Below are positions 1 through 64,000 of a stretch of 64,000 bases of DNA, one piece after another. Position 1 is the first letter of the stretch, and the number at the start of each line of letters is the position of its first letter. The stretch is from a virus. The position numbers were made by a program, and so were the translations under genes. Below the pieces are notes generated by a model. That model made no database searches, was not told the DNA's origin, and saw nothing but the letters and a program-made list of their open reading frames with translations. The stretch is taken from the IMG/VR virus record IMGVR_UViG_3300030061_003724, positions 1-64,000 of that record; one strand, 5' to 3'.

Positions 1-47
1 CTATGTACTCATTAAGTAAATCTGATAGATTATATTTGCTCATGTTT

Positions 48-344
48 TTATTTTTTCTTACGACCTTGTCTTTTTTTACCTTTAACAGCTGAACCAACGT
101 CTCCCATTTGGTTACCTAATTCTTTAGCTGCATCAACAACGTCTTTTAATTCTTTTTTTACGTTTTTGGCTCTTCGTTTTACTTCTTTAACTCCATCTTT
201 AACATCTTCTACTGCATCTTCGATTTCGTCAGGAATAAAATCACCATCTCTATCGTTAATTTTTCCTTTCTTGTAGAAACCGAAATAATAAATTGCCGCT
301 CCTACTGCTACTAATACTACTATAAGACCTATAATTTTTAACAT
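48..344 (-). CDS. membrane-anchored hypothetical protein (N-terminal TM, DxDxD motif, coiled coil)
   Basis: 98 aa ORF with a hydrophobic N-terminus, DRDGDFIPD and an amphipathic repeat region; late-type motif at 379-387. Confidence 0.7.
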   Translation of the reverse strand: MLKIIGLIVVLVAVGAAIYYFGFYKKGKINDRDGDFIPDEIEDAVEDVKDGVKEVKRRAKNVKKELKDVVDAAKELGNQMGDVGSAVKGKKRQGRKKK

Positions 345-378
345 AATTAATTGTATTGATTAAACTTTTTTTGTTTAT

Positions 379-387
379 TATAAATAT
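379..387 (-). promoter_or_regulatory. putative late promoter ATATTTATA
   Basis: Same motif precedes the tail tube, tape measure and other late genes. Confidence 0.6.
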
Positions 388-394
388 ATAAAGG

Positions 395-769
395 TTAAGT
401 TAAGTTATATTTTTGTTTCCATTTATCAATGAATGGCTTACCAACTCCTACTTCTAATATTTCAGCTATTTCTGGTACGCCAGGTAATTTTTTAGCTGTT
501 AAAACATAATCAATATTTTTTCTAAATACTTTCATTTTTGTTTTAGCATTAGAACGATTTGATGTTTTAAATACCATTACAACAGGTGATTTACCATACA
601 TTCTTTGTTCAATTTTTGGCTTAGGATATTTAGTTGTATCATGACTTACTGTTTTCCAACACCCATTTGGGTTTTTCTTAACATCATAATAATAACTCAT
701 ATCACCAGTTTCTAAAACCCATTTAGTAGGTTTAACTGTATTTTCACTTGGCCTACCTCTATTTTCCAT
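395..769 (-). CDS. hypothetical protein
   Basis: 124 aa ORF in the co-directional gene run. Confidence 0.7.
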   Translation of the reverse strand: MENRGRPSENTVKPTKWVLETGDMSYYYDVKKNPNGCWKTVSHDTTKYPKPKIEQRMYGKSPVVMVFKTSNRSNAKTKMKVFRKNIDYVLTAKKLPGVPEIAEILEVGVGKPFIDKWKQKYNLT

Positions 770-914
770 AATTTGCTTTATAAACTCTATTGTGTGGTAC
801 TTGCATTAGTTTACCATACATTTTTATTAAATAATTACCTCGTTCTGTTTTACCAAAACATTTTTTACGCATATGATCATCAATAATGATCCAATCACCT
901 TTTTTAATATCCAT
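759..914 (-). CDS. small hypothetical protein
   Basis: ORF track 759-953; ATG at 914 (MDIKKGDW) overlaps the upstream stop and is the likelier start. Confidence 0.55.
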   Translation of the reverse strand: MDIKKGDWIIIDDHMRKKCFGKTERGNYLIKMYGKLMQVPHNRVYKANYGK

Positions 915-1056
915 AACTATCTTTAAGTTGAGACATTCTAGCTGGAATAACAATATTAAAATTACATTGTGTACAGCACCTACCTTTTGATACTACTGGT
1001 TCTGGGTTATGCCCAAACATATCAGTTACTGGTGCTCCACAAATACAGCAATCCAT
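904..1056 (-). CDS. small Cys-rich zinc-finger-like protein
   Basis: MDCCICG...GRCCTQCN; likely start at ATG 1056. Confidence 0.6.
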   Translation of the reverse strand: MDCCICGAPVTDMFGHNPEPVVSKGRCCTQCNFNIVIPARMSQLKDSYGY

Positions 1057-1060
1057 ATAT

Positions 1061-1297
1061 TTAGAATGGGAGTGGCTCATCTTTATCTTTTTTAATTGGT
1101 TTTGAAATGTCATCCAGTTTTCTATTACCCATAGTACCAAATGGTTGCTCAACAATATCTGTTACTTCAGAATCTTGAACATTCATTATAGCATTAATTG
1201 AATCATTAACTGCATGTGATTTTTTTCTAGCCATATAATCATTTTCTGCATAAACATATGCTTCAAATGTAACTACGTATCTATTATCTTTTGCCAT
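1061..1297 (-). CDS. hypothetical protein with acidic C-terminal LPF tail
   Basis: 78 aa ORF ending DKDEPLPF. Confidence 0.7.
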   Translation of the reverse strand: MAKDNRYVVTFEAYVYAENDYMARKKSHAVNDSINAIMNVQDSEVTDIVEQPFGTMGNRKLDDISKPIKKDKDEPLPF

Positions 1298-1736
1298 TTT
1301 CTATTTCGCTTTTAAGTTTAATAATATGTTTACACATTCTATCCTTTGCTCTCCATGTACCTGGACAATTACAAGTATAATTACCTGAATCAGGATAGAA
1401 TCTCGTTTTATAAATAACATCACCTTTTGAACTAGGTGTTTCTACTACTATAGTTTCTGATTTTTTCTTTGGTTTAGGTTTAATCCATTCAATATCATTT
1501 ATAGTAGTACCTTTAACTACTTCCTTCCATAATGGCATTAAATATGTTTTACCATTCAATTCTAATATAGTAGGAGGCATAACAGGATGCTCATACTCAT
1601 ATTTGTATCTTCTTACTGCTACAAATGAACCAAAACCATTTGGGTTAAAACTAAATGCTTCACCATCTGGTCTATGAAATATCCTACTTCTAGGATTTCC
1701 GTATTTATTTAAATTTGTGAAATGCCAAAGTGCCAT
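1284..1736 (-). CDS. SWIM zinc-finger protein
   Basis: C-terminal CNC-x10-CKH SWIM motif. Confidence 0.75.
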   Translation of the reverse strand: MALWHFTNLNKYGNPRSRIFHRPDGEAFSFNPNGFGSFVAVRRYKYEYEHPVMPPTILELNGKTYLMPLWKEVVKGTTINDIEWIKPKPKKKSETIVVETPSSKGDVIYKTRFYPDSGNYTCNCPGTWRAKDRMCKHIIKLKSEIENGKR

Positions 1737-1737
1737 A

Positions 1738-1860
1738 TTATCTTGCGTTTAAAACTTCGTTATCCCAATCGAAGCTAGGCTCACAATATTGTTTATATTC
1801 TTCTGGTGTAACCCATTTTTCTATTTCATTACACCAAACCATACCATCTATTACTTTCAT
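1738..1860 (-). CDS. small hypothetical protein (40 aa, not in ORF track)
   Basis: MKVIDGMVWCNEIEKWVTPEEYKQYCEPSFDWDNEVLNAR; directly downstream of a promoter and A-rich leader. Confidence 0.65.
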   Translation of the reverse strand: MKVIDGMVWCNEIEKWVTPEEYKQYCEPSFDWDNEVLNAR

Positions 1861-1885
1861 AACCTTTATTTTTATTTACTCTGTA

Positions 1886-1915
1886 AATATACGTCCTTTC
1901 CCTCAGGTATCCAAA
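1886..1915 (-). promoter_or_regulatory. early/middle promoter TTTG-N18-CGTATATT
   Basis: Recurring fixed-spacing motif resembling the Bacteroidota -33/-7 promoter. Confidence 0.75.
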
Positions 1916-2043
1916 TTTTTATGCGGGTGTTTTTCTTTTCTTGTGTATTTTTTTCTATTTTTATACACATTAGGTCTTGTAGCAGCCATACGTTCTTGTA
2001 AGGTAACTTCTATAGTCTGTAATTTAGGCTTCGAATCTTTCAT
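1903..2043 (-). CDS. small basic hypothetical protein (46 aa, not in ORF track)
   Basis: MKDSKPKLQTIEVTLQERMAATRPNVYKNRKKYTRKEKHPHKNLDT fills the gap. Confidence 0.6.
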   Translation of the reverse strand: MKDSKPKLQTIEVTLQERMAATRPNVYKNRKKYTRKEKHPHKNLDT

Positions 2044-2206
2044 CGTCTTTTTTAGGTTGAAGATCAATTGATAGAGCATCACAGAATTCTTTTAATTTAC
2101 CTGCTTCATGTACTATCATAAAGTCTTCATCACTCATATTATTAAATAATTGTTTTGTACTAATTGTCATATCCCTTAAATTTCTCATTATAATATCCTT
2201 TATCAA
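2024..2206 (-). CDS. hypothetical protein
   Basis: 60 aa ORF in the gene run. Confidence 0.55.
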   Translation of the reverse strand: MIKDIIMRNLRDMTISTKQLFNNMSDEDFMIVHEAGKLKEFCDALSIDLQPKKDDERFEA

Positions 2207-2831
2207 AGTTACCTATCGCTTTACTTGAATAAACACAAGCATATAATGCTCTTACTCTATCTGATTTGTTTTCATTTGAAGCATGTAGTGTATTACCCTC
2301 GATTATAATTATATCACCTGCTTCAGCTGGTAATGAATCATAATCACCTGTAAGTGTATTTTTACACATTAAAGGGCCTGTTTCTTCAGGCATATTAGTT
2401 AATATACAACAGCAATTTATGGTTTTGAATTTACCATCTAATGCCCCTTGAACATCAGGTCCAAATTGATTATCAAAATGAGGATCAAAGTGAAATTGTT
2501 CTCCAGGCATTTTAACTACAACTTGATCATTAAATAAATAAGGTTCAGATTCTAAATACAATCTAGATAAAACATACATCATATCAGCTGTGTAGTATTT
2601 CCATAAATTAGGATCTAATGTACTAGCTAATTCTAACCCTTTCCAAAATGTACCTGAGCCATTATGTCTAGGTTCTCCTTCTTTATCTTGATATTTTAAT
2701 TTTAAATCAATAGATCTTTTACGTAAATCATCTAAAACAAATTTAGGTATCATGTTTTGTAAATGAATATAACCATATTGTTTAAAATTATTTAAATGAT
2801 CTTCTTGTAATGTATGAGGCCAAACGTGCAT
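2160..2831 (-). CDS. PhyH-family 2OG-Fe(II) dioxygenase
   Basis: FKQYGYIHL start, HFD facial motif, distal H-A-S..N.S..R. Confidence 0.8.
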   Translation of the reverse strand: MHVWPHTLQEDHLNNFKQYGYIHLQNMIPKFVLDDLRKRSIDLKLKYQDKEGEPRHNGSGTFWKGLELASTLDPNLWKYYTADMMYVLSRLYLESEPYLFNDQVVVKMPGEQFHFDPHFDNQFGPDVQGALDGKFKTINCCCILTNMPEETGPLMCKNTLTGDYDSLPAEAGDIIIIEGNTLHASNENKSDRVRALYACVYSSKAIGNFDKGYYNEKFKGYDN

Positions 2832-2832
2832 A

Positions 2833-3423
2833 TTATAAATTTAATTGATAACCACTAAACTGATTCATATAAGACGTCATAGTAGTACCATAACCATCTT
2901 TAAATTCGTATCCTTTTCTAAAGAATTTACGAACATTTCCTTGTCCTGCCAAATGAGCTGCTGCTAAAATACCTGATTCAGTAATTAATACTCCATGTAC
3001 TACTTCACCATCATATTTTTCAATAAAACGTTTTAATTTTTTCTTATTATGTTTTAATAACTCATGCATTGCATGTTCTTGTAATTCAGGATTATTTAAG
3101 AATTCTTCTTTAGTTGTTTTAATTCCTAACCCTTTAAGAGTTGATTTACCAAATTGGTATTTACCCATGTAACCATAGCTATTAACAATATCATATCTAC
3201 CACTTGATTCTCTATGTCCAATAGCATCTAAAAATTGTTGATGTGATGTTGGTTTAATCTCAAATTCAGGTGTCTCTAAATGATCAATATCTAGAGGCAT
3301 CATAGTTTTAATTGGTAATGTAATAACATGGCTTATAGGCATTATTGATCTTTTGTATTCCTTAAAAGCAGATAAAAATAATACTGCTAAACAGCATACA
3401 AATAAGTTTCGTAATGTATTCAT
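2833..3423 (-). CDS. lysozyme-like/lytic transglycosylase with N-terminal signal or anchor
   Basis: RESSGRY catalytic Glu motif, GKYQF, AAAHLAG; hydrophobic N-terminus. Confidence 0.7.
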   Translation of the reverse strand: MNTLRNLFVCCLAVLFLSAFKEYKRSIMPISHVITLPIKTMMPLDIDHLETPEFEIKPTSHQQFLDAIGHRESSGRYDIVNSYGYMGKYQFGKSTLKGLGIKTTKEEFLNNPELQEHAMHELLKHNKKKLKRFIEKYDGEVVHGVLITESGILAAAHLAGQGNVRKFFRKGYEFKDGYGTTMTSYMNQFSGYQLNL

Positions 3424-3424
3424 A

Positions 3425-3595
3425 TTAAAAGTTTTTTAGAAAATCACCCTTTATCTGTTTAGATTTTAATTGTTGGGCTTTTTCATCATTTTTAAGCATT
3501 TTATCAGTTAATTTTTCTACGTGTTTACTTTTTTGTTTATCGTAATCACGAGTTATCTTATGATGTTTCTTGTTTAATGATTTTATTTTTCTCAT
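3425..3595 (-). CDS. small basic hypothetical protein (56 aa, not in ORF track)
   Basis: MRKIKSLNKKHHKITRDYDKQK...; ATGA overlap with the upstream stop. Confidence 0.65.
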   Translation of the reverse strand: MRKIKSLNKKHHKITRDYDKQKSKHVEKLTDKMLKNDEKAQQLKSKQIKGDFLKNF

Positions 3596-4209
3596 ATTCT
3601 GGAAATATATTGGTTTACGTCATCCTCATCATCGTCTAATCCTAATTCTTTCAAACGTTGTAAATGATAATCATCTACTTCCCATTCTATTTTTTCTGTA
3701 GTTTTATATTGTTCTTGTTTTGATTCAATTTGTTTAACGTCTTGTTTATTAAATACGTCTCCAACTTGTAAAAAATAATGATTATAACACAGTAGCTCTA
3801 TATTGTCTAAACTGTAGTTGTTACTGTTATTGTCTTTAAAATGCAGTAATAACGGCGATTTATAGTCAAGTACTCGCCTTTCTTTAAAACCACACACAGT
3901 ACACTCGTCTAATAAATATCCCTGTTCTATAAGAGCATACTTAAGTTTTGCAGGATCAAATGAAGAAGCAGCTATTCTACCTTCAATTATTTCCATCATG
4001 TGAGGCATCTTTTTAGGACCATTTAAAAATTTAGGGATGCCTTTACCAGCTTGGTTCTTATGTTGCTCAAATAAGTTATACATTTTAGCGTATTTCTTAT
4101 AATGCTGGTATGAAACATGAAGGTACCTTGCCGCAGCCATATTAGATAATGTTTTGGCTTGAGCTGCAACTATTTGTTCCTTACTTAAGAATTTCTTCTT
4201 ATTTGCCAT
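3592..4209 (-). CDS. HNH-like endonuclease domain protein with N-terminal HTH
   Basis: CTVC...LLHFKDNNSNNYSLDNIELLCYNHY. Confidence 0.7.
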   Translation of the reverse strand: MANKKKFLSKEQIVAAQAKTLSNMAAARYLHVSYQHYKKYAKMYNLFEQHKNQAGKGIPKFLNGPKKMPHMMEIIEGRIAASSFDPAKLKYALIEQGYLLDECTVCGFKERRVLDYKSPLLLHFKDNNSNNYSLDNIELLCYNHYFLQVGDVFNKQDVKQIESKQEQYKTTEKIEWEVDDYHLQRLKELGLDDDEDDVNQYISRI

Positions 4210-4528
4210 TCTCGTCTTTAATTGTAAGAGGCCCTATTAAATTTCTCTCCTCTTTATCCATATTTAGCATTTCTGCCTTATTTGTTTTAGGGAGATCCTT
4301 TAACGCTTTTTCATTACGCTGATATGCTTCAAATTGTTTATCATCCATAATGACAGTTTCAATCCAAGTGTGATCACCTTCACCCATCATAACAGGGATC
4401 CCGTGTTTTTTACCTTGACCCTTACCATTTTCAGAGCAAGTAACACAAAAATCATAACCATACTGAGTTAACCTTAATTCAGGCATTGGTTCACCACATG
4501 ATGAACAGGGTATCATTTTGTATTTCAT
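4199..4528 (-). CDS. DksA/TraR-type C4 zinc-finger protein
   Basis: CSSCGEPMPELRL-x7-CVTC; likely start ATG 4528, downstream of late motif 4554-4561. Confidence 0.6.
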   Translation of the reverse strand: MKYKMIPCSSCGEPMPELRLTQYGYDFCVTCSENGKGQGKKHGIPVMMGEGDHTWIETVIMDDKQFEAYQRNEKALKDLPKTNKAEMLNMDKEERNLIGPLTIKDENGK

Positions 4529-4566
4529 AGTTGATTTTTTAATAGTCTGTAGCATAAATATGTAAT

Positions 4567-5139
4567 TTAGTTTAAAATTTGATATTTTTTTAATAATTTT
4601 GTATTATTAGACATTTTTTTGGATCTAAGTTTATATGTTCCATCATCTAATAAGTTACGTTTTGTTTTAATAAATGTTTTATCTTCATCATAATCTGCAT
4701 ACCATCTGAATGATAGTGTTCTACCTTCACCATAAAAATCTCCTTCACTAAAAAACACATCATGTGGAATACAAAACCTATGAAAATTTACTTTATCAAA
4801 AATAATAAATTCATCAGTTTTACCTCTCTTATCCTCAAGCCCACCTATTTTCATATAACAAGTACGATGTTTTTGAGTTGATTTAGTGGTAACTTTTGTA
4901 GAGGTGGTTTTAATTTCACCTTTTTTACCATTTCTTTTAACATCATGGCCATGTGTATTTTGATTTGTTGATTCATTTACACCATCACCTTCATTCTGCT
5001 CAATAATTTTTTCAATCCATCTACCTGCAACATCACCCATATTATATAGTGATAAAGCATTATCTCGATTTGATAGCCAAGCTAAAAATGCTTCTGGGCC
5101 TATTAGTTCTTTTATTTTAGGGTTTATTTTTATTTTCAT
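4567..5139 (-). CDS. putative PD-(D/E)XK nuclease
   Basis: E...GHDVKRNGKKGEIKT pattern. Confidence 0.45.
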   Translation of the reverse strand: MKIKINPKIKELIGPEAFLAWLSNRDNALSLYNMGDVAGRWIEKIIEQNEGDGVNESTNQNTHGHDVKRNGKKGEIKTTSTKVTTKSTQKHRTCYMKIGGLEDKRGKTDEFIIFDKVNFHRFCIPHDVFFSEGDFYGEGRTLSFRWYADYDEDKTFIKTKRNLLDDGTYKLRSKKMSNNTKLLKKYQILN

Positions 5140-5140
5140 A

Positions 5141-6412
5141 TTATAATTCTCTTTTTTCTCCATGTACAATTTTTACTGTAGGAAATCTTAAACTAATCCC
5201 ACCTTTATCGTTTTTAGTTTCTTCGAAATACTGAACTGTAATTGTTTTACCTACAATTGAACCATCCATATACTGTAAACGTTGATCTTGAGTCCAACCA
5301 CTACCAACCTTTACTTTATGTCCTTTATGTTCAATCCATACTTGTGATAACATTTGAACTGTTTCTGATCTACCATCAACTACTATTTCGTGATCATCAA
5401 TATCAAAATCAATCACTTCATATTCAGCATCATAGAATTTTTTTACTTTAAGTAAGTTTTTAGTACGCTTACCTTCATAACTAACATCTTTACGTAACAT
5501 AAATCCTTCCCATTTATTATCAGTTGCTATTTGACCCCATTTATCAAAGTGTCTACCATCTGTAATAATAAATTGATCTGTATAACGTAAAATATCGCCT
5601 TTAATGAATCTACCTGTTAGAAACCCTCTTAATGCTCTTAATCTTTCACTTAATATAGGACCACCTTCTTGATTATCGAAATTAGGTTTATGAATCATAT
5701 CGAATATCATATAAGCAGGATTTTCAATTTGGTGATCTTTACGTCTTAATTGTTTCATTACACCTTGAAAATCTTCATTTCCATTTTCATCAATTAAACA
5801 AATCTCACCATCAAATACAGTATTAATAATACCTGTTGCTTCAATAGCTTCTTTTACTTTATTTAATGTAGTTAATTCTTTACCCATTCTAGAATAAAGC
5901 GTACATTCACCTTCGTAGTTAACGACAGCTAAACATCTAACACCATCTAATTTTCTTGAAGCATACCAATTATCATTTTGCCAATCACATTTACCATCAT
6001 ATTCTTTAGCTAATGCAACTGAAAATGTTGGTATTAAATTAGGAACTGCTTTATTAATTACTTTATCTCCAGCTCTAATTTTTAGATCTTTATCAATGAT
6101 ATTATATACTAATTCAACTTCACTATCACTTAAACCTTCAGTAAAAGCGTTTATATGAGCAATAGCTGTATGACCTGTTACAGTACGCTTACTTAAAGCA
6201 TCTAATAAATAAAACAAATCGAAATATCCAGTATTTGAAATATCTGGGTTTTTCTTAATTGTTTTACTTGTAACGTAATATTGTTTAAAAGGATTGTATG
6301 TATATTCTAAAACTTTATGAATATACCTACTTGATTCTTTAATAATTTGGACTTTATCCGTGCTACTACTTGTAGCACGCATTTTGTCAATAAACTCTTG
6401 TAGTTCTTGCAT
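5141..6412 (-). CDS. lig: ATP-dependent DNA ligase
   Basis: KLDGVR motif I, FDGE, EGFMLR, LLKVK, LRFP. Confidence 0.95.
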   Translation of the reverse strand: MQELQEFIDKMRATSSSTDKVQIIKESSRYIHKVLEYTYNPFKQYYVTSKTIKKNPDISNTGYFDLFYLLDALSKRTVTGHTAIAHINAFTEGLSDSEVELVYNIIDKDLKIRAGDKVINKAVPNLIPTFSVALAKEYDGKCDWQNDNWYASRKLDGVRCLAVVNYEGECTLYSRMGKELTTLNKVKEAIEATGIINTVFDGEICLIDENGNEDFQGVMKQLRRKDHQIENPAYMIFDMIHKPNFDNQEGGPILSERLRALRGFLTGRFIKGDILRYTDQFIITDGRHFDKWGQIATDNKWEGFMLRKDVSYEGKRTKNLLKVKKFYDAEYEVIDFDIDDHEIVVDGRSETVQMLSQVWIEHKGHKVKVGSGWTQDQRLQYMDGSIVGKTITVQYFEETKNDKGGISLRFPTVKIVHGEKREL

Positions 6413-6433
6413 AACCTTAATTTAATTTAATTT

Positions 6434-6631
6434 TTATCTCCCGTTTGCTCTCATTGCAAATTGGCGACCACGTTTATTTCTATTGCCAGTTTTTATATTA
6501 GTAAAATCTTCAATAGTAATTTCTTTTAATGTTTTTATTTGATTTGGATAAAATTTTAGTGCTTGTAATGGTGTATCAAATAATTTACTACCATTATAGC
6601 CATTTTTAAGTATTGCTTGAAATTTTCGCAT
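6434..6631 (-). CDS. hypothetical protein
   Basis: 65 aa ORF directly behind a promoter/leader cassette. Confidence 0.65.
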   Translation of the reverse strand: MRKFQAILKNGYNGSKLFDTPLQALKFYPNQIKTLKEITIEDFTNIKTGNRNKRGRQFAMRANGR

Positions 6632-6658
6632 ATGTAATTTATTTTTATTTACTTTGTA

Positions 6659-6687
6659 AATATACGTAAAATCTCTGCAAAATCAAA
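6659..6687 (-). promoter_or_regulatory. early/middle promoter TTTG-N17-CGTATATT
   Basis: Recurring motif with a leader nearly identical to those at 1861 and 35664. Confidence 0.7.
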
Positions 6688-6705
6688 ATTTTTTCGCGGG
6701 AGTCT

Positions 6706-7557
6706 TTAGATAACTGCTCGACCTTTCATGTCTTCCCAGTCTTTGTTTTTTCTAACGGAATCATTTTTAGCATCAGTTGCTAATAACATTTCAGGAAAAA
6801 TGTTTAAATCTTCAGCTACTGTTACTAATGCTTTAACATCTTTAGGGAAACAATGCCCACCATAACCAAAATCACCATCAGGACCTGGTACTGCCCAATG
6901 TGATTTACCTAAACGCTCATCATAACAAGCGTATTCAATTATTTTATCATAATCAATATCTAATCCTTCACATATTTCATACATTTCATTTGCAAATGAT
7001 ACTTTCATAGCTAAAAATGAATTAGTAACATACTTAACCATTTCAGCATATGTTGAATCAGTTTTAATAATAGATGCTTTAGGAAATACTTTAGCAAATA
7101 GTGGTTTTAATTTAGTAGTTGTTTCTCTAGGACCACCTAAAATAATTCTAGTTTGGTTTTCGTAATCTTTAACAGCATTAGCTTCAGTTAAAAATTCAGG
7201 GTTAAATATAATATTTAATTTATTAAATTGGTCATTCCATTTTTGAGTTGTACCTGGAGGTATAGTTGATTTAATAATAACTGTTTTGTCTATAACATTA
7301 GATTCAGTTGATTCGAATTTACATTTTTCATTCATATCTCTTAATTCAGCTTCTACTATACCAAGATGACAACTACCATCATTATTCATTGGTGTAGGTA
7401 AACAAACAAATATAATATTACATTTATAAAATATTTCATCATAAGTAGAATTACATAATCGTGCTTGTAAATCGTAAGTTAAAACATTATAATAATTTTT
7501 AAATTTTTGGTAAACAGCATTACCAACAAAACCTTGTCCTATAATCCCTAAATTCAT
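6706..7557 (-). CDS. ugd: UDP-glucose/GDP-mannose 6-dehydrogenase family, lacking the C-terminal domain
   Basis: GQGFVG Rossmann motif, KSTIPPG, NPEFL, GYGGHCFPKD; only 283 aa. Confidence 0.85.
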   Translation of the reverse strand: MNLGIIGQGFVGNAVYQKFKNYYNVLTYDLQARLCNSTYDEIFYKCNIIFVCLPTPMNNDGSCHLGIVEAELRDMNEKCKFESTESNVIDKTVIIKSTIPPGTTQKWNDQFNKLNIIFNPEFLTEANAVKDYENQTRIILGGPRETTTKLKPLFAKVFPKASIIKTDSTYAEMVKYVTNSFLAMKVSFANEMYEICEGLDIDYDKIIEYACYDERLGKSHWAVPGPDGDFGYGGHCFPKDVKALVTVAEDLNIFPEMLLATDAKNDSVRKNKDWEDMKGRAVI

Positions 7558-8081
7558 AAACCTAATTCATTTAATTTGTTGTCTCTAATTGTATGTCCTA
7601 TACTTAATAATATTCTATCTTTATTACCTTTTACTTCTGTTACTCTATGATAGTATTTCGATGCTAAACAAATCCAGACTTGATTTTGCTTTACAGTAAT
7701 TTCATCTTCTTCAATTACAGGTTTACCACCACTAGTTGGTTTTTGGAGCATTAAATTGAATCTAATCATACTTGATTTTGGGGATGGTTTTGGATCCTTA
7801 TGATTTTTTACTTTACATCCTTTTTTACTTAAACAAATCCAATAACCATCATCTTTATTAATTGGTAGTGATTTAATATTTAGTTTTTTTGAAATATAAT
7901 CATCTACTTCTTTTATCCATTGTTTTACTGGAAGTTCTGTCCAATCTAAATGTCTAAAACCAATAAGATCACCTTCATGGTCAGCTGGTATTGATGTTAA
8001 GTTTATATTATCAATATTTTCCTTAGTCCAATTTAAAATAGGATCCGTAAGTTTTTTTGGTATAATTATATTAGTTATCAT
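7554..8081 (-). CDS. 2OG-Fe(II) oxygenase
   Basis: HKD...H.V..V.G...R.LLS. Confidence 0.75.
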   Translation of the reverse strand: MITNIIIPKKLTDPILNWTKENIDNINLTSIPADHEGDLIGFRHLDWTELPVKQWIKEVDDYISKKLNIKSLPINKDDGYWICLSKKGCKVKNHKDPKPSPKSSMIRFNLMLQKPTSGGKPVIEEDEITVKQNQVWICLASKYYHRVTEVKGNKDRILLSIGHTIRDNKLNELGL

Positions 8082-9078
8082 TTTTCCAAAAGCTATAAAT
8101 TCCTTTATCTAATTCGTAACTAGGCCATACAAATCTATCTCTCATAGGTTGTTGTTTAGCCCATTCCCACATTTCAGTTAAACCTGCTTTTAATGATGTT
8201 TTATGTTCAAAACCTAATATATCAATTGATTTTTGATATGTTGGAATTGAATGTTTAACTTCATGTCTAGCTTCTTGAAATATAGTTTCACCATCACCTA
8301 TTACTGTTTGTAATATTTGATTAGCATGTAATATAGAATGTTCAGCTATACCTCCTAAGTTAATAATTTGTTTACTAGCTTCATCTCTTACAGCTGCATT
8401 CCAAAGTGGTTCTAGTGAATCATCTATATAACTAAATGCTCTTGTTTGTTTTCCATCTCCAAATATAGTCATTGGTTGACCATTTAAATGTTGGAACATC
8501 CAAATACCAAGTACATTTCTATATTTGTCCCAGATATTTTGTTTAATACCATAAACGTTATGAGGTCTTATTATACACCAATCTAAATTGTGTTGTTCAC
8601 CTGCAATTTGAATATCCATTTCACAAGCATATTTTGCAACTCCATAAGGATCAATTGGTGCTTGTTGTTGATTTTCATCAAAAACACCTCCATAACCATG
8701 ACCATACACAGCTAATGTAGACGTAAAAATCAATCTTTTAACGTCATGTTTTATACATTCATTAACTATACGGGCTGTTGCTTTTAAGTTATTATCATAG
8801 TTGTATCCACGTATAAAAGGCGATAATCCTTCAGCAGCATAAGCAGCAAAATGAAATACATATTTAATATTATGTACTTCAAATATATTTTCAATAGGAT
8901 GATTAACTAAATCCATTTGCCAGAATTTAACATCTGGATGTACGTTTTCTTTAAAACCACCACTTAGATCATCAACACCAACTACTTGGTATTCATCACC
9001 TTTGTTTTCAATTATCCAATCAGCTAATCTACTACCTAATAGACCTGCTACACCTGTTATTAATATACTTTTTTTCAT
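8071..9078 (-). CDS. NAD-dependent nucleotide-sugar epimerase/dehydratase
   Basis: TGVAGLLG, YGVAK catalytic YxxxK, RPHNVYG. Confidence 0.9.
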   Translation of the reverse strand: MKKSILITGVAGLLGSRLADWIIENKGDEYQVVGVDDLSGGFKENVHPDVKFWQMDLVNHPIENIFEVHNIKYVFHFAAYAAEGLSPFIRGYNYDNNLKATARIVNECIKHDVKRLIFTSTLAVYGHGYGGVFDENQQQAPIDPYGVAKYACEMDIQIAGEQHNLDWCIIRPHNVYGIKQNIWDKYRNVLGIWMFQHLNGQPMTIFGDGKQTRAFSYIDDSLEPLWNAAVRDEASKQIINLGGIAEHSILHANQILQTVIGDGETIFQEARHEVKHSIPTYQKSIDILGFEHKTSLKAGLTEMWEWAKQQPMRDRFVWPSYELDKGIYSFWKNDN

Positions 9079-9764
9079 ATTTTAGACCAATCTGTTAATG
9101 GGCTTAACCAAGCCGTTTCACCGTGTGTTGCATACCCTGGTATAGGGGTAATTAACAACTTATTATTATTTCTTAGTTCAGTAAACATATAAAAATCATC
9201 TGGATGTGCTCCTGATGTATGTTTTCTGATTATTTCTTCATTTTCTTTTAATGTTTTTACTTTAGAAGCAAATGTCATAGTTGTACTATTTGTTACTTTC
9301 CAATGTACGGAATTTGTTTTATATACCCTAGTATCTTCAGCACCACCTTGACAGTATGGATTACCTCCTTTAGATGGATCTATATACTTATCTGGATGAT
9401 CATACAACGAAACAAATGAAGCTCCTAATTCAAATCCTTCTTTTAAAATTACATCTGAACCTGGTCTATGTAAGTAATCATTTTCAAGAAAATATACTAT
9501 TTCATCATCATCTAATTTTAATGCTCCATCTAAAGCTATATTAAATGTACCAGCTCCATGTCCTACATTCACATAAAATATTGAACTCCTAGGAACATAT
9601 TTTTGAATCATATCATTGGTTTCACTAGAAACATTATCAGCAATTATATCCCAATATGCATTTGGAAATTTATCAATAGCATTGGCTAAACAAGCTTCAT
9701 TATTAATATAATCAGGCTTTACTTTATTATAACCACTGTCTGATATTCTATATATGATTCTCAT
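9075..9764 (-). CDS. GT-A fold glycosyltransferase
   Basis: IIADN, VYFLENDYLH DxD-like motif; operon context. Confidence 0.65.
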   Translation of the reverse strand: MRIIYRISDSGYNKVKPDYINNEACLANAIDKFPNAYWDIIADNVSSETNDMIQKYVPRSSIFYVNVGHGAGTFNIALDGALKLDDDEIVYFLENDYLHRPGSDVILKEGFELGASFVSLYDHPDKYIDPSKGGNPYCQGGAEDTRVYKTNSVHWKVTNSTTMTFASKVKTLKENEEIIRKHTSGAHPDDFYMFTELRNNNKLLITPIPGYATHGETAWLSPLTDWSKI

Positions 9765-10320
9765 GATAAGGATTATGTAATAAAGCTAAACCACATTCTG
9801 TGGTAAATGCTTCTACTAATTTAAAATTGATTTTTTGTGCTGCTGATTGTACTTCTTCTCTATGACGTGAATGAAACCAGTTATTTACTACTATATATTT
9901 TGGATCCAAACTTTTAGCTGTGTCCATTTCTAAATCAATTAAAAATGGGTTGCCATCTACAAATATTAGATCACTTTGATATTCTTCTTTATTTAAACGA
10001 TGAAGATCAACTTTATGTAAGTTAAAAGAACCACCCTGCATTATAGCAAGTATTTTATTTGAATTTTCATTTGTTATATCATTAGTAGTAATATCAACAC
10101 TAATAATATTTGATGTTGGTGAAGCAGCAGCCCACATAGCTGCACTACTACCATTTTTAAATCCGAATTCTAATATACTTTCTGGTTTGGTTTTTCTAAT
10201 TATTTTCTTAATTGTAAGATAATCTTGTACTCTTAATTCGCCTATACCGCTACATTCTTTTAATGTACTATAAAACTTTTCAAATTGTGGTTTAGTTAAT
10301 TGTTTTATTTTCTTACTCAT
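9748..10320 (-). CDS. class I SAM-dependent methyltransferase
   Basis: ILEFGFKNGSS, ISVD, DLIFVDG. Confidence 0.8.
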   Translation of the reverse strand: MSKKIKQLTKPQFEKFYSTLKECSGIGELRVQDYLTIKKIIRKTKPESILEFGFKNGSSAAMWAAASPTSNIISVDITTNDITNENSNKILAIMQGGSFNLHKVDLHRLNKEEYQSDLIFVDGNPFLIDLEMDTAKSLDPKYIVVNNWFHSRHREEVQSAAQKINFKLVEAFTTECGLALLHNPYHENHI

Positions 10321-11110
10321 ATTTTATTCCCTTTATAATCTCACCATTTTTAGGATTGTGAGATAAGTTATTAAATAGTTGAGGGGCAATTCCCCATTTA
10401 TACATAAATAACTGAGCTGCAGGTCCTTCAGTCGCTCTAAACTTTTCACCTTCGTTCCCATTCTTTGTAGCTGTACTACCAAAATGGTATAGGTGCGCTT
10501 CATGTGTTCTAACAAAGCCGATACCGTTTAAATCCAGTTTTAAGAAGAAATCCCAGTCACATATAAAAGGAGATTGATACATTACGTCAAATCCTCCTAC
10601 AATCATATATTCTTTCTTATACATTGCAAAGGGGAATATGCCTCCATCAACCGTTAACTTATTATTTTTTATTGTTTTTTCATATTCAATAAATTTTGAG
10701 TATTCAAAATCTTTAGGGTTACGTCCAAAATCATATTCAGGAAAATCAAACATACTAGGGCCTGTAGGTTCTATTTGATTTAATGTTAATACTGATTTTT
10801 CTTTAACATTGTTTAATATAACATCATCAAAATCAGAACAAAAAACATTATCATCATTAACAATGAAAATAATTTCATTACTAGCATTCATTACAGCTAA
10901 ATTAAGTGCTTGCTGCATACCTTGATTTGCACCTAAATCTAATATTTTAATATGTTCCCTATGTTTATCTAAAACATGTTTACTTTCTTCAATAAATCCA
11001 TCTACAGCAACAATAATTTCATTTTTATGATTTTGTTGATCAATAGCTGATTGTAAACAAATATCTAAATAATCTGGATTTCTATAAGTTGGAATAATTA
11101 TACTAATCAT
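10313..11110 (-). CDS. GT2 glycosyltransferase
   Basis: ISIIIPTY, IIVAVDG, VNDD, GGFD...CDWDF. Confidence 0.85.
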   Translation of the reverse strand: MISIIIPTYRNPDYLDICLQSAIDQQNHKNEIIVAVDGFIEESKHVLDKHREHIKILDLGANQGMQQALNLAVMNASNEIIFIVNDDNVFCSDFDDVILNNVKEKSVLTLNQIEPTGPSMFDFPEYDFGRNPKDFEYSKFIEYEKTIKNNKLTVDGGIFPFAMYKKEYMIVGGFDVMYQSPFICDWDFFLKLDLNGIGFVRTHEAHLYHFGSTATKNGNEGEKFRATEGPAAQLFMYKWGIAPQLFNNLSHNPKNGEIIKGIKYE

Positions 11111-11730
11111 AATGTACTATAATAATCATTTTGTTTTTCTTGTCTTTTTATATCTTTAGGATGATATAAGCAATATTCTTCTTTAGCTGGTAATGTTGAA
11201 TAATGATTAAATCCTTCTAATACTTCATGTACTTTATTTTTCCAATTAATATCAGGTACATTTTTCCAAATACGCCATTGATAATCAGGGAAATTAACAT
11301 GACCTTTTTCATCAACTCTCCAACCCCATTTTACTATATGATCTTGAGTTAGACCTTCTACTGTATTAATTCTAGGTACTAATACAACTTCAATTTTTTC
11401 ATTTGATTCTAGTATTGCAGGTAATTGATTTATCAAATTTTCATTTGGTATTTCATCTGCATCAATTTGAAATATATAATCACCTGAACACATTTCTGTT
11501 AATTGGTTTTTCCAATCAGCAAAATGATGTTTAAATGTAGCTGCTTTATATACTACATTTTTTTCACCTTTAAGTTCAATAATACGATTCCATACTTCAG
11601 CTGTACCATTTCCTTTATCAAATAAAATTACAATTTCATCCTCTTTTCTTCTAAACTTTAAAAGAGTATTTAATAATTTAGTAACTTCATCTAATTCGTT
11701 ACAAACAGTAATTGCATAACTTATTTTCAT
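11107..11730 (-). CDS. GT2 glycosyltransferase
   Basis: KISYAITVCNE, FQIDADE, PDYQWR, VHE; start at ATG 11730 behind promoter 11750-11779. Confidence 0.85.
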   Translation of the reverse strand: MKISYAITVCNELDEVTKLLNTLLKFRRKEDEIVILFDKGNGTAEVWNRIIELKGEKNVVYKAATFKHHFADWKNQLTEMCSGDYIFQIDADEIPNENLINQLPAILESNEKIEVVLVPRINTVEGLTQDHIVKWGWRVDEKGHVNFPDYQWRIWKNVPDINWKNKVHEVLEGFNHYSTLPAKEEYCLYHPKDIKRQEKQNDYYSTL

Positions 11731-11731
11731 A

Positions 11732-12181
11732 TTATTCAGGTAATACTCCAATATACGACAAAGCATCCATATAATCACGTTCTTCAAATAACTTCATTGT
11801 CTGCATATCAGGTTTATATTCTAATTTTTTACCATCTTTAGTTTTTTCTGGTTTGTCTAATTTTTGAGCTTTAACTGCTGCCCATTTCCAATCTTCAACA
11901 CTAGTGCCATAAGCAAATACCATACCTTGTTCAGGTAAATTGATATGATTTGGCAGCCAAATTAATTCTGTGTCTAAATCAATCCAAGCTAAATCTTTAT
12001 ATAATTCAGGTAGAGTAATCAATTGTTCTTTATAAAATTCACTATCTCCTTTCATCAATGAATTAGTCCAAAAACCACATGACATACTAAAGTAATTAGT
12101 AACTTCAGGTGTAACTTCTACTCTATAACATAAATCACCTCCTGATTTTGGGCAATTAATTATTTCATCAAATTGTTGCAT
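11732..12181 (-). CDS. hypothetical protein
   Basis: 149 aa ORF. Confidence 0.7.
   Translation of the reverse strand: MQQFDEIINCPKSGGDLCYRVEVTPEVTNYFSMSCGFWTNSLMKGDSEFYKEQLITLPELYKDLAWIDLDTELIWLPNHINLPEQGMVFAYGTSVEDWKWAAVKAQKLDKPEKTKDGKKLEYKPDMQTMKLFEERDYMDALSYIGVLPE
11750..11779 (-). promoter_or_regulatory. early/middle promoter CGTG-N18-CGTATATT
   Basis: Fixed-spacing motif 20 nt upstream of ATG 11730. Confidence 0.55.
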
Positions 12182-12182
12182 A

Positions 12183-13469
12183 TTATTGTAATTTAGGTAA
12201 ATTGCCTTCTGGCATTTTTAATTCTACTTGTTTAGGGAAATCAGGTACATTCTTATCTAAAATATCACCTACTAATTCCTTCATTTTAGTCCAACTAAAA
12301 TTAGTTTTAATAAAATGTCCTTGTTTTTTTCCTTTAACAGCATACTGTTTATATTTAGTATACACATCTTTAAATGCTTTTTTAATTTGTGAAGGATCAA
12401 CTTGAAACCATTGTGTTTCTTTTAATAACCATTGATTAGCAGCTGATTCATGAACTGGTTCTAATGCTCCACCTAATACAACTGTTTCACCTGGTTTTTG
12501 GAAATCCATATGTCCTGACCATCCAGATACTATTAATGGTTTTTTAGATAAACAGAACTCTAATAATGGTCTACCAAATCCTTCTCCCTTAGTAATACTA
12601 ACCATAGCTTTTACTTTAGGGTGGTTATATAACTCATTCATTTCTTGGTCACTTAAAGAACCATTAATAATATAAACATTAGGAAATTTTGTTCCTGATG
12701 GATACATTTTTTTAATTTGTAAAATTCTGTCAAGTATCTGTTCTCTACTAATGTAACTATTTCTACCAACTGATGCCTTTAATATTAAACCTGGTGTTGT
12801 TGATTTAACATTTTTGAATGTATCAAAGAAATATTTAATCATTGCCCCAACATTTTTTCTATCATGTCCTAAAGCACCATTCATCCAATGTCCTACAAAT
12901 AGATAATTAAATGATTCTTTAACACCACTTAAATCAAAAGTAACATCTTTAGCAGGAATATGCTTGTAAACATCTTCAGCAAATCCTTCAAATACTACTT
13001 CAATTGGTTTTTCTAATTTAACTACACCTTCAACTACATTAGTTTGTTTATTACGTTTTTCAAACTTAATATCTTCAAATACTTTTTTACTATGATTAGA
13101 TGAAACAAAATTTAAATCCATTCTATTTAAACCTTCAACCCATCTAGAATCACAACCTGTACTTTCAATACCAGCTGTACAGCCAATATTAAATTTACCT
13201 ATAGGTGCGAATTCACTTGGAATAGTAATTTGCATCCAAATATCTGGTTTTTGTCCTTGTTGTATACCTGGTATTCTAAGTTTGTGTAAGAATTCCCATT
13301 CCTTATTTTCAGCACAAAAATCTAAAGGCGTATTTCCCCATTTTTGTGATAACAATTTAACGTCATATTTATCTAATTCGATAATTGCTTTAACAATATC
13401 TCTTGCTCTAGCTCCATATCCACTGTAAGTATCATATGGGCAACTTATTACAAAACTTGGTTTATTCAT
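12183..13469 (-). CDS. GT-B (GT4-like) glycosyltransferase
   Basis: SGYG start, DRKN, GEGFGRPLLE. Confidence 0.85.
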   Translation of the reverse strand: MNKPSFVISCPYDTYSGYGARARDIVKAIIELDKYDVKLLSQKWGNTPLDFCAENKEWEFLHKLRIPGIQQGQKPDIWMQITIPSEFAPIGKFNIGCTAGIESTGCDSRWVEGLNRMDLNFVSSNHSKKVFEDIKFEKRNKQTNVVEGVVKLEKPIEVVFEGFAEDVYKHIPAKDVTFDLSGVKESFNYLFVGHWMNGALGHDRKNVGAMIKYFFDTFKNVKSTTPGLILKASVGRNSYISREQILDRILQIKKMYPSGTKFPNVYIINGSLSDQEMNELYNHPKVKAMVSITKGEGFGRPLLEFCLSKKPLIVSGWSGHMDFQKPGETVVLGGALEPVHESAANQWLLKETQWFQVDPSQIKKAFKDVYTKYKQYAVKGKKQGHFIKTNFSWTKMKELVGDILDKNVPDFPKQVELKMPEGNLPKLQ

Positions 13470-14926
13470 TAATAAATAATTTTATGATTTAAAAATTTTC
13501 CTTTATATTCTGTAGCATTAATTATTTCATATTGCTCTCTTGGTTCCCAAACATCCCAAAGTTCAGTAAATGCTTCCATTACTCTTTGAGCTTGGTATTT
13601 AGCTGTAAATCCAGCTTCTTCAGATAGACACCATTCTCTACCTTTTAGTCCTTTAGCTTTTCTTTCTTCACGAGATAAAGCATAAACATTACTAATCTGT
13701 TCAGCAGCATCTTCCCATTTACATCTATCATCAAAAATATAAGGTGTTGCAGGTGATCCTTGGATTGATCTACTAGTTGGATAAACTGGGAATACCCACT
13801 CACCATGTTCTTTATAAGTGCCTCTATGATTAGAAGGAACTTCTGGATTAGGAGTAAACCATTTACCGTTTTCATCTACAAATCTCATTTGATCTTGCAT
13901 TCCACCTGTCACATTAGCTATAAATGGAGTTCCAGCTAACATTGCTTCTGTAATTGTTAACCCCCAACCTTCATTAGATGTAAGTAATATTTGAGCATCA
14001 GCTATATTATACAAATAATTTAATTCTGTTCTTTGTAATTTTTTAGTTGAAAATACAATTGCTTCAGGATACTTTTCACCAAATAGTAATTCTGCTACTT
14101 TTAATAAATCTGTTCCAGCATTAGAAGTTATTTCTGTATGTAATACAAATCTACATTTTTGTGCTTTTTCATCAGGTAAGCTATCTAAATGATGTCTGAA
14201 TGCTAACATAGCATCTGGAATTTGTTTACGTCTAATATTTCTAGAATTAAAGAATAAAACAAAATCTACTTCTTGGTTTTTAAATAAACTCTTTCTAAAT
14301 GCTTGCATTCCTTTATCATTATCAGGAACTGGGTGATATGAATCATCACCTTCATGGTGTAAACCATGTGGAACATATTTGAATACCCTTTTACTATTAT
14401 CACAATCAGCTAAAACTAATTTATTAATGTTAACTGTTTGTTTCGAAATACCCATTAATAGATCACATGATTCATAAAATGCTTGATTATATCTCGGTGC
14501 TGGGTAATCATCCCAGATATTAAGATATGCAATTGGGCATATTTTTCTAATGTGATCTTCCATGTTAAATACATGCATGAAGTATCTTGGATCTGTAATT
14601 AATAATAAAGCATCTGGTTTTTCAAGTGCTAATACTTGTAATATTTGATCTTCATTACCATATCCATCTACACAATAAAGTGTAGCAGATGGGTCTTCAA
14701 CACCTGTTCTTTTTTTAAGGTCTTCTGATAAATCAAATCGTTTTCCATTTTCAGGATGTTTTAGCGCTCCAGCTATATTTACCCAATTAAAATGGTGACA
14801 AGTATGTGTAACTATTTCTTTAGCTACAGTTGCAATACCAGAGTGTACTCTAATATCATCACAAATAACAACGATTTTCTTCCTTTTATCTTTAGGAAGG
14901 TATTCAAAACTTTTATTCATGTTCAT
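13469..14926 (-). CDS. GT-B (GT4-like) glycosyltransferase
   Basis: NSRNIRRK, NEGWGLTITEAM. Confidence 0.85.
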   Translation of the reverse strand: MNMNKSFEYLPKDKRKKIVVICDDIRVHSGIATVAKEIVTHTCHHFNWVNIAGALKHPENGKRFDLSEDLKKRTGVEDPSATLYCVDGYGNEDQILQVLALEKPDALLLITDPRYFMHVFNMEDHIRKICPIAYLNIWDDYPAPRYNQAFYESCDLLMGISKQTVNINKLVLADCDNSKRVFKYVPHGLHHEGDDSYHPVPDNDKGMQAFRKSLFKNQEVDFVLFFNSRNIRRKQIPDAMLAFRHHLDSLPDEKAQKCRFVLHTEITSNAGTDLLKVAELLFGEKYPEAIVFSTKKLQRTELNYLYNIADAQILLTSNEGWGLTITEAMLAGTPFIANVTGGMQDQMRFVDENGKWFTPNPEVPSNHRGTYKEHGEWVFPVYPTSRSIQGSPATPYIFDDRCKWEDAAEQISNVYALSREERKAKGLKGREWCLSEEAGFTAKYQAQRVMEAFTELWDVWEPREQYEIINATEYKGKFLNHKIIY

Positions 14927-14931
14927 TTTGT

Positions 14932-15120
14932 TTATAGTTCAATATTCGTTTGATTAGTAATTTGTTTTCTAAAATCTTCATCAGTAAGATATAAATAAAG
15001 ACTACGATCTGCAAGTTTTTGGAATGAGAATTTTCTTCTAACACATTCTACTTTGAAATCATTAAATAAATCACTTTGAACTTTGACACTTGTAAGTGTC
15101 ATCTTTTTTGGATTTGCCAT
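14932..15120 (-). CDS. small putative DNA-binding (ribbon-helix-helix-like) protein
   Basis: Beta-strand TSVKV followed by two helices; ATATGTATA motif at 15151-15159. Confidence 0.55.
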   Translation of the reverse strand: MANPKKMTLTSVKVQSDLFNDFKVECVRRKFSFQKLADRSLYLYLTDEDFRKQITNQTNIEL

Positions 15121-15175
15121 AATTCTTATTTTAATAACATTATATTTGTCTATACATATTGTAAGATATATTAAT

Positions 15176-16150
15176 CTACATAAAGTCTAACCCTGCTCCA
15201 CATAATTCTTTATCTTCTTTAAAAGGACAGAATGTACAAGTCCATTTTGAAGGAGTTTTAGGATAAATGGTTTCTTTTATTTCACCACTAGAGTTAAAAC
15301 ATTCATTTATAAAACTACTAATTGCAGTTTTTGCTCTATTTAACTTTATTTTTCCACTTGGAGGAGTAAAAGTTTGAACTCTATATGCTTGATGAGGTGA
15401 CATTATATTATCATCATCCCAACTTAACACTTTTCTTTTTACAATAAAAAATTCAATATCAATATTTTCTAAAGGTATATTATATTGTTCTGAAAAGAAC
15501 TGTTTATATAATAATAATTGAAATTGTTTATCTTCATCTTTTTTATTAAAGTCATTCCAACCTTTAGTACTGGTTTTAATGTCAATAATTTTAAAGGTAT
15601 TTGAGTTTTCATTGTACATAACAACATCTAAATACCCTGTATATAGTACGTTGTTTAACATTTTATTCGGTGCTATTATAACTGGTATTTCACAACCAAC
15701 TAAATGCCATCCTTTTCTACTAAAATACCTACTACGTTTTTTCTTGAACCAATTTAAGATGCCCATACCATCTTCAAAAAATTCCCTCATTTCTTCAGCA
15801 GATGAAAAATGTTGATCATTATTTTTCTTATATTGAGATTGATATTCGTCTAAAAACTTTTGTTTAAAAAAGTCCTCCATATCAATTTCTCTATCTGCGG
15901 CTGCGAATGACTTTTCATAAGCTACATCTAAATAATGTTGTAAACACTCATGAATTGCAGTACCAAATACAGTATGAATACTAGACGTAAATCGTTTGAT
16001 TTTATCTTTGTATTGAAGTTTCCATCTATGAGGACATCCTCTAAAAATAGACATTTGCGAATAAGATATATTTTTCTGAAACGCAAAATTAACTTCCGAA
16101 GGTGGATTATTTCTAATCTCCTTAACTATATTAGGTATTTTCCTTGGCAA
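15176..16150 (-). CDS. Cas4/RecB-like PD-(D/E)XK exonuclease
   Basis: SYSQ..C, GTAIHE, GYLD...IIDIKT, QL.LY, C-terminal CTFC...C; TTG start likely (ORF track extends to 16174). Confidence 0.85.
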   Translation of the reverse strand: MPRKIPNIVKEIRNNPPSEVNFAFQKNISYSQMSIFRGCPHRWKLQYKDKIKRFTSSIHTVFGTAIHECLQHYLDVAYEKSFAAADREIDMEDFFKQKFLDEYQSQYKKNNDQHFSSAEEMREFFEDGMGILNWFKKKRSRYFSRKGWHLVGCEIPVIIAPNKMLNNVLYTGYLDVVMYNENSNTFKIIDIKTSTKGWNDFNKKDEDKQFQLLLYKQFFSEQYNIPLENIDIEFFIVKRKVLSWDDDNIMSPHQAYRVQTFTPPSGKIKLNRAKTAISSFINECFNSSGEIKETIYPKTPSKWTCTFCPFKEDKELCGAGLDFM

Positions 16151-16154
16151 AATT

Positions 16155-16619
16155 TTATTTTTTCCATTTATCACGTCCTACTAACAAGCCAATAATTCCA
16201 TAATTAGCTATGTCAATAAACGTATCTTCCATTCCTTCTCCCTTAACATAATTTTTACCATTAAGGAGTAAATTTTTTAATCTACTAATTTTATCAGTTA
16301 ATCTAATTGCTAGCCCTGTTAATGAAAACTTTTTATCATCTGCATTATTAACAATATCACCTCCTAAAGCAATATTATTTAAACCATAATCCATATGCTT
16401 ACGAGCAAACATTTCATACATTTCTTTTTGTATTTGTTTAAATTCGTTTGCTAATTCAGGGTATTCATCTTCGAATACAGCTATTGTTTGATTTACTTCA
16501 TCATCAATAAATTCTTCAATTTTTTTCTTTGGATATTTTGAATCCATTATTTCTCTATCGCTCATGTTTTTCTTTTGGTCTGGAAACATATCGTACCATG
16601 CTTTTACTGAATCACCCAT
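16155..16619 (-). CDS. DUF1599/Nmad1-like nucleotide-modification-associated helical protein
   Basis: RKHMDYG, RLTDKISRL, EDTFIDIANYGII. Confidence 0.7.
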   Translation of the reverse strand: MGDSVKAWYDMFPDQKKNMSDREIMDSKYPKKKIEEFIDDEVNQTIAVFEDEYPELANEFKQIQKEMYEMFARKHMDYGLNNIALGGDIVNNADDKKFSLTGLAIRLTDKISRLKNLLLNGKNYVKGEGMEDTFIDIANYGIIGLLVGRDKWKK

Positions 16620-16839
16620 TTACTTGTTCTGAAGTGTTAAAATATTTTTCTAGTGTTTCTAATTTATCATCTGCGTCAACTAACATTGAAAGGGCCTCTT
16701 CAGCATTTTTATAAAAATCTTCAGTTGAATGGTCTCCAATTCCAACAGCATTATTACCTAATAATTCTAGTGATAATAACGCTTTATCTTTTTCTGCTTG
16801 AGCAGATGATTTAAGCATTTTGTATAATTCTTTTGTCAT
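16612..16839 (-). CDS. hypothetical protein
   Basis: 75 aa ORF with AVGIGDHS motif. Confidence 0.7.
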   Translation of the reverse strand: MTKELYKMLKSSAQAEKDKALLSLELLGNNAVGIGDHSTEDFYKNAEEALSMLVDADDKLETLEKYFNTSEQVNG

Positions 16840-17249
16840 TTTAATAGGGGTTTAATTTCTTTTTTTTCTAATCCAATACTGGTCAATATAAGTACAATTT
16901 CTATGTCATCCAAAAAATCTAAATATTCTTTTACTTCAGTTTTAGAACATTCCCAATAATTACTTAAAATATCTAATAATTGGGTGTTATGTTTTTTAAA
17001 GTTAGATTTAATATACTTATTCCACCTTGTATTCTTAGGAACATATTCTTTATATATGTTATAAATTTGTTTTTTGTCTTGAGGAGGCATTTTTTGGGCC
17101 TCATTTACTAATTCTAAATAGTCTGGATTCATAGACATAAACCTATGAATCATATAGCTGTTCCAGAGTTCCCAGTCTTTATCAGAAAAGGAATCTGGAT
17201 CAGATTTGATTGAATTTATTTGTTTAAGCCAATCAAATATATTTTTCAT
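16836..17249 (-). CDS. clamp loader small subunit (T4 gp62-like)
   Basis: NIFDWL, YMIHRFMSM; size and position beside the gp44-like gene. Confidence 0.7.
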   Translation of the reverse strand: MKNIFDWLKQINSIKSDPDSFSDKDWELWNSYMIHRFMSMNPDYLELVNEAQKMPPQDKKQIYNIYKEYVPKNTRWNKYIKSNFKKHNTQLLDILSNYWECSKTEVKEYLDFLDDIEIVLILTSIGLEKKEIKPLLK

Positions 17250-17501
17250 TTAGCAAAGTTCATCTTTTAATTCCTCTCTCAATTCAACAGGAATACCTTC
17301 ACCTAAAATCTTATTATTTGTAGGATCATAAAATACAGGAATAGGCATAATAGCGTCATTATCTGTACCTGCTACAAACTTAGATATTTTTCTTAGGATA
17401 ACTCCTGATTGGAAAATACTATTACCTTCAGAATTTTTAATCCCTTCAGTAGTTTTTAAATCAACATTTAGTTGAGGTTGTTGTGGGTTTTGATTACTCA
17501 T
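17250..17501 (-). CDS. hypothetical protein
   Basis: 83 aa ORF. Confidence 0.7.
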   Translation of the reverse strand: MSNQNPQQPQLNVDLKTTEGIKNSEGNSIFQSGVILRKISKFVAGTDNDAIMPIPVFYDPTNNKILGEGIPVELREELKDELC

Positions 17502-18412
17502 TACTTATTATTTATTAAATTATTAATTAAACTCATTATATTTATCTCTTTATCAATTCTAAAATTAGCTTTATATTGATGCTCATTAATTAGAATAGCC
17601 ACTGTACCTGCTTTACCAGGAAGATACTCGTCAGCTTTATCATATAAAAACCTAAATACTTCTTCAAAATCATCTACATTTGAATCAGCAATGATTTGTC
17701 TAATAGTATTAAATTTAGGTTTATCTTTTTTCAACTCAGTTAGAATAGCAGACAAATAACTGGTACTGACAAGTAGAGAATCATCGAGTATTAACTTGTT
17801 CTCAATATTACTTGCCTGTATAGTATTAAGCATTTTCCTTAGATCAGGATAATATTTATTGACTATTTTACCAATGGCAGTTGGTTCATAACTTATGCTC
17901 TCACTATCACAAATACCAGCTAAATGTACAGCTACTTGTTTTCTTGTTGGTGGTACTACTTTAAATGTTGTACACCTTGATTGTAAAGGGTCTATTACAC
18001 GCTCAATATAATTACACGTTAAAATAAATCTAGTTGTTCTGGAAAACGTTTCGATTATATTTCGAAGTGATGCTTGTGCTTGAATTGTAAGAAAATCTGC
18101 TTCATCTAAAATTACTACTTTAATAGGTTTAAATGATGCAACACTAGCAAACCCTGATACCTTATCCCTAATAGTTTCTATACCACGTTCATCAGAGGCA
18201 TTAATATAAAGAGCATCACAATCTAAATTTTTAGTTATTAATTTAGCTAATGTTGTTTTACCTGTACCTGCAGGTCCATAAAACAAATAATTTTGGATAT
18301 CATTTTGCTCTAGTTGTTTTGCAATAGAGTCTTTTAAACTCTTATTACCAACATAATCCTCTAATTTTATTGGTCTATATTTTTCGTTAAGTAAACTATT
18401 AGTATTCTCCAT
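17501..18412 (-). CDS. clamp loader AAA+ subunit (gp44/RFC small-subunit-like)
   Basis: EKYRP, GPAGTGKT, NASDERG, LDEAD, SRC. Confidence 0.93.
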   Translation of the reverse strand: MENTNSLLNEKYRPIKLEDYVGNKSLKDSIAKQLEQNDIQNYLFYGPAGTGKTTLAKLITKNLDCDALYINASDERGIETIRDKVSGFASVASFKPIKVVILDEADFLTIQAQASLRNIIETFSRTTRFILTCNYIERVIDPLQSRCTTFKVVPPTRKQVAVHLAGICDSESISYEPTAIGKIVNKYYPDLRKMLNTIQASNIENKLILDDSLLVSTSYLSAILTELKKDKPKFNTIRQIIADSNVDDFEEVFRFLYDKADEYLPGKAGTVAILINEHQYKANFRIDKEINIMSLINNLINNK

Positions 18413-18665
18413 ATATTGAATAACGTTGTGGTTTTGGGTCTTCTATTACTTCTTCTTTAGTTGAAATAGCATATAATTCACTTTTTAGGGGTGCTAATCT
18501 ATATTCACCTTTAAATCCAGTTTTAACCATATAAGCTTCTAACGTATCAGTTAAAGTTTTATGTACTCGACCTTCTGGCTCATCAGCTACTAACCTCCAT
18601 TTATCACCAGGAGGAACTCTCCTGGCGATTAAAATGTTGTCTTCTTTTATTAATGTTTTGCTCAT
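18399..18665 (-). CDS. hypothetical protein
   Basis: 88 aa ORF; the promoter ends 7 nt before its ATG (near-leaderless). Confidence 0.7.
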   Translation of the reverse strand: MSKTLIKEDNILIARRVPPGDKWRLVADEPEGRVHKTLTDTLEAYMVKTGFKGEYRLAPLKSELYAISTKEEVIEDPKPQRYSIYGEY

Positions 18666-18671
18666 ATCTAT

Positions 18672-20696
<2,025 letters not shown>

Positions 20697-20710
<14 letters not shown>

Positions 20711-21008
20711 TAATGTAATTTTTAATATTTGTTTCAATTGTTTTATAATGCTCTAAAAAATCACTTAGTGATTTATAAGATTCTTTTGTGTGTAACTGAT
20801 CTTTAGTTACCCTTTCTAATGCAGATCCGAAACTAGCATGGAAAGTAAGTGCTTTAGTATAAGTTTTACTTTTGCCTGTAGATCTGAAATGATTTGCGTC
20901 AGATTCAACTTTAATGTTGACCGTATAACAGTTCTCATCATTAGTAATGAAATAAGGTTCCAAATTTGGATCCTCAATCATTGTAATAGACTTTGGTTTT
21001 CTTGCCAT
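20697..21008 (-). CDS. hypothetical protein
   Basis: 103 aa ORF behind promoter 21047-21076. Confidence 0.7.
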
Positions 21009-21046
21009 ATAACTTTTATTAGGTTTTTTAAATTAAATGTGACATC

Positions 21047-21076
21047 AATATACGTAAAAAACATTGCTAGGACACG
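21047..21076 (-). promoter_or_regulatory. early/middle promoter CGTG-N18-CGTATATT
   Basis: Recurring motif in an intergenic gap upstream of groES-groEL. Confidence 0.65.
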
Positions 21077-21093
21077 TTTTTTTGATAAAACTA

Positions 21094-21516
21094 TTATTTA
21101 ATTTTAATTGATTTTGGTTTAGCTTCTTCAGCTAACGGTATAAAAATTTCTAATAGACCATTTGTTAAAGATGCATCAATTAAACCTAAATCAAATTTAG
21201 GAGCAATTTTATATCTTAAATCAAATGATTTTTTAGATAAACCATTATGAATCATTCCTTTATGAAATTCTTCTTTTTCTGGTTTGGTATAACTGATTTT
21301 TAAAATATCCCCTTCAATATCTAAGACTACGTCTTTTTTAGTAAGACCAGTACAAGCTACTTCAAAATGAAGTCCTGCATCGTCAAAGAAAATATTAAGT
21401 GGGTGTGGTTGTTTTGTATCTGAAGCTGGTTGAAATGTGCTGTCAGATTTAAAGTGATTCCTAAAAAGGATGTCGAAAGGACTTATATGCCTTTCAAAGA
21501 TTTCTAATGTACTCAT
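21094..21516 (-). CDS. small heat-shock protein (Hsp20)
   Basis: Alpha-crystallin pattern, ASLTNGLLEI, C-terminal IKI. Confidence 0.9.
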   Translation of the reverse strand: MSTLEIFERHISPFDILFRNHFKSDSTFQPASDTKQPHPLNIFFDDAGLHFEVACTGLTKKDVVLDIEGDILKISYTKPEKEEFHKGMIHNGLSKKSFDLRYKIAPKFDLGLIDASLTNGLLEIFIPLAEEAKPKSIKIK

Positions 21517-21621
21517 ATCATTTTTATTTTGTGAGGCCGAAGCTCTCGGTTAATTTAAAAACACAACTTGTGCCCTAGCTACATGTTTTGTTTATTATAC
21601 ATATATGATAATAAGGAAAAG

Positions 21622-21939
21622 TTACTTCTCCAAACTATCTTGAAATTTTTCTTCATCTTCTTTACTCATAAAAGCTGCCCATTTTCCTTTAGGGCATGAA
21701 GCTGATAATGATCTTATTTTTAATGATAAAATACAACCACAATCAGAACAACAAGGTTGAGAACCTGGTACTGCGCAATAATGACCTACATGATCAATAT
21801 ATTGACAACTATCACATATTCTCCATCTTTGAGCAGCTACTTCTTCAACATCTTGCTTAGTGAATACTTTATTTTTTATACCCTCTAAAATTTGAGGCAT
21901 ATTACCAAAAGCACCAATAAGTTTGTTAAATCGGCTCAT
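21622..21939 (-). CDS. Cys-rich hypothetical protein
   Basis: RWRICDSC...CSDCGC...CPKGKW. Confidence 0.7.
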   Translation of the reverse strand: MSRFNKLIGAFGNMPQILEGIKNKVFTKQDVEEVAAQRWRICDSCQYIDHVGHYCAVPGSQPCCSDCGCILSLKIRSLSASCPKGKWAAFMSKEDEEKFQDSLEK

Positions 21940-22562
21940 TACTCTGCGTCAAAAAAGAATATATGAAATAATCTCGATGAATTAATATCCCATCCAAAGT
22001 AATCAGTTGCTGAATGGATTAATTTAGCATCCCATATTACTAATCTGTTAAATACATTTCCTACAGTATCAACTAATTCATATGGTGTTCTATCTACAAA
22101 TGTTTTACCATTAAATGCTTCATGAATATTTTCTTCACCACCTCTTAATCCTGTTTCTTTATGTTTAAAGAAAGAAGTACCTGTTGCTACAGGAGCATCT
22201 GGAGTCATGTAAATACAAGCAGCCCAAGTTTGTTCATCACAATGATAAACTAAAGGTGTACCTGCTTTGTTTGATTGGAACCTACCATTCATTGTATGTC
22301 CTTCCCATTCAGTAATTTTCATACCTAAAATGGATTCAAATTTTTCTTTAGTACCATCAAAGAAGTATTGCTTTCTAGTTCTATAACCTAAATAACCTTC
22401 ATCATCATGATACCATTGATCTAATGCAAAATCTCTTACTGCATAGGGATCATCATAAAAATTTTCACACACAAATATTTTTTTATCTGGTGATGAAACT
22501 TTAAATTGATCTGAATTAATGTGTCCGTATTCTGAATTTGGATCTGAGTCGTATATGTTCAT
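21939..22562 (-). CDS. 2OG-Fe(II) oxygenase (DUF6445-like)
   Basis: NFYDDP, YHCD, GTSF, NRLV...HS...RL. Confidence 0.75.
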   Translation of the reverse strand: MNIYDSDPNSEYGHINSDQFKVSSPDKKIFVCENFYDDPYAVRDFALDQWYHDDEGYLGYRTRKQYFFDGTKEKFESILGMKITEWEGHTMNGRFQSNKAGTPLVYHCDEQTWAACIYMTPDAPVATGTSFFKHKETGLRGGEENIHEAFNGKTFVDRTPYELVDTVGNVFNRLVIWDAKLIHSATDYFGWDINSSRLFHIFFFDAE

Positions 22563-22571
22563 AATTTTAAT

Positions 22572-23294
22572 TTATTCGTTTCTTGCTATATAATAATAAC
22601 TATTGATTTCTTCTGATTGAAACGTTAGTTTCATCATTCCTTTAACTGATACTTGTAATGTTGCTCCTTCCATATCTTTATTAGCACTTAATACGTCTTT
22701 AAAGATATTTGAATTAAACGGCAACTCAATATCATTTTTTAATATTGTACCTTGAGCTTGATAAGTAATTTTATTGGAAAATCCAGTGTTATCACCAAAT
22801 ATGAATTCACATATATTATTACCATCAAAATCAGATGTTGTTGTAATTAACATGTTATCTACATCAGCTAATGCACTTTTTGCTTTAATTAAATGATCTA
22901 CATCTTCAGCTGTTAATTCTAATTCTATTTCAAATTGTTCTGGATCTTCATACCATGTTGCTTTAGGTAAAATTAATGGATCAGCTAATGAATATGTTAA
23001 ATCAAAATTAGAATCAGCTATATGCATTTTAGTAAATATAGACTTCATTTTTTCTAATTTTAATAGTAAATCACCGTTCATGATATTAACTAATTTATTT
23101 AATTTATTAGTATCAAATACACCTAATTCACCATCTTCTAATTGGAAATTATTTAATTCAACTTTACATACTCTGCCTTTTTCACCAGCATAGATAGTAA
23201 GAGCATTATCTTTAATTCTCCATTTAACCTGATTATTTAATCCATTTAAATAATACTTTGATATAACACTTTGCAAAACATTTTTACTTATCAT
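22572..23294 (-). CDS. sliding clamp (gp45/PCNA-like)
   Basis: 240 aa two-domain beta-rich pattern, between the polymerase and clamp loader. Confidence 0.7.
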   Translation of the reverse strand: MISKNVLQSVISKYYLNGLNNQVKWRIKDNALTIYAGEKGRVCKVELNNFQLEDGELGVFDTNKLNKLVNIMNGDLLLKLEKMKSIFTKMHIADSNFDLTYSLADPLILPKATWYEDPEQFEIELELTAEDVDHLIKAKSALADVDNMLITTTSDFDGNNICEFIFGDNTGFSNKITYQAQGTILKNDIELPFNSNIFKDVLSANKDMEGATLQVSVKGMMKLTFQSEEINSYYYIARNE

Positions 23295-24181
23295 AACTCA
23301 ATATTTTTTTCTTTAATTAATTGACTTGGGCTAACACCATTTTCACATCTACTGCAAATATCATATGTAGTTAGAGGTGGTGGCATTAAATCATCATAAT
23401 CTTCTTCTAATATATTTCCCAATATTTTTTCTAAACTATAATCCTGACAACATACGGAAAGATCTCCGTTAGGCAAACAAACTTGATGATAAACGTGTTC
23501 TATACAACCACAAGTACTAGGTCCTTTTTGTGGTGCATGATGAACTCTATCCATTACTTTTTCTAATGCTGGTTTCATAGTTGCTTCACCTACTAAATTT
23601 CCTGCTCTATTCCAAAATGGAGGAACATGAACATCAGACCATAAATCACTACAAAATTCGTGAACTGGCCCCATAGACATAATATAAAAAGCTTGAATGT
23701 GTCCCTCAAGTTCTTTTAATCTTTCATATACTTTTCTTAATCTTGGAGTAAGTGGATGTTCTGCTATTCGTTCTGCATCTGGTAAATGTAAAGTAAAACC
23801 ACCATTAGGTCCTAAAGCCCAAGGCATATCTTTTAATCTTTCTACATCATCTAAAGTCATACCTACTCCAGTTGTAAATGCTGATAAAGGGTGCCCTTTA
23901 TAATGAGCATATTCTACCATTTTAGTACATTCTCTATTTAACCAAGGTTCAGTAAAACCAGACATTGTAATTCTTACTTCTTGAGGAATTTTATCACATA
24001 TAGTAACAAAATTTTCTAATGATAATGTTTTAGGTTTACCTTTATGGGCATGATATATTTTTTCTAATGTTCTTTGAGGACAATAAGCACAATTAATAAC
24101 ACACCCCTTAGGTGAAATAGAGGTAGTAAACTCCATTGTTGGCCATTTTGATGTTCTCCAATAATCTTTTTTCATGCTCAT
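23291..24181 (-). CDS. radical SAM protein with SPASM/twitch domain
   Basis: CVINCAYC, GFTEP, C...PNGDLSVCC...GN...CSRC. Confidence 0.85.
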   Translation of the reverse strand: MSMKKDYWRTSKWPTMEFTTSISPKGCVINCAYCPQRTLEKIYHAHKGKPKTLSLENFVTICDKIPQEVRITMSGFTEPWLNRECTKMVEYAHYKGHPLSAFTTGVGMTLDDVERLKDMPWALGPNGGFTLHLPDAERIAEHPLTPRLRKVYERLKELEGHIQAFYIMSMGPVHEFCSDLWSDVHVPPFWNRAGNLVGEATMKPALEKVMDRVHHAPQKGPSTCGCIEHVYHQVCLPNGDLSVCCQDYSLEKILGNILEEDYDDLMPPPLTTYDICSRCENGVSPSQLIKEKNIEL

Positions 24182-24182
24182 A

Positions 24183-25115
24183 TTATATCTCAAAAGATGC
24201 TAATGCATCAATATGTGGATTTAAATCTAAACTCCACTCTAAATCATTAAAAAATCCTTCTAATTTATTTAATAAAATTGAATCAAATACTTTTTGTCTA
24301 TCAGCATAAGTATTTAAAAATTCTAATATTTTATTAGGCATATCATAATCAAAAAATGCTAATGCTTCTATTTTATAAGGATTATCTTTTAAATAAATCC
24401 ATTTAACTTTGTCTGCCATTGTTATTTGATTATGTTTTTTATCTAATTGCCACAATTTTAATAAATCATTATAACGAATAGCTGCCCTAACAGGTGCAGG
24501 AGCACCTTTAAGTATTTCAGTAAACATTTCTCCAGCTCTAGATCTACCTTGATATTTATCTAATTTTTTAACTGATGTAGGATTACCTAACTTAGCTAAT
24601 GGTATAGAACCATCTAATATTTGTTTTTTAAACACTTTAATTTGTTTTAAAACATTAACTTTAGTTTCACCCTTTAATACTTGTTCTAAAATACTGTTAA
24701 AGAAATCCCCTAATATAGGTGGAAAATTAGCTTTCATGAACTCTAAACCTTTAATATCTAAAGATTCTTTTTCAATACCTTCCTGTTTAGTAATCCACTG
24801 TGCATATCTTCTAGTAGCCCTAAAATAAGCAGCTCTGATTACACATTCAGTCTTCATTTCTAATCTATGCTCATTAACATTAAAAGCTTCACGAGCTAAT
24901 CTATCATAATCTTCTGTTATAATATCTTGGTATGCTAGAGCAACTTGTTCTAATTTATCATCTTTTTCTTTATCAGGAAATTCTTCAAAATTAGGATATA
25001 AATGCTTTAATATAGGTTCTGCATTAAAATAATTAGAATCTGTGTCAACATAAGCACAGTAATTCTCATCATCTTTATCACATATCCACCAAGGAGTATC
25101 TTCTATATGTTTCAT
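24183..25115 (-). CDS. family B DNA polymerase, C-terminal part (motif C, thumb)
   Basis: YVDTDS, RRYA, IKGLE. Confidence 0.9.
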   Translation of the reverse strand: MKHIEDTPWWICDKDDENYCAYVDTDSNYFNAEPILKHLYPNFEEFPDKEKDDKLEQVALAYQDIITEDYDRLAREAFNVNEHRLEMKTECVIRAAYFRATRRYAQWITKQEGIEKESLDIKGLEFMKANFPPILGDFFNSILEQVLKGETKVNVLKQIKVFKKQILDGSIPLAKLGNPTSVKKLDKYQGRSRAGEMFTEILKGAPAPVRAAIRYNDLLKLWQLDKKHNQITMADKVKWIYLKDNPYKIEALAFFDYDMPNKILEFLNTYADRQKVFDSILLNKLEGFFNDLEWSLDLNPHIDALASFEI

Positions 25116-25480
25116 TTATACTCTTTTATATCTTTAAAATTAGATCCAGTAATAATATTAATATCATTTTTTAACTGGTTTCTAACTTCATTATACTCAA
25201 ATATTAATCTAGATGAAGTAATAAAATCTTTATCTTTAATTTTTTTATTCCTTACTCTATTTTCTAGATCCCACAATATACGATTTACTTTTGATAACTC
25301 CAAAAACAATACCTTAACTTCTTTACCATTTTTTGTAAATAAATCTACAACACCAGGATTTAAAGTTTGAAATTCTTTTTCAACATTAGCTAGATTTTCA
25401 GGATTTTCCATATTCAATTTTTTAATCTCTAAAATTGAAATTCTATCTAATAATTCGCCATTTGAAATCTCTATTTTCAT
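25112..25480 (-). CDS. DUF6165-like helical protein
   Basis: ISNGELLDRISILEIK, VNRILWDLE, N..R..LK..IN. Confidence 0.7.
   Translation of the reverse strand: MKIEISNGELLDRISILEIKKLNMENPENLANVEKEFQTLNPGVVDLFTKNGKEVKVLFLELSKVNRILWDLENRVRNKKIKDKDFITSSRLIFEYNEVRNQLKNDINIITGSNFKDIKEYK
25275..25304 (-). promoter_or_regulatory. internal promoter TTTG-N18-CGTATATT upstream of the polB C-terminal gene
   Basis: Perfect copy of the recurring motif inside the DUF6165-like gene. Confidence 0.55.
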
Positions 25481-25481
25481 T

Positions 25482-25754
25482 TTAAAATGTTTTATCTCCT
25501 CCTGGTAATTTAGGTACTGTTACTGGTCTATTTCCTGTTGAATCAATATCATTTTTTGGTTCAACGATTATTCTATAAGGGGTATTATTAATTTTAAAAC
25601 TTCCTCCTTGTTTAAGCATTTTTCTAAAAAATCTCTCTTGTGATTCTGTCCACCCTTCACTAATTACAATCAATTCTTCTTTTGATAATTTTTCATTTGT
25701 TTTACCTATATAAACTTCTACGTTACCTCTTATTGATTGTTTTTTTAGTGTCAT
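25482..25754 (-). CDS. hypothetical protein
   Basis: 90 aa ORF with ATGA overlap on the polB N-part stop. Confidence 0.7.
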   Translation of the reverse strand: MTLKKQSIRGNVEVYIGKTNEKLSKEELIVISEGWTESQERFFRKMLKQGGSFKINNTPYRIIVEPKNDIDSTGNRPVTVPKLPGGDKTF

Positions 25755-27448
25755 ATTTTTAATTTTAATTCGCCTCTAATTACTTTATTCATATGTCTAT
25801 TAGCACATAAAGCACTTTCTTGTATAATTCTTTGTCCTGATAGTGTAATAGCTTCTGATAAGATTACATTACCATATCTGAAACTACCTAATGCTGTTGC
25901 TCCATATAAACTATTAAGCAAAATTTTCATTGTATATTGCATTAAATAGTTATATTCACCTTTTTCTGTGTCTCCAGCTTTATAAGCTGATTTCATACGT
26001 CCCTTATAAATAACACGTTCTTCAAACCATTTTTTAAGAATTGTAGATAATACTGATTCTCTATCTGTCTCAAAAAATACCCCATTAGCTGATATTGCTA
26101 AGTTGTTTTCTTCAATCATTTGAATTAGTTTTTTTACAGGTACATATGCTTGTCTACGATGTTTATTTTCTACTAATAATTCTTCTTCAGGGTCACGTTC
26201 TTTTAAATCGTTAAGTGCCAATCTATTATTACGGTCATCTGCATCTATGATACGTCCCTTGAGTGTTTCTTTACCTATGTTTATACTCATTATAATTGAT
26301 GGATACAGCGATGTTAAATCTTCATCAAACATATACTTGTATAATCCTGCTTTAGGGCAAAATAAATAACCACCAGCATAATTCTTTTTATGAATTGGAT
26401 TTTCATCTCTTCTAGGTGGAATAATTCCTTGAGATAATAGATAAGCTGAAATGGCACCATCTTGTGATACCGTATTAGCATAAACTTCACTATAATTATG
26501 TTTTCCTTTATGAGATAAGTTTTTAGTTAAAGCAATATACTGTAACTTTTCATCTAATAATTTTAATATTTCAACATCACGGAAGTTATACTGAATAAAT
26601 TTCTGAATATCAGTTTCAAATAATTGATCTAGGTTTCCTTCATAATCAACTTTACCTACTTTAGCATATTTTTCTCCAATAGCATCTAATTTCCAGCTTG
26701 GTTCATCTTTCCAACTATACTTTTTATGTAAACGCATATAATCTAAAGATTCAACTCCAATAATTTCTACAAATTGATTACGCTTAAACCAATATTGATT
26801 ACCTTTTCTACAATTTACTTTACCAATTGGGGATAAATGTCTAGCAAAATCTTCACCTATTGTATTACACATTCTATAGTACAAATAAGGAATATCAAAG
26901 AAATCACTATTATAACCTATTAAAATATCTGGGTCTATGTCTCTAATAAACTCAATAAATTTACCTAGTAATTCATTTTCAGTTCTACAAGGTATAATTT
27001 CTTTATTTTTAGCTTTAGTATGTTTTAATTGATTCTTTTTATCAAGAATTAAAATATGCCAAGTATCAGGTGTTTTATCCCACCAAGCAATTGAAGTAAT
27101 AGGCATAGGAGCACTTTCAATATAATCTTCAGTTAATGCACCTCCTATTTCACACTCAATATCAAAAAATACTTCTCTATGACCAGTAGAAGGTGTATCA
27201 TCAGTACCATATCTTTCAATTAAATATTTTTGATATGGCTTCATATCATGGAAATGAATGTTTGAAGTATTTTTATCCCATTTATAAGTTTTAGTTAGTT
27301 TTTCACCATTAATGCCTTTAAGGTTACCATTTGAATCTTCAACATAAGCTGGGTTCCACCATTCTATTTCGTCATAGCCTGCTTCGTCCCAAAGATGTAT
27401 TTTGAATTTATTTTTACCTAAATTTGTTGCGTAGCATTTTTTATACAT
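25751..27448 (-). CDS. family B DNA polymerase, N-terminal part (3'-5' exonuclease, motifs A and B)
   Basis: FFDIE, GYNSDFFD, YNFRDV, DLTSLYPS, KILLNSLYG; ends before motif C. Confidence 0.92.
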   Translation of the reverse strand: MYKKCYATNLGKNKFKIHLWDEAGYDEIEWWNPAYVEDSNGNLKGINGEKLTKTYKWDKNTSNIHFHDMKPYQKYLIERYGTDDTPSTGHREVFFDIECEIGGALTEDYIESAPMPITSIAWWDKTPDTWHILILDKKNQLKHTKAKNKEIIPCRTENELLGKFIEFIRDIDPDILIGYNSDFFDIPYLYYRMCNTIGEDFARHLSPIGKVNCRKGNQYWFKRNQFVEIIGVESLDYMRLHKKYSWKDEPSWKLDAIGEKYAKVGKVDYEGNLDQLFETDIQKFIQYNFRDVEILKLLDEKLQYIALTKNLSHKGKHNYSEVYANTVSQDGAISAYLLSQGIIPPRRDENPIHKKNYAGGYLFCPKAGLYKYMFDEDLTSLYPSIIMSINIGKETLKGRIIDADDRNNRLALNDLKERDPEEELLVENKHRRQAYVPVKKLIQMIEENNLAISANGVFFETDRESVLSTILKKWFEERVIYKGRMKSAYKAGDTEKGEYNYLMQYTMKILLNSLYGATALGSFRYGNVILSEAITLSGQRIIQESALCANRHMNKVIRGELKLKI

Positions 27449-27593
27449 GCAATTTTGATAATATGGTTTTTATTTCTTCTACTTTATATTTACATTCTTG
27501 TCCCTCACACAAGTCTTGACAACATCTATCTGTATTCAGGTAAATGAAATCTAATAATTCTTCTACTTTATCTAAATCTCCTTCTTCTAACAT
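27441..27593 (-). CDS. small Cys-containing protein (50 aa, not in ORF track)
   Basis: MLEEGDLDKVEELLDFIYLNTDRCCQDLCEGQECKYKVEEIKTILSKLHV; overlaps both neighbours. Confidence 0.65.
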   Translation of the reverse strand: MLEEGDLDKVEELLDFIYLNTDRCCQDLCEGQECKYKVEEIKTILSKLHV

Positions 27594-28159
27594 TAAATCC
27601 CTAAATGTTGTTGTGGTCTAGTTTTTTGTATTTCATCTACTGTAAAGAATTGATGTAAATCAGGTCTAAAATAATTAATTGATTTCATTACTTTACGATC
27701 TCTGCTTCTATAGACAATCCATCTTCCTGGTGCAACTTCTTCATAATGGCAGGCCTCACCTTGTTCCTTACTTCTCTGGCTGACGGTCTGTATGGCTTCT
27801 TCTTCAGTTTTACAAGCTTTCGACATATTGCTTGCTTGTACCTCTTGATAAGCGGGCCATATCTTATCCTTAAGACCGTGTAACATAACACCGTTCCCAA
27901 GGGAAACATAAGTAATGTCGCACAAAGCGTCCAAAATTTCCACAATGTCGCCCCGTTCGCAAGCTTCTCTATACTCTTCAAGTTCTTCGAGGACAAAATC
28001 GTAGACGAATTGCCATTCCTTTTGATCTGGAATTGTAACTTCATAATTATTAGGTTTATTAAATGTTTCGTTAAATGTTTCCACTTCATTAACAAACGGA
28101 ACATTACCGTTTTCCTTCGAATTGTAGACGTCAAAGTCTAATTTTAGTTGTTTACTCAT
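27593..28159 (-). CDS. MazG-like all-alpha NTP pyrophosphohydrolase
   Basis: EELEE...EILDALCD, EVQASNMSK; likely start ATG 28159. Confidence 0.8.
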   Translation of the reverse strand: MSKQLKLDFDVYNSKENGNVPFVNEVETFNETFNKPNNYEVTIPDQKEWQFVYDFVLEELEEYREACERGDIVEILDALCDITYVSLGNGVMLHGLKDKIWPAYQEVQASNMSKACKTEEEAIQTVSQRSKEQGEACHYEEVAPGRWIVYRSRDRKVMKSINYFRPDLHQFFTVDEIQKTRPQQHLGI

Positions 28160-28545
28160 TTTAGATAATCTTGTATTGTTATTGAATCTTCTCTTTCCCA
28201 TGGATATACTATCCATTGATCACTTACTTCCTTAGCATAAAAATTATGTTGAAATTTAGAAGTAGGTTTATGATGTAAAGTAGCCCAGTATACACCTGGT
28301 GCTTTACTCAATGTCTCTCCTGTATCATTAATATCATCTACTACTAAAGTATTTTTACCTGGGTGTAATACAAAAGGTAAATCAATTTCATGTGAAATTA
28401 ATACTGCTGGGATTAAACCTCCTCTCGGTAATCCCATTACTGAATCTATATTTGGATAATCTGTTAGAATTTTTTTACATAATATGTTTACACATTCATG
28501 TATTTCAGACCATTCAAGGTATACTTTAGATATTGTGTCCGCCAT
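28156..28545 (-). CDS. purine phosphoribosyltransferase (Gpt-like)
   Basis: PRGG, VVDDINDTGETL PRPP-binding motif, WIVYPWE. Confidence 0.88.
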   Translation of the reverse strand: MADTISKVYLEWSEIHECVNILCKKILTDYPNIDSVMGLPRGGLIPAVLISHEIDLPFVLHPGKNTLVVDDINDTGETLSKAPGVYWATLHHKPTSKFQHNFYAKEVSDQWIVYPWEREDSITIQDYLK

Positions 28546-29218
28546 TATTTATTTTTAAACTATCAAAGAATTCTTTTCTAGCTAGGTTATCATTTTCTCT
28601 AAATACTCCTGTTGCTTTAGTTGTAACCATAGCAGCACCTTGATGTTTAACACCTCTACAACTTACACAATTATGTGTTCCTACTACTGTAACAATTACA
28701 CCTTTATTATTTTCACAAATTTTATTTACAGCATTATGGATTGCTGATGTTAGTTGTTCTTGAATTGCTCCTCTTCTTCCAAACAATTCTACTATTCTAT
28801 TTAACTTAGATAATCCAATTACTCTACCATTATCTCCAACAACATATCCAATATGAACTACACCTCCAATTGTTTGATGGTGATGTGAACACATTGAAGT
28901 TAACGGTATATTTCGTTCTATAACAATGCCATCATAACCATCTGATGGGAATGATGTGATTGGAGACATCTGTGTGTATCTACCAGCCCACAAATCATTT
29001 ACATATGCTTTAGCTACTCTCATAGGAGTATCAGCTGAGTTGGGATCATTCTGCCAATCACATTTTAATGCCTCTAAAAATCGGGCATATGCTTTAGCAG
29101 CTTTGTTTATCATTTTTTGTTTTTCTTTATCGTTTAGAGGAAATCCAGGTGCAACTCCATTTGCGAATCCTTCTTGTACTACCTCTAAGTCGTTGTGATT
29201 TTTTCTACGATTGCTCAT
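28526..29218 (-). CDS. folE: GTP cyclohydrolase I
   Basis: DTPMRVAK, MCSHH, IGLSKLNR, QE, HNCVSCRGV. Confidence 0.95.
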   Translation of the reverse strand: MSNRRKNHNDLEVVQEGFANGVAPGFPLNDKEKQKMINKAAKAYARFLEALKCDWQNDPNSADTPMRVAKAYVNDLWAGRYTQMSPITSFPSDGYDGIVIERNIPLTSMCSHHHQTIGGVVHIGYVVGDNGRVIGLSKLNRIVELFGRRGAIQEQLTSAIHNAVNKICENNKGVIVTVVGTHNCVSCRGVKHQGAAMVTTKATGVFRENDNLARKEFFDSLKINNGGHNI

Positions 29219-29342
29219 TTATATAACTTTCTAATTTATCTATTAATACTAGTACTTCATCTGGTTCCATTGTAATGGCACAACAAACGTGTACATTTTC
29301 CTTTATGTCTTCTAATATACGAAGGGCTTCTTGCTTATCCAC
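29205..29342 (-). CDS. small protein with CC motif (45 aa, not in ORF track)
   Basis: GTG start overlapping the queE stop; MDKQEALRILEDIKENVHVCCAITMEPDEVLVLIDKLESYINEQS. Confidence 0.55.
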   Translation of the reverse strand: MDKQEALRILEDIKENVHVCCAITMEPDEVLVLIDKLESYINEQS

Positions 29343-29343
29343 T
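29314..29343 (-). promoter_or_regulatory. early/middle promoter AGTG-N18-CGTATATT
   Basis: Recurring motif upstream of folE. Confidence 0.55.
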
Positions 29344-30127
29344 ATACTTCTCGTTTATCTTCAAAAGCAATAATATGTGGTCTCCAAGTCATTCTATAAC
29401 CATTATCTCTAACCCAATCAAATAATACTGGGTAGGACTTAAATAGTGCTTCTCTAGAATCACCTGCAGGCATAAACCATACTTTTTCAGGTTTAACTTC
29501 TAACTGAGCTATACAATCCATAATTTCAGCTAGTGCTCCTTTATCCTTACCATCCCAAACTGGTTTGATATGAAAATCCGAATGGTACGCTATTGATTGT
29601 TTTATAGCTGCATAATTAAGTCTTAATTTATTATGTTGTTTTACCATTTTTTCGTCTGTAACTTTTCCTTGAGGAGTAAGAGTACCAACAACGGGGACGC
29701 TATTACTAAACTTAGGAGAAATTGACAGAAGATTAATAGGATAATCAGTAGGAAGGAAATGTGATCCTTCAGTTTCCATAGTAATGAATATATTGTTTTC
29801 ATGTGCAAAGTGGGTTAACTCGTTAACCAAAGCAGCATGCATTGAAGGAGAACCTCCAGTCAACATCATTTCCTTTATATGAGGATTTTTCTCATACATG
29901 GCAATGATATCTTTAAAATTAAAGTGACCTTTTTCTGGATGGATACTAGTGTACCAAGAATCACACCATCCACCTTCACCGAAATAACATCTGTGGGTGC
30001 ATCCTGTTGTTCTAATTACTACTGTTGGGTATCCTGCTCTTGATCCTTCTGATTGTACTGCAGTGTAGATTTCTACAATTGGGAGGTTTTTATCGTAATC
30101 CTCAATACGTTTCAGTTGCTTGTGCAT
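29342..30127 (-). CDS. queE: 7-carboxy-7-deazaguanine synthase (radical SAM)
   Basis: EIY.AVQSEG..G.P...RT.GC, CDS.YT, TGG, ETEG, SISPK, R.H. Confidence 0.9.
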   Translation of the reverse strand: MHKQLKRIEDYDKNLPIVEIYTAVQSEGSRAGYPTVVIRTTGCTHRCYFGEGGWCDSWYTSIHPEKGHFNFKDIIAMYEKNPHIKEMMLTGGSPSMHAALVNELTHFAHENNIFITMETEGSHFLPTDYPINLLSISPKFSNSVPVVGTLTPQGKVTDEKMVKQHNKLRLNYAAIKQSIAYHSDFHIKPVWDGKDKGALAEIMDCIAQLEVKPEKVWFMPAGDSREALFKSYPVLFDWVRDNGYRMTWRPHIIAFEDKREV

Positions 30128-30170
30128 ATTGTTAATTTTTTATAGTGGTTTTTCATTCACTGTTGTAACT

Positions 30171-30635
30171 TTATTCGCTGTAATAAGCAGCATTTTTTCC
30201 ATGTTCTGCAAACTTAACTTTGACAACTCTTACTCTATTGTCTGTTTCAGTTTTAACAAAATCATTTAATTTGTGATAAATATATTCAGCAAATTTCTCT
30301 GCGCCAGTAGCTGGGATAACCCTTACTTGAGCTACTCCTGCTGTATCCATTTGTTTAAATGCTTCTAATTCTGGGTCATCTTCTGCCACAACTAAAGTGT
30401 GGTCAAACATATAATCCATCCATGCTTTAGGAGACATACCATCAATTTGAGTTTTAGCTCTTTTCATTCCACCAAAATCCCAAACCCAATTTCTATGATC
30501 TAAATCTCCTTCAAAGTATACTTTAAAAGAAACTCCATAACCATGAACAAATCTACAGTGTGTTGTTGTTGCTTTCCATTGACGAAACACTGTACTAAAA
30601 CCGTCAAATACTTTACTTGATTGAAACTTACCCAT
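30171..30635 (-). CDS. queD: 6-carboxytetrahydropterin synthase-like T-fold protein
   Basis: HCRFVHGY, WVWDFG, FDHT; adjacent to queE. Confidence 0.85.
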   Translation of the reverse strand: MGKFQSSKVFDGFSTVFRQWKATTTHCRFVHGYGVSFKVYFEGDLDHRNWVWDFGGMKRAKTQIDGMSPKAWMDYMFDHTLVVAEDDPELEAFKQMDTAGVAQVRVIPATGAEKFAEYIYHKLNDFVKTETDNRVRVVKVKFAEHGKNAAYYSE

Positions 30636-30876
30636 TATACCAATTTAATATGTCTTCCCTTGACCTGTTACCTACTACTCTAGCTAATTCATTATTGTTT
30701 TGATCTACTTTAATTAAAGTTGGGACTGATCTAACTGAGTAATGACTTGCTTTTTCCATATCCTCATCAATATTTACTTTATGAATTGGAATATCTAAAC
30801 TTAATTTGTCCATTACTGGTCCTAATGCTCTACAAGGACCACACCATGGAGCTGTAAAATAAATTATTTTATTCAT
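30628..30876 (-). CDS. trxA: thioredoxin
   Basis: WCGPC, SVPT. Confidence 0.9.
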   Translation of the reverse strand: MNKIIYFTAPWCGPCRALGPVMDKLSLDIPIHKVNIDEDMEKASHYSVRSVPTLIKVDQNNNELARVVGNRSREDILNWYNG

Positions 30877-30894
30877 ATTTAATTTTTATTATAA

Positions 30895-31140
30895 TTATAC
30901 TAATTCTTCTACTATACCTATAACCTCAGATAATATAAGAACTCCTACTGCTAACTCCAAGCTATATAACAAAAGTCCATAACCTGCTAATCTAACTCCT
31001 GATTTAACGAAACTAACTATTTGGTGTTTCTTTTGATCAGGCATGTGTTCTAAATTTTTTCTATCTTTAATTATCCCATCCATATCTTTTATTTCTATCA
31101 TTTCTTTTTTTGTCATTGGTGCTCTATATATCATATCCAT
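30895..31140 (-). CDS. small membrane protein
   Basis: C-terminal hydrophobic hairpin ending GIVEELV. Confidence 0.65.
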   Translation of the reverse strand: MDMIYRAPMTKKEMIEIKDMDGIIKDRKNLEHMPDQKKHQIVSFVKSGVRLAGYGLLLYSLELAVGVLILSEVIGIVEELV

Positions 31141-31514
31141 TTATTTTTTTTAAAGTAAGTCCACATCCCTACTACTGTACCTACAGTTAAAACTGCAAAT
31201 ATCCAAAATCCATGATCGTCTGATATTAAAGGAACATCATCAAAATTCATTCCCCAAAGTCCAGTATAAAAAGATAATGGTAAAAATATTGTAGACCATA
31301 TTGTTAATAAATTTAACCTACGATTCATAAGATCATTATGTCTTTTTTCAATCATAGATTCTAACACTTCAAATATTTCTATTAAATCTAAGTGTTCGCC
31401 TTTTAATAATTCTCTTTTTAAATTATAAAAATCGTTTGTGTCGTAGCTTTTATTTTCAAATATTACAATTTCGTAATATTGTAAAGCTTTTTTTAATTGT
31501 TCTTTTCTTGCCAT
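31131..31514 (-). CDS. truncated CorA-family Mg2+ channel (mini-CorA)
   Basis: MNRRLNLLTIWSTIFLPLSFYTGLWGMNF, second TM helix, KKNKW. Confidence 0.8.
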   Translation of the reverse strand: MARKEQLKKALQYYEIVIFENKSYDTNDFYNLKRELLKGEHLDLIEIFEVLESMIEKRHNDLMNRRLNLLTIWSTIFLPLSFYTGLWGMNFDDVPLISDDHGFWIFAVLTVGTVVGMWTYFKKNKWI

Positions 31515-31696
31515 AAGTCTAATGTCCAAAGTAATGATTCAATAAAATATAAAACTCCAACTAACATCATTCCATAATGTGTCCATTCACCACTATGACC
31601 ATAAGTAAAGTCTTGGTAAATAGAAGGAATAGCAGAGCCCATAATTGAAACACTAAATAATAGTTTTACATATTTATTTTCTAAAAATTTTCTCAT
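31493..31696 (-). CDS. small two-TM membrane protein
   Basis: Two hydrophobic segments; ATGA-coupled to the upstream gene. Confidence 0.65.
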   Translation of the reverse strand: MRKFLENKYVKLLFSVSIMGSAIPSIYQDFTYGHSGEWTHYGMMLVGVLYFIESLLWTLDLWQEKNN

Positions 31697-32370
31697 TTGC
31701 AGCATTCTTTTGTTGATCTAATTTCTGGTACTGGATTTAATATTTTAACATTATAATTAATTACTAACCTATAATCGTTAACTGTAGGAGGACATCCTGC
31801 ATGTAAATAATCTTGTTTAAACATTATAATAGTACCTTTTTTAGGAGTAATTGATTTTCTAATTTCTAATTCTTTTCCTAAAGTCAGATAATTAATACCT
31901 TTATTTTTAAATATAATTGTATCACCATCCGAGTCATCAATATAATAAAGAAGAGTCCAACCTCCAAGCCCTTCAAAATCACAGTGCGGAATAAAACAAG
32001 TATCTTTATTCTCAGGAAGATCTTTATAATTGAAATTTGATTTAATTTTCATTAATTCATATTCCATATTAAAGTTTTTAGCTAAACTATTTAAAGGTGA
32101 AAGTATTAAGTCACTCCATACTTCTTTTTTATAATTCCAAACTCCTTCTTCATAGAAAACACTTTGAAATATACCAGGTCTTAATTGTACTTTTTTTCCT
32201 GGTATCTTAATAGAATCAATATCAATAGGATTTTTAATCATATTAGCTTGTGGTTTTCTTGTAGCCGCAAACTCATACTTTACTTTTCCTAAATGATCAT
32301 TTAAGATATTTTCCTGTATCTCTGGAGATACTATATTGGGAAATACATAAACTAAATCGTTTAAAACCAT
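31693..32370 (-). CDS. 2OG-Fe(II) oxygenase
   Basis: PHCD, LYYIDDSDGDT, PKKG...H...R.VIN. Confidence 0.8.
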   Translation of the reverse strand: MVLNDLVYVFPNIVSPEIQENILNDHLGKVKYEFAATRKPQANMIKNPIDIDSIKIPGKKVQLRPGIFQSVFYEEGVWNYKKEVWSDLILSPLNSLAKNFNMEYELMKIKSNFNYKDLPENKDTCFIPHCDFEGLGGWTLLYYIDDSDGDTIIFKNKGINYLTLGKELEIRKSITPKKGTIIMFKQDYLHAGCPPTVNDYRLVINYNVKILNPVPEIRSTKECCK

Positions 32371-32386
32371 ACTCTATTTTAATTTG

Positions 32387-32528
32387 TTGCCCAGGCAGGA
32401 CTCGAACCTGCGACCTCTTTGACCTCTTTGCTTTTCACGATCGATTGTATTACAAGTTTCCCTTCACGTTAAAGTTCAACTTCGCGCCGAGTTAAGCCAA
32501 AGCGAGCTACCTACTGCTCTACTGGGTA
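32387..32528 (-). tRNA. tRNA-like gene with a 76-nt segment in place of the anticodon loop (identity unresolved)
   Basis: Acceptor TACCCAG/CTGGGCA, D arm GAGC-AGTAGGTA-GCTC, stem CTTTG/CAAAG, variable loop AGGTC, T arm GCAGG-TTCGAGT-CCTGC. Confidence 0.7.
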
Positions 32529-32536
32529 TATTTTTG

Positions 32537-32609
32537 TTGTCCCGCCAGGTTTCGAACCTGGACTCTTCTGAACCAAAATCAGACGTGTTACCAGTTACAC
32601 CACAGGACA
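32537..32609 (-). tRNA. tRNA-Gln(TTG)
   Basis: Full cloverleaf, anticodon arm TCTGA-TTTTGGT-TCAGA; CCA not encoded. Confidence 0.95.
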
Positions 32610-32614
32610 TTTAG

Positions 32615-32688
32615 TGGAGGATATCGGAGTCGAACCGATGACCTCTTGAATGCAAATCAAGTGCTCTAGCCAGCTGAGCTAATCCCCC
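32615..32688 (-). tRNA. tRNA-Ala(TGC)
   Basis: Full cloverleaf, CTTGA-TTTGCAT-TCAAG, G3:U70 identity pair. Confidence 0.95.
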
Positions 32689-32694
32689 TACCTT

Positions 32695-33489
32695 TTAAGC
32701 TGCGTATTCAGCAAGCAATTTCTCTACGTGAGATTTTGCTACTTCGTAATCAACTTCTCCAGTTTCATCCTCATACTGTACAGGATCTTTTCTCCCCAGA
32801 GCAATAAAAGCCTCAATCCTCTCAACACTAGAAGCAGACTTATAATCACTATTTCCTGAAGGATATGGTTTATAAGAAGTATTTGTTCTCTTATAAACTT
32901 CATCAAATTCAATACCCAACGTATCAACCAAACTCTCTCCATCCTTTAAAATTCCTAATTTATCTGTGTCAATATAAGGTATAAAAAATCCTACTTTATC
33001 AGCATCCCAATTACCAATTTTGAAAGCTTCATAATCAGCATCTCTAAATTCTTGTCTACAATCAGGATAGATAGCATGATCACCAGCATGGATACCTAAA
33101 GCAATATCACATTCATCTCCTGTTTTTTTAGATACAGATAATGCTACTGCTTGAGTTAATGAAGAGAAAATTTTATTTCTATTAGGTACAACTGTTGCTA
33201 CCATATTTTCTTCTTCATAATGACCTTCTGGTACATCTTCTCCACCTTCTACAAGGTTAGAATCTAGTAGGTTTACTAAACCATCTAATTTAATTACTTG
33301 ATAAGTAACATTCTGACCATTAGCATTTAAATAATCTACTAATGATTGTGCTCTTTCAAGTTCCACTCTATGCTTCTGACCGTAATCAAAAGATAAAGCT
33401 GTTACATTGTCATACTCAGATAAACATCTAAGTAGTAAAGTTGAGGAGTCCATCCCTCCAGATAAGGACACTACGACATTTTTTGCCAT
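32695..33489 (-). CDS. queC: 7-cyano-7-deazaguanine synthase
   Basis: SGGMDS, FDYGQKH, VPNRN, YPDCR. Confidence 0.93.
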   Translation of the reverse strand: MAKNVVVSLSGGMDSSTLLLRCLSEYDNVTALSFDYGQKHRVELERAQSLVDYLNANGQNVTYQVIKLDGLVNLLDSNLVEGGEDVPEGHYEEENMVATVVPNRNKIFSSLTQAVALSVSKKTGDECDIALGIHAGDHAIYPDCRQEFRDADYEAFKIGNWDADKVGFFIPYIDTDKLGILKDGESLVDTLGIEFDEVYKRTNTSYKPYPSGNSDYKSASSVERIEAFIALGRKDPVQYEDETGEVDYEVAKSHVEKLLAEYAA

Positions 33490-33695
33490 GATTTAAAATA
33501 ATTAATTAAATTTTGCCAGGTATTATTAAGCGTATAGGCAAACGCTGACTTTAAATGTTTGAATTTACATTTAAGATAAGATATAGTATAATGATAAATA
33601 GCTACTAATCCAAACCCTCCTGTAAGAAGAGTCCAAATGTTTGGATGCCAGTGCTCTCCACAAAATCCTAATGCATGTTTTATTATTTCTGCCAT
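33471..33695 (-). CDS. small membrane protein
   Basis: HALGFCGEHWHP followed by a hydrophobic segment. Confidence 0.6.
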   Translation of the reverse strand: MAEIIKHALGFCGEHWHPNIWTLLTGGFGLVAIYHYTISYLKCKFKHLKSAFAYTLNNTWQNLINYFKSWQKMS

Positions 33696-33696
33696 A

Positions 33697-33894
33697 TTAT
33701 TCGTTTTCTTTAAATTCTACGTCACCGTAATCATCAATCGGTTTATCTCTTACCAGGTCCCAATCTGCATCATCTATAATTTCTTGTTGAAGGTCTTCAT
33801 CACCTGTTTTCCACTTTGCTAATTCTTCTTCTGTTAAGATATATTCTTCCCATCTGAAGTTGCAATAATTTACTGTTCTTGTTAATTTAGCCAT
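33697..33894 (-). CDS. small acidic hypothetical protein
   Basis: 65 aa ORF. Confidence 0.65.
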   Translation of the reverse strand: MAKLTRTVNYCNFRWEEYILTEEELAKWKTGDEDLQQEIIDDADWDLVRDKPIDDYGDVEFKENE

Positions 33895-34699
33895 AATGTT
33901 CTATTTTTGGTATTCCGTTAATTTCTCTAAATAATGTTGTATTATGTATTATTAATTGGTAATCAATATCTGTGAATTTCATATCAAAATGATCATTCAT
34001 ATTTGCTTTAGGTTTTTCAGTTAAGCCTCTTTCAGTATACATTGTTCCTTCTAAAGCAGCCATTACTGGATTTGATGTATCAATTGAGTCAATAAATTTA
34101 AACCCTTTATACCATCCAAATTCCTGAGGTACAGCACATCCTAATAAATGAATTTTATCATAATCACCTAATCCTTCTTCTACAACTAGATCACTGATAA
34201 ACTTTAATCTACCTAATGCTTTACCTAAATCTTTATTAGCATGAGGGAAATGATCATTATACCAAGTAGCACCATAAGATATAGCTATTTTTTCATAACC
34301 TAATTCTTTTAATGCTCTATAACTTTTCCAAGCATCAACATAATCTTTTCCTTGTACTACAGCTACTCTAGTACAATCTTCAGGCATTCTAATTCCTTTC
34401 CAATACTTAGCATATACTTGAGTTTGAGTATAATCCATCCATTCATCTGGAACTATAAATTCATTAGGACATAATTCATGTAACCAGTACATTAATCTTT
34501 TCCAATCATATGCTTCTCCTAATTCATGGAGCGAGTTATCCATAACAATATATCTTCCTGCTTTTTTAGCGTCAAAAAAATATTGTTTGTATTCTTCATC
34601 CTGATCTAATAAATGAGGTAGACAATAGTCATAGTCATTGAATTCAGGGGATGCTGTTAGTAAACAGCGAGGTACTTCGTGACTTACTTTCATAACCAT
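33887..34699 (-). CDS. dpdA: TGT-fold guanine transglycosylase, DpdA-like
   Basis: MDNS, IVPD, AVVQG, IHLLG, SIDTS motifs; first gene of the que cluster; start may be 34693. Confidence 0.7.
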   Translation of the reverse strand: MVMKVSHEVPRCLLTASPEFNDYDYCLPHLLDQDEEYKQYFFDAKKAGRYIVMDNSLHELGEAYDWKRLMYWLHELCPNEFIVPDEWMDYTQTQVYAKYWKGIRMPEDCTRVAVVQGKDYVDAWKSYRALKELGYEKIAISYGATWYNDHFPHANKDLGKALGRLKFISDLVVEEGLGDYDKIHLLGCAVPQEFGWYKGFKFIDSIDTSNPVMAALEGTMYTERGLTEKPKANMNDHFDMKFTDIDYQLIIHNTTLFREINGIPKIEHYG

Positions 34700-34729
34700 A
34701 TTATATGAACCTTTATTTGTTTTTCCAAA
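34700..34729 (-). promoter_or_regulatory. promoter variant TTTG-N18-CATATAAT
   Basis: Same spacing as the recurring motif, immediately before the dpdA-like gene. Confidence 0.5.
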
Positions 34730-34734
34730 TTATC

Positions 34735-34872
34735 TTAAATAGTTCTGAATCTTCTTCTACCGTTCCAAGTCATTCTTTTTCCTTGGCCCATGTATTTTTT
34801 AAGATCAGTTCTATCGTTAAACTCATTTCTTATTGCGTTTAACTGTGTGTTACCGTTATCTTGTTTTACCAT
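34735..34872 (-). CDS. small basic protein (45 aa, not in ORF track)
   Basis: MVKQDNGNTQLNAIRNEFNDRTDLKKYMGQGKRMTWNGRRRFRTI. Confidence 0.6.
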   Translation of the reverse strand: MVKQDNGNTQLNAIRNEFNDRTDLKKYMGQGKRMTWNGRRRFRTI

Positions 34873-35366
34873 TGTTTTGCCGGTCGCCCTCTGCGACTTT
34901 TTATATAAATTTTGTTATACTTCTCTTCGATTTGGTAATATAAATCCAATATCGTACCCATACATATATCGATCTCCTGATATATTTCATCTTTCGTTAT
35001 ACGAAAGTTTTTAGTGAATGCTATTATAAGATCATTTAATTTTCCATTCTCATCTTTTTCATGGTCTTCCCATAACCTTTTTCTCCTTGCACTTAGTAAT
35101 TTAGATTTTTCTAAATACTTTTGCAAATCTGGTTTGCATTCTTCATAAATATCATTCAACATATGTTCGCACAATTGTGCTTGTAAAGAATAAGGACCTT
35201 GATCATAATCCCCATTCATAATCTTATCCCTAAAATCAGATTTATTTGGTAATGGTTTGTTTTTTGCTTCATACCATCTCCACCATCTAAACTGATTATA
35301 ATTCAATTTCTGAAATTCAGTTAAACGCTTCTCAATAAATTTTCTACTATGAGGTACTTTAAACAT
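34866..35366 (-). CDS. hypothetical protein
   Basis: YNQFRWWRW motif; likely start ATG 35366. Confidence 0.7.
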   Translation of the reverse strand: MFKVPHSRKFIEKRLTEFQKLNYNQFRWWRWYEAKNKPLPNKSDFRDKIMNGDYDQGPYSLQAQLCEHMLNDIYEECKPDLQKYLEKSKLLSARRKRLWEDHEKDENGKLNDLIIAFTKNFRITKDEIYQEIDICMGTILDLYYQIEEKYNKIYIKSRRGRPAKQW

Positions 35367-35367
35367 A

Positions 35368-35490
35368 TTATCCACAAGGGCAAAAAACCCATAAACTAAA
35401 ATATAACATATAAAATACTAAAGCGATAAACAGAAATCCAGTAATTGCATCGATTTCTTGTTTGAATTTGTTTCTAAACTTTTTAAACAT
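35368..35490 (-). CDS. small single-TM protein ending CPCG (40 aa, not in ORF track)
   Basis: MFKKFRNKFKQEIDAITGFLFIALVFYMLYFSLWVFCPCG; AAAGTTATG start context. Confidence 0.6.
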   Translation of the reverse strand: MFKKFRNKFKQEIDAITGFLFIALVFYMLYFSLWVFCPCG

Positions 35491-35495
35491 AACTT

Positions 35496-35663
35496 TTATT
35501 TATTATTTTTTTCCCAATGTTCTCTAAACATATTCATCAAAGGACCCATATCACCAGGTTCACCTTCAGCCCAAATATCACATTTAGACATAGCTTCACC
35601 TATGTTCATTTCTTCTCCTTTTGATTTTTTGTCTAATAAGAATTTTAATATTGGATTTGACAT
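35496..35663 (-). CDS. small hypothetical protein (55 aa, not in ORF track)
   Basis: MSNPILKFLLDKKSKGEEMNIGEAMSKCDIW...; directly behind a promoter cassette. Confidence 0.65.
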   Translation of the reverse strand: MSNPILKFLLDKKSKGEEMNIGEAMSKCDIWAEGEPGDMGPLMNMFREHWEKNNK

Positions 35664-35688
35664 AACTTTTATTTTTATTTACCTTGTA

Positions 35689-35718
35689 AATATACGACCC
35701 TTATTCCGGTTCTCCAAA
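35689..35718 (-). promoter_or_regulatory. early/middle promoter TTTG-N18-CGTATATT
   Basis: Recurring motif plus the conserved leader. Confidence 0.75.
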
Positions 35719-35724
35719 TTTTTT

Positions 35725-36885
35725 CTAATAAGTTTTTGTAGTATCGTCTTCTCCGTCTATTTCTTTTAATGCCTTTTCTATTCTTTCATCTACATTATCA
35801 ATATTACCATTCCAACCACCTTTATCTGTAAGTAGTTCTTTTAATATTTCTTTTTTCTTTTCAAGTTTATCATAATGTTCTCCATCATTTCCATTTTGAC
35901 CTATAATATCCATTCTTTTTTCATCTTCTTCTGTATAAGAAGGTGGGAATCCTCTTGCTTCAGGAGGTAATTCATTTTCTTCTTCAGGAATATCATGTAA
36001 AAGAGTTTCTTCTGCTTCACTTAAAGGTTTAACTTCAACATCTTCTCCATATAAATTTTCTCTATATTTTCTTTTAGGGTAAGCTTTATCAAAGGCAAAG
36101 TTAGCTGCTACTACTAAAGAAATAGCTAAAGGATCAAACACAAAAATTATAATAAGTAGCAGTATATTTATGATTTTATCCATTGGAGTACCGGTCAAAC
36201 CCGATAAATACTGCAGTGGTCCTAATTCAGCAGATACTTCGTTGTTGCTTTGAAGTTCCAATATTTTTAACTGGTATTTTTGAAGCGAGTCTGCCGCAAC
36301 TTCTCGTTTAGCATAGACATTTTTTCTATTTTCTTCTTCAACTTCAATACGTTTTTGTGATAATCTTAATTCTGTAGTTGAAATAGTTTGTCTAAAACCA
36401 GTAGCTGAGGCAGTGTCTCTTACTTGGATACTCGAAGCTTTTGAATTAGATAAAACGGATATATTCTCCGATATTCTTTTAAGCTCAGTATCAAATCTTG
36501 CCACATCTTCTTCATAAAATACTTTTTTGTTTTCTAAAAATTTAATTTCATTTTCAGCTATACTTAATTTACTGTATGTGTCTTGATAAGCAGCACTTAA
36601 AAAGCCATAGATACCCATACTAGTAATTAATACTAATATTACAGTAGCTACAGTAAGATAAGTTCTTAGCGTTTTATTAATTGAATCCCAATATTGGTAT
36701 AATAGAGAGGCAGTTACTAATTTAGCAAATTCTAAAGAACCAGCCATTATAATAACTTGAAATTGTGCCCCTGCAAATAACTTACTTAAACCATAAACCG
36801 AATAGAATGCCGCTGACGCACTTACTGACAAGGCAGAAAATGCGATAAGAAACGGAAACATTCCTTTTTTTACATTTTTCAACAT
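35725..36885 (-). CDS. multi-TM coiled-coil membrane protein
   Basis: Three N-terminal TM helices, long coiled coil, LIIIFVFDPLA TM segment, acidic tail. Confidence 0.75.
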   Translation of the reverse strand: MLKNVKKGMFPFLIAFSALSVSASAAFYSVYGLSKLFAGAQFQVIIMAGSLEFAKLVTASLLYQYWDSINKTLRTYLTVATVILVLITSMGIYGFLSAAYQDTYSKLSIAENEIKFLENKKVFYEEDVARFDTELKRISENISVLSNSKASSIQVRDTASATGFRQTISTTELRLSQKRIEVEEENRKNVYAKREVAADSLQKYQLKILELQSNNEVSAELGPLQYLSGLTGTPMDKIINILLLIIIFVFDPLAISLVVAANFAFDKAYPKRKYRENLYGEDVEVKPLSEAEETLLHDIPEEENELPPEARGFPPSYTEEDEKRMDIIGQNGNDGEHYDKLEKKKEILKELLTDKGGWNGNIDNVDERIEKALKEIDGEDDTTKTY

Positions 36886-36897
36886 ACTGTTTAGTTT

Positions 36898-37371
36898 TTA
36901 AACTGTGTCGTAATCAATGTACGAAATTTCTACCTCATCTCCACGCTCTAATGCTTCTGCTATTGGAGGGTAGATTCTTTTATATGCATCATTTGAGGCA
37001 CCTATAAATCCAGATTTTGATTTAGTAATGTTTTGTTGTTGGGTATCTCCTACTAGTAAGCATCCCATAGTATGTTCATCGGTATTACCTGTATGAATTA
37101 AAATATATTCAAATCCAGGTACGTCTCTTACCCATAGCATTCCTTTGTGAAAAGAACCATATTTTTTAGCATATCTACCATGATATCCTCCTACTTTTCT
37201 TAAAGTAATTTTATATGTTCCTTCTGGGATTCTAGTTTCACCCATTATTTTTTCTTCTCTATATTCATCTTCTAAAGTATAACACAAAAACTTTCTATCT
37301 GTTGTTACATCAAATAAAAGTCCATTTGTGCTATCTTTTTGAGAGCTTATTCTTAATACTTCTAGTTTCAT
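36898..37371 (-). CDS. DUF5675-like protein, candidate cell-wall enzyme/endolysin
   Basis: CYTLE, IPEGTY, ILIHTGN...T.GCLLVG. Confidence 0.7.
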   Translation of the reverse strand: MKLEVLRISSQKDSTNGLLFDVTTDRKFLCYTLEDEYREEKIMGETRIPEGTYKITLRKVGGYHGRYAKKYGSFHKGMLWVRDVPGFEYILIHTGNTDEHTMGCLLVGDTQQQNITKSKSGFIGASNDAYKRIYPPIAEALERGDEVEISYIDYDTV

Positions 37372-37373
37372 AA

Positions 37374-37946
37374 TTAATCTAATAAATAGCCATAAGGCGT
37401 TGCGTCAATATCTAATCCTATTTCCCAGTTTTCTAATGTTAAATCTACTGTCATATTTCTTTGAATATAAGGGTTATAAAACTCACCCTCTGCAGTCAAA
37501 CAAATTAATCCATTATGTACATCCATTACTTGAACATTATTCCAAACAACATATTCTTGATCACCTGGAATTTCTACTCCAGCATATTTACTATCTGGGT
37601 TTTCCCAAGTATAAGTTCCGATATCTAATAAAGCGCCATTGTCATCTCCATCAGAATCTAAAACATATAAAGCAAAGTGTTGTCTGTCTAATCTTGGTTC
37701 TCCATCATCTACTTGTAAATAGAGAATGAATATTTTTTTAATTACATTATCAACATATTTTACACCCCCAAATGATTTAATTTGAGCGTATCTTTCATAT
37801 GGGTCAAATGATTCACCATCTAAAGCGATTTCAATAACTGGAGTTAGATCTTCATCTTTTTCACAGCTAGTAAAAGAAAATAATACAAATAATAACATTA
37901 TAGGTGCCCATGGTCTTATCCAATATTCATAAAATAATTTTTTCAT
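37374..37946 (-). CDS. lipoprotein
   Basis: Signal peptide ending FTSC followed by acidic EKDED (Bacteroidota style). Confidence 0.7.
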   Translation of the reverse strand: MKKLFYEYWIRPWAPIMLLFVLFSFTSCEKDEDLTPVIEIALDGESFDPYERYAQIKSFGGVKYVDNVIKKIFILYLQVDDGEPRLDRQHFALYVLDSDGDDNGALLDIGTYTWENPDSKYAGVEIPGDQEYVVWNNVQVMDVHNGLICLTAEGEFYNPYIQRNMTVDLTLENWEIGLDIDATPYGYLLD

Positions 37947-37950
37947 TTTT

Positions 37951-38274
37951 TTACTTTTTAGCATTTTCAATTTCTAATTCTTTAACAACTTCTTTAAGTT
38001 CTTCTACATCTTTTTGTAGATACATAATTCTTAAATCTTGTTTTGCGTCATCAGGTAACGCTCCCATTTCTCCTCTGGGCCACTTAATTCTAAATTCTTC
38101 ATTAAGTGCAACGGCGTCTTGCATTCTAATTACATCTAATTGTAATTGAGCAATTTCAGCTTGTAAGGTAAACCATACGCCTGCTATTGAAACAATTCCT
38201 ACAACCATTCCGATAATAGCTTTAATATCTAAAGCAACTTTTGATTTGTCCGATAATTCTAATTGTTCTTCCAT
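37951..38274 (-). CDS. single-TM coiled-coil protein (i-spanin-like)
   Basis: N-terminal TM plus coiled coil; similar to 39339-39620. Confidence 0.6.
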   Translation of the reverse strand: MEEQLELSDKSKVALDIKAIIGMVVGIVSIAGVWFTLQAEIAQLQLDVIRMQDAVALNEEFRIKWPRGEMGALPDDAKQDLRIMYLQKDVEELKEVVKELEIENAKK

Positions 38275-38282
38275 TGTTAATA

Positions 38283-38317
38283 AAATAAATATTCCCGCAC
38301 CGTGCGGTACGGGAATA
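38283..38317 (-). terminator. stem-loop, probable intrinsic terminator
   Basis: TATTCCCGTACC-GCAC-GGTGCGGGAATA followed by TTTATTTT on the minus strand. Confidence 0.6.
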
Positions 38318-38333
38318 AATATTAAACACCTCC

Positions 38334-38564
38334 TTATTTTTTAATAATGTGGTACAAAACAAAGGCACCTACTAAACCTAGTAGTCCCTCTGCGTTCAAT
38401 CCTCCTAATATAGCCATAATATTATCAACTACTGATATTTCTGGCCAAAAAGGAATACCTGCTCCTGAGAATAGTACCTCTAGTACCACACCTAAAGCAA
38501 TTAAAGACACACCTATGTGAGTCAGTTTATCAGCCCAAGAGCCGATCTTGTTTAGAATTTCCAT
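38334..38564 (-). CDS. small membrane protein (holin-like)
   Basis: Two TM segments, 76 aa. Confidence 0.6.
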   Translation of the reverse strand: MEILNKIGSWADKLTHIGVSLIALGVVLEVLFSGAGIPFWPEISVVDNIMAILGGLNAEGLLGLVGAFVLYHIIKK

Positions 38565-38603
38565 AAAATTGGGGTTTTAGTTAAACAATACGATAACTAG
38601 CAA

Positions 38604-38843
38604 CTAGTTTTCTTCGTTGTTCTTCTTTCCGAAGATCTTTCCTACTTCAGCTATTCCGAATGAGCCGAGAGTAATGATTACAAATGAATTATAAATGTAA
38701 TCTTGTATTACGAGTTCTTTCCCGTAAATACCTGTAACGATATCTAATACAGCGAATATTACCATCACTGCAAAGGATAAAAATCCTACTACTGATTTTT
38801 CGTTAATGTCGTTGTCGTCTTTAAACAAATTTTTAAATGCCAT
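38604..38843 (-). CDS. small membrane protein (holin-like)
   Basis: Two TM segments and a charged C-terminus; late motif at 38902-38910. Confidence 0.6.
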   Translation of the reverse strand: MAFKNLFKDDNDINEKSVVGFLSFAVMVIFAVLDIVTGIYGKELVIQDYIYNSFVIITLGSFGIAEVGKIFGKKNNEEN

Positions 38844-38909
38844 AATAATTCTATTTAAATTAGTTAATAAAACTATTGAATGGAACCTTTTTGGTTGTGA
38901 TTATAAATA

Positions 38910-39335
38910 TTAGAATTTATCAGAGCTTTGTGCCTCTTTAATAGCTTCTTCAACATCTGATTTATCTGCTGGGAATTCTAGATCTAATCCAGCTTTGAAT
39001 TTTGTTTCAATTATGCCATCAAATATAATAAACATTGTTGGGGCCATTCTAACTCTGTATTTTTTAGTTGCTACAGGAGCATTAGCAATATTTACTCTAT
39101 AATAGTCTATATTTGGGTCATCTGCTAATTCTTTCCAATGAGGGTAACAATTAGCTTCATTAAATTTAGCCCAATATTCAACTACTACAACTTTACTATC
39201 ATCATCTCCAAATGCAGATTTTCCATTTATTACGTCTTCGTAATTTGAATCATCTAACCAATATTTTTCAGGTACGTCCTGTTGTCCAAATAAAATTGAG
39301 GGTATTGCTATTAGTAAAAAAAGAAGGTTTTTCAT
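38910..39335 (-). CDS. exported thioredoxin-fold protein lacking CxxC
   Basis: Signal peptide, VVVEYWAKFN, YRV..APT cis-Pro loop. Confidence 0.6.
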   Translation of the reverse strand: MKNLLFLLIAIPSILFGQQDVPEKYWLDDSNYEDVINGKSAFGDDDSKVVVVEYWAKFNEANCYPHWKELADDPNIDYYRVNIANAPVATKKYRVRMAPTMFIIFDGIIETKFKAGLDLEFPADKSDVEEAIKEAQSSDKF

Positions 39336-39338
39336 AGG

Positions 39339-39620
39339 TTATTTTTTCTGTAACTCGTAAAGACGTTCATCTATCTTCTCCAATTCCTCTAAAATTTTAT
39401 CTACGTCTTCTTGAGTATCCATTATTGTTTGTCGAACCAATTCATCTTTCAAATCATATTCAACTCTATCAATTACTGGTTCTGGAAGTTCTTTTGCTAG
39501 AGCTATATCTGCTTTTAATGTAAACCACATTAGTGCTAATGAAACTGCTCCTGCTAGTAACATTCCAATCGTTTTTAAGTCTAAAGTAACCTTAGTATCT
39601 TCGCCTATTTGTTTTGCCAT
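39339..39620 (-). CDS. single-TM coiled-coil protein
   Basis: KVTLDLKTIG..WFTLKADIA resembles 37951-38274. Confidence 0.65.
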   Translation of the reverse strand: MAKQIGEDTKVTLDLKTIGMLLAGAVSLALMWFTLKADIALAKELPEPVIDRVEYDLKDELVRQTIMDTQEDVDKILEELEKIDERLYELQKK

Positions 39621-39621
39621 T

Positions 39622-40857
39622 TTATCTAAATGTATAATTTAATCCAAATGAAGTTATAAACATTTTAGAATCCCACATTCTTGTATATTCTGTATCTGCA
39701 AAGATTCCTAATGATTTTGTTATTTTCCATCCAAAATTAGCTCCTGCTTGATAATCCCACCATTGATCACCTTCTGCTGCATCAGCTAATCCATATTGAT
39801 CCCAACTATCTCTAAATAAGTAAGATAATGGAACTCTACCATAATCATCTTTATCACCTCTTACATACTTGTGATAAGGTAAATATGCGGTTCCGTATAA
39901 GTGTAACCAGAAATTTGATTTATAATGGTAAAAATCAAATCCTACTACTGGACTTACTAATCCAAATTGAGATGTGTTACCTAAAATTTCTGCGTTATAT
40001 TGTGAAATTAATCTTTTGTAAGGTCCATCTCTAAATTCTAAATCTGAAGATGCGATTCTATTTCCGTTTGGATCCCACCAAAAATAACCACCAATATTTT
40101 GTTGTTGTCCTGTTACAGGATTTTCAATTGTTGTAGTATAATAAGCATCTTGATAACCATATTCATAAGCTAATTCATACCAATAATTTTGTTGTGAACC
40201 ATCATCATTTAAAGCACTAACCCAAATTTCATAAGGATTAACACCATAAACTCTTTCGTGTGTTCTATAAGCAGCACCAGCTGAAAGGGCAAATTTCTTT
40301 CCAATTGGTAATCTAGCTCTTACATCAGCAGAATTGTAATTGAAATCATAGGCGCCTTGAAATCGTGACTCTAATTTTACAATGTGGTATTTTCCAGTAT
40401 GTCTTAAGAAGTATCTTTGATTTTCCCACTCTTCACCTCTACGTCTCTCTTTTTCCCAATGGAATAGATATTCCCAACCTTGTACTGCAGAGGTAGGAGC
40501 TAATAAAGCGTTTTGTCTTTCTAAATTTTGATCTCCAGTCCAAAAGTTACCTGGTTTTCTTTCGTAATCAAATCTACCTAATTTACGAATACCAAATCCG
40601 ATTCTGTAATCTGAAGGGAAATACTCAGTTACATCTACTACTTCTGGTACATCATAAATTCCAGCACCATCTGGAGTTCTAATTAAATATTTTTTGTCTG
40701 ATGATTCGTATGCTGATCTATAATCACCAGCACCGTATACTGTAGCATATTTAAAGAAATCATTGTAAAATTCTTTGAATATGTTTTTCTTTTCCTTTTC
40801 TTGAGCCGTAGCAGGAATTGCTAGGAATAATGCAACAATTAATAAGAATATTCTCAT
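39622..40857 (-). CDS. putative outer-membrane beta-barrel protein
   Basis: Sec signal (ATA-Q), aromatic-rich alternating strands, C-terminal GLNYTF. Confidence 0.65.
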   Translation of the reverse strand: MRIFLLIVALFLAIPATAQEKEKKNIFKEFYNDFFKYATVYGAGDYRSAYESSDKKYLIRTPDGAGIYDVPEVVDVTEYFPSDYRIGFGIRKLGRFDYERKPGNFWTGDQNLERQNALLAPTSAVQGWEYLFHWEKERRRGEEWENQRYFLRHTGKYHIVKLESRFQGAYDFNYNSADVRARLPIGKKFALSAGAAYRTHERVYGVNPYEIWVSALNDDGSQQNYWYELAYEYGYQDAYYTTTIENPVTGQQQNIGGYFWWDPNGNRIASSDLEFRDGPYKRLISQYNAEILGNTSQFGLVSPVVGFDFYHYKSNFWLHLYGTAYLPYHKYVRGDKDDYGRVPLSYLFRDSWDQYGLADAAEGDQWWDYQAGANFGWKITKSLGIFADTEYTRMWDSKMFITSFGLNYTFR

Positions 40858-40911
40858 ATTAATATCTGTTTATGTTTGTCGATAAATATGAACAAATATC
40901 CTTAGATGCGT

Positions 40912-42624
40912 CTATCCATCACAGGAAACGCAATCAGCCATACGAGATCCTAAATCTCCTTTAATTACTGAATCAGTTCGTAAATAATAGAATGTTTTGA
41001 CACCTAACTTCCAACCTTCCATATGCACTTGATTGATCCATTTTGGTGAATCATTAGGGTCAAATGATAAATTTAATGATTGAGTTTGGTCAATATATTT
41101 TTGTCTTTCAGCTGCTTGTTTTACTAATTCTAATTGGTTTGTTTCTGAGAAAGTTAAAAATACTTCTTTTTCATCTGCCGTTAAAATATTATCTGGTAGA
41201 TTTAATACTGATCCACCTTCTTGTAACATTTGATCCCACCATTTATTTTTATTTTCTCCTTTAGATTCAAGTAACGCTTCTAATACTTTATTCTTTCTAA
41301 TAAAAGTACCTTTAGCACCGTTAAAAGTATAAACATTAGCAGGTAAAGGTTCAATACCAGCAGAAATACCACCACAAATTACAGAATTTGATACTGTAGG
41401 GGCTACAGCAAGCAGGTGAGTATTTCTCATACCAGTACCTTTACACCATAATGGTTCACCATATTCTTGAGCTAATTCCATAGAAGCAGATTCAGCTTCC
41501 ATTCTAATTTTATTAAAAATATTTCTTGTATGAACTGTAGATGCTACTGATGCAAAGGGTAAATTTTTCTGTTGTAAAAATGTATGCCAACCCATTACAC
41601 CTAAACCTAATGCTCTACCTTTTCTAGCATGGTTATGTGTTCTTTTTAATGAATCTTTACCATTTGATTTATCAATAAATTCTTGCATTACACCATCTAA
41701 AAACCAAATTGCAGTTTGAATACAATCTGTGTCTTTATATTCTTCCCATTTAGCTAGATTTAAAGATGATAAACAACAAATAAAAGAATGTTCTTCATCT
41801 GTAAATAATGTAATTTCAGAACAAATATTAGTCATAGAAACATCTAAATTGTGCATTCTATAAGCTATAGGATTATTTTTATTTACATTATCCTTAAACA
41901 TAATATAAGGTTCTCCTGTTTCCATTCTTGCTTTAAGAACTTTAGCCCATCTATTCATTGCTTCAGGATCCCTAGCTTCTAGTTTTCTCATAAATGAATC
42001 ACCTACAACAACACACTGATGTAAGTTAAGACATTGTCTATTAGGATCTCCTTTTGGTCTTCTTATTTCTAAAAATTCATCTATATCTTGATGTTCAATA
42101 TCTAAATTAACAGAAGCAGCACCTCTTCTAACATTACCTTGATTTGTTGCAATAATAGCAGAATCATATATTTTACACCATGGTACTACTCCTTCTGATT
42201 TTCCATTGCCAGAAATTTGTGTTCCACGTGGTCTAATACGAGATACACTAATACCTACCCCTCCACCAGAAGCGGTGAGTTTCATTAGTTCTGCGTTAGT
42301 TAAACCAATTCCACGTATTGAATCAGGTGTATCTATCCCAAAACAACTTATTGGTAAACCTCTATCAGTTCCCATATTAGAAATAACTGGTGAAGCTAAT
42401 CCAATCCAACCATTCCAAATATATTTAAAGAATTTATTCGCTAATTCAGGTTTTTTAAGTCTATCTGCTGATGCATTAGCTACCCTTTTATAAGCTTGTT
42501 TTACTGTTTCACCTGGGAGTAAATATCCTTTAGATATTGTTGCTAAAGAAATTTCATCCATCCACTCAGGATATTCTTTTCCTGGTGTCCAATCACTATA
42601 ATCTGCTATTAAATTATTATCCAT
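40912..42624 (-). CDS. nrdA: ribonucleotide reductase class Ia alpha subunit (no ATP cone)
   Basis: PISCF, GGGVG, RRGA, TNICSEI, CCLSSLNL, APTVS, YYLR, CVSCDG. Confidence 0.96.
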   Translation of the reverse strand: MDNNLIADYSDWTPGKEYPEWMDEISLATISKGYLLPGETVKQAYKRVANASADRLKKPELANKFFKYIWNGWIGLASPVISNMGTDRGLPISCFGIDTPDSIRGIGLTNAELMKLTASGGGVGISVSRIRPRGTQISGNGKSEGVVPWCKIYDSAIIATNQGNVRRGAASVNLDIEHQDIDEFLEIRRPKGDPNRQCLNLHQCVVVGDSFMRKLEARDPEAMNRWAKVLKARMETGEPYIMFKDNVNKNNPIAYRMHNLDVSMTNICSEITLFTDEEHSFICCLSSLNLAKWEEYKDTDCIQTAIWFLDGVMQEFIDKSNGKDSLKRTHNHARKGRALGLGVMGWHTFLQQKNLPFASVASTVHTRNIFNKIRMEAESASMELAQEYGEPLWCKGTGMRNTHLLAVAPTVSNSVICGGISAGIEPLPANVYTFNGAKGTFIRKNKVLEALLESKGENKNKWWDQMLQEGGSVLNLPDNILTADEKEVFLTFSETNQLELVKQAAERQKYIDQTQSLNLSFDPNDSPKWINQVHMEGWKLGVKTFYYLRTDSVIKGDLGSRMADCVSCDG

Positions 42625-42631
42625 TTATTTA

Positions 42632-43915
42632 TTAATTACATACTCTTTTACCACCTACTGTTGTAGTTGTACAAGGAGTTGATTTAATTGTTACTGTGTT
42701 TACTAGTGGGTTTCCACTTTGTTTTGCTGGGTTAGTAGCCCATTCTGTTGTATATTTCCAACTATTATCGTCAGAATATATTGTTCCATCCATAGGTGCA
42801 CCTGATTGATTCCAATATACACAATGCATTTGTCCATTAAAATAATTATAAGTCATTCTAAATTGACCATTTGTAGGAACTGGTTTTATTCCTGTTGGAG
42901 GGTTTAATCCTGGGATAATAATAAAATCCGAACCTGAATTTGCATGGGAATTAGATTCAACATCTGCTTTACCTCCATTTGCTGGAATAACCCAAGTTTG
43001 ATCTTTTCTATCAACACCCCAAGTTGCTTTAACTGTCATGTCTTGGTCTGTATCGTTAATAAATGTTACTCTTACTGTAACAGGATCTGATTCTAATTTT
43101 TCTACTACACTTTCTGCTGTTACTCTTACATTTGAGATAGTATATTCTGATCCACCTTTACATAAATCAGACCAACTATTACAATTAGGGTCACTATAAT
43201 TATATAAATTATCAGGATTAGGTGAAAATCCTTGCCATAATGAAGCAACAACTTTATATCCTTTTTCCATGTTTTCTTTTAAACCATCTAAGCTAGTTAA
43301 TCCACTTCCTGGACCTGCTTCATTATTTTTAAAATCATATACTACTACACTATTATCTCCTTGAACATAAGTAGTTGTCATATTAGTATAATCATCATTA
43401 AATTCAGTTACAATATCAAATGGTAATGAAGGATCTATTTTACTTGCATCTACAATACCAGTACCAGTTGTTCCAGTAAAACAAGAAGTATCTCCTCCTA
43501 AAAATGCCCATTGATAGTTTTGAGTTTTATTTATGTGTATTGTTGCCTGAGTAGCTACATTTCCATTAGTTTCTAAAAAATCTATTTCATCACAACAGTT
43601 TGTACAACCATCACCAGAATCACAATATTCTGTTTCATTCATAACTAAATAAAAAGTTGCATTAACAAACTTTTGACCTGCTAATTTTGAAATATCTACT
43701 GTTGCTGAGATTTTAGAAATATTTTTATATCCTTGAGCAGAACGAACTCTACCCGGATTAAAAAATACCTTATCCTCTCCAATTACAGGAGCACCTTGAT
43801 CACATTTTTGATTGAAGTCAAGATTAAAAGTAGGGGTAAATTCTTGTACTGAAACTTCCGAATTATTACATCCTATAAAAATAAGAGATAATAAAATAAT
43901 TAAATAATTTTTCAT
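42632..43915 (-). CDS. lipoprotein with a GH7-like (clan GH-B) glycoside hydrolase domain and an unknown C-terminal domain
   Basis: Lipobox FIGC; VDISKL, NATFYLV, YCD, CCDEIDFLETN...TIH, IDPSLPFDIVTEF, YVQG, GYKVVASLW, ISNVR. Confidence 0.7.
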   Translation of the reverse strand: MKNYLIILLSLIFIGCNNSEVSVQEFTPTFNLDFNQKCDQGAPVIGEDKVFFNPGRVRSAQGYKNISKISATVDISKLAGQKFVNATFYLVMNETEYCDSGDGCTNCCDEIDFLETNGNVATQATIHINKTQNYQWAFLGGDTSCFTGTTGTGIVDASKIDPSLPFDIVTEFNDDYTNMTTTYVQGDNSVVVYDFKNNEAGPGSGLTSLDGLKENMEKGYKVVASLWQGFSPNPDNLYNYSDPNCNSWSDLCKGGSEYTISNVRVTAESVVEKLESDPVTVRVTFINDTDQDMTVKATWGVDRKDQTWVIPANGGKADVESNSHANSGSDFIIIPGLNPPTGIKPVPTNGQFRMTYNYFNGQMHCVYWNQSGAPMDGTIYSDDNSWKYTTEWATNPAKQSGNPLVNTVTIKSTPCTTTTVGGKRVCN

Positions 43916-43940
43916 TTTTGTTTTTGTTTTTTATTAATAA

Positions 43941-44927
43941 TTAAAATAATGATGCGGCATCCCAATTTTGAACACCTTTTGAGTAATTAGTTACTCTATT
44001 TGCAAAGAAATCTGTATGTTGTTTTCCACCTGATAGATTATCAAACCAACTCATTCTTTGTACTGCTTCTTTATCTATTCCATTTACAATTGATCCATAT
44101 CCTAGATCACTCATTTTTGTATTTACTCTATGTTTAATAAATGATATTAAATCATATTTTGGGCATCCATTTAAGTCACCCATCTCATAAACTTTATCAA
44201 TAAAATCTAATTCTAATTTTAAAGATAATCTAGCTGCTTCTTCAATATCAGCTTTTAATTTAGGTGTATCTAGTTCAGGATGTTCTTTAAGTAAAGTTCT
44301 AAATAACCAACACCCAGCATCTGAATGTAGTGATTCGTCTCTAATACTCCACTCAACTATTTGTCCTACTCCTTTTAGTTTATTATCTAGTTTAAATGAT
44401 AATAAAACAGCAAAAGAAGAAAATAAATTAACTCCTTCTGTAAATGCAGAAAAGATTGCTAATGATTTAGCTCTTTCATGCCAATTAGGAGTTCCATCAT
44501 GAGCATCTCTTACATTCATTAATGTTTCAATTTTAGCCATTGTGGTTTCATCCTCTAAAAATTCTGCAAAATCATCTAAACCTAATTCTTCGTTTAGTAA
44601 AGAATAAGCTTCCGCATGAATAGTTTCGAAAGCTCCAAATGTTACTGCCATTTTAATTACTTCAGGTTTTCTAAACCACTTTGTAACTAATGATGACCAA
44701 TAATCATTTACTACAGTCTCTGTTTGAGCAAAACCTTTTAGAATAGAACCTATAATATTTTTTTCTGTGTCAGATAAGTTTTGCTTCCAATCGTTTACAT
44801 CTGACATCATTGGTACTTCAGTATGAAGCCAATGCGCTTGTTGTTGTTTCATCCAGTAATCATGTGCTTCTGGATACTCAAACGGTTTATAAACGATACG
44901 TTCCTGCAATAAAGATGTTTTTGCCAT
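43941..44927 (-). CDS. nrdB: ribonucleotide reductase class Ia beta subunit
   Basis: ETIHAEAY, EGVNLFSSF, RDESLH, DFF..RVTNY. Confidence 0.96.
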   Translation of the reverse strand: MAKTSLLQERIVYKPFEYPEAHDYWMKQQQAHWLHTEVPMMSDVNDWKQNLSDTEKNIIGSILKGFAQTETVVNDYWSSLVTKWFRKPEVIKMAVTFGAFETIHAEAYSLLNEELGLDDFAEFLEDETTMAKIETLMNVRDAHDGTPNWHERAKSLAIFSAFTEGVNLFSSFAVLLSFKLDNKLKGVGQIVEWSIRDESLHSDAGCWLFRTLLKEHPELDTPKLKADIEEAARLSLKLELDFIDKVYEMGDLNGCPKYDLISFIKHRVNTKMSDLGYGSIVNGIDKEAVQRMSWFDNLSGGKQHTDFFANRVTNYSKGVQNWDAASLF

Positions 44928-44946
44928 ATTAAATTGTTTTAGTAAA

Positions 44947-46332
44947 TTATTTTTTTAGTTCAAAAAAACCAGGGTCATAAGCTTTTTTTAACTTTGCTCT
45001 ATCGAACTTATCTACATCAGTATCAAACTTGTTTGTTTTTGGGGCTGTTGTAAGATGTTCATCTTCGGTTAAGTCAGTATTATAGTGATGGACTTCAAAA
45101 TGGCCTGTAGACGTATCTGCTTTTACAGCAAATGTAAGACCATCTATACCATATCTATTTTTCATAATATGAAATCTACCTGTGTTATTAACTTTGTCCT
45201 CTTTTTTCCTTGATAAAGACATTGCGAAATCAGAGATCATCAACTTGTCATAGGAACCAGCTGCTTTATCTCCTTCAATTATCTCATCGTTTGCACCAGC
45301 CCTGTTAACCTGAGAAACTGACCAAATAGGAATGTCAAGTTCTCGAGCAAGACCTTTTGTGCTTGTATAAATATCATCAATTTCGTCCTTACGCTCCCTA
45401 TTTTTACGTTTTGATGAAAGTAAGTCAACATAATCAATAATAATTAAATCTGCTTTAACTCCCATCCCTTCAACTTTCTTAAGATGTGATTCAATTGTTG
45501 ACATAGTTGCACGTCCTGTAGGGTATTCTTTAATTATTAACCTACCTGGTAATTGAGGGATAACCTCTTCTGCTTTTTCTCTAAGTGGATTAGTTTGATT
45601 AACTGGTATATTAGTAAAGAAGGCGTCATATCGCTTTCCTACATAAGCTTCACCTAATTCTAAAGTATAATGAATAACATTATAACCTAATCTAACAGCA
45701 TAACCTCCTAATGCTACCAGAGACCACGACTTACCACCTCCTGGGCTACCAAATATGAGGCCAAAATCTCCATTTCCCAATCCGCCTTGTAAAATATCAT
45801 TAATTTTATTCCATGGCGTTGGTATAACTGTTCTTGAATTTTCTCTATATCGTTCTTCAATGTCTTTAACATATTCATGTCCTACGTTTTTATCCTGTCC
45901 TGCTTTTAATGCACCTTCAACTAAAAATCTAATGCCTTCAAAATCACCTGCTTTTAGTAGATCAACAGAACTCATTAGAGCCTTTTTTAACTGTTGGTTT
46001 CTACAAAAATTAGTAAATTCTTCTTGAACATATTTTAGATCATCATCTGAAGCTACATATGCTAATTTTAGTTGCTCCTTAATTGATAATTGCAGAACAT
46101 CATTATCAACTTTTTGTAATTCAACCTTTAAAATATCTAATGTTGGTGTAGTATGATATTTATCGTAATAATTTAATATTTGTTTTATACACCATTTGTG
46201 TGCACTATTTTCAAAAAATTCTTCACTGATAATATCATGTATATTAACTAAAAAATCCTTATGAGTTAATAACGATGATAACGCTTTAATCTGGAAATCG
46301 TGTCCGTATTGATTTAATGTTTGTAGTGTCAA
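44947..46332 (-). CDS. DnaB/gp41-like replicative helicase
   Basis: GSPGGGKS, YTLE, IIDYVDL, SQVNR, KNRYG. Confidence 0.93.
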   Translation of the reverse strand: MTLQTLNQYGHDFQIKALSSLLTHKDFLVNIHDIISEEFFENSAHKWCIKQILNYYDKYHTTPTLDILKVELQKVDNDVLQLSIKEQLKLAYVASDDDLKYVQEEFTNFCRNQQLKKALMSSVDLLKAGDFEGIRFLVEGALKAGQDKNVGHEYVKDIEERYRENSRTVIPTPWNKINDILQGGLGNGDFGLIFGSPGGGKSWSLVALGGYAVRLGYNVIHYTLELGEAYVGKRYDAFFTNIPVNQTNPLREKAEEVIPQLPGRLIIKEYPTGRATMSTIESHLKKVEGMGVKADLIIIDYVDLLSSKRKNRERKDEIDDIYTSTKGLARELDIPIWSVSQVNRAGANDEIIEGDKAAGSYDKLMISDFAMSLSRKKEDKVNNTGRFHIMKNRYGIDGLTFAVKADTSTGHFEVHHYNTDLTEDEHLTTAPKTNKFDTDVDKFDRAKLKKAYDPGFFELKK

Positions 46333-47369
46333 TTTTTATAACCTTTAAAATGTAAAAATATATCTTTTAACCATGTATCTAAATTCCTAATCATACCTCC
46401 TAATTTGTCTTCATTATAAAATTGAATAAACATTTCAGAGTTTAATTCAGGTGTTTCTTCTGCTATTAGATCATCAAGATAATCCTTTTCCCTTTCATTA
46501 ATCATAGGAGTACTTAGATCCATAATTTTATAATTAGTTTCTAATCTACTTTGATCCTGAACTATTCGTGAATATACAACATGGTCTTTAAATTTCCTAG
46601 TAGAAATATCAAAAATATCATTTAATGTAAGAGACTCAGTTTGTAATTCAGGGAATTTTTTAAATATACCTTTTACACCTAATCCTTTAACTCCTGGAAT
46701 TTTATCTGAATTATCTCCTAGTAATGTTTTGTATAGAATAAAGTTTTCAGTTAGTACACCAAATTTTTCTTTTACTACCTTAGGAGTATAGTATTCTTTC
46801 TCCATTGGTCTGTATAATATAATTTTATCAGTTACTAATTGTACAAAATCTTTATCGCTTGAAACAATAAAACACGTTGAATTATGTTTTTCTACTAATT
46901 TTTCAGCTAATACTGCGATAATATCATCTGCCTCTACTTTATCAATAACTGTAGTTTTAACTGGTAGTAATTTTAGGTATTGAATTATTCTAACTATTTG
47001 ATCTACTTTTGAATCATGTTCTTCTTCTAAATTATCAAATGCATCCCAATTAGTAATACGTCTAATATCTCTATCTTGTTTGTACTCGGAGTGCAAGTTC
47101 TTACGACTAGCGGTAGAACCTGCACCATCGAATACTACATAAACAGAAGTAGGGTTAGTTTGTCTGATCATTGCTCCTAAAGAACGAAAGAACCCACCTA
47201 ACCCTCCAATGTGGATTCCATCAGGATTTACCATATTCATCATTGCAAAGTTTCTAAAAAATAGATTTAAACCATCTATTAATAGTACTTTATCATGTCT
47301 ATTTTCTACAGTTTCCTCCCCTTGCTCTTGGACTTCGTCCAACAACTTAAATAGTTCTTTATGCTTCAT
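46329..47369 (-). CDS. 5'-3' exonuclease (T4 RNase H/FEN-like)
   Basis: LIDGLN, VFDG, EADD, SSDKD, GDNSDKIPGV.G.G. Confidence 0.93.
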   Translation of the reverse strand: MKHKELFKLLDEVQEQGEETVENRHDKVLLIDGLNLFFRNFAMMNMVNPDGIHIGGLGGFFRSLGAMIRQTNPTSVYVVFDGAGSTASRKNLHSEYKQDRDIRRITNWDAFDNLEEEHDSKVDQIVRIIQYLKLLPVKTTVIDKVEADDIIAVLAEKLVEKHNSTCFIVSSDKDFVQLVTDKIILYRPMEKEYYTPKVVKEKFGVLTENFILYKTLLGDNSDKIPGVKGLGVKGIFKKFPELQTESLTLNDIFDISTRKFKDHVVYSRIVQDQSRLETNYKIMDLSTPMINEREKDYLDDLIAEETPELNSEMFIQFYNEDKLGGMIRNLDTWLKDIFLHFKGYKN

Positions 47370-47372
47370 AAT

Positions 47373-48443
47373 TTATTCTGGTTCTTTTTCGAAATGTGAA
47401 ATGTTCTCAACATAATTTTCTTCAATGATATCAAAATCACCTCCACCAAGCACTTTAGCCCAATCAGATGAATTATCTGATTTATATTGTTTTAGTTCTT
47501 TATCGTTATCATTAATGAAACCATGTGGAGTCATAACAATTTTTCCCCTCGTAGTAACACCATTAATATGATTCTTGTCAATTTGAATGTTTACTCTTTT
47601 AGCAAATTCAACTTGCTTACCATCTTTAATTGCTTTAATTTTAGATGTACCAGCATTTGAAATATTACCAAATGTAACTACAAATGTAGAATCAAACCAC
47701 ATAGCAAATCCACCTTTATTCATTAATTTAGGTTGACCCATAGGTGATTCTGCTTTTGCTGTCCACACTTTATTAATACAAACTAATGTATTAGTAAATG
47801 GTGATGACTCTTTTCTTGACAATGTAATTCTTTGGTTTACATTATTTCCAAATTGAGTTGACATTGCACCTGCATTCCATTCATTATTATTTTTATTTGA
47901 TTTAATAGACATTTCACAAGGTACTGATCCAATACTATCCCATAAGAATAATAAATCATAAGGTAAATTACCTTTCTTTTGTTCATCTAATAAATCTAAA
48001 ATAAATCCAGCTACGTCTTCAATTGAGTGAATAGTTTCTCTATCAACATAAAGAAAATTACCATCATAATCTACAACTTCACCGTTTTCATCTCTTTCAA
48101 TATTAATGTCTAATCCCATTTGGATTGCATGTTCCCAATTCCATTTCATCTCAGTAATAATGAATACAGGCAGTATTCTACGCTTTTGCGCAGATACTGC
48201 TGCTTCAATTAATGCTGTTGTCTTACCTGTATCGGAGTGTCCTCTTAGTAACACAATGTGTCCCATAGGAATACCAGGAATAGAAGTAACATCTTGGAAT
48301 GCTTTTGATAAAGGTAACCATTCTTGGTCCTTAAATTTAACATTCTTGTCTAGTCCTTTCTTATTCTTAAAACTTGATAAATCAAATTTAGATTGGATTT
48401 CTTTAGAGACTGCCGCCGATAATGATTTCTTTTGTCTCGCCAT
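47373..48443 (-). CDS. RecA/UvsX-like recombinase
   Basis: GHSDTGKT, WDSIG, KGG. Confidence 0.88.
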   Translation of the reverse strand: MARQKKSLSAAVSKEIQSKFDLSSFKNKKGLDKNVKFKDQEWLPLSKAFQDVTSIPGIPMGHIVLLRGHSDTGKTTALIEAAVSAQKRRILPVFIITEMKWNWEHAIQMGLDINIERDENGEVVDYDGNFLYVDRETIHSIEDVAGFILDLLDEQKKGNLPYDLLFLWDSIGSVPCEMSIKSNKNNNEWNAGAMSTQFGNNVNQRITLSRKESSPFTNTLVCINKVWTAKAESPMGQPKLMNKGGFAMWFDSTFVVTFGNISNAGTSKIKAIKDGKQVEFAKRVNIQIDKNHINGVTTRGKIVMTPHGFINDNDKELKQYKSDNSSDWAKVLGGGDFDIIEENYVENISHFEKEPE

Positions 48444-48445
48444 AC

Positions 48446-49282
48446 TTAGAAGGGTAAATCATCAGTTTTTTTATCATCACCATCAAATAATGAATCAAAC
48501 TCATCTGTCTTATTTTGTTTAGCTTTAGTTGTATCTAAAGAAAAACTACTAGCTGGTTTGTCATCAAAATCACTTGCAGGCTCAGAAATAATGTCACCTT
48601 CTTGTTCGCTATCTTCTGGTTCTAACCATTTTTCTAACGCTGATTTCATTTCATCAAATGTGAATTGTTTGAACTCCTTTGTAGGGTCTGGTTGGTCTTT
48701 TAACCATTTTTCTACTAGAGCAGCATCATCACTAAGTGGTGTTTGTTTTAGTCTAACTCTAACTGACGATTTATTATACTGAGTACCTGTAGCTTCTGGT
48801 CCTACTGTTTCGATAGTAAGATCTCTACCGTTTACTACATCAGTATAATCTCCAATTTCCTCATCTACTGCTAATGAAAGTAATTCTTCATAAATTAACT
48901 TTCCAAATTGCCATAGTCTAACACCTTTATCCTCCTCTCCTCGAACGATAACTGGAGCAAATACTCTAGTTTTAGCATCTAACTTTTTGGCAAGTAGATA
49001 ATTTTCTTTGCTATATTCTTCTCTAAGTTTTTTAGCAAATAAAGCAATCGGGTCCTTCTCTCCCCATGTTTCAGGTGAAAGCATAACCTTATTAGTAATA
49101 CCATAATAGAATTTTAATTCCGTGAATGGGTTATTAGAATTAATAGCACTAGGCACAATTCTAATTTGTTGTTTACCTACTGTAGGTCTCCAAAATGTAA
49201 GACTATAATCTCTCTTTTGTCCACCAGCAGGTGTTTTTTGTTGGAGCGTGTCCAACTTCTGTTTAAGCATTGATAAATCCAT
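48446..49282 (-). CDS. single-stranded DNA-binding protein (gp32-like)
   Basis: FWRP..G...IRIVP, DP, W.FGK, acidic tail ending DDLPF; next to the recombinase. Confidence 0.8.
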   Translation of the reverse strand: MDLSMLKQKLDTLQQKTPAGGQKRDYSLTFWRPTVGKQQIRIVPSAINSNNPFTELKFYYGITNKVMLSPETWGEKDPIALFAKKLREEYSKENYLLAKKLDAKTRVFAPVIVRGEEDKGVRLWQFGKLIYEELLSLAVDEEIGDYTDVVNGRDLTIETVGPEATGTQYNKSSVRVRLKQTPLSDDAALVEKWLKDQPDPTKEFKQFTFDEMKSALEKWLEPEDSEQEGDIISEPASDFDDKPASSFSLDTTKAKQNKTDEFDSLFDGDDKKTDDLPF

Positions 49283-49312
49283 AATTTTTATAACTTTTTA
49301 AAATGTAACTAC

Positions 49313-49342
49313 AATATACGAAGCAGAATTTGGGGGGCCAAA
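49313..49342 (-). promoter_or_regulatory. early/middle promoter TTTG-N18-CGTATATT
   Basis: Recurring motif upstream of the SSB gene. Confidence 0.75.
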
Positions 49343-49810
49343 CTATACTTCAATTATTTTATAAATTTTTGTATTCAATTGATTCAACTCATTATGTTGT
49401 GTTAAAAGAATACAGTTTTTGTATTGCTGCCAATTTACTTGATATTTGGTATCAACAACACCACCATTAAGTTTTTTAATTAACTCATTTAAAGCATTAA
49501 TAGTGTATAAGGTATTAGATTCCTTCTTTCTATGGACTAGAATAGTATTTTCTGGGATTGTATGAACGTTACCTTGGTCAACGTTATAAGTGATAACATA
49601 TTCATCTTTATCAACTATTTCTAAAACAAAAAGTTTGTTATAAATAATCGTATACTTTGACGTAATTTCGTCTAGTAAAGAATCTAAATTATCAATATCC
49701 GTAAATGTACAAAATAACTTGTTATTCAAATCACCAATATTATTTAATGATGTTATTACATCATAGTTCACATTATACGTATTCGGAGGTCTATCTAAAG
49801 TCGTAATCAT
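49343..49810 (-). CDS. conserved-looking hypothetical protein
   Basis: LFCTF, HRKKESNTLYTINALN. Confidence 0.75.
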   Translation of the reverse strand: MITTLDRPPNTYNVNYDVITSLNNIGDLNNKLFCTFTDIDNLDSLLDEITSKYTIIYNKLFVLEIVDKDEYVITYNVDQGNVHTIPENTILVHRKKESNTLYTINALNELIKKLNGGVVDTKYQVNWQQYKNCILLTQHNELNQLNTKIYKIIEV

Positions 49811-51059
49811 TTCCTTGTTTAGTTTTTATATTTAACTTATATTTTTTGAATATTTCTTTTATGTCATTTAAAACTTGTGTCTCCTCCTCATCTAAATCAA
49901 ACAAAAACGAATCATAAGTATATAATACCAATTTTGTTTTTTTACCTCTTAACACTCGTAATATATCCCATAGTATACGAACGTTCATTGACGTTTCCAA
50001 GTTTTGTAACAAATAATTAAAAAGCTTTTGCGGATTCATATTATCCAATTTTTCCTTTTCATACTCATATCCCGAAACCGGACATTTTATTTTACCCTCG
50101 CTTTGAAATTTATTCCAGAGATCTTTTACGTATATATCTATTTTCTTAAAGAACTCAATATGTTTATAATTGTCGAATACTCCTCCGTATAGTTGCTTAA
50201 ATGTCAACTCTTTTGATTTCGCATAATCTACTCCATAGAGTTGTTGTAAATGAGAGTGAATATCCACAGAGGGAAAATTATAATCGACGAGACGACAAGA
50301 CAAGCTAGGATGATAAGCGCTAATGTCAATTTCGTACAAGCAATTATTATTTGGTATAAAAGATTTTCTACATCCATTTTCTTTATTAAGTGCTGCATAG
50401 TTTACTCCTTTAAATTTATTACTTGGTCTAGTTGTGGTTGTTTTTAAGTTGAACTGAGTGTAGACTCTTCCACTATCAACGGGATGGAAATATCCTTCGA
50501 ATGTAGGTATGTGTACTCGTATTCCACTTCGCTCGATAGCGTTGAATACCACGGATACTCTATGGTTAAAGAATTCATCATAATCTGTTTTTGTTTTAGT
50601 TATATTATCTTTTAAATCATTGAAAATTTGCTCGCACATTTCATAGTGTTTAACAACTGGAATGAATGTATTTATATCTTTATCATCCTTATGTTGATAA
50701 TACATTACCTCATGTGCTTTGGTTAATGGTCGTATATACGTAGTAGGAGGCACATTTATGTCGTAAAGAGCTTTGCTTGGATAATAATGTAACATCTCTT
50801 TTTTATCGCGACAAAATAAAATATCAAAATTATCTATTAATTGGTCTATACGCGTTTTTAACACACTCAAAGTTTCACTATGTGAAACACATAACATATA
50901 GCCTTTACTTGCATTTATTGGTCTAATATACACCAAACTCACAAGATTTTCTACGGGATGAACATTGTAACTATAAGGAATTACCTCAATGAAAGCTTGT
51001 TTATAACCGCTATTTAATAAAATATCTAATTGATCGTCTTCTTCTACTAACCAATACAT
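49791..51059 (-). CDS. compact family A DNA polymerase-like protein
   Basis: TTTTRPSN, motif A DISAYHP, motif B K..TFKQLYG, NYLLQ, motif C YTYDS. Confidence 0.8.
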   Translation of the reverse strand: MYWLVEEDDQLDILLNSGYKQAFIEVIPYSYNVHPVENLVSLVYIRPINASKGYMLCVSHSETLSVLKTRIDQLIDNFDILFCRDKKEMLHYYPSKALYDINVPPTTYIRPLTKAHEVMYYQHKDDKDINTFIPVVKHYEMCEQIFNDLKDNITKTKTDYDEFFNHRVSVVFNAIERSGIRVHIPTFEGYFHPVDSGRVYTQFNLKTTTTRPSNKFKGVNYAALNKENGCRKSFIPNNNCLYEIDISAYHPSLSCRLVDYNFPSVDIHSHLQQLYGVDYAKSKELTFKQLYGGVFDNYKHIEFFKKIDIYVKDLWNKFQSEGKIKCPVSGYEYEKEKLDNMNPQKLFNYLLQNLETSMNVRILWDILRVLRGKKTKLVLYTYDSFLFDLDEEETQVLNDIKEIFKKYKLNIKTKQGNDYDFR

Positions 51060-51080
51060 TTATAACCTTTTTTATAATTA

Positions 51081-51110
51081 AATATACGACCAGAATTAGT
51101 AACCTCCACT
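51081..51110 (-). promoter_or_regulatory. early/middle promoter AGTG-N18-CGTATATT
   Basis: Recurring motif at the boundary between the structural and replication blocks. Confidence 0.7.
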
Positions 51111-51944
51111 CCTTCTTGAAGGAATATTTGCTCTTATTGAAGAGCCTACGTCTTCATCTTCTAGTAAGTCTAAATAATCATGAGGACTATTTATATGATT
51201 TTTCCCAATCATTGGTCCTTTTGATGGATGAACATGATAAAATCCTCTATAGGGTTTTCTTGTTCTTCTATTTACAAATTCACTTCCATCAGTGAATAAT
51301 CCTTCACCTTCATTAAAATTATAATATTTTGCAAATTTTTCTCTAAATGAAGCATAAAACCCATAAAGACTATATTCTTGCTCAATTAATCTAACTGTGT
51401 TTCTATTTACTTTAAATACGTCAACAAAGGCTCCAGTTAATTCCCAATTAATTCTAATTGGTGAATAAAGTTCCCATTGTACACTACTATCTTGTTCTGT
51501 AAATAAATTAAAAGTGTCTTTACTTACTTCTATATATTTTGATTCGTTATTTTTCTTTAAAAAGAATCTTTGAAATTCACCAACTTCATATTGTTTTTCT
51601 GTAGGGAAAGTTACGCTTGGAATTGGTGGTAATGAAGCTTTATATCTAAATGGTTGTTTTAAAGCATTTTGATATTGATAATAATACTCGTTATAAGATG
51701 TTGGGTATATTTCTTGTGATCCCGATAATGGGACTGAATTAGGAGTATTTGCTTCTGTATCAGTTACACCTGGTTGGTATTGTTCTAATTTAGTTGAATT
51801 AGGGTCACTTGGGGTTTTACCAGTATAAACTTCACCTGTTGATGTTTTATAATAAGGACCAACATAGTCTGATCCATTCAGTGTAAATTCGTTTCCACTA
51901 GAATATTGATTAGTTACTACTTGTGATTTTGGTAAATAGTTCAT
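51096..51944 (-). CDS. hypothetical protein, probably virion-associated
   Basis: Last gene of the tail operon; repeated G.EF...Y.G.Y elements. Confidence 0.65.
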   Translation of the reverse strand: MNYLPKSQVVTNQYSSGNEFTLNGSDYVGPYYKTSTGEVYTGKTPSDPNSTKLEQYQPGVTDTEANTPNSVPLSGSQEIYPTSYNEYYYQYQNALKQPFRYKASLPPIPSVTFPTEKQYEVGEFQRFFLKKNNESKYIEVSKDTFNLFTEQDSSVQWELYSPIRINWELTGAFVDVFKVNRNTVRLIEQEYSLYGFYASFREKFAKYYNFNEGEGLFTDGSEFVNRRTRKPYRGFYHVHPSKGPMIGKNHINSPHDYLDLLEDEDVGSSIRANIPSRRSGGY

Positions 51945-51945
51945 T

Positions 51946-54900
51946 TTATGCTATATCTTCTATTTTCTTTAATTCTTTATTCCATTGTTGTGTTTGATCT
52001 TTAATCCAAATATCAAAATGTCCACCTGTTGTTGTTGCAACTCGCTGCGCTACATCGTATTCATTACGGACTTCTATACTATATTTGTTTCTAAATTTTT
52101 TAACACTATTATCAAATGGGTAAATATTATTATAAAATTCATTTTCAGCCCACTCTATAATATCGAAATAATTTGCTATTGGTTCATAAAAATTATCACT
52201 TAAACTTTTTAAACAAAATTCTATCCATTTTATATCGTTAGCGGTTGTTGGTTTATCTATTCTTGTAACAGTAAAATCTAATTTCCATCCTTTAGTATGT
52301 TTTGAATTTGGGGAAATTCCTTGATGATAGGAATCATTACCTGCTGTTACTCTAAATCTATAATTATCTCCACCAGCACGACCTTCAGTCATGTCTTCTA
52401 ATTCTGCAAATAATGCTGTTCCTACATCTGCAGTTAATCTTGTTATATCTCCTCCATTACCTAATTCTCCTACATCCCTAACATAAATTGCATCATCTAT
52501 ATTATATGTATCTGCTCCTTTAAATTGAAGAATATCTTCATTGCTAAAAAAATCAAGTGCTCCTGCCGAAAGAGAATCTCTTACAAAACGTGTTGCATTT
52601 GGTGTTTTTCCATCCCATACCGCATTAGTTATTCTTTCATCTACTTTAAATCCATCCTCAACCATTTGAAGATTTAATATACCATCATAACTACCAGTAG
52701 GTTCAATTGCGGGTACTGAAACTGTCCCCATTTCTGTACTCCAGCTGTTATCACTTATAGTATGTCCTAATGATGATATTAAAAAAGATAATGCTTTTGG
52801 ATATGCAGGAGGTAAATATTGTTGATCTATATTAATTCCATTGTAAATTTTAATACCAGAAATACCATCACATGTAATTTGTAAATCAAGAGGAATAAAA
52901 CCAATAGTATTTGATGGTTGACCAGTATGGATAAATACTTGTTGGTGGAAATCATTAACAAAACCAGACCAAAGACTTTTACCATTACTAATTTGGGTAT
53001 CTACCATATTTACATAATATGATTTTTCTGGTGGGAGACTTAATTCAACACCTCTTTGTATGTATGTTCCTCCAAAAGCTTGAACTAAATAAAATAAATA
53101 ATTACCCTCTGCTTCTTCATAAGCTTCATCTGTTGTTAGGTAGTTATCTGATAGTCTTATTCTTTCTGTTAATATATGATCATTAGCTGCTTCTAAATAT
53201 TCATCCCAACTTACTTTATTTACATCTTTATTTATTACAGGACTATTTAGTATATTTCTTCTACCATTAAATGTAGCTCCTGCTGCTGAGTATGAATATT
53301 CTGTTGGTTTTGTAAATTTAAGAGTATTATTATCGGTTGGATCTGCAAACAGTTCACTTGCTTCCTCAACTATTGATGCATTATTAAAAGCATTATATAA
53401 GGTTTCTACTTGTTCTTTAGTCAGAAGTTTGTATGCTTTTATTTTTAGTAAATCACTTGCATCTCCATATGTAAATGAAGGATCCATATATTCTAAAGAA
53501 TATCTATCTTTTAACCCATTATTCCAACTAGAGAAAGCAGTAGCATCATAATTTTTAATGTTACTATTACCTGCAGCTGCTCCAATAGTAATCATAGAAG
53601 CTAAATCCGGTGTAATTTGAGTTTCAAATGAAAAGTCTGTTACAAAATTACCTTTTGTTTTACCATCATTTCTATTAAAACCATACAAGTTAAAATCTAC
53701 TGGGTCTTCAGGTTGGATTACTAAATCTTTAAATTTAGGAATCCTATTAATCCCAGGTATTACATTTTGTTCTGTAATAGTTATATAGACATCATCTTTT
53801 AATGTTACTGTTATATTATTTTGTCCACCTAAAGCTACATTTACTCCATCAAATACCCCTTGTAAAAATTTAAATACATTTAGATTACCTTTTTTATCCG
53901 AGCTTTTCTTTAATTCTTTAGATATATGCTCATAATTTAAATAGATATTTAAAATATTACCCCACATTACTGTACCACCATCTAATTCTTCTTTATTAAT
54001 AAAAGGTTTTAATCTATTAGTTAGAAAAAGAGGTTTAACAATATATTGACTTTTTTCTCGTTTTTCTTCTGGTGTTGAAATGAATATATCATAATTAAAA
54101 TCAGGATTAACTAAACATACTCTAGGATCCATAGACATTTGTAATGGATAAGCAGCACATATCATCATGTCATCATTAATGTCTACTTTTAAAATTTTAT
54201 CAGGTTTTGCCCCACGCATTTTTAGATTAGGAATAATAATACCTTCTACATAAGTTAAAAACTGTTTAATAGTCATATAATACTGATACTTCGAATTATT
54301 TGAATACACAAATGATTTTTCACTTCTATCATAATATTTTTGAACCTCTCCATAATTAATAGCTAGATTGTAATAATCACTTGGTTTTTCATTTTCCCAT
54401 AATGATTTATTTAAAAAATCAGTGTATAATCTTTGAGCAAATTGGTTAGAACCCGCTTCAGATATCATAGTAGAACCTCCATCAGAAGTAATATCTTCTA
54501 AATTTATGTTAAATGATTTCGCATCTTGTCTTTTTTCTGCATCATAGAAAGCGTTATCTTCAATAATGTTATTTTCTCCATATGCTGCTTTAATATCTTT
54601 TTTGATTGCAGTTGAAGTAAGAACAGATGCTACTGTTTTTGTTTTTAATGATTCAATTACATCTCCAACAGATATTAATTGTAAAGTAATATTATAAGTT
54701 CCATTAGGAGCAAAGTCCCAAGAAAAGTTAGATACTTTTCCAAAAAAGCCATCATAATTTCCTTGATATTTTTTTCTCATACTATTGATGTCTTGCATCA
54801 TTGAAAGTTGAGTTTTTGGAGAATCACTAAACCAATCTGTTTCTATTATAGTAGGACCCATTTGTTGATAAGATCCATCATTAGCTTTATACTTATCCCA

Positions 54901-55527
54901 CCCCCATTCTAACATCATAGTAAAACCTAATCTTAAATAAAGCAATTCTATTAATTCAAACTGAAATTTATTATTTGCAATTATTTCAATCTCAGCACCT
55001 CTAAGTGAACCTCTATTTTTAGTATCAATTTTTGCAGATATTAAACCTGGAGCTGGTACCATACCAAACTCATTTCCTCCTAACCCATAAGAGGAATTAT
55101 TCCATATTGATTTACCTGGGTTTATTCCTGATCTTTGTCTAAAAGAATCACCTCTTAGTGATGATAATGTATTAAACAAAACTGCATCACTTGCTAGTTG
55201 TACTCCTGTAAATCCTCCTGTGTTAGTTAATCCTATATCTATTAATCTTTGTTCCCCAGCAGAATCAAAAATTGCATTTTGACCTTGTATACTTCGTCTA
55301 TTAGCAGTAAGAGCTTTTTTCTTATTAGCATCATCATCTTTGGTAACTCTATTTCCACCAATTGTAACACTAGAAGCTAACTTTAACCAAGCATTTCTAT
55401 TATTAATTAATTGTTGATCTTGAGGTTTTAAAGTAGCAGAATTAAACCCCTTACCTAATAAGTCTTGTCTTACTTGGATTTGACCTTTAACGTACTTTTG
55501 AAATTTTTCCCCTACTATGTTTGACAT
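51946..55527 (-). CDS. large baseplate hub/tail protein with a C-terminal M15-like peptidase region
   Basis: PAPGL, LYLRLG.TM.LEWGW; C-terminal SKHTKG..LD and GHFDI. Confidence 0.65.
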   Translation of the reverse strand: MSNIVGEKFQKYVKGQIQVRQDLLGKGFNSATLKPQDQQLINNRNAWLKLASSVTIGGNRVTKDDDANKKKALTANRRSIQGQNAIFDSAGEQRLIDIGLTNTGGFTGVQLASDAVLFNTLSSLRGDSFRQRSGINPGKSIWNNSSYGLGGNEFGMVPAPGLISAKIDTKNRGSLRGAEIEIIANNKFQFELIELLYLRLGFTMMLEWGWDKYKANDGSYQQMGPTIIETDWFSDSPKTQLSMMQDINSMRKKYQGNYDGFFGKVSNFSWDFAPNGTYNITLQLISVGDVIESLKTKTVASVLTSTAIKKDIKAAYGENNIIEDNAFYDAEKRQDAKSFNINLEDITSDGGSTMISEAGSNQFAQRLYTDFLNKSLWENEKPSDYYNLAINYGEVQKYYDRSEKSFVYSNNSKYQYYMTIKQFLTYVEGIIIPNLKMRGAKPDKILKVDINDDMMICAAYPLQMSMDPRVCLVNPDFNYDIFISTPEEKREKSQYIVKPLFLTNRLKPFINKEELDGGTVMWGNILNIYLNYEHISKELKKSSDKKGNLNVFKFLQGVFDGVNVALGGQNNITVTLKDDVYITITEQNVIPGINRIPKFKDLVIQPEDPVDFNLYGFNRNDGKTKGNFVTDFSFETQITPDLASMITIGAAAGNSNIKNYDATAFSSWNNGLKDRYSLEYMDPSFTYGDASDLLKIKAYKLLTKEQVETLYNAFNNASIVEEASELFADPTDNNTLKFTKPTEYSYSAAGATFNGRRNILNSPVINKDVNKVSWDEYLEAANDHILTERIRLSDNYLTTDEAYEEAEGNYLFYLVQAFGGTYIQRGVELSLPPEKSYYVNMVDTQISNGKSLWSGFVNDFHQQVFIHTGQPSNTIGFIPLDLQITCDGISGIKIYNGINIDQQYLPPAYPKALSFLISSLGHTISDNSWSTEMGTVSVPAIEPTGSYDGILNLQMVEDGFKVDERITNAVWDGKTPNATRFVRDSLSAGALDFFSNEDILQFKGADTYNIDDAIYVRDVGELGNGGDITRLTADVGTALFAELEDMTEGRAGGDNYRFRVTAGNDSYHQGISPNSKHTKGWKLDFTVTRIDKPTTANDIKWIEFCLKSLSDNFYEPIANYFDIIEWAENEFYNNIYPFDNSVKKFRNKYSIEVRNEYDVAQRVATTTGGHFDIWIKDQTQQWNKELKKIEDIA

Positions 55528-55529
55528 AA

Positions 55530-55847
55530 CTATCCATTGTTTAATTTTTCAAATGCTACCTGAATTGCTCCTATATTTTGAGGAATTCTAATTTGTACTC
55601 CTAAAGGTGGAAAATAAGAATTTTGTGATAATGATTCATTTGCAATAGAAATAACCCACCATAAAGATGAATCACCATAATATTGTAAAGCTAATTGATC
55701 ATATCTATCTTCTTCTTCAGCGTAAACGTAAATATCATCATTAGTTAATGGTACCTCAGGATACTTTGTTCCTTGATAATGTCTAGGGCCTGATGTTGCG
55801 TTAGGCTTTCTGTCTCTTATTATATTAATTGATGAATATCTTCCCAT
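55530..55847 (-). CDS. baseplate wedge protein (LysM/gp53-like)
   Basis: DRYDQLA..YYGD..LWW.I..AN, G.QIRIP. Confidence 0.8.
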   Translation of the reverse strand: MGRYSSINIIRDRKPNATSGPRHYQGTKYPEVPLTNDDIYVYAEEEDRYDQLALQYYGDSSLWWVISIANESLSQNSYFPPLGVQIRIPQNIGAIQVAFEKLNNG

Positions 55848-57970
55848 TATTTTTGAATGTAATTTATATTATCACCTTGACCATCATAATTGTTACCAGT
55901 TGCTGCTGCTAAACTTATATAATGTTGTTTACCAAATCTAGTTAATTTACCTTTGCTATTAAATACATTATCCTGTACTCTTGGTACAAAGTTATGAATT
56001 GGTATAAAGTCAAATCCTGTTACATTAACAATCATAGGTAATTCTTTTACACTTGGGTCAGTTTTAATAGCTGTATTTGGGCTAGTAGGATTTATAACAG
56101 AAATATTATTTGAGTCTGGTATTGCTATTTCCCATGGGGATTCATCAGGTATTTCTAATGATATACCTTTCATTATACCTACTTGTTCTTGAAACCAACC
56201 ACCTAATGTTAAAGATATTAAATTACCTTGCATATACCCTTGATTTGAATAATCAGGAGCACAAACTGAAGCTAGATAATTTAATTTTTGGTGCATTGGT
56301 ATTAATTCTTGTTTTGATTGAGCTGCTACTGTCCAATTTACGGAAACTGTTCTATCAAATCCACTATATCTATAAAAGTTTTCAGCACGACCCATAAACT
56401 TTTGAGCTTCCCAATCTGATGTGTATGAATCTCTTATACCATTTACTAATGCTCTAAAATGTACATATGTTTTTTGTCCTGATCCATCGTTTGCAAATAC
56501 ACCAATTCTAAATTTTACTAAATCATTTTTATCATTATCTGCTGTTACTTGGCTTGATTTATATAATGGGAAAGCATTAATTTTATCTACTGCATTTTTA
56601 TATGAGCTATTACTTTTAGCGCTACTACCAGCAATTTCTTGATCTAAACCTAATTTACCTATAGTAAAACTTTGTAAATTACCTCTTCTACCAGGATCAC
56701 CTAAATTTACTCTTGATTCAATTCTATTTTCGCTTGGTATTGTATTACCATTATTATCAGTAGATTTTAAATCTAAACCTTTAGGTTGTTGTTTTGATCC
56801 ATTAGGGGCAACTATTTGATAATAAGGTGTTGGTAAAATATTTGTAATAGATGTGGGTTGAGTTTCAGATAATTGTTTCTGATCCATTACTTCAACATCT
56901 AAACCAGCTGTTCCTGATTTAAATGCGATACCTGTTTTATTAGATTTAAATGTAACTATACCATCTTCACTAATTGAAAGTGAATAAACATTGTTATTTA
57001 ATACACTTATTAATTCTTCATTTTCTCTAAATAAATCTTCAACTATATCAGATACTCCAAGTGAAGAACCATAAATTAAAGAAGCACCAAGGCTTCGAGT
57101 ATAATCTTTTCCTGGTCTACTAGGACCACTATCAGTTTGATTTACTAAATTGTAAATGTATTTAGGTTTCTTATAGAAAATTTGTTTACTATCGTCACCT
57201 TCTAAAAGACCAAATGTTGTAGGTGTATATTGTAGTTGATTTTTATTAATATTATTGATACCTGTTCTTTGATCAGATACCATATCAATATTAGTTCTAC
57301 CTACTCCTAAAGTTGCACCTGGTCCTCCACTATAACTGTATAATGTTTGACCTTGTGTTTCAGTTGTTATTACTTTATCAACTAAACCAAGTAATCTACT
57401 TTTATTACCTCCATCTCCATCAGTAGCTATAGTATTTAAATAAGTAGGTAATCCTAAAGGTGAATTTCCATCAGGAGATCCCTGTGTTGTTCTTTTTAAA
57501 GGATTAAGTCCTTGTTTATTTAAGTGAATACCTAAAGCATTTCCTGCTGATTGTCCTAAAGTGCTTAGGGGAGTATAGACACCTTGATTTGTAGCAAAAT
57601 TATTAGAAATAAAGCCAGCTAAACCAGTTAATACATTATTATCTTGTTCAGTATTATATTCTTCATATCCTACAGAAGAATTAACATTTGTTAATGATAA
57701 TACATTTTGTTTAATTGTAAATAATGCTCCTCGTGTTTGACCAAATAATCTTAGTAATCTAGATCCGTCATTAAGAATATTTCTAGGGACAAGATAACCT
57801 CCACGCAGTAAAAAATCCGGCCCGCCTGTTTTTGATGCATCTTCTACATCATCAATTGGGAAGATTTGGGGTGGTCTCTCTTTCCATCCACCGCCTGGAG
57901 TATCACCAGGTACACTGGAATAGTGTTTAGAGACAAATTGGCTATCTCTATATAAATCCCTTAATGGCAT
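55847..57970 (-). CDS. baseplate/tail-tube initiator-like structural protein
   Basis: C-terminal FRA...D.Y..W......GR.E.FY.Y.GF.R tube-fold pattern; follows the tape measure gene. Confidence 0.65.
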   Translation of the reverse strand: MPLRDLYRDSQFVSKHYSSVPGDTPGGGWKERPPQIFPIDDVEDASKTGGPDFLLRGGYLVPRNILNDGSRLLRLFGQTRGALFTIKQNVLSLTNVNSSVGYEEYNTEQDNNVLTGLAGFISNNFATNQGVYTPLSTLGQSAGNALGIHLNKQGLNPLKRTTQGSPDGNSPLGLPTYLNTIATDGDGGNKSRLLGLVDKVITTETQGQTLYSYSGGPGATLGVGRTNIDMVSDQRTGINNINKNQLQYTPTTFGLLEGDDSKQIFYKKPKYIYNLVNQTDSGPSRPGKDYTRSLGASLIYGSSLGVSDIVEDLFRENEELISVLNNNVYSLSISEDGIVTFKSNKTGIAFKSGTAGLDVEVMDQKQLSETQPTSITNILPTPYYQIVAPNGSKQQPKGLDLKSTDNNGNTIPSENRIESRVNLGDPGRRGNLQSFTIGKLGLDQEIAGSSAKSNSSYKNAVDKINAFPLYKSSQVTADNDKNDLVKFRIGVFANDGSGQKTYVHFRALVNGIRDSYTSDWEAQKFMGRAENFYRYSGFDRTVSVNWTVAAQSKQELIPMHQKLNYLASVCAPDYSNQGYMQGNLISLTLGGWFQEQVGIMKGISLEIPDESPWEIAIPDSNNISVINPTSPNTAIKTDPSVKELPMIVNVTGFDFIPIHNFVPRVQDNVFNSKGKLTRFGKQHYISLAAATGNNYDGQGDNINYIQK

Positions 57971-57972
57971 AA

Positions 57973-58200
57973 TTATCTAGGTAAATTATCTAAATACTTT
58001 ACTGGGGGTTGTTGTGGATCCATAGTTGATGGTTGTGGTAACACACCATTTCTAGGTCTTACAGCATCAGCATCTGGATCATTATTTACAGAATAATCTT
58101 TATGCAATGTTGATCGCTTAAAATCAGGAATGTTTGGTGTTTGACCATCTAAACCACTTAATTGAGATCCTTGTTGTGTTAATTTGTTTAATAGACTCAT
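57973..58200 (-). CDS. small virion protein
   Basis: 75 aa ending YLDNLP; late motif at 58216-58224. Confidence 0.65.
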   Translation of the reverse strand: MSLLNKLTQQGSQLSGLDGQTPNIPDFKRSTLHKDYSVNNDPDADAVRPRNGVLPQPSTMDPQQPPVKYLDNLPR

Positions 58201-58228
58201 GATTAATTGTTTTATTATAAATATTAAA

Positions 58229-60565
58229 TTATTGTATCTCGTATAATCCTACAGGGGACATTTGAGGTTTCTTCTTATTTTGTGTAACTAGCTCACGTAA
58301 TAGTGAATTTGTTTCTTTATTATTATCTCCCATTGACATAGTTCCTGCAGGTGCTGATAGTATATCATCTCCTTTAGAAAATAAATCTGTACCTGCTACA
58401 ATAGTATCTTTATTATTTAATGCTATTGCTCCTTCAGGACCTATCAATGTTCTTTTTCCATACCCACTAGTTCCATCTCCTGCAGATAATAAATCATCTG
58501 CTTTACCCATTTCAGAATTAAAGTATGCCATACCTCCTGCTATAGCTGCTAAAGCTACAGCTACACCAATACCTAAAGTAAGTGTACCATTTAAGAATAA
58601 TGCAGCTATACCTGCTGCTGTTAATAAGGATACTACAGTTCCCATAACTGAACCAAATGAGTTAGCCCAATTTATTAAAGCTGTAAGTGGAGATAATATA
58701 AATGTTACAATATTAAGTATTCCTGTAAATAAACCTAATATTGGTTCTAATGCTGCAAATACATCAACTAGTATATCTTTTAATTTATCTACCGTTGCAT
58801 TAAATTCATCTGCAGCTGTTTGTTGTTCTAATTGGGTAGCTAATTCATCTTTACCCATTGCTCTTAATTCCTTAGCTGTTTTTCCTTGAATATCTTGTTG
58901 GAATAAAATATCAGCTAATTGATCAGCTTGCATACCCATTGCTGCTGCTAGGGCTTCTTGTTGAATAACATTCATAGCAGAGAATTCTTCGAAATCTCCT
59001 GCTTGTTCTTTTAATTCTTTTCCTAAAGTAGCTAAATCACCATTTAGAGCTGCTTGTCTTGCTTTTTCTAAATTAATATCTCTATTTAGTAACAATTCAG
59101 CTTGTAATTCATTAGCAATAGATGATTCAAAATCTAACATTGCTGCACCTGCACCTGCAACATCATCTAAGCTTCCTCCTAATAACTTAGCTTGAGTAAC
59201 AGCTTCTACCATTGCTTCAGTACTTGCTCCTAATTGAGCTCTCATAACACCCGTAATAGCTGCCGTTTCTTCTAATAATTTTCTTAGATCAAATTGAACA
59301 CCTTCTTGAACTTGCATTTCATGACTTACAGCTAGGGCGTTTTTAAATTGGTCCTCTAAATTTCCACCTGTTGAAGCAGATAACATAGCTAAACTACCTG
59401 CTGCTTCAGCTTCTAATCCTATTTGTTCTGTTAATTTTGTTGTTGTGGCTAATGTTTCAGCTGATAAACCTGATATAAATCCAAACTGTTCTGTTATAGC
59501 TTGGTAGGTTTTTAATATTTTTGATGTTGTAACATTTATATTATTTGATGCTAATGCTGCTTCACTTAACTCTGTTCTAAATAAAACAGCTTCTCTTTCA
59601 GTCATTAACAGAGTTTTCTGCATGTAAGTTGCCTGTACATTTGCTTCTTTTAAAGCTTCAAAGAACATCATAAATACAGCAACTGGACCTAGTGCGTCTT
59701 TTAGTCCTTTTGCTAACTCTTTAGCACCGGCCGCAAAAGCATTCATTTCTCCTTCGGGCAACATTCCTGTATCTACATCTGCTAAACTAAAACCTTCACC
59801 ACCTTTCTCGCCTTGTACACCTGAAAGTGCTTCCTCATCACTCAGCCCTTGGGCCTTGAGCTCATCAAACATAGCTAACCTTTTGTTATGGGCTATGTTT
59901 TGATCTATTAGTCTTTTCTTCTCCTTCTCATCTAAACCTTTAAACATTTTTTCATTCTGCTTAGCGGTTTCTATTGTTGCCGCAGCAGCATTTTCAAAAG
60001 GTTCTGATAATCCACTTAAACCTGGTATTGATTTTACTACTTTAGATATAGTACTAAACATACCTACTCCAAAAGTATCTTTAATTATCTCTTGTTCTTT
60101 TCTTATATCTCTTAAAGTTTCAAGAAATTCATCTGCTTTATTAATAGAATCCTGAGCTGCTGCTGCATCTTCAGTTAATAGCTCTCCTGTTGCTATGGCT
60201 GTTCTTAATCGTAATTTTTCTTGAGCTATTTTTTTCTTAGTAAGGTCTAATTCTTTTTCAGATATTAATTGATTAGAATTATAGGTAGTTGAAAGTTTGC
60301 TGGCTAAGCTAGATAAGCCTCTTATTGCAGATTTAGAGGAATTTAAAGCTACATTGGTTTTAGTTATTTCATCTAAATTACCTTGAAATATACCATAAAG
60401 ACCTTCTAAATTAGATTCTATATCACCTAATTCTTTTTCAAGTCCTTTTAAGTAAGCTCGTTCTTTTTCTATTTGTTTAGGATCAAATATAGAACGTTTT
60501 TTATCGAGTCGTTTTTCGAGTCGTCTTATATCTTGCTCTAACTCCTTTATTTCCTTTCTGTTCAT
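58229..60565 (-). CDS. tail tape measure protein
   Basis: Long Ala/Leu-rich helical protein with late TM segments, following the tube and chaperone genes. Confidence 0.85.
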   Translation of the reverse strand: MNRKEIKELEQDIRRLEKRLDKKRSIFDPKQIEKERAYLKGLEKELGDIESNLEGLYGIFQGNLDEITKTNVALNSSKSAIRGLSSLASKLSTTYNSNQLISEKELDLTKKKIAQEKLRLRTAIATGELLTEDAAAAQDSINKADEFLETLRDIRKEQEIIKDTFGVGMFSTISKVVKSIPGLSGLSEPFENAAAATIETAKQNEKMFKGLDEKEKKRLIDQNIAHNKRLAMFDELKAQGLSDEEALSGVQGEKGGEGFSLADVDTGMLPEGEMNAFAAGAKELAKGLKDALGPVAVFMMFFEALKEANVQATYMQKTLLMTEREAVLFRTELSEAALASNNINVTTSKILKTYQAITEQFGFISGLSAETLATTTKLTEQIGLEAEAAGSLAMLSASTGGNLEDQFKNALAVSHEMQVQEGVQFDLRKLLEETAAITGVMRAQLGASTEAMVEAVTQAKLLGGSLDDVAGAGAAMLDFESSIANELQAELLLNRDINLEKARQAALNGDLATLGKELKEQAGDFEEFSAMNVIQQEALAAAMGMQADQLADILFQQDIQGKTAKELRAMGKDELATQLEQQTAADEFNATVDKLKDILVDVFAALEPILGLFTGILNIVTFILSPLTALINWANSFGSVMGTVVSLLTAAGIAALFLNGTLTLGIGVAVALAAIAGGMAYFNSEMGKADDLLSAGDGTSGYGKRTLIGPEGAIALNNKDTIVAGTDLFSKGDDILSAPAGTMSMGDNNKETNSLLRELVTQNKKKPQMSPVGLYEIQ

Positions 60566-60593
60566 ATAGGGTAATTATATGTTATAAATATTA

Positions 60594-60908
60594 TTACTTA
60601 TAACCTGTTTTACCTTTATATGGTTTACTTGCTTCTGCAAAGGCAGGAACGTTAACTTTACCATCTTTGTTAACTAATGTTTGTTTTCCTTTACCCTTAC
60701 TAGCAGCATCATGCTGTTTCTTTTCTTCAGCGTAGTAATCTTGTATTTCTTTAAATGTAAATTTCCTTAACCATATAGGCATATTATAAATAGTATAATA
60801 ATCGTAGGCTCCTTTACTGTGGAATATGATTGAATGTAAGCTTTTAAAGAGGCTCATTCTTACCTCCTGGGCGTTCTCAGATGTCAGGCCAAAAAAACCC
60901 GATTCCAA
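60594..60908 (-). CDS. tail assembly chaperone C-terminal (GT-like) frame
   Basis: YNMPIWLR motif; frame overlaps a slippery T7 run at the end of the upstream gene. Confidence 0.65.
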   Translation of the reverse strand: MESGFFGLTSENAQEVRMSLFKSLHSIIFHSKGAYDYYTIYNMPIWLRKFTFKEIQDYYAEEKKQHDAASKGKGKQTLVNKDGKVNVPAFAEASKPYKGKTGYK

Positions 60909-61605
60909 TAGGAATTTTTACCTCCTCTCCTTCGTCAGAAGTGACATTTAAGTCAATATCTGGCTGGGTGTCTGCAACGTGCTCCCTGAACGCTCTTGAA
61001 TCAATTGCCAAGAATTGGTTATCAATATAACTTCTAACAGCTTTTCTTTCCGAGTCTCCATTTACAGACAGAATCATATATTTTAATCTTGTTGTTAAAT
61101 TAAATGATCCTTCTTTATTTAACTTTTTTAACCCGTCAATTTCTTTTTGGATCTGTCTTTCATCCTTACCATTTAAAATTTTATATGTAAGCACATCTCC
61201 TGATCTTTCTACTTTATAGGTAAATTCATTTTTACCTGCTTCTAATGATTTCTCATCAAATGGTTTATTTTCTACTTCAGTTAAATCCGCAGAATGTGTT
61301 TTTCCCATTAATCTAAATTCATATTTTTTACCATATCCTAAAATACGAGTAGCAACTAAAAGTGCATTTTTATCACCTACAATTAAATCATCTACATTAA
61401 TTTTTGAATCTACAATTACAGATGCTAATAATTTATCTAATACAGTTCCTTTTTGAATATAAGATTGATTAGAAAGAATATCTTCTTCTTTAGCAGTCAT
61501 GTATTTTATTTCTACTTTACCTGAAGATAATGGGTTTTCTTTTGAATATACCAACCCTTTAGATGGTAAGTCAATTTCTTCCGTTGGGAATTTAAATTCG
61601 CTCAT
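60877..61605 (-). CDS. tail/baseplate assembly chaperone (gp26-like)
   Basis: LPSKG..Y, MTAKEEDIL, GDKNA...R..GYG, ends FFWP; likely start ATG 61605. Confidence 0.75.
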   Translation of the reverse strand: MSEFKFPTEEIDLPSKGLVYSKENPLSSGKVEIKYMTAKEEDILSNQSYIQKGTVLDKLLASVIVDSKINVDDLIVGDKNALLVATRILGYGKKYEFRLMGKTHSADLTEVENKPFDEKSLEAGKNEFTYKVERSGDVLTYKILNGKDERQIQKEIDGLKKLNKEGSFNLTTRLKYMILSVNGDSERKAVRSYIDNQFLAIDSRAFREHVADTQPDIDLNVTSDEGEEVKIPIGIGFFWPDI

Positions 61606-61655
61606 ATAATCTTTATTTAGTTTATAACGTGTTTTATAGTTATACATATTAATAT

Positions 61656-61682
61656 AAAAAAAAAGCTTGGCAAAGCCAAGCT
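61656..61682 (-). terminator. intrinsic terminator after the tail tube gene
   Basis: AGCTTGGC-TTT-GCCAAGCT followed by a T run on the minus strand. Confidence 0.85.
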
Positions 61683-61708
61683 ATTTTCATAAAATATGTA
61701 TTTTTTTC

Positions 61709-62197
61709 TTAGAAGTTTAAGATACAATAATCTGGTTGTACTTCTAGAGAAATTTCTTGAGCAGCATTTTCAGTATCCCAATTGTAATCTCCAAAATCAG
61801 CTGATGTAATTAATGCTCCTTTAATGATCCATTCAGATACTATATCACCTACTGGTCCTAGTACGTCTAATGTTAGATCTTTTTTATAGAAATCACTATA
61901 TCCATCTCTACCTGTTACTGATTCGTGGTGTAATCTTACCCATTCCATTACTGCTTGTGCACCTGATGGAGTAATTGGGTCAAATAACGTCATTGAAATT
62001 GGAGCCCATGTAGATTTACCTTTAACAAATCTTTGAACGTTAATATGATTTAAAGCTACTGTACCTTGGTTTAATGTTACAGCTCCCATACCTTTAATTT
62101 GGTACGATGGAATCCCATCTACATAAAGAATAAATCTATTCTTTTGTTTTGGCTCAAATGCTGTAAAAAATATTTCGTTTGGGTCTAATACTGCCAT
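61709..62197 (-). CDS. tail tube protein
   Basis: FEPK..NRF, W..I..TL.DPI, W...GA; directly after the sheath gene. Confidence 0.88.
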   Translation of the reverse strand: MAVLDPNEIFFTAFEPKQKNRFILYVDGIPSYQIKGMGAVTLNQGTVALNHINVQRFVKGKSTWAPISMTLFDPITPSGAQAVMEWVRLHHESVTGRDGYSDFYKKDLTLDVLGPVGDIVSEWIIKGALITSADFGDYNWDTENAAQEISLEVQPDYCILNF

Positions 62198-62216
62198 TTT
62201 TATTGTCTTATTTTAT

Positions 62217-62225
62217 TATAAATAT
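62217..62225 (-). promoter_or_regulatory. putative late promoter ATATTTATA
   Basis: Also at 58216, 60583, 38902 and 379; variants at 61641, 21596, 15151, 40882 and 4554. Confidence 0.65.
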
Positions 62226-62240
62226 TCTATTTTTTAGTTT

Positions 62241-63998
62241 TTATGATGGAAATGTTGCTCCAGTTGGAAGAACATTGAAATCCAAAATTATAAATTCAGC
62301 TGTTTTAGTTGGTTGTAAATAAATTTGACCTACTAACTCATTTCTATCAATAACATCTGGTGTGTTATTAGTAGCATCCATTACTACTTTAAACGCATAC
62401 AATCCTTGTCTTTGTTGTACTGATTCTAAGTATGGATTTACTTGTGATAAGAAATTATTTCTTGTGCTAATTGTATTTTGTTCAAATACTAAGTTATCTG
62501 ATACTTGTACAATAAAGCTCTTAAGTGAGATTAATAATCTTCTTACATTTACTCTATCTAAAGCGCTTGCTCTTTTCTGTAATGTTTTCTGACCAAATAC
62601 TACTGTTCCACTTCCTGGGAATGTTGCAATTGGGTTAACATTTGCTTCATATAATGTATCTCTATTACCTGAAGTTAATTTTCTTTCAGCTCTGATTACA
62701 TTTCCTAAAGCACCTCTAATTAAACCTGCTGGTGCAAACCATGGGTCAGATGATGCGTCTGTAAACGCATATACGCCTGGTATAAACACTGAAGCTGGGC
62801 TCCATACAGTTTGTGCTGTACTTGGATCAATCGATTGTAACCACGGCCAATACGCAGCTGCATAACTTGAATCAAATGCGCCTGCTTGTGTAGTTACTGT
62901 GTTGATTGTTGAATTATAAGGTACTAAATCAACTACTGCTATACAATCTGTTCTGCTTTGTGCCAAGCTAACCATTTGATTAACTGGTGAAGCGTGTAAA
63001 GAGTGAATTAAACCTGGAGCTGAGATTACATTAAATTGGTAATCATCAGTATTAGTTAATAGGTTTAATGATTGAGTATAATCATTTGGACCAACCCCTT
63101 GTATGTTAGTTGATGTAATATTTTCGTTAAATTTAGCATCATTGTTTTCATAGTTACTACCTTGTCCACCTTGGAACGAACCTGATGCTACAATTGGTAA
63201 GCTATTAAAGAATGAAGATTTAGCATTTCCATTATTGTCAAAATATTGTGGTGTAGGAGTTAATACACTTGAAACTCTTACATATGCACTTCTGTTAGGA
63301 TAGTTACCATTTGTTTTAACATAATAATCTGTACCATCTTGTTCTACTGTATAGTAAGTATCTCCAATTGCTCTAGCTACATAGTTAGGAGCTGTTGGAT
63401 CCATTGATAAGTTATTATAAGACTCTAATATTGCTTTTTGGTTATTAACGTCATTACCACGTCTAATGAATAAAGCAAATTGTCCTGATGCTGTATTTTG
63501 TGAAGGAATTTCCCATCTTAAGTTATCAGCTGTACCAAGTGGCAGAGCTCCGTTAGCTAAATCTCCTGTAGATGAGTAGTTATTCATAATACTACCTTCT
63601 GATAAAGTAGATAATGTAAATGCTACACCAGTAATTATATCAGCGGATGTTAATAGTACTTCTACGTTAGTTGTACCACCTATGGTAGATGAAGGAATTG
63701 ATAAGTATTCTCCAACTGCATATCCAGTTCCTGCTGTGAATTTTATACTAGTTACTGTTTGGTCTGAACCAACAACTACTACCGCTGCTGCACTATTACT
63801 TCCACCACCACCTGTGATATCACCTGCGTTTAATGTGTAAGATCCTACTATACCATCGGATGTGTTTGTTGATATTGAACCACTAACGTTAAATTGAGTA
63901 TTTAAAGTTCCTGCTGCAGTAGCTGCATTATGGATACTTGAAGAAGCTTCACTGAATGAGCCAGTTACTACTCTAGTTACTAATAGTGACTCGCCACC
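62241..63998 (-). CDS. contractile tail sheath protein (5' end outside the window)
   Basis: PWFAPAG..RG, NPI..F, GQKT, RVNVRRLL, VFEQN, P...AEFI; frame stays open to the window edge (GGESLLVTRV). Confidence 0.95.
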   Translation of the reverse strand, partial: GGESLLVTRVVTGSFSEASSSIHNAATAAGTLNTQFNVSGSISTNTSDGIVGSYTLNAGDITGGGGSNSAAAVVVVGSDQTVTSIKFTAGTGYAVGEYLSIPSSTIGGTTNVEVLLTSADIITGVAFTLSTLSEGSIMNNYSSTGDLANGALPLGTADNLRWEIPSQNTASGQFALFIRRGNDVNNQKAILESYNNLSMDPTAPNYVARAIGDTYYTVEQDGTDYYVKTNGNYPNRSAYVRVSSVLTPTPQYFDNNGNAKSSFFNSLPIVASGSFQGGQGSNYENNDAKFNENITSTNIQGVGPNDYTQSLNLLTNTDDYQFNVISAPGLIHSLHASPVNQMVSLAQSRTDCIAVVDLVPYNSTINTVTTQAGAFDSSYAAAYWPWLQSIDPSTAQTVWSPASVFIPGVYAFTDASSDPWFAPAGLIRGALGNVIRAERKLTSGNRDTLYEANVNPIATFPGSGTVVFGQKTLQKRASALDRVNVRRLLISLKSFIVQVSDNLVFEQNTISTRNNFLSQVNPYLESVQQRQGLYAFKVVMDATNNTPDVIDRNELVGQIYLQPTKTAEFIILDFNVLPTGATFPS

Positions 63999-64000
63999 TT

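Follow-up and report, generated by a model that had tools for sequence, protein, structure and literature searches.

Younger +1-frame genes probably overprinted on core enzyme genes in an Immutovirus-like marine phage

Core enzyme genes of an Immutovirus-like marine Flavobacteriia myophage (~160 kb) probably carry younger genes overprinted on them in the same-strand +1 frame, with five such ORFs under purifying selection and seven of the 14 candidates attributable to chance. The DNA analyzed here (64,000 nucleotides, hereafter the window) is half of this phage, and every gene in the window lies on the same strand. The first-pass annotation had flagged 14 ORFs on long genes, and its coordinates held for all of them: each runs from ATG to stop on the minus strand, +1 relative to a long minus-strand gene. 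Orthologue alignments strongly support five of these as selected frames, namely MazG-alt, PolA-A, PolA-B, the core of queE-alt and an ORF inside gene 35725–36885, which are very probably unannotated genes lying atop enzyme genes of the phage lineage.

In the window, we counted 11 +1 ORFs of at least 50 codons, compared with 4.7 ± 1.8 after within-gene synonymous shuffling; shuffled windows retained ~12 +1 ORFs of at least 40 codons, the longest averaging 76 codons. When the shuffling null was applied gene by gene to 85 genes, MazG alone was individually significant (138 codons, whereas the null averaged 40 and had its 95% point at 69; p ≤ 0.001). The value for queC (p = 0.004) was lost after correction for 85 genes, and in this genome only, PolA, queE and groEL gave p = 0.028, 0.10 and 0.11, respectively, so that this control, proposed together with the original claim, singled out MazG and nothing else after correction. 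We also aligned 62 genes of the window, codon by codon, with their counterparts in ~400 IMG/VR relatives; the ratio of observed to expected +1 stops (O/E), pooled over the 62 aligned genes, was 0.94. An unbiased scan of these genes returned only four or five clearly stop-depleted regions, and the "second small proteome" announced by the first-pass annotation was therefore an overstatement. All of these regions were in the +1 frame, with the exception of one short +2 signal inside PolA-A, and for none in the scan was antisense the better reading.

Inside the five strong ORFs, +1 stop O/E was 0.02–0.14, compared with ~1.0 in the flanks; 1.9–7.5 stops per sequence were expected, yet the frame was open in 95–100% of orthologues. 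Synonymous sites in these orthologues are near saturation, and the PolA set is not near-clonal (median pairwise nucleotide identity 0.77). The codons TTA, CTA, ATA and GTA (NTA), which give a +1 stop when followed by a purine, were used at 2–7% before purines and 38–75% before pyrimidines inside the five ORFs, while outside them usage was ~55–65% whichever came next. The potential-stop columns are not frozen, since Fitch counting recorded 45–182 codon changes per strong ORF, and the share that toggled the frame was 4–15% inside vs. 41–56% outside (Fisher p 1e-7 to 1e-18); relatedness inflates Fisher p-values taken over alignment cells, and the Fitch counts are a rough correction only. Genome-rare codons were fixed at conserved columns in three of the five (outside, 0–4%), for example TCC, which supplies the alternative-frame Pro of an FPLG motif, and TTG, which supplies an alternative-frame Cys. 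The patches of unusual synonymous codons described earlier proved real: third-position C inside supported ORFs was 2–3.7 times the expected level and A was depleted, with flanks near 1.0. A-ending codons were purged exactly from the hydrophobic segments (O/E 0.38, and 0.29 and 0.41 for third-position A in the hydrophobic parts of PolA-B and queE-alt). Seven flagged and many unflagged +1 ORFs provided internal negative controls, with O/E of 0.6–1.4 in relatives. From these alignments, we concluded that the five frames are held open by selection, which also fixes individual residues in three of the ORFs and preserves the hydrophobicity of the hydrophobic stretches.

MazG-alt (27688–28044, minus strand; 118 codons plus stop) lies within a MazG-like NTP pyrophosphohydrolase gene (27593–28216, minus strand) that matches Pfam PRA-PH (2e-09) and phrog_671 (8e-31, residues 13–197) and whose frame is the older of the two. 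Across the alignment of 71 unique orthologues, MazG-alt had 0.23 +1 stops per sequence where 7.5 were expected; outside it, the figures were 6.7 observed and 6.2 expected. Leu before an A- or G-starting codon was never written TTA or CTA inside (0%), as opposed to 84% outside, NTA stood at 2% before purines vs. 52% before pyrimidines, and the frame was toggled by 19 of 182 Fitch codon changes vs. 90 of 168 outside. Rare codons were fixed in 13 of 93 conserved columns, and no such columns were found outside. Depressed synonymous variation and conserved +1 start codons had been suggested as checks, and both were seen: MazG-frame synonymous diversity was 0.13–0.25 in the MazG-alt region vs. ~0.4 in the nearest flanks, and all but one of 105 sequences (104) have the start as TAT|G, with TAT preferred over TAC beyond codon bias. 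This conserved start lies at 28044 and not, as first annotated, at 28104. The +1 extension upstream (28045–28134, minus strand, with an ATG at 28104 and a TTG at 28134) is confined to this genome; in most relatives it is interrupted by stops shortly before the conserved ATG (one column has a stop in 58 of 71 sequences, a second in 24 of 71), and only 6% of orthologues keep all 138 codons open. MazG homologues of 43 and 31% identity have 6–13 +1 stops in the MazG-alt region and lack the ORF, these outgroups being equally AT-rich yet full of +1 stops, while the Immutovirus MazG (72% identity) has an unannotated 117-aa ORF. The predicted product is very basic (net ~+21) and all-helical (AlphaFold2: four helices, pLDDT 68), with one kinked hydrophobic segment around the FPLG motif and a Kyte-Doolittle hydropathy over 19 residues (KD19) of 1.97; because positive charge flanks this short kinked segment on both sides, it fits a simple membrane span poorly. 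The segment overlies the most conserved part of MazG. The conservation of the alternative proteins in general is partly forced by that of the host proteins.

Two further ORFs lie in a PolA-like gene (49791–51059, minus strand), which is 35% identical over 94% of its length to an Immutovirus "DNA polymerase family A" and for which sequence searches of Pfam, PHROG and PDB gave no match. PolA-A (50444–50581, minus strand; 45 codons here, 49–55 in most relatives) begins with a double ATG and would encode a hydrophilic, Ser/Thr-rich product. It was open in 58 of 59 orthologues (stop O/E 0.03), with NTA at 2% before purines vs. 75% before pyrimidines, two of 45 Fitch changes toggling the frame vs. 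191 of 465 outside, and nine of 29 conserved columns fixed on rare codons. PolA-B (50228–50398, minus strand; 56 codons here, 86–92 in most relatives) was open in 56 of 59 orthologues (O/E 0.03, with 4.0 stops per sequence expected); its ATG was kept as TAT|G in 59 of 59, again with TAT over TAC beyond codon bias, NTA usage was 2% vs. 38%, and five of 66 changes toggled the frame. Its predicted product is a ~38-residue hydrophobic helix (KD19 3.04), followed in the long forms by a C-terminal helix, basic and amphipathic, that is missing in this genome; AlphaFold2 gave an all-helical model (helices 3–61 and 69–90, pLDDT 82). The Immutovirus PolA (35% identity) lacks both ORFs. As more distant MazG and PolA homologues do not have these frames, MazG-alt, PolA-A and PolA-B probably arose by overprinting in this lineage.

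The remaining two strong cases are less complete in the window. queE-alt (29641–29802, minus strand; 53 codons) sits in a queE-like radical SAM gene (29342–30127, minus strand) whose match to Pfam Radical_SAM is weak and falls short of the gathering score; the Immutovirus neighbor carries a QueE annotation. Its first ~40 codons form the conserved core (O/E 0.14; NTA 6% before purines vs. 38% before pyrimidines; 15 of 103 Fitch changes toggling vs. 252 of 452 outside), while the C-terminus is variable, and only 33% of orthologues keep all 53 codons open. The ATG was present in 55 of 61 sequences (44.5 expected), its context is poor (five A in −20 to −1), and a search of the orthologue alignment for fixed rare codons returned none. 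The product would be a hydrophobic peptide of ~42–57 aa (KD19 2.59). In gene 35725–36885, the flagged interval (36420–36515, minus strand) turned out to be a cut-down copy of a frame that is conserved in relatives, where it mostly spans 63–67 codons and corresponds to about 36316–36483 of the window. In relatives, O/E was ~0.1, NTA stood at 7% before purines vs. 51% before pyrimidines, six of 81 changes toggled the frame vs. 344 of 713 outside, and rare codons were fixed in six of 43 conserved columns vs. none of 183 outside. A stop at 36420–36422 is found only in the window, which also has TTT|G in place of the relatives' TAT|G; the ORF, with a basic, hydrophilic product of 63–67 aa, can thus be lost, as it is broken in this genome, where it is decaying. 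The membrane peptides anticipated by the first-pass annotation were borne out in part: MazG-alt, PolA-B and queE-alt have transmembrane-like segments, whereas PolA-A, groEL-alt and the ORF in 35725–36885 are hydrophilic.

Two ORFs, queC-alt and groEL-alt, are moderately supported as candidate genes by the same comparisons. queC-alt had been drawn from 32942, and the part at 32904–32942 is closed in about half of relatives; read from the second ATG at 32903 (32739–32903, minus strand; 54 codons), it showed O/E 0.19, NTA at 10% before purines vs. 39% before pyrimidines and 30 of 97 toggling changes vs. 328 of 659 outside (p = 7e-4), and fixed rare codons were sought in its orthologue alignment and not found. 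groEL-alt (19217–19345, minus strand; 42 codons, basic) occurs in roughly two thirds of relatives, its length being precisely 42 codons in 49 of 75 (O/E 0.33; NTA 17% vs. 60%; 33 of 89 toggling changes vs. 604 of 1154 outside, p = 6e-3). The O/E values of all +1 ORFs in relatives run continuously across 0.3–0.6, so the boundary between moderate support and chance is soft. The seven ORFs flagged at 10333, 34901, 45279, 45714, 57751, 60948 and 62720 appear to be no more than chance frames: their +1 stop O/E in relatives was 0.45–1.33, with Fitch toggling at background level and no phylogeny-aware (Fitch) signal for any of them. Such frames are common because +1 is the stop-poorest frame of AT-rich genes. 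The original claim of overprinted coding stands for five strong and two possible ORFs, and the caveats about chance attached to that claim apply to the seven.

That all 14 ORFs arose by chance, with GC3-rich patches removing the few stops left in the +1 frame and T-ending codons mimicking hydrophobicity, is highly implausible. It is true of half of them, and the long ORFs surviving in shuffled windows and the solitary significance of MazG in this genome agree with it, but it does not account for five frames held open in near-saturated orthologues, for avoidance of NTA only where a stop would form, or for the +1 stops filling equally AT-rich outgroups; for the five, chance was ruled out by stop depletion, NTA context, near-saturation and Fitch counts. 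We also consider it very unlikely that the unusual codons are due to selection acting on the host gene or on its mRNA, through accuracy-optimal C- or G-ending codons or a conserved RNA or DNA element. The patches do lie over the conserved cores of enzymes (PolA motif A and the EExxE region of MazG), C3 and G3 show a 2–3.7-fold enrichment, and a short PolA-A stretch is also +2-stop-poor. However, NTA remains in use at 38–75% before pyrimidines within the same patches, and the depletion is frame-specific, bounded by stops and ATG, and extends over 45–118 codons that include poorly conserved host residues. Moreover, the pattern is absent from the conserved cores of GroEL, helicase and sheath, and the 43%- and 31%-identical MazG homologues share the catalytic core and have normal +1 stops.

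Programmed +1 (or −2) frameshifting, yielding fusions such as a MazG N-terminus with an alternative C-terminus, would suit the same-strand +1 geometry and the 30 codons open upstream of the conserved MazG-alt ATG in this genome, and a few database proteins (P0030, P0035 and P0036) join a PRA-PH match to alternative-frame similarity, although these may be assembly frameshifts. We regard this as unlikely, given that in most relatives a near-invariant ATG is preceded, within a few codons, by +1 stops, that the starts of MazG-alt and PolA-B are kept with TAT over TAC, and that by-eye inspection of the short upstream open window revealed no obvious conserved slippery or hungry-codon motif; nor could one shift read both PolA-A and PolA-B, because conserved stops separate them. 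A codon-aligned antisense frame is scarcely credible as the selected one. Antisense stops (sense TTA, CTA and TCA) are depleted at 27899–28027 and 50253–50390 (0.1–0.2 observed per sequence vs. 4.1–4.7 expected), but these stretches are only 44–46 codons long and nested in longer +1 ORFs, ATA and GTA are equally avoided before purines though they are not antisense stops, and TTA and CTA reach 52% before pyrimidines elsewhere in the MazG-alt region. The few Leu-before-pyrimidine and Ser columns involved encode invariant alternative-frame Cys and Pro, and the antisense strand of the window carries no other gene.

Under the overprinting reading, each alternative gene would be translated from its own internal ATG, with host and alternative frames on the same polycistronic mRNA. 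Contigs from RNA libraries span the region and are uninformative about reading frame. The Shine-Dalgarno (SD)-independent initiation invoked earlier fits the window: of 73 genes, only 2 have an SD-like motif in front, and the starts are rich in A and carry A at −3, both in the genes and in MazG-alt, PolA-A and PolA-B, in line with the A-rich/A(−3) start rule of Bacteroidota hosts (PMC6847099), by which the alternative genes may be read. Tentatively, the three hydrophobic products could insert in the inner membrane of the host and serve as small accessory proteins of infection, with holin- or toxin-like membrane perturbation, lysis timing and superinfection exclusion as speculative roles. Neither a known family nor fold nor gene neighborhood gave a clue to the function of the alternative products, and no sequence or profile similarity to holins, pinholins or type I toxin-like peptides was found.

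Rz1, the o-spanin of phage lambda and relatives, is embedded in Rz on the same strand in the +1 frame; this lipoprotein carries a signal peptide and a lipobox and works together with Rz, its host gene, in the lysis cassette. The ORFs described here resemble Rz1, which is envelope-associated, in being small genes wholly within a larger same-strand dsDNA phage gene in the +1 frame, but their host genes are nucleotide- and DNA-metabolism enzymes, and we found neither a conserved lipobox in the alternative-product alignments nor a lysis-cassette context. In phiX174, an ssDNA phage whose 5.4-kb genome is under strong size pressure, lysis gene E is overprinted on scaffold gene D and encodes a short membrane protein that inhibits MraY and for which a proline within the hydrophobic helix is important. 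E likewise is a de novo +1 overprint on an unrelated older gene, and an x-P-L motif is conserved or recurrent in the hydrophobic run of MazG-alt, PolA-B and some queE-alt copies; the phage here, by contrast, is ~160 kb and has intergenic space. Class II holins, pinholins and type I toxin-like peptides (50–95 aa) combine a long hydrophobic stretch with a basic C-terminal tail, and the long forms of PolA-B and some queE-alt copies are alike in size, hydrophobic stretch and tail, although the alternative genes lie outside the lysis module and PolA-B in this genome lacks the tail. Finally, overlapping viral genes have been found by synonymous-constraint methods such as FRESCo (PMC4376164; reviewed in PMC8227390), and these cases share with ours excess constraint, an open alternative frame, a lineage-restricted distribution and a proposed overprinting origin. 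They come mostly from small RNA or ssDNA viruses, whereas here several fully embedded overprints would occur in one large dsDNA phage lineage, with a host translation system that is SD-less.

The first-pass annotation had listed 14 open reading frames (ORFs) hidden in the same-strand +1 frame of other genes, and every one proved to be a minus-strand ATG-to-stop ORF lying +1 to the gene that carries it (its host gene). The minus strand carries all long ORFs of the window, which has a G+C content of ~30%. When synonymous codons were shuffled inside each gene, the window retained ~38 +1 ORFs of ≥28 codons and ~12 of ≥40; since shuffled genes yield short +1 ORFs too, the annotation's own caution that these occur by chance was justified. 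Its proposed shuffling check gave a divided answer: long +1 ORFs were in excess (11 of ≥50 codons vs. 4.7 ± 1.8), but gene by gene MazG was the sole outlier, with a +1 ORF of 138 codons against a null mean of 40 and a 95% point of 69 (p ≤ 0.001). Per-gene values were p = 0.004 for queC and >0.01 for the remaining genes. One genome alone is insufficient to decide whether these ORFs are real.

The 403 IMG/VR loci retrieved supplied codon alignments of 62 window genes, each with 8–107 unique orthologues; genes at 1–10 kb had too few relatives and lie outside the comparison. Compared with the window, most orthologues had almost reached synonymous saturation, with 60–70% synonymous-codon identity (full saturation was estimated at roughly 55%). 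Expected +1 and +2 stops were calculated per adjacent codon pair from both amino acids and the window codon usage, and we regarded the model as calibrated because the observed/expected ratio (O/E) over all genes was 0.94 for +1 and 1.07 for +2 stops. Synonymous-constraint methods rest on the same kind of evidence (PMC4376164). An unbiased search for stop depletion returned four +1 segments and nothing else in that frame: 27734–28039 in MazG, 50265–50390 and 50463–50558 in the PolA-like gene, and 36316–36483 in gene 35725–36885. The +2 frame gave a single 15-column stretch inside PolA-A (50444–50581), which is accounted for by fixed rare codons.

Five ORFs carried strong signals, namely MazG-alt (27688–28044), PolA-A, PolA-B (50228–50398), the core of queE-alt (29641–29802), and the +1 ORF inside gene 35725–36885. 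In these nearly saturated alignments the O/E of +1 stops was 0.02–0.14 inside the ORFs vs. ~1.0 outside, and NTA codons (TTA, CTA, ATA, and GTA) stood at 2–7% before a purine vs. 38–75% before a pyrimidine. Fixed rare codons marked MazG-alt, PolA-A, and the 35725–36885 ORF; queE, queC, and groEL had at most one such column each. Frame openness and codon choice in all five, conserved starts or stops in MazG-alt, PolA-A, PolA-B, and queE-alt, and a phylogenetic range of the MazG and PolA frames that is narrower than that of their host genes mark these ORFs as putative overprinted, same-strand overlapping genes.

For MazG-alt, 79 of the first 80 loci shared an open +1 frame of 115–149 codons at a matching position, and +1 stops per sequence numbered 0.23 inside it against 7.5 expected, compared with 6.7 against 6.2 in the rest of the gene. 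Leu codons preceding a codon that starts with A or G were TTA or CTA in 0 of 379 cases inside MazG-alt vs. 84% outside; before a C- or T-starting codon the figure inside was 52%, and Ile and Val codons showed the same dependence on the next base. Its 13 potential-stop columns underwent 182 parsimony changes, 19 of them toggling the frame, while 90 of 168 did so outside. The start originally proposed, 28104, is specific to the window genome; the conserved ATG is at 28044, where 104 of 105 sequences have TAT|G (85 expected) and TAC never occurs, and it is preceded by +1 stops in most relatives. The stop at 27688 was kept in 96 of 106. Within the overlap, 13 conserved MazG columns have a genome-rare codon as their fixed state, vs. 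none outside; examples are a TCC that specifies the Pro of a nearly invariant FPLG in the alternative frame, and a TTG that yields an invariant alternative-frame Cys. Synonymous diversity in the MazG frame was 0.13–0.25 over the hydrophobic segment and basic tail vs. ~0.4 in the nearest flanks.

MazG homologues that lack the overprint, at 43% identity in two uncultured megaphages and 31% in Tenacibaculum phage PTm1, carry 6–13 +1 stops in this region in equally AT-rich genomes, while the Immutovirus MazG (72% identity) has a 117-codon +1 ORF absent from its record's annotation. In that record (MW353175), MazG occupies 33370–33894 and the +1 ORF about 33446–33799. With outgroup homologues full of +1 stops and the ORF present in Immutovirus, MazG is the older of the two frames and the overprint originated in this lineage. 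No free-standing MazG-alt homologue was found; the 39 database clusters, at 52–98% identity for most and all unnamed, each seem to represent this one embedded ORF, called now and then by gene finders, and the window's own genome has a single copy. In one relative, IMGVR_UViG_3300027685_000217 (69% MazG identity), five +1 stops interrupt the region, so at least one sublineage lacks MazG-alt or has lost it. In ten other relatives the ORF ends 8–10 codons early.

The PolA-like gene (49791–51059) holds its two +1 ORFs in tandem, with conserved stops between them. PolA-A was open in 58 of 59 orthologues and its stop was kept in 53 of 59; NTA frequency was 2% before purines vs. 75% before pyrimidines, and rare codons were fixed at 9 of 29 conserved columns. 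PolA-B was open in 56 of 59 vs. 4.0 stops expected per sequence, with its ATG in all 59, and its Leu columns switch among CTT, CTC, TTG, and CTG, TTA appearing in no more than one or two sequences. It spans 86–92 codons in most relatives, with a variable end that gives products of 56–92 aa overall. Frame-toggling changes amounted to 2 of 45 in PolA-A and 5 of 66 in PolA-B vs. 191 of 465 outside. The Immutovirus PolA has +1 stops in both regions. As for the name PolA, the protein has no Pfam, PHROG, or meaningful PDB sequence match, and the name is backed by 35% identity to an Immutovirus "DNA polymerase family A"; their pairwise alignment contains blocks that by eye resemble motifs A, B, and C. 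The gene is a strongly diverged polymerase module that has undergone exchange, in contrast to the MazG/que cluster, which is otherwise closer.

The queE-alt ATG was present in 55 of 61 orthologues, with three conserved +1 stops shortly before it. For the ~40-codon core of the ORF, O/E was 0.14, NTA stood at 6% before purines vs. 38% before pyrimidines, and 15 of 103 changes toggled the frame vs. 252 of 452 outside; the C-terminus is variable and no rare codons are fixed. The ORF inside gene 35725–36885 mostly runs to 63–67 codons in relatives, with an O/E of ~0.1, 6 of 81 toggling changes vs. 344 of 713 outside, and six rare-codon columns. The window alone has a stop at 36420–36422 and reads TTT|G in place of the relatives' TAT|G start, so the flagged interval 36420–36515 is a truncated copy, and 36316–36515 looks like an overprinted gene recently lost or shortened in this genome. 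Signals were weaker than in the strong ORFs for queC-alt (32739–32903, from the second ATG at 32903; O/E 0.19, toggling p = 7e-4) and groEL-alt (19217–19345; exactly 42 codons in 49 of 75, O/E 0.33, toggling p = 6e-3).

Among the remaining flagged ORFs, those at 10333, 34901, 45279, 45714, 57751, 60948, and 62720 had O/E values of 0.45–1.33 and toggled at background level, 10333 and 57751 being judged on only 12 orthologues each. Together with a dozen unflagged +1 ORFs, these seven serve as internal negative controls. Two unflagged ORFs in a UvsX-like recombinase gene (47373–48443), at 48245–48343 and 47837–47986, were borderline (O/E 0.43 and 0.48 in 84 orthologues), with NTA fractions of 0.25–0.28 before purines vs. 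0.63–0.74 before pyrimidines. The observation behind the flagged list is real, and about a third of the list lies far beyond chance. The interpretation that accompanied it is right in part: orthologues showed the anticipated depression of synonymous diversity in MazG and conserved starts or stops (MazG-alt, PolA-A, PolA-B, and the queE-alt ATG), and no signal for seven ORFs.

Chance and base composition can account for half of the list only, leaving the five strong ORFs unexplained. Selection on host-gene codons or RNA structure, which could also produce odd codons, fails on two counts. Because NTA avoidance depends on the next base, a general dislike of A-ending codons is ruled out by the purine/pyrimidine control, and the outgroup comparison contradicts this explanation as well. 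That the +1 frame is read as a frameshift fusion with the host protein is unlikely, as the internal ATGs are nearly invariant with +1 stops just before them, which points to an independent start, and by-eye inspection of the consensus upstream sequence revealed no obvious slippery motif.

The codon-aligned antisense frame could instead be the selected one, and the plus strand is indeed nearly stop-free across relatives at 27899–28027 and 50253–50390 (44–46 codons). However, ATA and GTA before purines are equally avoided yet are not antisense stops, TTA and CTA occur often at other places in the ORF when a pyrimidine follows, and the few columns concerned encode the invariant alternative-frame Cys and Pro. 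We read the antisense openness as a by-product of avoiding A at third positions and of the fixed alternative-frame Cys and Pro codons, and no third coding frame is indicated. Overprinting in the +1 frame remains our preferred reading of the five strong ORFs.

Gene starts in the window are poor in Shine–Dalgarno (SD)-like motifs (upstream of 2 of 73 ATG-started genes vs. 11% of all ATGs), show A enrichment from −14 to −9, and carry A at −3 in 64% of genes, the pattern expected with a Bacteroidota host and one that agrees with start rules in Flavobacterium johnsoniae (PMC6847099). The suggestion of SD-independent initiation at A-rich internal ATGs suits MazG-alt, PolA-A, and PolA-B, with 10–13 A in the 20 upstream bases (gene mean 10.1, all ATGs 7.8) and A at −3, but not the queE-alt start or second queC-alt ATG, which lack a gene-like A-rich context. 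Given that the former three resemble real gene starts, independent initiation at the internal ATG would be the simplest mechanism of translation.

The predicted products differ in character, as judged by the highest Kyte–Doolittle hydropathy averaged over 19 residues (KD19). MazG-alt (118 aa, net charge about +21, KD19 1.97) has a short hydrophobic segment, broken by a kink at FPLG and flanked by two basic arms, and AlphaFold2 predicted four helices (pLDDT 68). PolA-B (56–92 aa, KD19 3.04) has a ~38-residue hydrophobic run, followed in long forms by a basic amphipathic helix that the window's 56-aa version lacks; AlphaFold2 placed helices at 3–61 and 69–90 (pLDDT 82). The queE-alt product is a hydrophobic peptide of ~42–57 aa (KD19 2.59), and those of PolA-A, groEL-alt, and the 35725–36885 ORF are hydrophilic (42–67 aa, low KD19). 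Although T-ending codons had been suspected of making +1 frames hydrophobic by themselves, and are kept or enriched within the hydrophobic segments, the same segments are purged of host codons ending in A (O/E 0.38, 0.29, and 0.41; flanks ~1.0). An A-ending host codon gives a polar residue through the second codon position of the alternative frame, and the purge therefore means that hydrophobicity itself is selected and is more than a consequence of T-rich codons. The products had no match in Pfam, PHROGs, or named Atlas clusters; a hit of groEL-alt to phrog_1875 (E = 0.025) was not credible, and ESM Atlas look-alikes of MazG-alt (best score 0.89) fall in unrelated clusters and are a lead only.

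The window covers the initial 64 kb of an 81-kb record rated 50% complete by CheckV. Among cultured phages, the 160-kb Flavobacterium phages vB_FspM_immuto (Immutovirus) are closest to it, with 72% nucleotide identity across the MazG/FolE/PRT region. Profile matches upheld most of the original host-gene names, MazG-like (PRA-PH, phrog_671), QueC, Cpn60, DnaB-like helicase, and GT2, while QueE has only a weak radical-SAM match. Positions 27593–34699 form a 7-deazaguanine DNA-modification cluster (PRTase, FolE, QueE, QueD, and QueC) that includes the MazG host gene and houses three supported or possible overprints, MazG-alt, queE-alt, and queC-alt. In the related Immutovirus, all guanine is replaced by a formylated preQ1 derivative (PMC10516641). 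Several marine metagenome studies (2014–2025) contain sequence near-identical to 27300–30300, as do marine metatranscriptome contigs; RNA-library contigs cover parts of 27603–30228 at 90–100% identity, with strand, transcript ends, and frame not readable and DNA carry-over possible. The lineage is widespread and is probably active in the sea.

These results point to at least five embedded genes kept by selection throughout a large group of marine phages sampled worldwide. Flavobacterium phage immuto, which is in culture and whose DNA-modification cluster was the subject of earlier work (PMC10516641), has one of them. Gene callers would be overlooking real genes in these phages, and "odd codon patches" could serve as a search signal. 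Overprinting gene birth in a large phage, the role of SD-independent Bacteroidota initiation, and the function in infection of small membrane and basic proteins encoded within MazG, DNA polymerase, and QueE become testable. A bolder idea, which we hold to be possible but doubtful, is that phages of SD-blind Bacteroidota hosts start at any unstructured, A-rich internal AUG and so systematically evolve embedded +1 genes in conserved enzymes, here at least 5–7 per half genome, several of them membrane-active and controlling lysis timing, exclusion, or host physiology. If so, among large dsDNA genomes those of Bacteroidota phages would be a natural hotspot where genes are born de novo through overprinting.

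The long PolA-B forms, with their ~38-residue hydrophobic helix and basic helix, may resemble class II holins or pinholins, but the ORFs lie outside a lysis cassette, embedded in the MazG, PolA-like, and queE genes of nucleotide-metabolism and replication modules. An Rz1-like o-spanin was likewise rejected: the alignments contain no conserved lipobox, the I-I-A-C of the window's PolA-B is not kept in relatives, and the host genes are enzymes. Since the gene-context and lipobox tests fail, we do not class the ORFs as holins or spanins. Embedded +1 genes are known from Rz1 in Rz and from phiX174 E in D, and fully embedded overlapping genes are textbook features of tiny ssDNA and RNA viruses. To our knowledge, they have rarely been documented and never automatically annotated in phages of ~160 kb, where saving space is not obviously needed. 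Overprinting and overlapping genes are reviewed in PMC8227390. The alternative-frame ORFs described here are new, unannotated, and without homologues, and they are unusual in that the genome of one large dsDNA phage carries several of them, placed inside conserved metabolic and replication enzymes.

What the first reader, a model, noticed from the sequence alone, without database searches (positions are those of the whole stretch)
32387..32528. tRNA body with its anticodon loop replaced by a 76-nt structured insert
Acceptor (one A2:C71 mismatch), D and T arms are intact, with an initiator-like A11:U24 pair. Between CTTTG (32502-32498) and CAAAG (32421-32417) lie 76 nt instead of 7. The insert has several GNRA-type words and short hairpins, and ends in a tandem duplication CAAAGAGGT-CAAAGAGGT that allows two alternative pairings with the 5' strand. 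It is too short for a group I intron, and no splice gives a clean U33 loop with a 5-bp stem; a 6-bp stem would give CT-TAA (Leu). It is co-transcribed with normal tRNA-Ala and tRNA-Gln. Possibilities: a protein-spliced mini-intron, an anticodon-nuclease decoy, or a tRNA-scaffolded ncRNA.
Basis: partly seen in the sequence, partly recalled or inferred. Interest (0 to 1): 0.7.

Follow-up and report, generated by a model that had tools for sequence, protein, structure and literature searches.

The report
Phage tRNA-shaped RNA carrying structured cargo
An uncultured marine phage encodes, behind two normal tRNA genes, a conserved 142-base RNA that copies the upper body of the start-codon tRNA but holds a folded module instead of a codon-reading loop, so it probably does not decode; its job is unknown.

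Summary
The element (32387-32528, minus strand) is a real, selected RNA gene. I found 52 distinct versions in 85 loci from uncultured marine phage contigs and metagenomes, none in 185,579 prokaryote genomes, none in cultured phages, and no Rfam match.

Acceptor, D, T and a 7-bp "anticodon" stem all covary. The body is not tRNA-Leu. Its D arm, variable loop and T arm are identical to a relative's initiator tRNA-fMet. A mismatch at 1:72 or 2:71 is kept in 51 of 52 versions.

The insert is a folded domain: an A/U bulge between two invariant C-G pairs, a covarying helix P1, a purine internal loop, an optional two-helix branch, and an invariant single strand, CGAUCGURAAAAGC. A second, unrelated insert class with the same architecture sits in identical bodies.

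No splice restores a canonical anticodon loop. The bulge varies in length and sequence, and no RNA ligase or splicing endonuclease was found in the phage genomes. I therefore read it as a non-decoding, tRNA-scaffolded RNA (about 0.5), like T4 species 1 RNA. An intron removed by an unknown route is the main rival (about 0.2). Expression could not be tested. This scan has noted similar tRNA frames with cargo in other phages.

The parts
32387..32528 (-). The whole tRNA-shaped RNA gene (142 nt, CCA not encoded)
   Evidence: 52 distinct homologues; covariation.
32522..32528 (-). Acceptor stem, 5' strand (TACCCAG). It pairs with 32388-32394, with an A2xC71 mismatch.
   Evidence: A mismatch at 1:72 or 2:71 occurs in 51 of 52 versions. 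Pairs 3-7 covary.
32504..32519 (-). D arm (GAGC / AGTAGGTA / GCTC) with A11:U24, G18 and G19
   Evidence: 19/19 identical, together with U8, A9 and G26, to the initiator tRNA-Met(cat) of L004. The D stem covaries: GAGC/GCTC, GTTC/GAAC, CCTC/GAGG.
32496..32502 (-). Extended 'anticodon' stem, 5' strand (CTTTGGC). It forms 7 bp with 32417-32423, and the last pair, C-G, is near-invariant (51 of 52; one U-G wobble).
   Evidence: 5 of 7 pairs show changes on both sides.
32492..32495 (-).
   Evidence: Census of 52 versions: UUAA 45, UAAA 4, AUUAA 2, UUAUAA 1.
32489..32491 (-). Insert helix P1, 5' strand (CTC). It pairs with GAG at 32424-32426.
   Evidence: 100% paired. CUC/GAG, CCU/AGG, CCC/GGG, CCG/CGG, and up to 7 bp in class C.
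32484..32488 (-). Purine-rich internal loop (GGC opposite AAA at 32427-32429) and the 5' strand of P2 (GC, paired with GC at 32430-32431)
   Evidence: P2 never varies, so covariation neither supports nor refutes it.
32454..32482 (-). Class A branch: outer helix Pa (32478-32482 with 32454-32458), inner helix Pb (32472-32475 with 32461-32464), and loop UAACGUG (32465-32471)
   Evidence: helices 4 and 5. Variants include AAGC/GCTT, AGTAAT/ATTACT and CAT/ATG. The branch is absent in the 17 class B versions.
32430..32443 (-). Invariant strand CGAUCGUGAAAAGC; CGAUCG is a palindrome and the final GC is also the 3' strand of P2
   Evidence: Invariant columns in A2 apart from one R position. The motif was found only inside this tRNA body in viral and metagenome scans.
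32417..32423 (-). Extended 'anticodon' stem, 3' strand (GTCAAAG)
32395..32416 (-). Variable loop AGGTC and T arm GCAGG / TTCGAGT / CCTGC
   Evidence: 22/22 identical to the L004 initiator tRNA. The T stem covaries.
32387..32394 (-). Acceptor stem, 3' strand (CTGGGCA) and discriminator A
32536..32688 (-). Upstream canonical tRNA-Ala(UGC) and tRNA-Gln(UUG) of the same cluster
   Evidence: ARAGORN; Rfam 68.6 and 63.9 bits.

Best explanation
It is a stable, non-decoding, tRNA-shaped RNA: a natural tRNA scaffold carrying an RNA module. The gene lies in the QueC / tRNA-Ala / tRNA-Gln / 2OG-oxygenase gene string. Because its acceptor, D and T arms are a faithful copy of an initiator tRNA, it should fold into the tRNA L-shape. 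It should then be cut out of the transcript by host RNase P and the tRNA 3'-end enzymes, and receive CCA (inferred). The decoding end has been rebuilt into a long rigid arm. This arm consists of a 7-bp stem, a 4-nt A/U bulge between two near-invariant C-G pairs, helix P1, a purine 3x3 internal loop, P2, an optional two-helix branch, and an invariant 14-nt strand CGAUCGURAAAAGC (its last two bases, GC, also assigned to P2). This arm is the working part. It presents the invariant strand, whose core is a 6-nt palindrome, to a sequence-specific partner. The partner could be a host or phage protein or RNA, or a second copy of the RNA through loop-loop pairing. The frayed, initiator-like acceptor tip would keep the RNA out of elongation. 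The structure, its conservation, the initiator ancestry and the lack of a canonical anticodon loop are shown. Processing, stability, dimerisation and the partner are inferred.
For: (1) The cloverleaf and the arm are under structural selection: 19 of 27 pairs are compensatory; the class A arm is 91.6% paired with 0 of 500 shuffles reaching this, and slid controls give 27-52%.
(2) All tertiary-contact bases (U8, A14, G18, G19, C48, the T loop) are invariant.
(3) The body equals the initiator tRNA at 41 of 41 compared positions, against 29 for the next-best tRNA and 24 for tRNA-Leu(UAA). A top-of-stem mismatch is kept in 51 of 52 versions.
(4) There is no canonical anticodon loop. Rfam's tRNA model gives nothing even at E<=10. 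ARAGORN's intron calls on the 52 versions name at least seven different anticodons. The bulge exists as UUAA, UAAA, AUUAA and UUAUAA in lineages that otherwise keep every helix.
(5) The most conserved part is the single strand inside the insert, not the junctions. That motif occurs only in this body.
(6) A second insert class (C) has a different sequence but the same architecture, including a 6-nt palindrome at the matching place that changes AUGCAU to GUGCAC. It sits in a body identical at 55 of 55 positions to a class B body, so the modules are interchangeable.
(7) No RtcB, Rnl1 (T4 positive control rings), Rnl2-type ligase or EndA was found in five phage records, one of them a complete 176.6-kb genome that carries the element.
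(8) There is precedent: T4 rnaC and rnaD, 139 and 119 nt, with a tRNA-like acceptor stem and T arm (seen in rnaC), lie next to tRNA-Arg in the T4 tRNA region and are expressed (PMC9697503).
Against: No RNA data exist for this element. The four metatranscriptome runs laid on the locus do not cover it, so neither its full-length existence nor the absence of a spliced form is shown. A fixed insertion point with swappable inserts is also what mobile introns look like. The bulge CUUAA equals positions 32-36 of a tRNA-Leu(UAA) loop, and relatives carry a real tRNA-Leu(UAA) in the same cluster. The palindrome CGAUCG never varies in classes A and B, so pairing there is not proven by covariation. RNAcofold was inconclusive. 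No partner has been identified.
Confidence: 0.5

Rival explanations
1. It is an intron-containing tRNA. The insert is cut out and the halves are rejoined by an enzyme route not yet known in bacteria or phages, or by host RtcB plus an unknown endonuclease. This would yield a class I tRNA with the loop CUUAAGG (anticodon UAA), and possibly a released functional intron RNA.
For: ARAGORN in intron mode calls tRNA-Leu(taa) with a 67-nt intron. The insertion point is fixed while insert classes differ and swap between identical bodies. The near-invariant C-G pairs around the bulge could be a recognition site. A UAA anticodon would suit a 30% GC phage, and relatives carry tRNA-Leu(UAA) in this cluster. 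Lak megaphages have unexplained tRNA introns (PMC6784885).
Against: The spliced product would need an extra base between the D and anticodon stems, a 6-nt variable loop and G37 after A36. The intron calls are inconsistent across the family. 7 of 52 versions change the length or sequence of the supposed anticodon strand while keeping everything else. The body is an initiator paralogue without the long variable arm of all bacterial tRNA-Leu (the latter point is textbook knowledge). No bulge-helix-bulge motif exists: there is one 4-nt bulge on the 5' strand and none opposite. The insert is too small for group I and has no Rfam ribozyme hit. No ligase or EndA was found in the phage genomes.
Confidence: 0.2
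2. It is a decoy for a host tRNA-targeting defence, such as an anticodon nuclease or an acceptor-end-modifying toxin. The tRNA body would attract the enzyme, and the rebuilt arm with its anticodon-like CUUAA bulge would trap it or resist cleavage.
For: The RNA keeps everything a tRNA-binding protein sees in the upper half, together with an anticodon-like 5' strand between rigid helices. It is carried by phages that otherwise encode only two or three tRNAs. Phage tRNAs that counter tRNA-cleaving defences are established in the literature (my own knowledge).
Against: There is no direct evidence. The best-conserved element is the internal strand CGAUCGURAAAAGC, not the anticodon-like bulge, which varies. 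Class C replaces the module yet keeps the body. The host and its defences are unknown.
Confidence: 0.15
3. It is a decaying tRNA pseudogene disrupted by a selfish insertion, with no function at the RNA level.
For: It is present in only 13 of the 80 closest QueC loci. The cluster is a hot spot of tRNA gain and loss.
Against: Compensatory changes occur in every helix, tertiary bases are invariant, and a 14-nt core is invariant across lineages whose QueC proteins differ by up to 25%. G-U pairs occur only on the sense strand, which means selection acts on the RNA.
Confidence: 0.04

Closest known systems
Phage T4 species 1 and species 2 RNAs (rnaC 139 nt, rnaD 119 nt)
   Same: They are small stable RNAs next to tRNA-Arg in the phage's tRNA gene region and about the same size. 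rnaC keeps a tRNA-like acceptor stem and T arm around a large non-tRNA interior (read here for rnaC only). Their function is still unknown (PMC9697503).
   Different: I saw no sequence similarity on reading T4 rnaC (no alignment or model search was run). T4 rnaC lacks a canonical D arm and has U-U mismatches in its terminal stem. The present RNA keeps a complete initiator-type body and confines the extra domain to the anticodon loop.
Bacterial initiator tRNA (tRNA-fMet), as encoded by relatives of this phage (L004:4157-4230)
   Same: The D arm, variable loop and T arm are identical. It shares A11:U24, a mismatch at the top of the acceptor stem, and a purine discriminator.
   Different: There is no CAU anticodon, no run of three G-C pairs in the anticodon stem, and no 7-nt loop. 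The acceptor stem sequence differs. MetRS recognition and P-site binding are therefore not expected (inference from textbook identity rules).
'Enigmatic' introns in Lak megaphage tRNAs (Devoto et al. 2019, PMC6784885)
   Same: These are short, conserved, unclassified inserts in phage tRNA genes with no known removal mechanism.
   Different: In Lak phages, alignment with intron-less copies defines an excision that restores a normal tRNA. Here no intron-less copy was found and no excision restores a canonical loop.
Group I introns in bacterial tRNA-Leu(UAA) and tRNA-fMet anticodon loops
   Same: The insertion lies in the anticodon loop of a tRNA frame, and the flanking sequence resembles a UAA loop.
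   Different: The insert is 36-69 nt rather than 200 nt or more. There is no P3-P9 core and no Rfam hit. The 'AA' lies 5' of the insert rather than 3' of it.
Archaeal and eukaryal bulge-helix-bulge tRNA introns
   Same: The insert lies in the anticodon region, flanked by helices and a bulge.
   Different: There is only one bulge, of 4 nt, on the 5' strand. There is no second 3-nt bulge 4 bp away. No EndA homologue was found. The host is bacterial, judging from the bacterial-type initiator tRNA of relatives.
YrlA / bacterial Y RNA-like tRNA mimics (Rfam RF02553)
   Same: It is a non-decoding RNA with a tRNA-like module used as a protein-binding platform.
   Different: The Rfam score is 18 bits against a gathering score of 69. 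The topology is permuted: YrlA's ends lie on the 'anticodon' side (my own knowledge of Chen et al. 2014).
Engineered tRNA scaffolds for recombinant RNA (Ponchon and Dardel design; my own knowledge)
   Same: The cargo replaces the anticodon loop. The tRNA body provides processing and nuclease resistance.
   Different: That is a laboratory design. This would be a natural counterpart.

Membership tests
Canonical tRNA (Rfam RF00005) | Acceptor, D and T arms with conserved tertiary bases | tested here: met
   U8, A14, G18, G19, C48 and the T loop are invariant, and the stems covary.
Canonical tRNA (Rfam RF00005) | A 5-bp anticodon stem closing a 7-nt loop with U33 and an anticodon, and a score above the gathering threshold | tested here: not met
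   The tRNA model gives no hit on 32387-32528 even at E<=10. The stem is 7 bp and is followed by a bulge and a 67-nt domain.
Bacterial initiator tRNA | Mismatch at 1:72, A11:U24 and the initiator-type D and T arms | tested here: met
   In the window itself the mismatch is at 2:71.
Bacterial initiator tRNA | CAU anticodon and three consecutive G-C pairs (29-31:39-41) | tested here: not met
   the stem is CUUUGGC/GUCAAAG and there is no CAU loop.
tRNA-Leu (bacterial, class II) | Long variable arm and a Leu-type D arm | tested here: not met
   The variable loop is 5 nt. Body identity to the relatives' tRNA-Leu(taa) is 24/41.
Group I intron | Catalytic core P3-P9, size of about 200 nt or more, match to Rfam RF00028 | tested here: not met
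   The inserts are 36-69 nt.
Bulge-helix-bulge intron | Two 3-nt bulges on opposite strands separated by 4 bp | tested here: not met
   The consensus structure has a single 4-6 nt bulge on the 5' strand.
Bulge-helix-bulge intron | A splicing endonuclease (EndA) and an RNA ligase are available | tested here: not met
   No PF01974, PF01139, PF09511 or PF09414 match in five phage records. The host genome is unknown, so host RtcB cannot be excluded.
Small self-cleaving ribozymes (hammerhead, twister, pistol, hatchet) | Match to the Rfam models | tested here: not met
   No such match at E<=10.
T4 rnaC/rnaD-type stable RNAs | Lies in the phage tRNA cluster; tRNA-like terminal stem plus T arm; non-tRNA interior; about 120-140 nt | tested here: met
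T4 rnaC/rnaD-type stable RNAs | Sequence or structure homology to rnaC or rnaD | not tested
   I read the T4 rnaC sequence and its terminal stem and T arm and saw no resemblance to the insert, but ran no alignment or model search against it. This is analogy only.
T4 rnaC/rnaD-type stable RNAs | Accumulates as a stable processed RNA | not testable with these tools
   The RNA runs do not cover the element.
YrlA (RF02553) | Score above the gathering threshold; Ro-binding stem formed by the 5' and 3' ends | tested here: not met
   18.6 and 18.2 bits against 69.
tmRNA | G3:U70, a tag reading frame, detection by ARAGORN | tested here: not met
   no tmRNA call. Position 3:70 is C-G.

The most novel reading that the evidence does not exclude
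The insert is a true intron. These marine phages (or their hosts) would then have an undescribed, non-group-I, non-BHB way of cutting a structured 36-69 nt module out of a tRNA and rejoining the halves. The swappable modules would be mobile mini-introns. That would be a new RNA-splicing route in the bacterial world.
Probability: 0.15. Interest if true: 0.9.

Novelty: new variant of a known kind. Interest (0 to 1): 0.6.

Why it matters
Phage tRNA clusters are usually read as codon-usage helpers or as spares against tRNA-cleaving defences. This family shows that marine phages maintain, under clear structural selection, an RNA that uses an initiator-tRNA body only as a frame for an interchangeable folded module. 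It is a natural counterpart of the laboratory "tRNA scaffold" and of T4's species 1 RNA, which has been unexplained for 50 years.

The family offers 52 natural variants, two module classes and an invariant 14-nt strand. Together these give concrete handles for finding the partner: mutagenesis, pull-downs and dimerisation tests. If the alternative holds and the module is spliced out, that would reveal a new tRNA-splicing route in bacteria or their viruses.

Genome annotation pipelines miss these genes entirely.

Tried and rejected
- **RNA evidence.** Four metatranscriptome runs (X15-X18) were laid on 31700-33500. Their contigs cover QueC and tRNA-Ala but not the element. The one joint across it (32416 to 32503) carries the anticodon arm of a foreign tRNA-fMet, not a spliced form. 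This says nothing about expression.
- **Dimer energetics.** RNAcofold placed the palindrome in the intermolecular MFE structure in only 15 of 52 versions. A constant -10.5 kcal/mol contact elsewhere dominated the result, so it is inconclusive.
- **Antisense targets.** No complement of 11 nt or more to the insert exists in the phage contig apart from the locus itself and one 11-mer at 26859; 10-mer hits outside the locus are fewer than a shuffled query gives.
- **Free-standing or other-host copies of the core motif.** All non-tRNA matches in viral, metagenome and genome scans were chance hits without extended similarity.
- **Intron-less allele.** None was found among the loci fetched.
- **More class C members.** One scan was wasted on wrong spacing. 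The corrected scan found only the four known members.
- **Promoter and terminator scan.** Nothing above shuffled expectation.
- **Cultured phages.** Only T-arm matches.
- **preQ1 riboswitch idea**, prompted by the neighbouring Que genes. No Rfam hit.
- **Ideas with no supporting sequence feature:** intramolecular kissing between the branch loop and the core, a k-turn, the 11-nt tetraloop receptor, and ToxI or CRISPR-repeat mimicry.

Full report
**Context.** The window is part of an 81-kb IMG/VR viral contig, about 50% complete and 30% GC. Genes run on the minus strand. The element lies within a run of 7-deazaguanine genes: FolE, QueE, QueD and QueC. It sits directly after QueC, tRNA-Ala(UGC) and tRNA-Gln(UUG), and 16 nt before the start codon of a 2OG-Fe(II) oxygenase gene. 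The family-B polymerase is only 30-34% identical to those of cultured T4-like phages of Microcystis, Methylophilales and Synechococcus, so this is an uncultured marine myovirus-like lineage.

**Observation.** Default ARAGORN and Rfam find only the two normal tRNAs, and Rfam finds nothing relevant even at E<=10. ARAGORN in intron mode draws the cloverleaf and calls tRNA-Leu(taa) with a 67-nt intron. To do so it needs an extra base between the D and anticodon stems and a 6-nt variable loop.

**Relatives.** I used QueC as bait and ran several DNA pattern scans.
- These recovered the element in 85 loci, as 52 distinct sequences.
- It is present in 13 of the 80 nearest QueC loci. The others carry different tRNA sets at the same spot.
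- The core motif was never found outside this tRNA body. It was not found in one genome each of 185,579 prokaryote species or in cultured phages.

**Structure.** RNAalifold on 21 sequences recovers the acceptor, D and T stems, a 7-bp "anticodon" stem and the insert's closing helices. Of the 27 pairs, 19 show compensatory changes. All tertiary-contact bases are invariant. I scored a hand-drawn structure of the arm on 26 class A sequences. It is 91.6% paired, 11 pairs have changes on both sides, no shuffle out of 500 reaches this, and slid controls pair at 27-52%.

The arm reads as follows:
- a 7-bp stem whose last pair is a near-invariant C-G;
- an A/U bulge;
- helix P1, which starts with another invariant C-G and runs 3-7 bp;
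- a purine-rich 3x3 internal loop;
- a 2-bp helix P2, which never varies and is therefore not proven;
- in class A, a branch of two helices (Pa, Pb) whose loop is centred on ACGU (UGCA in L431);
- about 20 further bases drawn as unpaired (apart from the closing GC), ending in the invariant CGAUCGURAAAAGC.

The 17 class B versions lack the branch. The four class C versions have an unrelated sequence but the same plan: P1, a short P2, a hairpin, then a single strand holding a 6-nt palindrome, AUGCAU in three and GUGCAC in one. G-U pairs occur only on the sense strand, so selection acts on the RNA.

**Ancestry.** The D arm (19/19) and the variable loop plus T arm (22/22) are identical to a bona fide initiator tRNA-Met(cat) encoded by a relative. 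That tRNA (L004) has a U1xC72 mismatch, A11:U24, three G-C pairs in its anticodon stem and the loop CUCAUAA. The next-best tRNA type scores 29/41 and tRNA-Leu(taa) scores 24/41. A mismatch at 1:72 or 2:71 is kept in 51 of 52 versions, and A11:U24 in 39 of 52. The element is therefore an initiator-tRNA paralogue with a new acceptor sequence and a rebuilt anticodon end.

**Is it an intron?** The arguments in favour are these:
- the insertion site is fixed and the modules are swappable;
- bodies are identical at 55 of 55 positions between a class B and a class C element, and at 54 and 53 of 55 between A/B and A/C, whereas bodies within one class differ at up to 24 positions;
- the bulge plus the preceding C reads CUUAA, like positions 32-36 of a tRNA-Leu(UAA) loop.

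The arguments against are these:
- No excision yields a canonical stem-loop.
- Run on the 52 isolated sequences, ARAGORN proposes Phe, Gln, Leu, Pro, Ile, Asn and stop anticodons.
- The bulge exists as UUAA (45), UAAA (4), AUUAA (2) and UUAUAA (1), in lineages that keep every helix and the core.
- Position 37 would be G after A36.
- The body lacks the long variable arm of bacterial tRNA-Leu.
- There is no bulge-helix-bulge motif, group I core or small-ribozyme match.
- RtcB, T4-Rnl1 (the T4 control rings), Rnl2-type ligase, EndA and CCA-adding enzyme families are all absent from five phage records. One of these is a complete 176.6-kb genome whose only tRNA-like genes are Arg(UCU), Ala(UGC) and this element.

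**Best reading.** The tRNA part is a frame that secures folding, excision from the polycistronic transcript and stability. The arm is the functional module, and its invariant strand meets a sequence-specific partner. The palindromes at matching places in both module classes, with one compensated change in class C, suggest loop-loop homodimers. This remains an inference, because RNAcofold was inconclusive and CGAUCG never varies.

The closest precedents are T4 rnaC and rnaD, whose function is still unknown (PMC9697503), and the unexplained tRNA introns of Lak megaphages (PMC6784885). Earlier notes of this scan describe similar phage "tRNA frames with cargo" on other DNA. I treat those notes as leads, not as evidence.

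**What remains open.** Expression, the ends of the RNA, charging, dimerisation and the partner are all untested. The RNA runs available do not cover the element.

Noticed in passing
window 28526-33489 (-): A preQ0 / 7-deazaguanine gene set is split by the tRNA cluster: FolE 28526-29218, QueE-like 29342-30127, QueD 30171-30635, QueC 32695-33489. This suggests a DNA-modifying phage.
   Followed up: partly
window 25751-27448 (-): The family-B DNA polymerase ORF is only 565 aa and matches positions 62-567 of an 856-position PHROG profile. The polymerase may be split or truncated.
   Followed up: no
L002-L081, about 3800-4400: The site downstream of QueC is a hot spot of tRNA gain and loss among relatives. 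Content ranges from none, through single Ala, Gln, Ser, Thr or Met genes, to a 7-tRNA array (Thr, Leu, Ser, Asp, Ala, Glu, Gln) in L057-L059.
   Followed up: partly
L004:4157-4230 and L007:4267-4339: Relatives encode a bacterial-type initiator tRNA-fMet with a U1xC72 mismatch. It follows a small ORF (111 aa in L004, 108 aa in L007) whose L004 product starts with a signal-peptide-like hydrophobic stretch.
   Followed up: partly
window 31693-32370 (-): The gene immediately downstream of the element is a 2OG-Fe(II) oxygenase (Pfam PF13640). Its best PHROG match is annotated 'DNA endonuclease V'. Any link to the RNA is unknown.
   Followed up: no
window 32387-32690 and relatives: Most tRNA genes looked at in these phages lack an encoded CCA and are followed by the discriminator and then C-(T/A)-A-A. 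No phage CCA-adding enzyme was found, so the 3' ends must depend on host enzymes.
   Followed up: partly
runs X6-X10 and X14: Runs labelled as single organisms (coded A, B, C) hold 70-81% of the locus words. These cultures or enrichments may contain this phage and so point to its host.
   Followed up: no
window 32444-32472 (-): A sigma-70-like match (TTAACG, 17 nt, TACAAT) lies inside the insert. The region's total count of such matches is no higher than in shuffles, so it is probably chance.
   Followed up: no

Follow-up and report, generated by a model that had tools for sequence, protein, structure and literature searches.

Our analysis of the window, a 64,000-nucleotide stretch of viral DNA (positions 1 to 64,000 of IMG/VR record IMGVR_UViG_3300030061_003724), points to an exported, lipid-anchored, disulfide-rich beta-glycanase that would act with retention of configuration. 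Its catalytic domain of about 245 aa appears to descend from the GH7 lineage, belongs to a phage-borne family, is carried as cargo at a hot spot between nrdB and nrdA, and is fused to a beta-sandwich domain. We give this reading as a whole a probability of about 0.68. The features on which it is built are as follows.

42632..43915, minus strand: whole gene for a 427-aa lipoprotein in which a GH7-like glycanase is fused to a beta-sandwich (ORF list and translation; stop codon counted in)
43868..43915, minus strand: predicted signal peptide with lipobox, MKNYLIILLSLIFIG followed by C16 (translation)
43112..43846, minus strand: catalytic domain, residues 24-268, a minimal clan GH-B beta-jelly roll of probable GH7 lineage
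43571..43588, minus strand: catalytic motif E110-I-D112-F-L-E115, putative nucleophile, helper Asp and acid/base (translation, homolog alignments and ELDIWE of 8POF)
43535..43537, minus strand: His127 of the TIH motif, equivalent of the GH7 'TPH' histidine; invariant, and paired with 'AVH' of 8POF
42635..43102, minus strand: C-terminal beta-sandwich domain, residues 272-427, a standalone lipoprotein elsewhere
42634..43108, minus strand: in-frame insertion of about 475 nt relative to the closest relatives, L003 and L002 (DNA alignment)
40912..42624, minus strand: nrdA, large subunit of class I ribonucleotide reductase (RNR), downstream flank of the cargo slot (PF02867, 1e-98)
43941..44927, minus strand: nrdB, RNR small subunit, upstream flank of the cargo slot (PF00268, 1.5e-61)

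The 427-aa ORF is intact, begins with MKNYLIILLSLIFIGC and has the lipobox Cys at residue 16. The motifs VDISKL, NATFYLV, YCD, CCDEIDFLETN, TIH, IDPSLPFDIVTEF, YVQG, GYKVVASLW and ISNVR occur in the order in which the earlier note had listed them, and translation of 43535-43588 confirmed the positions of E110, D112, E115 and H127. The N-terminal domain contains eight cysteines. The miniature GH7-like domain with a conserved triad that had been proposed was upheld by the searches described below, except for its size, which is about 245 aa instead of about 210 aa. The unrelated beta-rich domain expected behind it was found as the beta-sandwich of about 155 aa. A separate protein of 427 aa (P0002) is 96% identical to the phage lipoprotein. 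One RNA-library contig of 844 nt crosses the junction of both domains, and RNA-library contigs from four studies, for which contaminating DNA is a possible source, cover the gene. The codon adaptation index is 0.82 in each domain (0.72 +/- 0.09 for 62 ORFs of the window) and GC3 is 0.10 (0.165 +/- 0.063 for the same ORFs), in agreement with the previous view that its codon usage is phage-like and that it is not a recent import.

The lipoprotein signal, which was read from the sequence by pattern, consists of a basic n-region, a hydrophobic h-region and the lipobox Cys, and a lipobox is also found at the N-terminus of nearly all viral homologs and of the Halieaceae copies. The phage protein is therefore predicted to be an exported lipoprotein processed by signal peptidase II. 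Versions that have no lipobox (L006 and P0010-14) were considered as virion depolymerases, an idea that we set aside: L006 has a dihydrofolate reductase gene as a neighbor, and it gave no evidence of a structural module.

With regard to the GH7 kinship, a phmmer search of all PDB chains with the single protein gave one match, 8POF ('putative glycosyl hydrolase family 7', E 1.7e-5), and the family profile again reached only 8POF (RsSymEG1, 'small GH7 endoglucanase') among PDB entries, at E 1.4e-12. This similarity, which is well beyond chance, extends from the 'VDxSxL' strand through 'SLW'. Neither the single-protein nor the profile search of PDB gave a direct HMMER match to the canonical fungal enzymes Cel7A and Cel7B. 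The hhalign comparison of the phage family with Pfam-verified GH7-type proteins, a set biased toward the query because it was gathered by similarity to it, gave 99.7% (E 3e-25, 195 columns). Two of the proteins found by phmmer, P0087 from the haptophyte Scyphosphaera and P0091, score 50.4 and 45.6 bits with PF00840, above the Pfam gathering score. At the structural level, the best Foldseek matches were canonical Cel7-type GH7 structures (E 6e-10), which align over 217-229 residues of their 370-440-aa chains with 18-25% identity, and structure comparison identified the fold as the clan GH-B beta-jelly roll. Among the ESM Atlas clusters, one of haptophyte GH7 proteins (0.86) ranked over every GH16 cluster (0.82-0.85). 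The earlier note had named a best match to bacterial GH16, or a fold other than the jelly roll, as findings that would speak against it; the best profiles were those of GH7 and the fold was the jelly roll. These similarities place the N-terminal domain, as far as it can be read from sequence and predicted fold, in the GH7 lineage of clan GH-B and not in GH16.

No curated model recognises the domain, and the family is unannotated. PF00840 and PF00722 matched none of its 27 members at E up to 10, nor the query itself. The query had no match in the NCBIfam scan and only a weak one, to a family of unknown function, in PHROGs. Moreover, at about 245 aa the domain falls short of the usual GH7 size with cleft or tunnel loops (370-440 aa; short forms about 320 aa). 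On the other hand, the family carries the GH7 landmarks YCD, CxExDxxE[TA]N, T-x-H, SLW and SN[IV]R, though the Gln of the GH7 'YCDxQ' is missing and YCD[AS]G is found instead. E110, D112, E115 and H127 are invariant in alignments of 21 and of 27 homologs, as are Y97-C98-D99 and C108, while W227 is conserved in at least 90% of these sequences.

A mechanism can be proposed on this basis. The gene would be transcribed together with the replication and nucleotide-metabolism genes, and its product would be exported by the Sec and signal peptidase II route and lipidated at Cys16. Cleavage of a beta-linked glycan would then follow a double-displacement course in which E110 is the nucleophile, E115 provides acid/base catalysis, and D112 and H127 assist. 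The working site may be an open cleft, since the loops that form the tunnel of cellobiohydrolases are absent.

The family lives almost entirely in phage genomes. We found 74 loci in IMG/VR and five in metagenome-assembled genomes (MAGs) among 185,579 species genomes, which were scanned with one peptide pattern that can miss divergent copies. The nearest ESM Atlas clusters were 100% viral, and the best BFVD match was an uncharacterized protein of a marine virus. A tblastn search of 50,697 GenBank phages gave no match, a family profile search of 5.8 billion proteins gave no further relatives, and our literature search brought up no work on GH7-like lipoproteins of phages. The likely hosts are Flavobacteriia and Halieaceae, as suggested by the similarity of nrdA to that of a Flavobacterium phage and by the MAG titles.

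As for the position of the gene, in Flavobacterium phage immuto the order RecA-exonuclease-DnaB-nrdB-nrdA is the same but nrdB and nrdA are directly adjacent, which bears out the insertion that had been proposed between these two genes. Family members often directly flank nrdA or nrdB, and we regard the gene as mobile cargo at this hot spot. In L003 and L002, the corresponding proteins have 271-272 aa and their stop codon lies just ahead of nrdA, while the C-terminal domain occurs in relatives as a separate lipoprotein in the same slot. The gene in the window thus joins two cargo genes in frame, which is a new finding of the present analysis and a clear case of cargo that evolves by modules. 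The joining of two cargo lipoproteins suggests that both parts act on the same target. Structural scores of the C-terminal domain with aegerolysins (OlyA/PlyA, Cry34Ab1 and RahU) fell in a range that the tool classes as a common arrangement and were equal to those with MoHrip2/thaumatin-like and GH64 barrel domains, and PF06355 (aegerolysin) did not match. The predicted complex of the two domains scored 0.01, which is evidence neither way.

As to the role of the enzyme, we estimate at somewhat below even odds that its target is a glycan in the envelope, surface or matrix of the infected cell itself, trimmed to serve egress, receptor destruction or superinfection exclusion. An association with the envelope is suggested by one related locus (L004), where the gene is embedded among homologs of the exported/membrane protein cluster of this phage, by a DUF5675 lysin-type gene in that cluster, which lies downstream here, and by the bacterial copies, which adjoin uvrB, purK, peptidases and transporters and do not lie in polysaccharide-utilisation loci. 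DUF5675 has been proposed as a C82-like peptidase lysin (bioRxiv 10.64898/2026.04.11.717860), and neither the DUF5675 protein nor its 386-aa neighbor had a match in a PDB sequence search. Since this lysin-type gene is present, we consider it unlikely that the glycanase is the main endolysin of the phage.

The earlier note had preferred a surface-anchored beta-glucanase that acts as an auxiliary metabolic gene (AMG) for a polysaccharide-degrading host. On this reading, the enzyme would free oligosaccharides from external algal or plant polysaccharide and so leave the infected host with more carbon and energy to spend on making phage. Its nearest characterised relatives are indeed endoglucanases (8POF), the inferred hosts are marine polysaccharide degraders, and seawater metagenomes of many studies contain the gene repeatedly; runs in which the share of words was low (X21-X24) were left out as evidence of habitat. 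In Bacteroidota, glycan foraging typically relies on surface glycanases with a lipid anchor. Some non-viral members of the family bear dockerin modules and resemble ordinary extracellular carbohydrate-active enzymes, which also fits such a role. However, AMGs normally have plentiful host homologs, whereas this family is almost wholly viral; none of the five genome matches is from Bacteroidota, and the bacterial copies lie outside the loci for polysaccharide utilisation. Moreover, the same slot alternatively holds a lipoprotein that does not look like an enzyme. In the lipoprotein export signal of Bacteroidota, acidic residues after the lipidated Cys bear on surface exposure; the residues that follow this Cys (CNNSE, CNNKS and CTKTT) include few acidic ones and would give no argument for exposure. 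The near restriction to phages, the bacterial contexts and the embedding of L004 speak against the AMG claim, which we now regard as rather improbable, though it keeps a substantial minority share of the odds; the rest goes to roles other than these two. On circumstantial grounds, envelope trimming is at least as likely as harvesting of food.

A different kind of doubt concerns classification, with the same mechanism: the phage proteins may form a distinct, as yet unnamed clan GH-B family between GH16 and GH7. The failure of the Pfam GH7 model on all 27 members and a domain size nearer to that of GH16 agree with this possibility. In addition, the phage family forms its own clade, split by long branches (support 99/98) from Pfam-positive GH7-type proteins. 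A search with P0087 added only three GH7-type proteins and none of the canonical fungal GH7 sequences that a full phylogeny would need. Its profile matched bacterial GH16 at 88.9% (E 2.4e-6), though over 77 columns of the active-site strands only, compared with 23.5% for the eukaryote-type GH7 set; this difference lends slight support to the GH16-GH7 link that had been suggested. On the other hand, the significant direct similarity to a crystallised GH7 enzyme between the 'VDxSxL' strand and 'SLW', the much longer alignment with GH7-type proteins (195 columns) and the GH7-specific motifs argue for the GH7 lineage. We therefore consider a separate family possible and the less probable assignment.

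It is quite improbable that the protein is a non-catalytic lipoprotein that binds a glycan or receptor, for example a superinfection-exclusion factor like T5 Llp with the jelly roll as a lectin. Phage lipoproteins are classical exclusion factors, the concanavalin-type jelly roll is common among lectins, and the non-enzyme-like lipoprotein in the slot would suit this idea. Nevertheless, E110, D112, E115 and H127 are invariant across divergence to about 30% identity and in phage lineages that infect different hosts, which is a signature of retained catalysis. An ordinary bacterial-type GH16 laminarinase or lichenase mistaken for a GH7-like protein is still less credible and already largely refuted, despite the clan and fold in common, the GH16 clusters in the Atlas list and an ExDxxE motif in 15 of 16 extracted bacterial GH16 domains: PF00722, which detects GH16 in 10 of 41 Halieaceae-family genomes plus five control genomes, is silent for all members, the PDB sequence and profile searches gave no GH16 chain, the hhalign match is confined to the active-site strands, and the structural alignment to GH16 covers 182 residues with 16% identity, fewer and less identical than that to GH7. 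The same 15 domains show that ExDxxE is not specific to GH7.

GH7 is a workhorse cellulase family, whose members hydrolyse beta-1,4-glucan with retention and can have side activities on chitosan or xylan. A sizeable family of GH7-lineage lipoproteins in marine and freshwater phages would change the known range of this lineage, and its domain of about 245 aa may offer a compact scaffold on which the catalytic requirements of the GH7 core can be studied. The family also bears on the divergence of GH16 and GH7 within clan GH-B. The recurrence of a predicted catalytic lipoprotein beside RNR, envelope and lysis-type genes suggests that a step at the host envelope has yet to be characterised. In studies of ocean metatranscriptomes, GH7 counts as a marker exclusive to fungi or eukaryotes (PMC12323267, 'GH7 genes (exclusively fungal)'; PMC9038920). 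A bolder and rather doubtful extension is that the phage domain is a basal, minimal GH7 branch that bridges GH16 and GH7 and works, instead of as a cellulase that harvests food, as a phage-specific envelope glycanase fused to a membrane- or glycan-binding beta-sandwich. If true, GH7 would have a reservoir in prokaryotic viruses, and the envelope enzymes of phages would gain a new functional class.

Finally, the phage domain can be compared with known systems. GH16 enzymes, such as plant EG16 (VvEG16, 5DZE) and bacterial laminarinases (e.g. ZgLamA, 4BPZ), have the clan, the approximate size and ExDxxE in common with it but not the landmarks YCD, T-x-H, SLW and SN[IV]R. The motif series of GH7 used here is well established, and fungal GH7 enzymes (Cel7B/EG I, 1EG1 and 6SU8; Cel7A, 1CEL) carry it in matching order along the whole domain on the same clan GH-B jelly roll. 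However, they are eukaryotic, glycosylated proteins of 370-440 aa, frequently with CBM1, whose long loops build a deep cleft or tunnel, whereas the phage domain has no tunnel loops. Short GH7-type proteins of haptophytes and protists (P0087 of Scyphosphaera apsteinii; P0077 of Pirum gemmata, which scores 22 bits with PF00840, under the 27-bit cut-off) are phmmer matches to the phage protein and make up the nearest named ESM Atlas cluster, but they are eukaryotic, longer and not lipoproteins, and form a separate, well-supported clade. The closest likeness is to RsSymEG1 (8POF) from a protist symbiont of the termite Reticulitermes speratus, the sole solved protein reached by sequence. RsSymEG1 is a secreted eukaryotic protein of 321 aa that is not a lipoprotein, has a Gln in the position behind YCDA (YCDAQ) that is Gly in the phage family, and has no counterpart of the C-terminal beta-sandwich. 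Nevertheless, both proteins show the short spacing from YCD to CxExDxxE that separates short GH7s from Cel7A/B, and ELDIWE of 8POF corresponds to EIDFLE of the phage; they also share the [TA]N that comes next, the histidine of T/A-x-H and the tryptophan of SLW.

The gene between nrdB and nrdA encodes a lipoprotein with the fold and catalytic residues of the GH7 lineage; its relatives are found mostly in phages, and it is itself a fusion of two lipoprotein cargos lying at a hot spot. The ORF list and translation gave an intact 427-aa protein, whose N-terminus, MKNYLIILLSLIFIGC, is a basic and hydrophobic signal with a lipobox at its end (Cys16). The gene and its neighbours are as follows:

43941-44927, minus strand: NrdB (PF00268), upstream neighbour
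42632-43915, minus strand: the lipoprotein gene
40912-42624, minus strand: NrdA (PF02867), downstream neighbour

All nine motifs that the earlier note had quoted for this protein were found by translation in the order stated, and E110-I-D112-F-L-E115 and H127 were verified again. The parent IMG/VR virus record is 81 kb, all except one of the large ORFs of the window lie on a single strand, and among isolates Flavobacterium phage vB_FspM_immuto comes closest in nrdA DNA (72%). Codon usage is indeed phage-like, both halves of the gene being typical or better adapted (CAI 0.82 vs 0.72 +/- 0.09).

Direct scans of the gene product with Pfam, NCBIfam and PHROGs gave no family and no functionally named PHROG. 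Despite the lack of a direct Pfam match, the sequence evidence points to GH7 for the N-terminal domain (residues 24-268), as had been proposed. A phmmer search against every PDB chain returned one match only, 8POF ('putative glycosyl hydrolase family 7', E 1.7e-5), which by its title is RsSymEG1, a 'smaller GH7 endoglucanase' of a termite-gut protist. A profile from 21 homologs reached 8POF at 1.4e-12, followed by neither a GH16 chain nor any other fold in the PDB. Exhaustive phmmer search of 1.84 billion representatives gave only 71 relatives; among the most distant, two exceed the Pfam GH7 gathering cut-off (P0091, and P0087 from the haptophyte Scyphosphaera apsteinii) and two lie just under it (P0083, and P0077 from the ichthyosporean Pirum gemmata). 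None of the 27 core family members matched PF00840 or PF00722 at E up to 10. For discrimination between GH7 and GH16, alignments of the family, GH7-type proteins and bacterial GH16 were built and compared by hhalign: the family matched Pfam-verified GH7-type proteins at 99.7% (E 3e-25, 195 columns) and 16 bacterial GH16 domains at 88.9% (E 2.4e-6, 77 columns), and the GH7-type set matched GH16 at 23.5% (E 8.6e-4, 72 columns). In the ESM Atlas, the three leading clusters are unnamed and 100% viral; a haptophyte GH7 cluster follows (0.86), ahead of the GH16 clusters. The ExDxxE triad is not specific to GH7: the six-residue E-[IL]-D-x-x-E (EIDIME, EIDFME and similar) occurs in all but one of 16 GH16 domains from Halieaceae-family genomes (L082-L097), so that the motif alone does not mark GH7. 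Discrimination comes from YCD, C-x-E-x-D-x-x-E-[TA]-N, T-x-H, SLW, SN[IV]R and a short spacing from YCD to the catalytic strand. All family members aligned share E110, D112, E115, H127, Y97-C98-D99 and C108, and this invariance argues for retained catalysis.

The AlphaFold model of the N-terminal domain was confident (pLDDT mostly above 90). Foldseek with this model placed GH7 structures on top (6SU8 at 6e-10, 8POF at 1.5e-8) and GH16 only from rank 33; by structural Z alone, GH7 and GH16 were tied. The structural evidence from the predicted model fixes the clan of the domain but not its family. In the tree, phage and bacterial family members on one side and GH7 proteins of eukaryote type on the other formed two well-supported sister groups (99/98 each). 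Because the domain agrees with GH7 in sequence similarity, fold and catalytic residues but escapes the Pfam model as it now stands and falls short of the customary size, it is either a GH7 subfamily that has diverged deeply or, within clan GH-B, a sister family.

A pattern-plus-tblastn scan gave 74 family loci in IMG/VR and only five in prokaryotes (185,579 species, each represented by a single genome), all five in MAGs, namely four Haliea/Halioglobus and one planctomycete; GenBank phages apart from the present phage had no member. In the BFVD structure comparison, marine Virus NIOZ-UU157 supplied the best match, a protein listed as uncharacterized. A lipoprotein signal opens nearly all of the viral copies and comes in two styles, '...F[GS]CNNK' (GC 0.30-0.33) and '...LAAC[ST]K' (GC 0.37-0.47). 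The Halieaceae copies are lipoproteins as well and nest, weakly (82/89), in the family clade beside one phage lineage; their neighbours are uvrB, purK, peptidases and regulators, and polysaccharide-utilisation loci were not found around them. The exact gene was seen again in marine and seawater metagenomes of about a dozen studies, and RNA-library contigs over it from four studies, among them an 844-nt contig that crosses the domain junction, are compatible with its transcription, though no proof of it.

Some members have other architectures. The planctomycete protein (L080:7485-8861) and the metagenomic P0031, P0039 and P0161 carry dockerin-type (and FG-GAP) modules without a lipobox and form a separate branch in the tree. 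Other phage lineages add different unannotated modules without Pfam matches (L008:6001-7536, L009:3163-4671, L059:5464-6861, L065:5470-6879), of about 220 aa at the C-terminus in some and about 170 aa between lipobox and catalytic domain in others. A member without signal peptide, from a record labelled giant-virus MAG (L006, IMGVR GVMAG-S-ERX556045-73_000001), adjoins dihydrofolate reductase and a phrog_13226 protein, and an ORF of >880 aa runs off this locus; its PHROG matches indicate that it may be phage instead of giant virus.

Phage immuto shares the RecA-exonuclease-DnaB-nrdB-nrdA order of the window and has nrdB and nrdA only 10 nt apart, so the gene is an insertion, as the earlier note had held. 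Of 14 de-replicated lineages, 6 have it adjoining nrdA or nrdB (43 of the 74 loci), mostly within 4-300 nt, and this adjacency is kept, in varying order, even with an RNR only about 21% identical to that of the window phage. One metatranscriptome contig (run X16) joins nrdA directly to nrdB at window 42624/43984, skipping the 1359-nt cargo gene; with a flank of 28 nt, below the reliability guide, it suggests co-occurring relatives without the insert.

The separate beta-rich domain noticed after the GH7-like one was recovered: residues 272-427 alone were predicted as a confident all-beta sandwich (pLDDT 92.9), with no Pfam family match and weak leads in the ESM Atlas. Elsewhere this C-terminal domain is a standalone lipoprotein of 160-200 aa with its own lipobox, encoded between nrdB and nrdA (L100), just after nrdA (L099), or after nrdA immediately behind a GH7-like gene (L009, L010). 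In L003 and L002, whose N-terminal domains are 98% and 90% identical, nrdB and nrdA enclose nothing but the GH7-like gene (271-272 aa). In the DNA alignment, the additional sequence of the window amounts to about 475 nt (42634-43108), cleanly inserted in frame; P0002 and P0004 (96% and about 60% identical, respectively) are further fused proteins. Since related phages hold different cargo in this slot, separate or fused, it is a hot spot at which lipoprotein cargos are interchangeable, and in the gene of the window two of them have been fused.

In another viral locus (L004), the gene lies inside a cluster of homologs of the window genes at 35725-40857, comprising the signal-peptide 411-aa protein, TM-coiled-coil proteins, secreted thioredoxin fold, 2-TM proteins and 386-aa protein. 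In the window, this cluster starts right after nrdA and includes a DUF5675 gene:

39622-40857, minus strand: 411-aa protein, signal peptide, aromatic-rich, C-terminus ...FGLNYTFR
39339-39620 and 37951-38274, minus strand: two paralogous TM and coiled-coil proteins
38910-39335, minus strand: secreted thioredoxin fold (PF00085 at 3e-5)
36898-37371, minus strand: DUF5675 protein (PF18925 at 1e-26)
within 35725-39620, minus strand: two 2-TM proteins
within 35725-39620, minus strand: 386-aa protein without family

The 411-aa protein, with no Pfam, PHROG or NCBIfam family and with homologs in L002 (49%), L100 (51%) and L004 (30%), could be a phage-encoded outer-membrane beta-barrel. The stretch directly downstream of nrdA (35725-39620), with its series of small proteins that are exported or lie in the membrane, has the appearance of an envelope or lysis cassette; DUF5675 has been proposed as a C82-like peptidase lysin (bioRxiv 10.64898/2026.04.11.717860).

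The gene product would be exported by Sec and then lipidated at Cys16, and the eight cysteines of its N-terminal domain may form up to four disulfides. Because the loops building the GH7 tunnel are missing, the active site would be an open cleft, and a retaining double displacement would employ E110 as nucleophile and E115 as acid/base. We tentatively favour (about 45%) an envelope, surface or matrix glycan of the infected cell itself as the target, because family members are nearly always lipid-anchored, the slot is shared with another lipoprotein and the gene travels with envelope and lysis-type genes. Moreover, the family is phage-specific and not host-derived, and its bacterial copies lie outside polysaccharide-utilisation loci; both facts also speak against the nutrient-harvesting auxiliary metabolic gene of the earlier note. 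That role seems the less likely of the two, though ordinary extracellular glycan degradation would fit the dockerin-bearing relatives and the fact that the nearest enzyme characterised is an endoglucanase.

GH7 is regarded in the literature as eukaryotic or fungal, and we found no paper that describes the phage GH7-like lipoprotein family. New from the window are the fusion, which joins the GH7-like domain to another cargo lipoprotein, and the association with the putative envelope cluster. The short spacing from YCD to the catalytic strand is common to 8POF and the phage family, and the phage protein is predicted to act in the same mode as the small GH7 endoglucanase.
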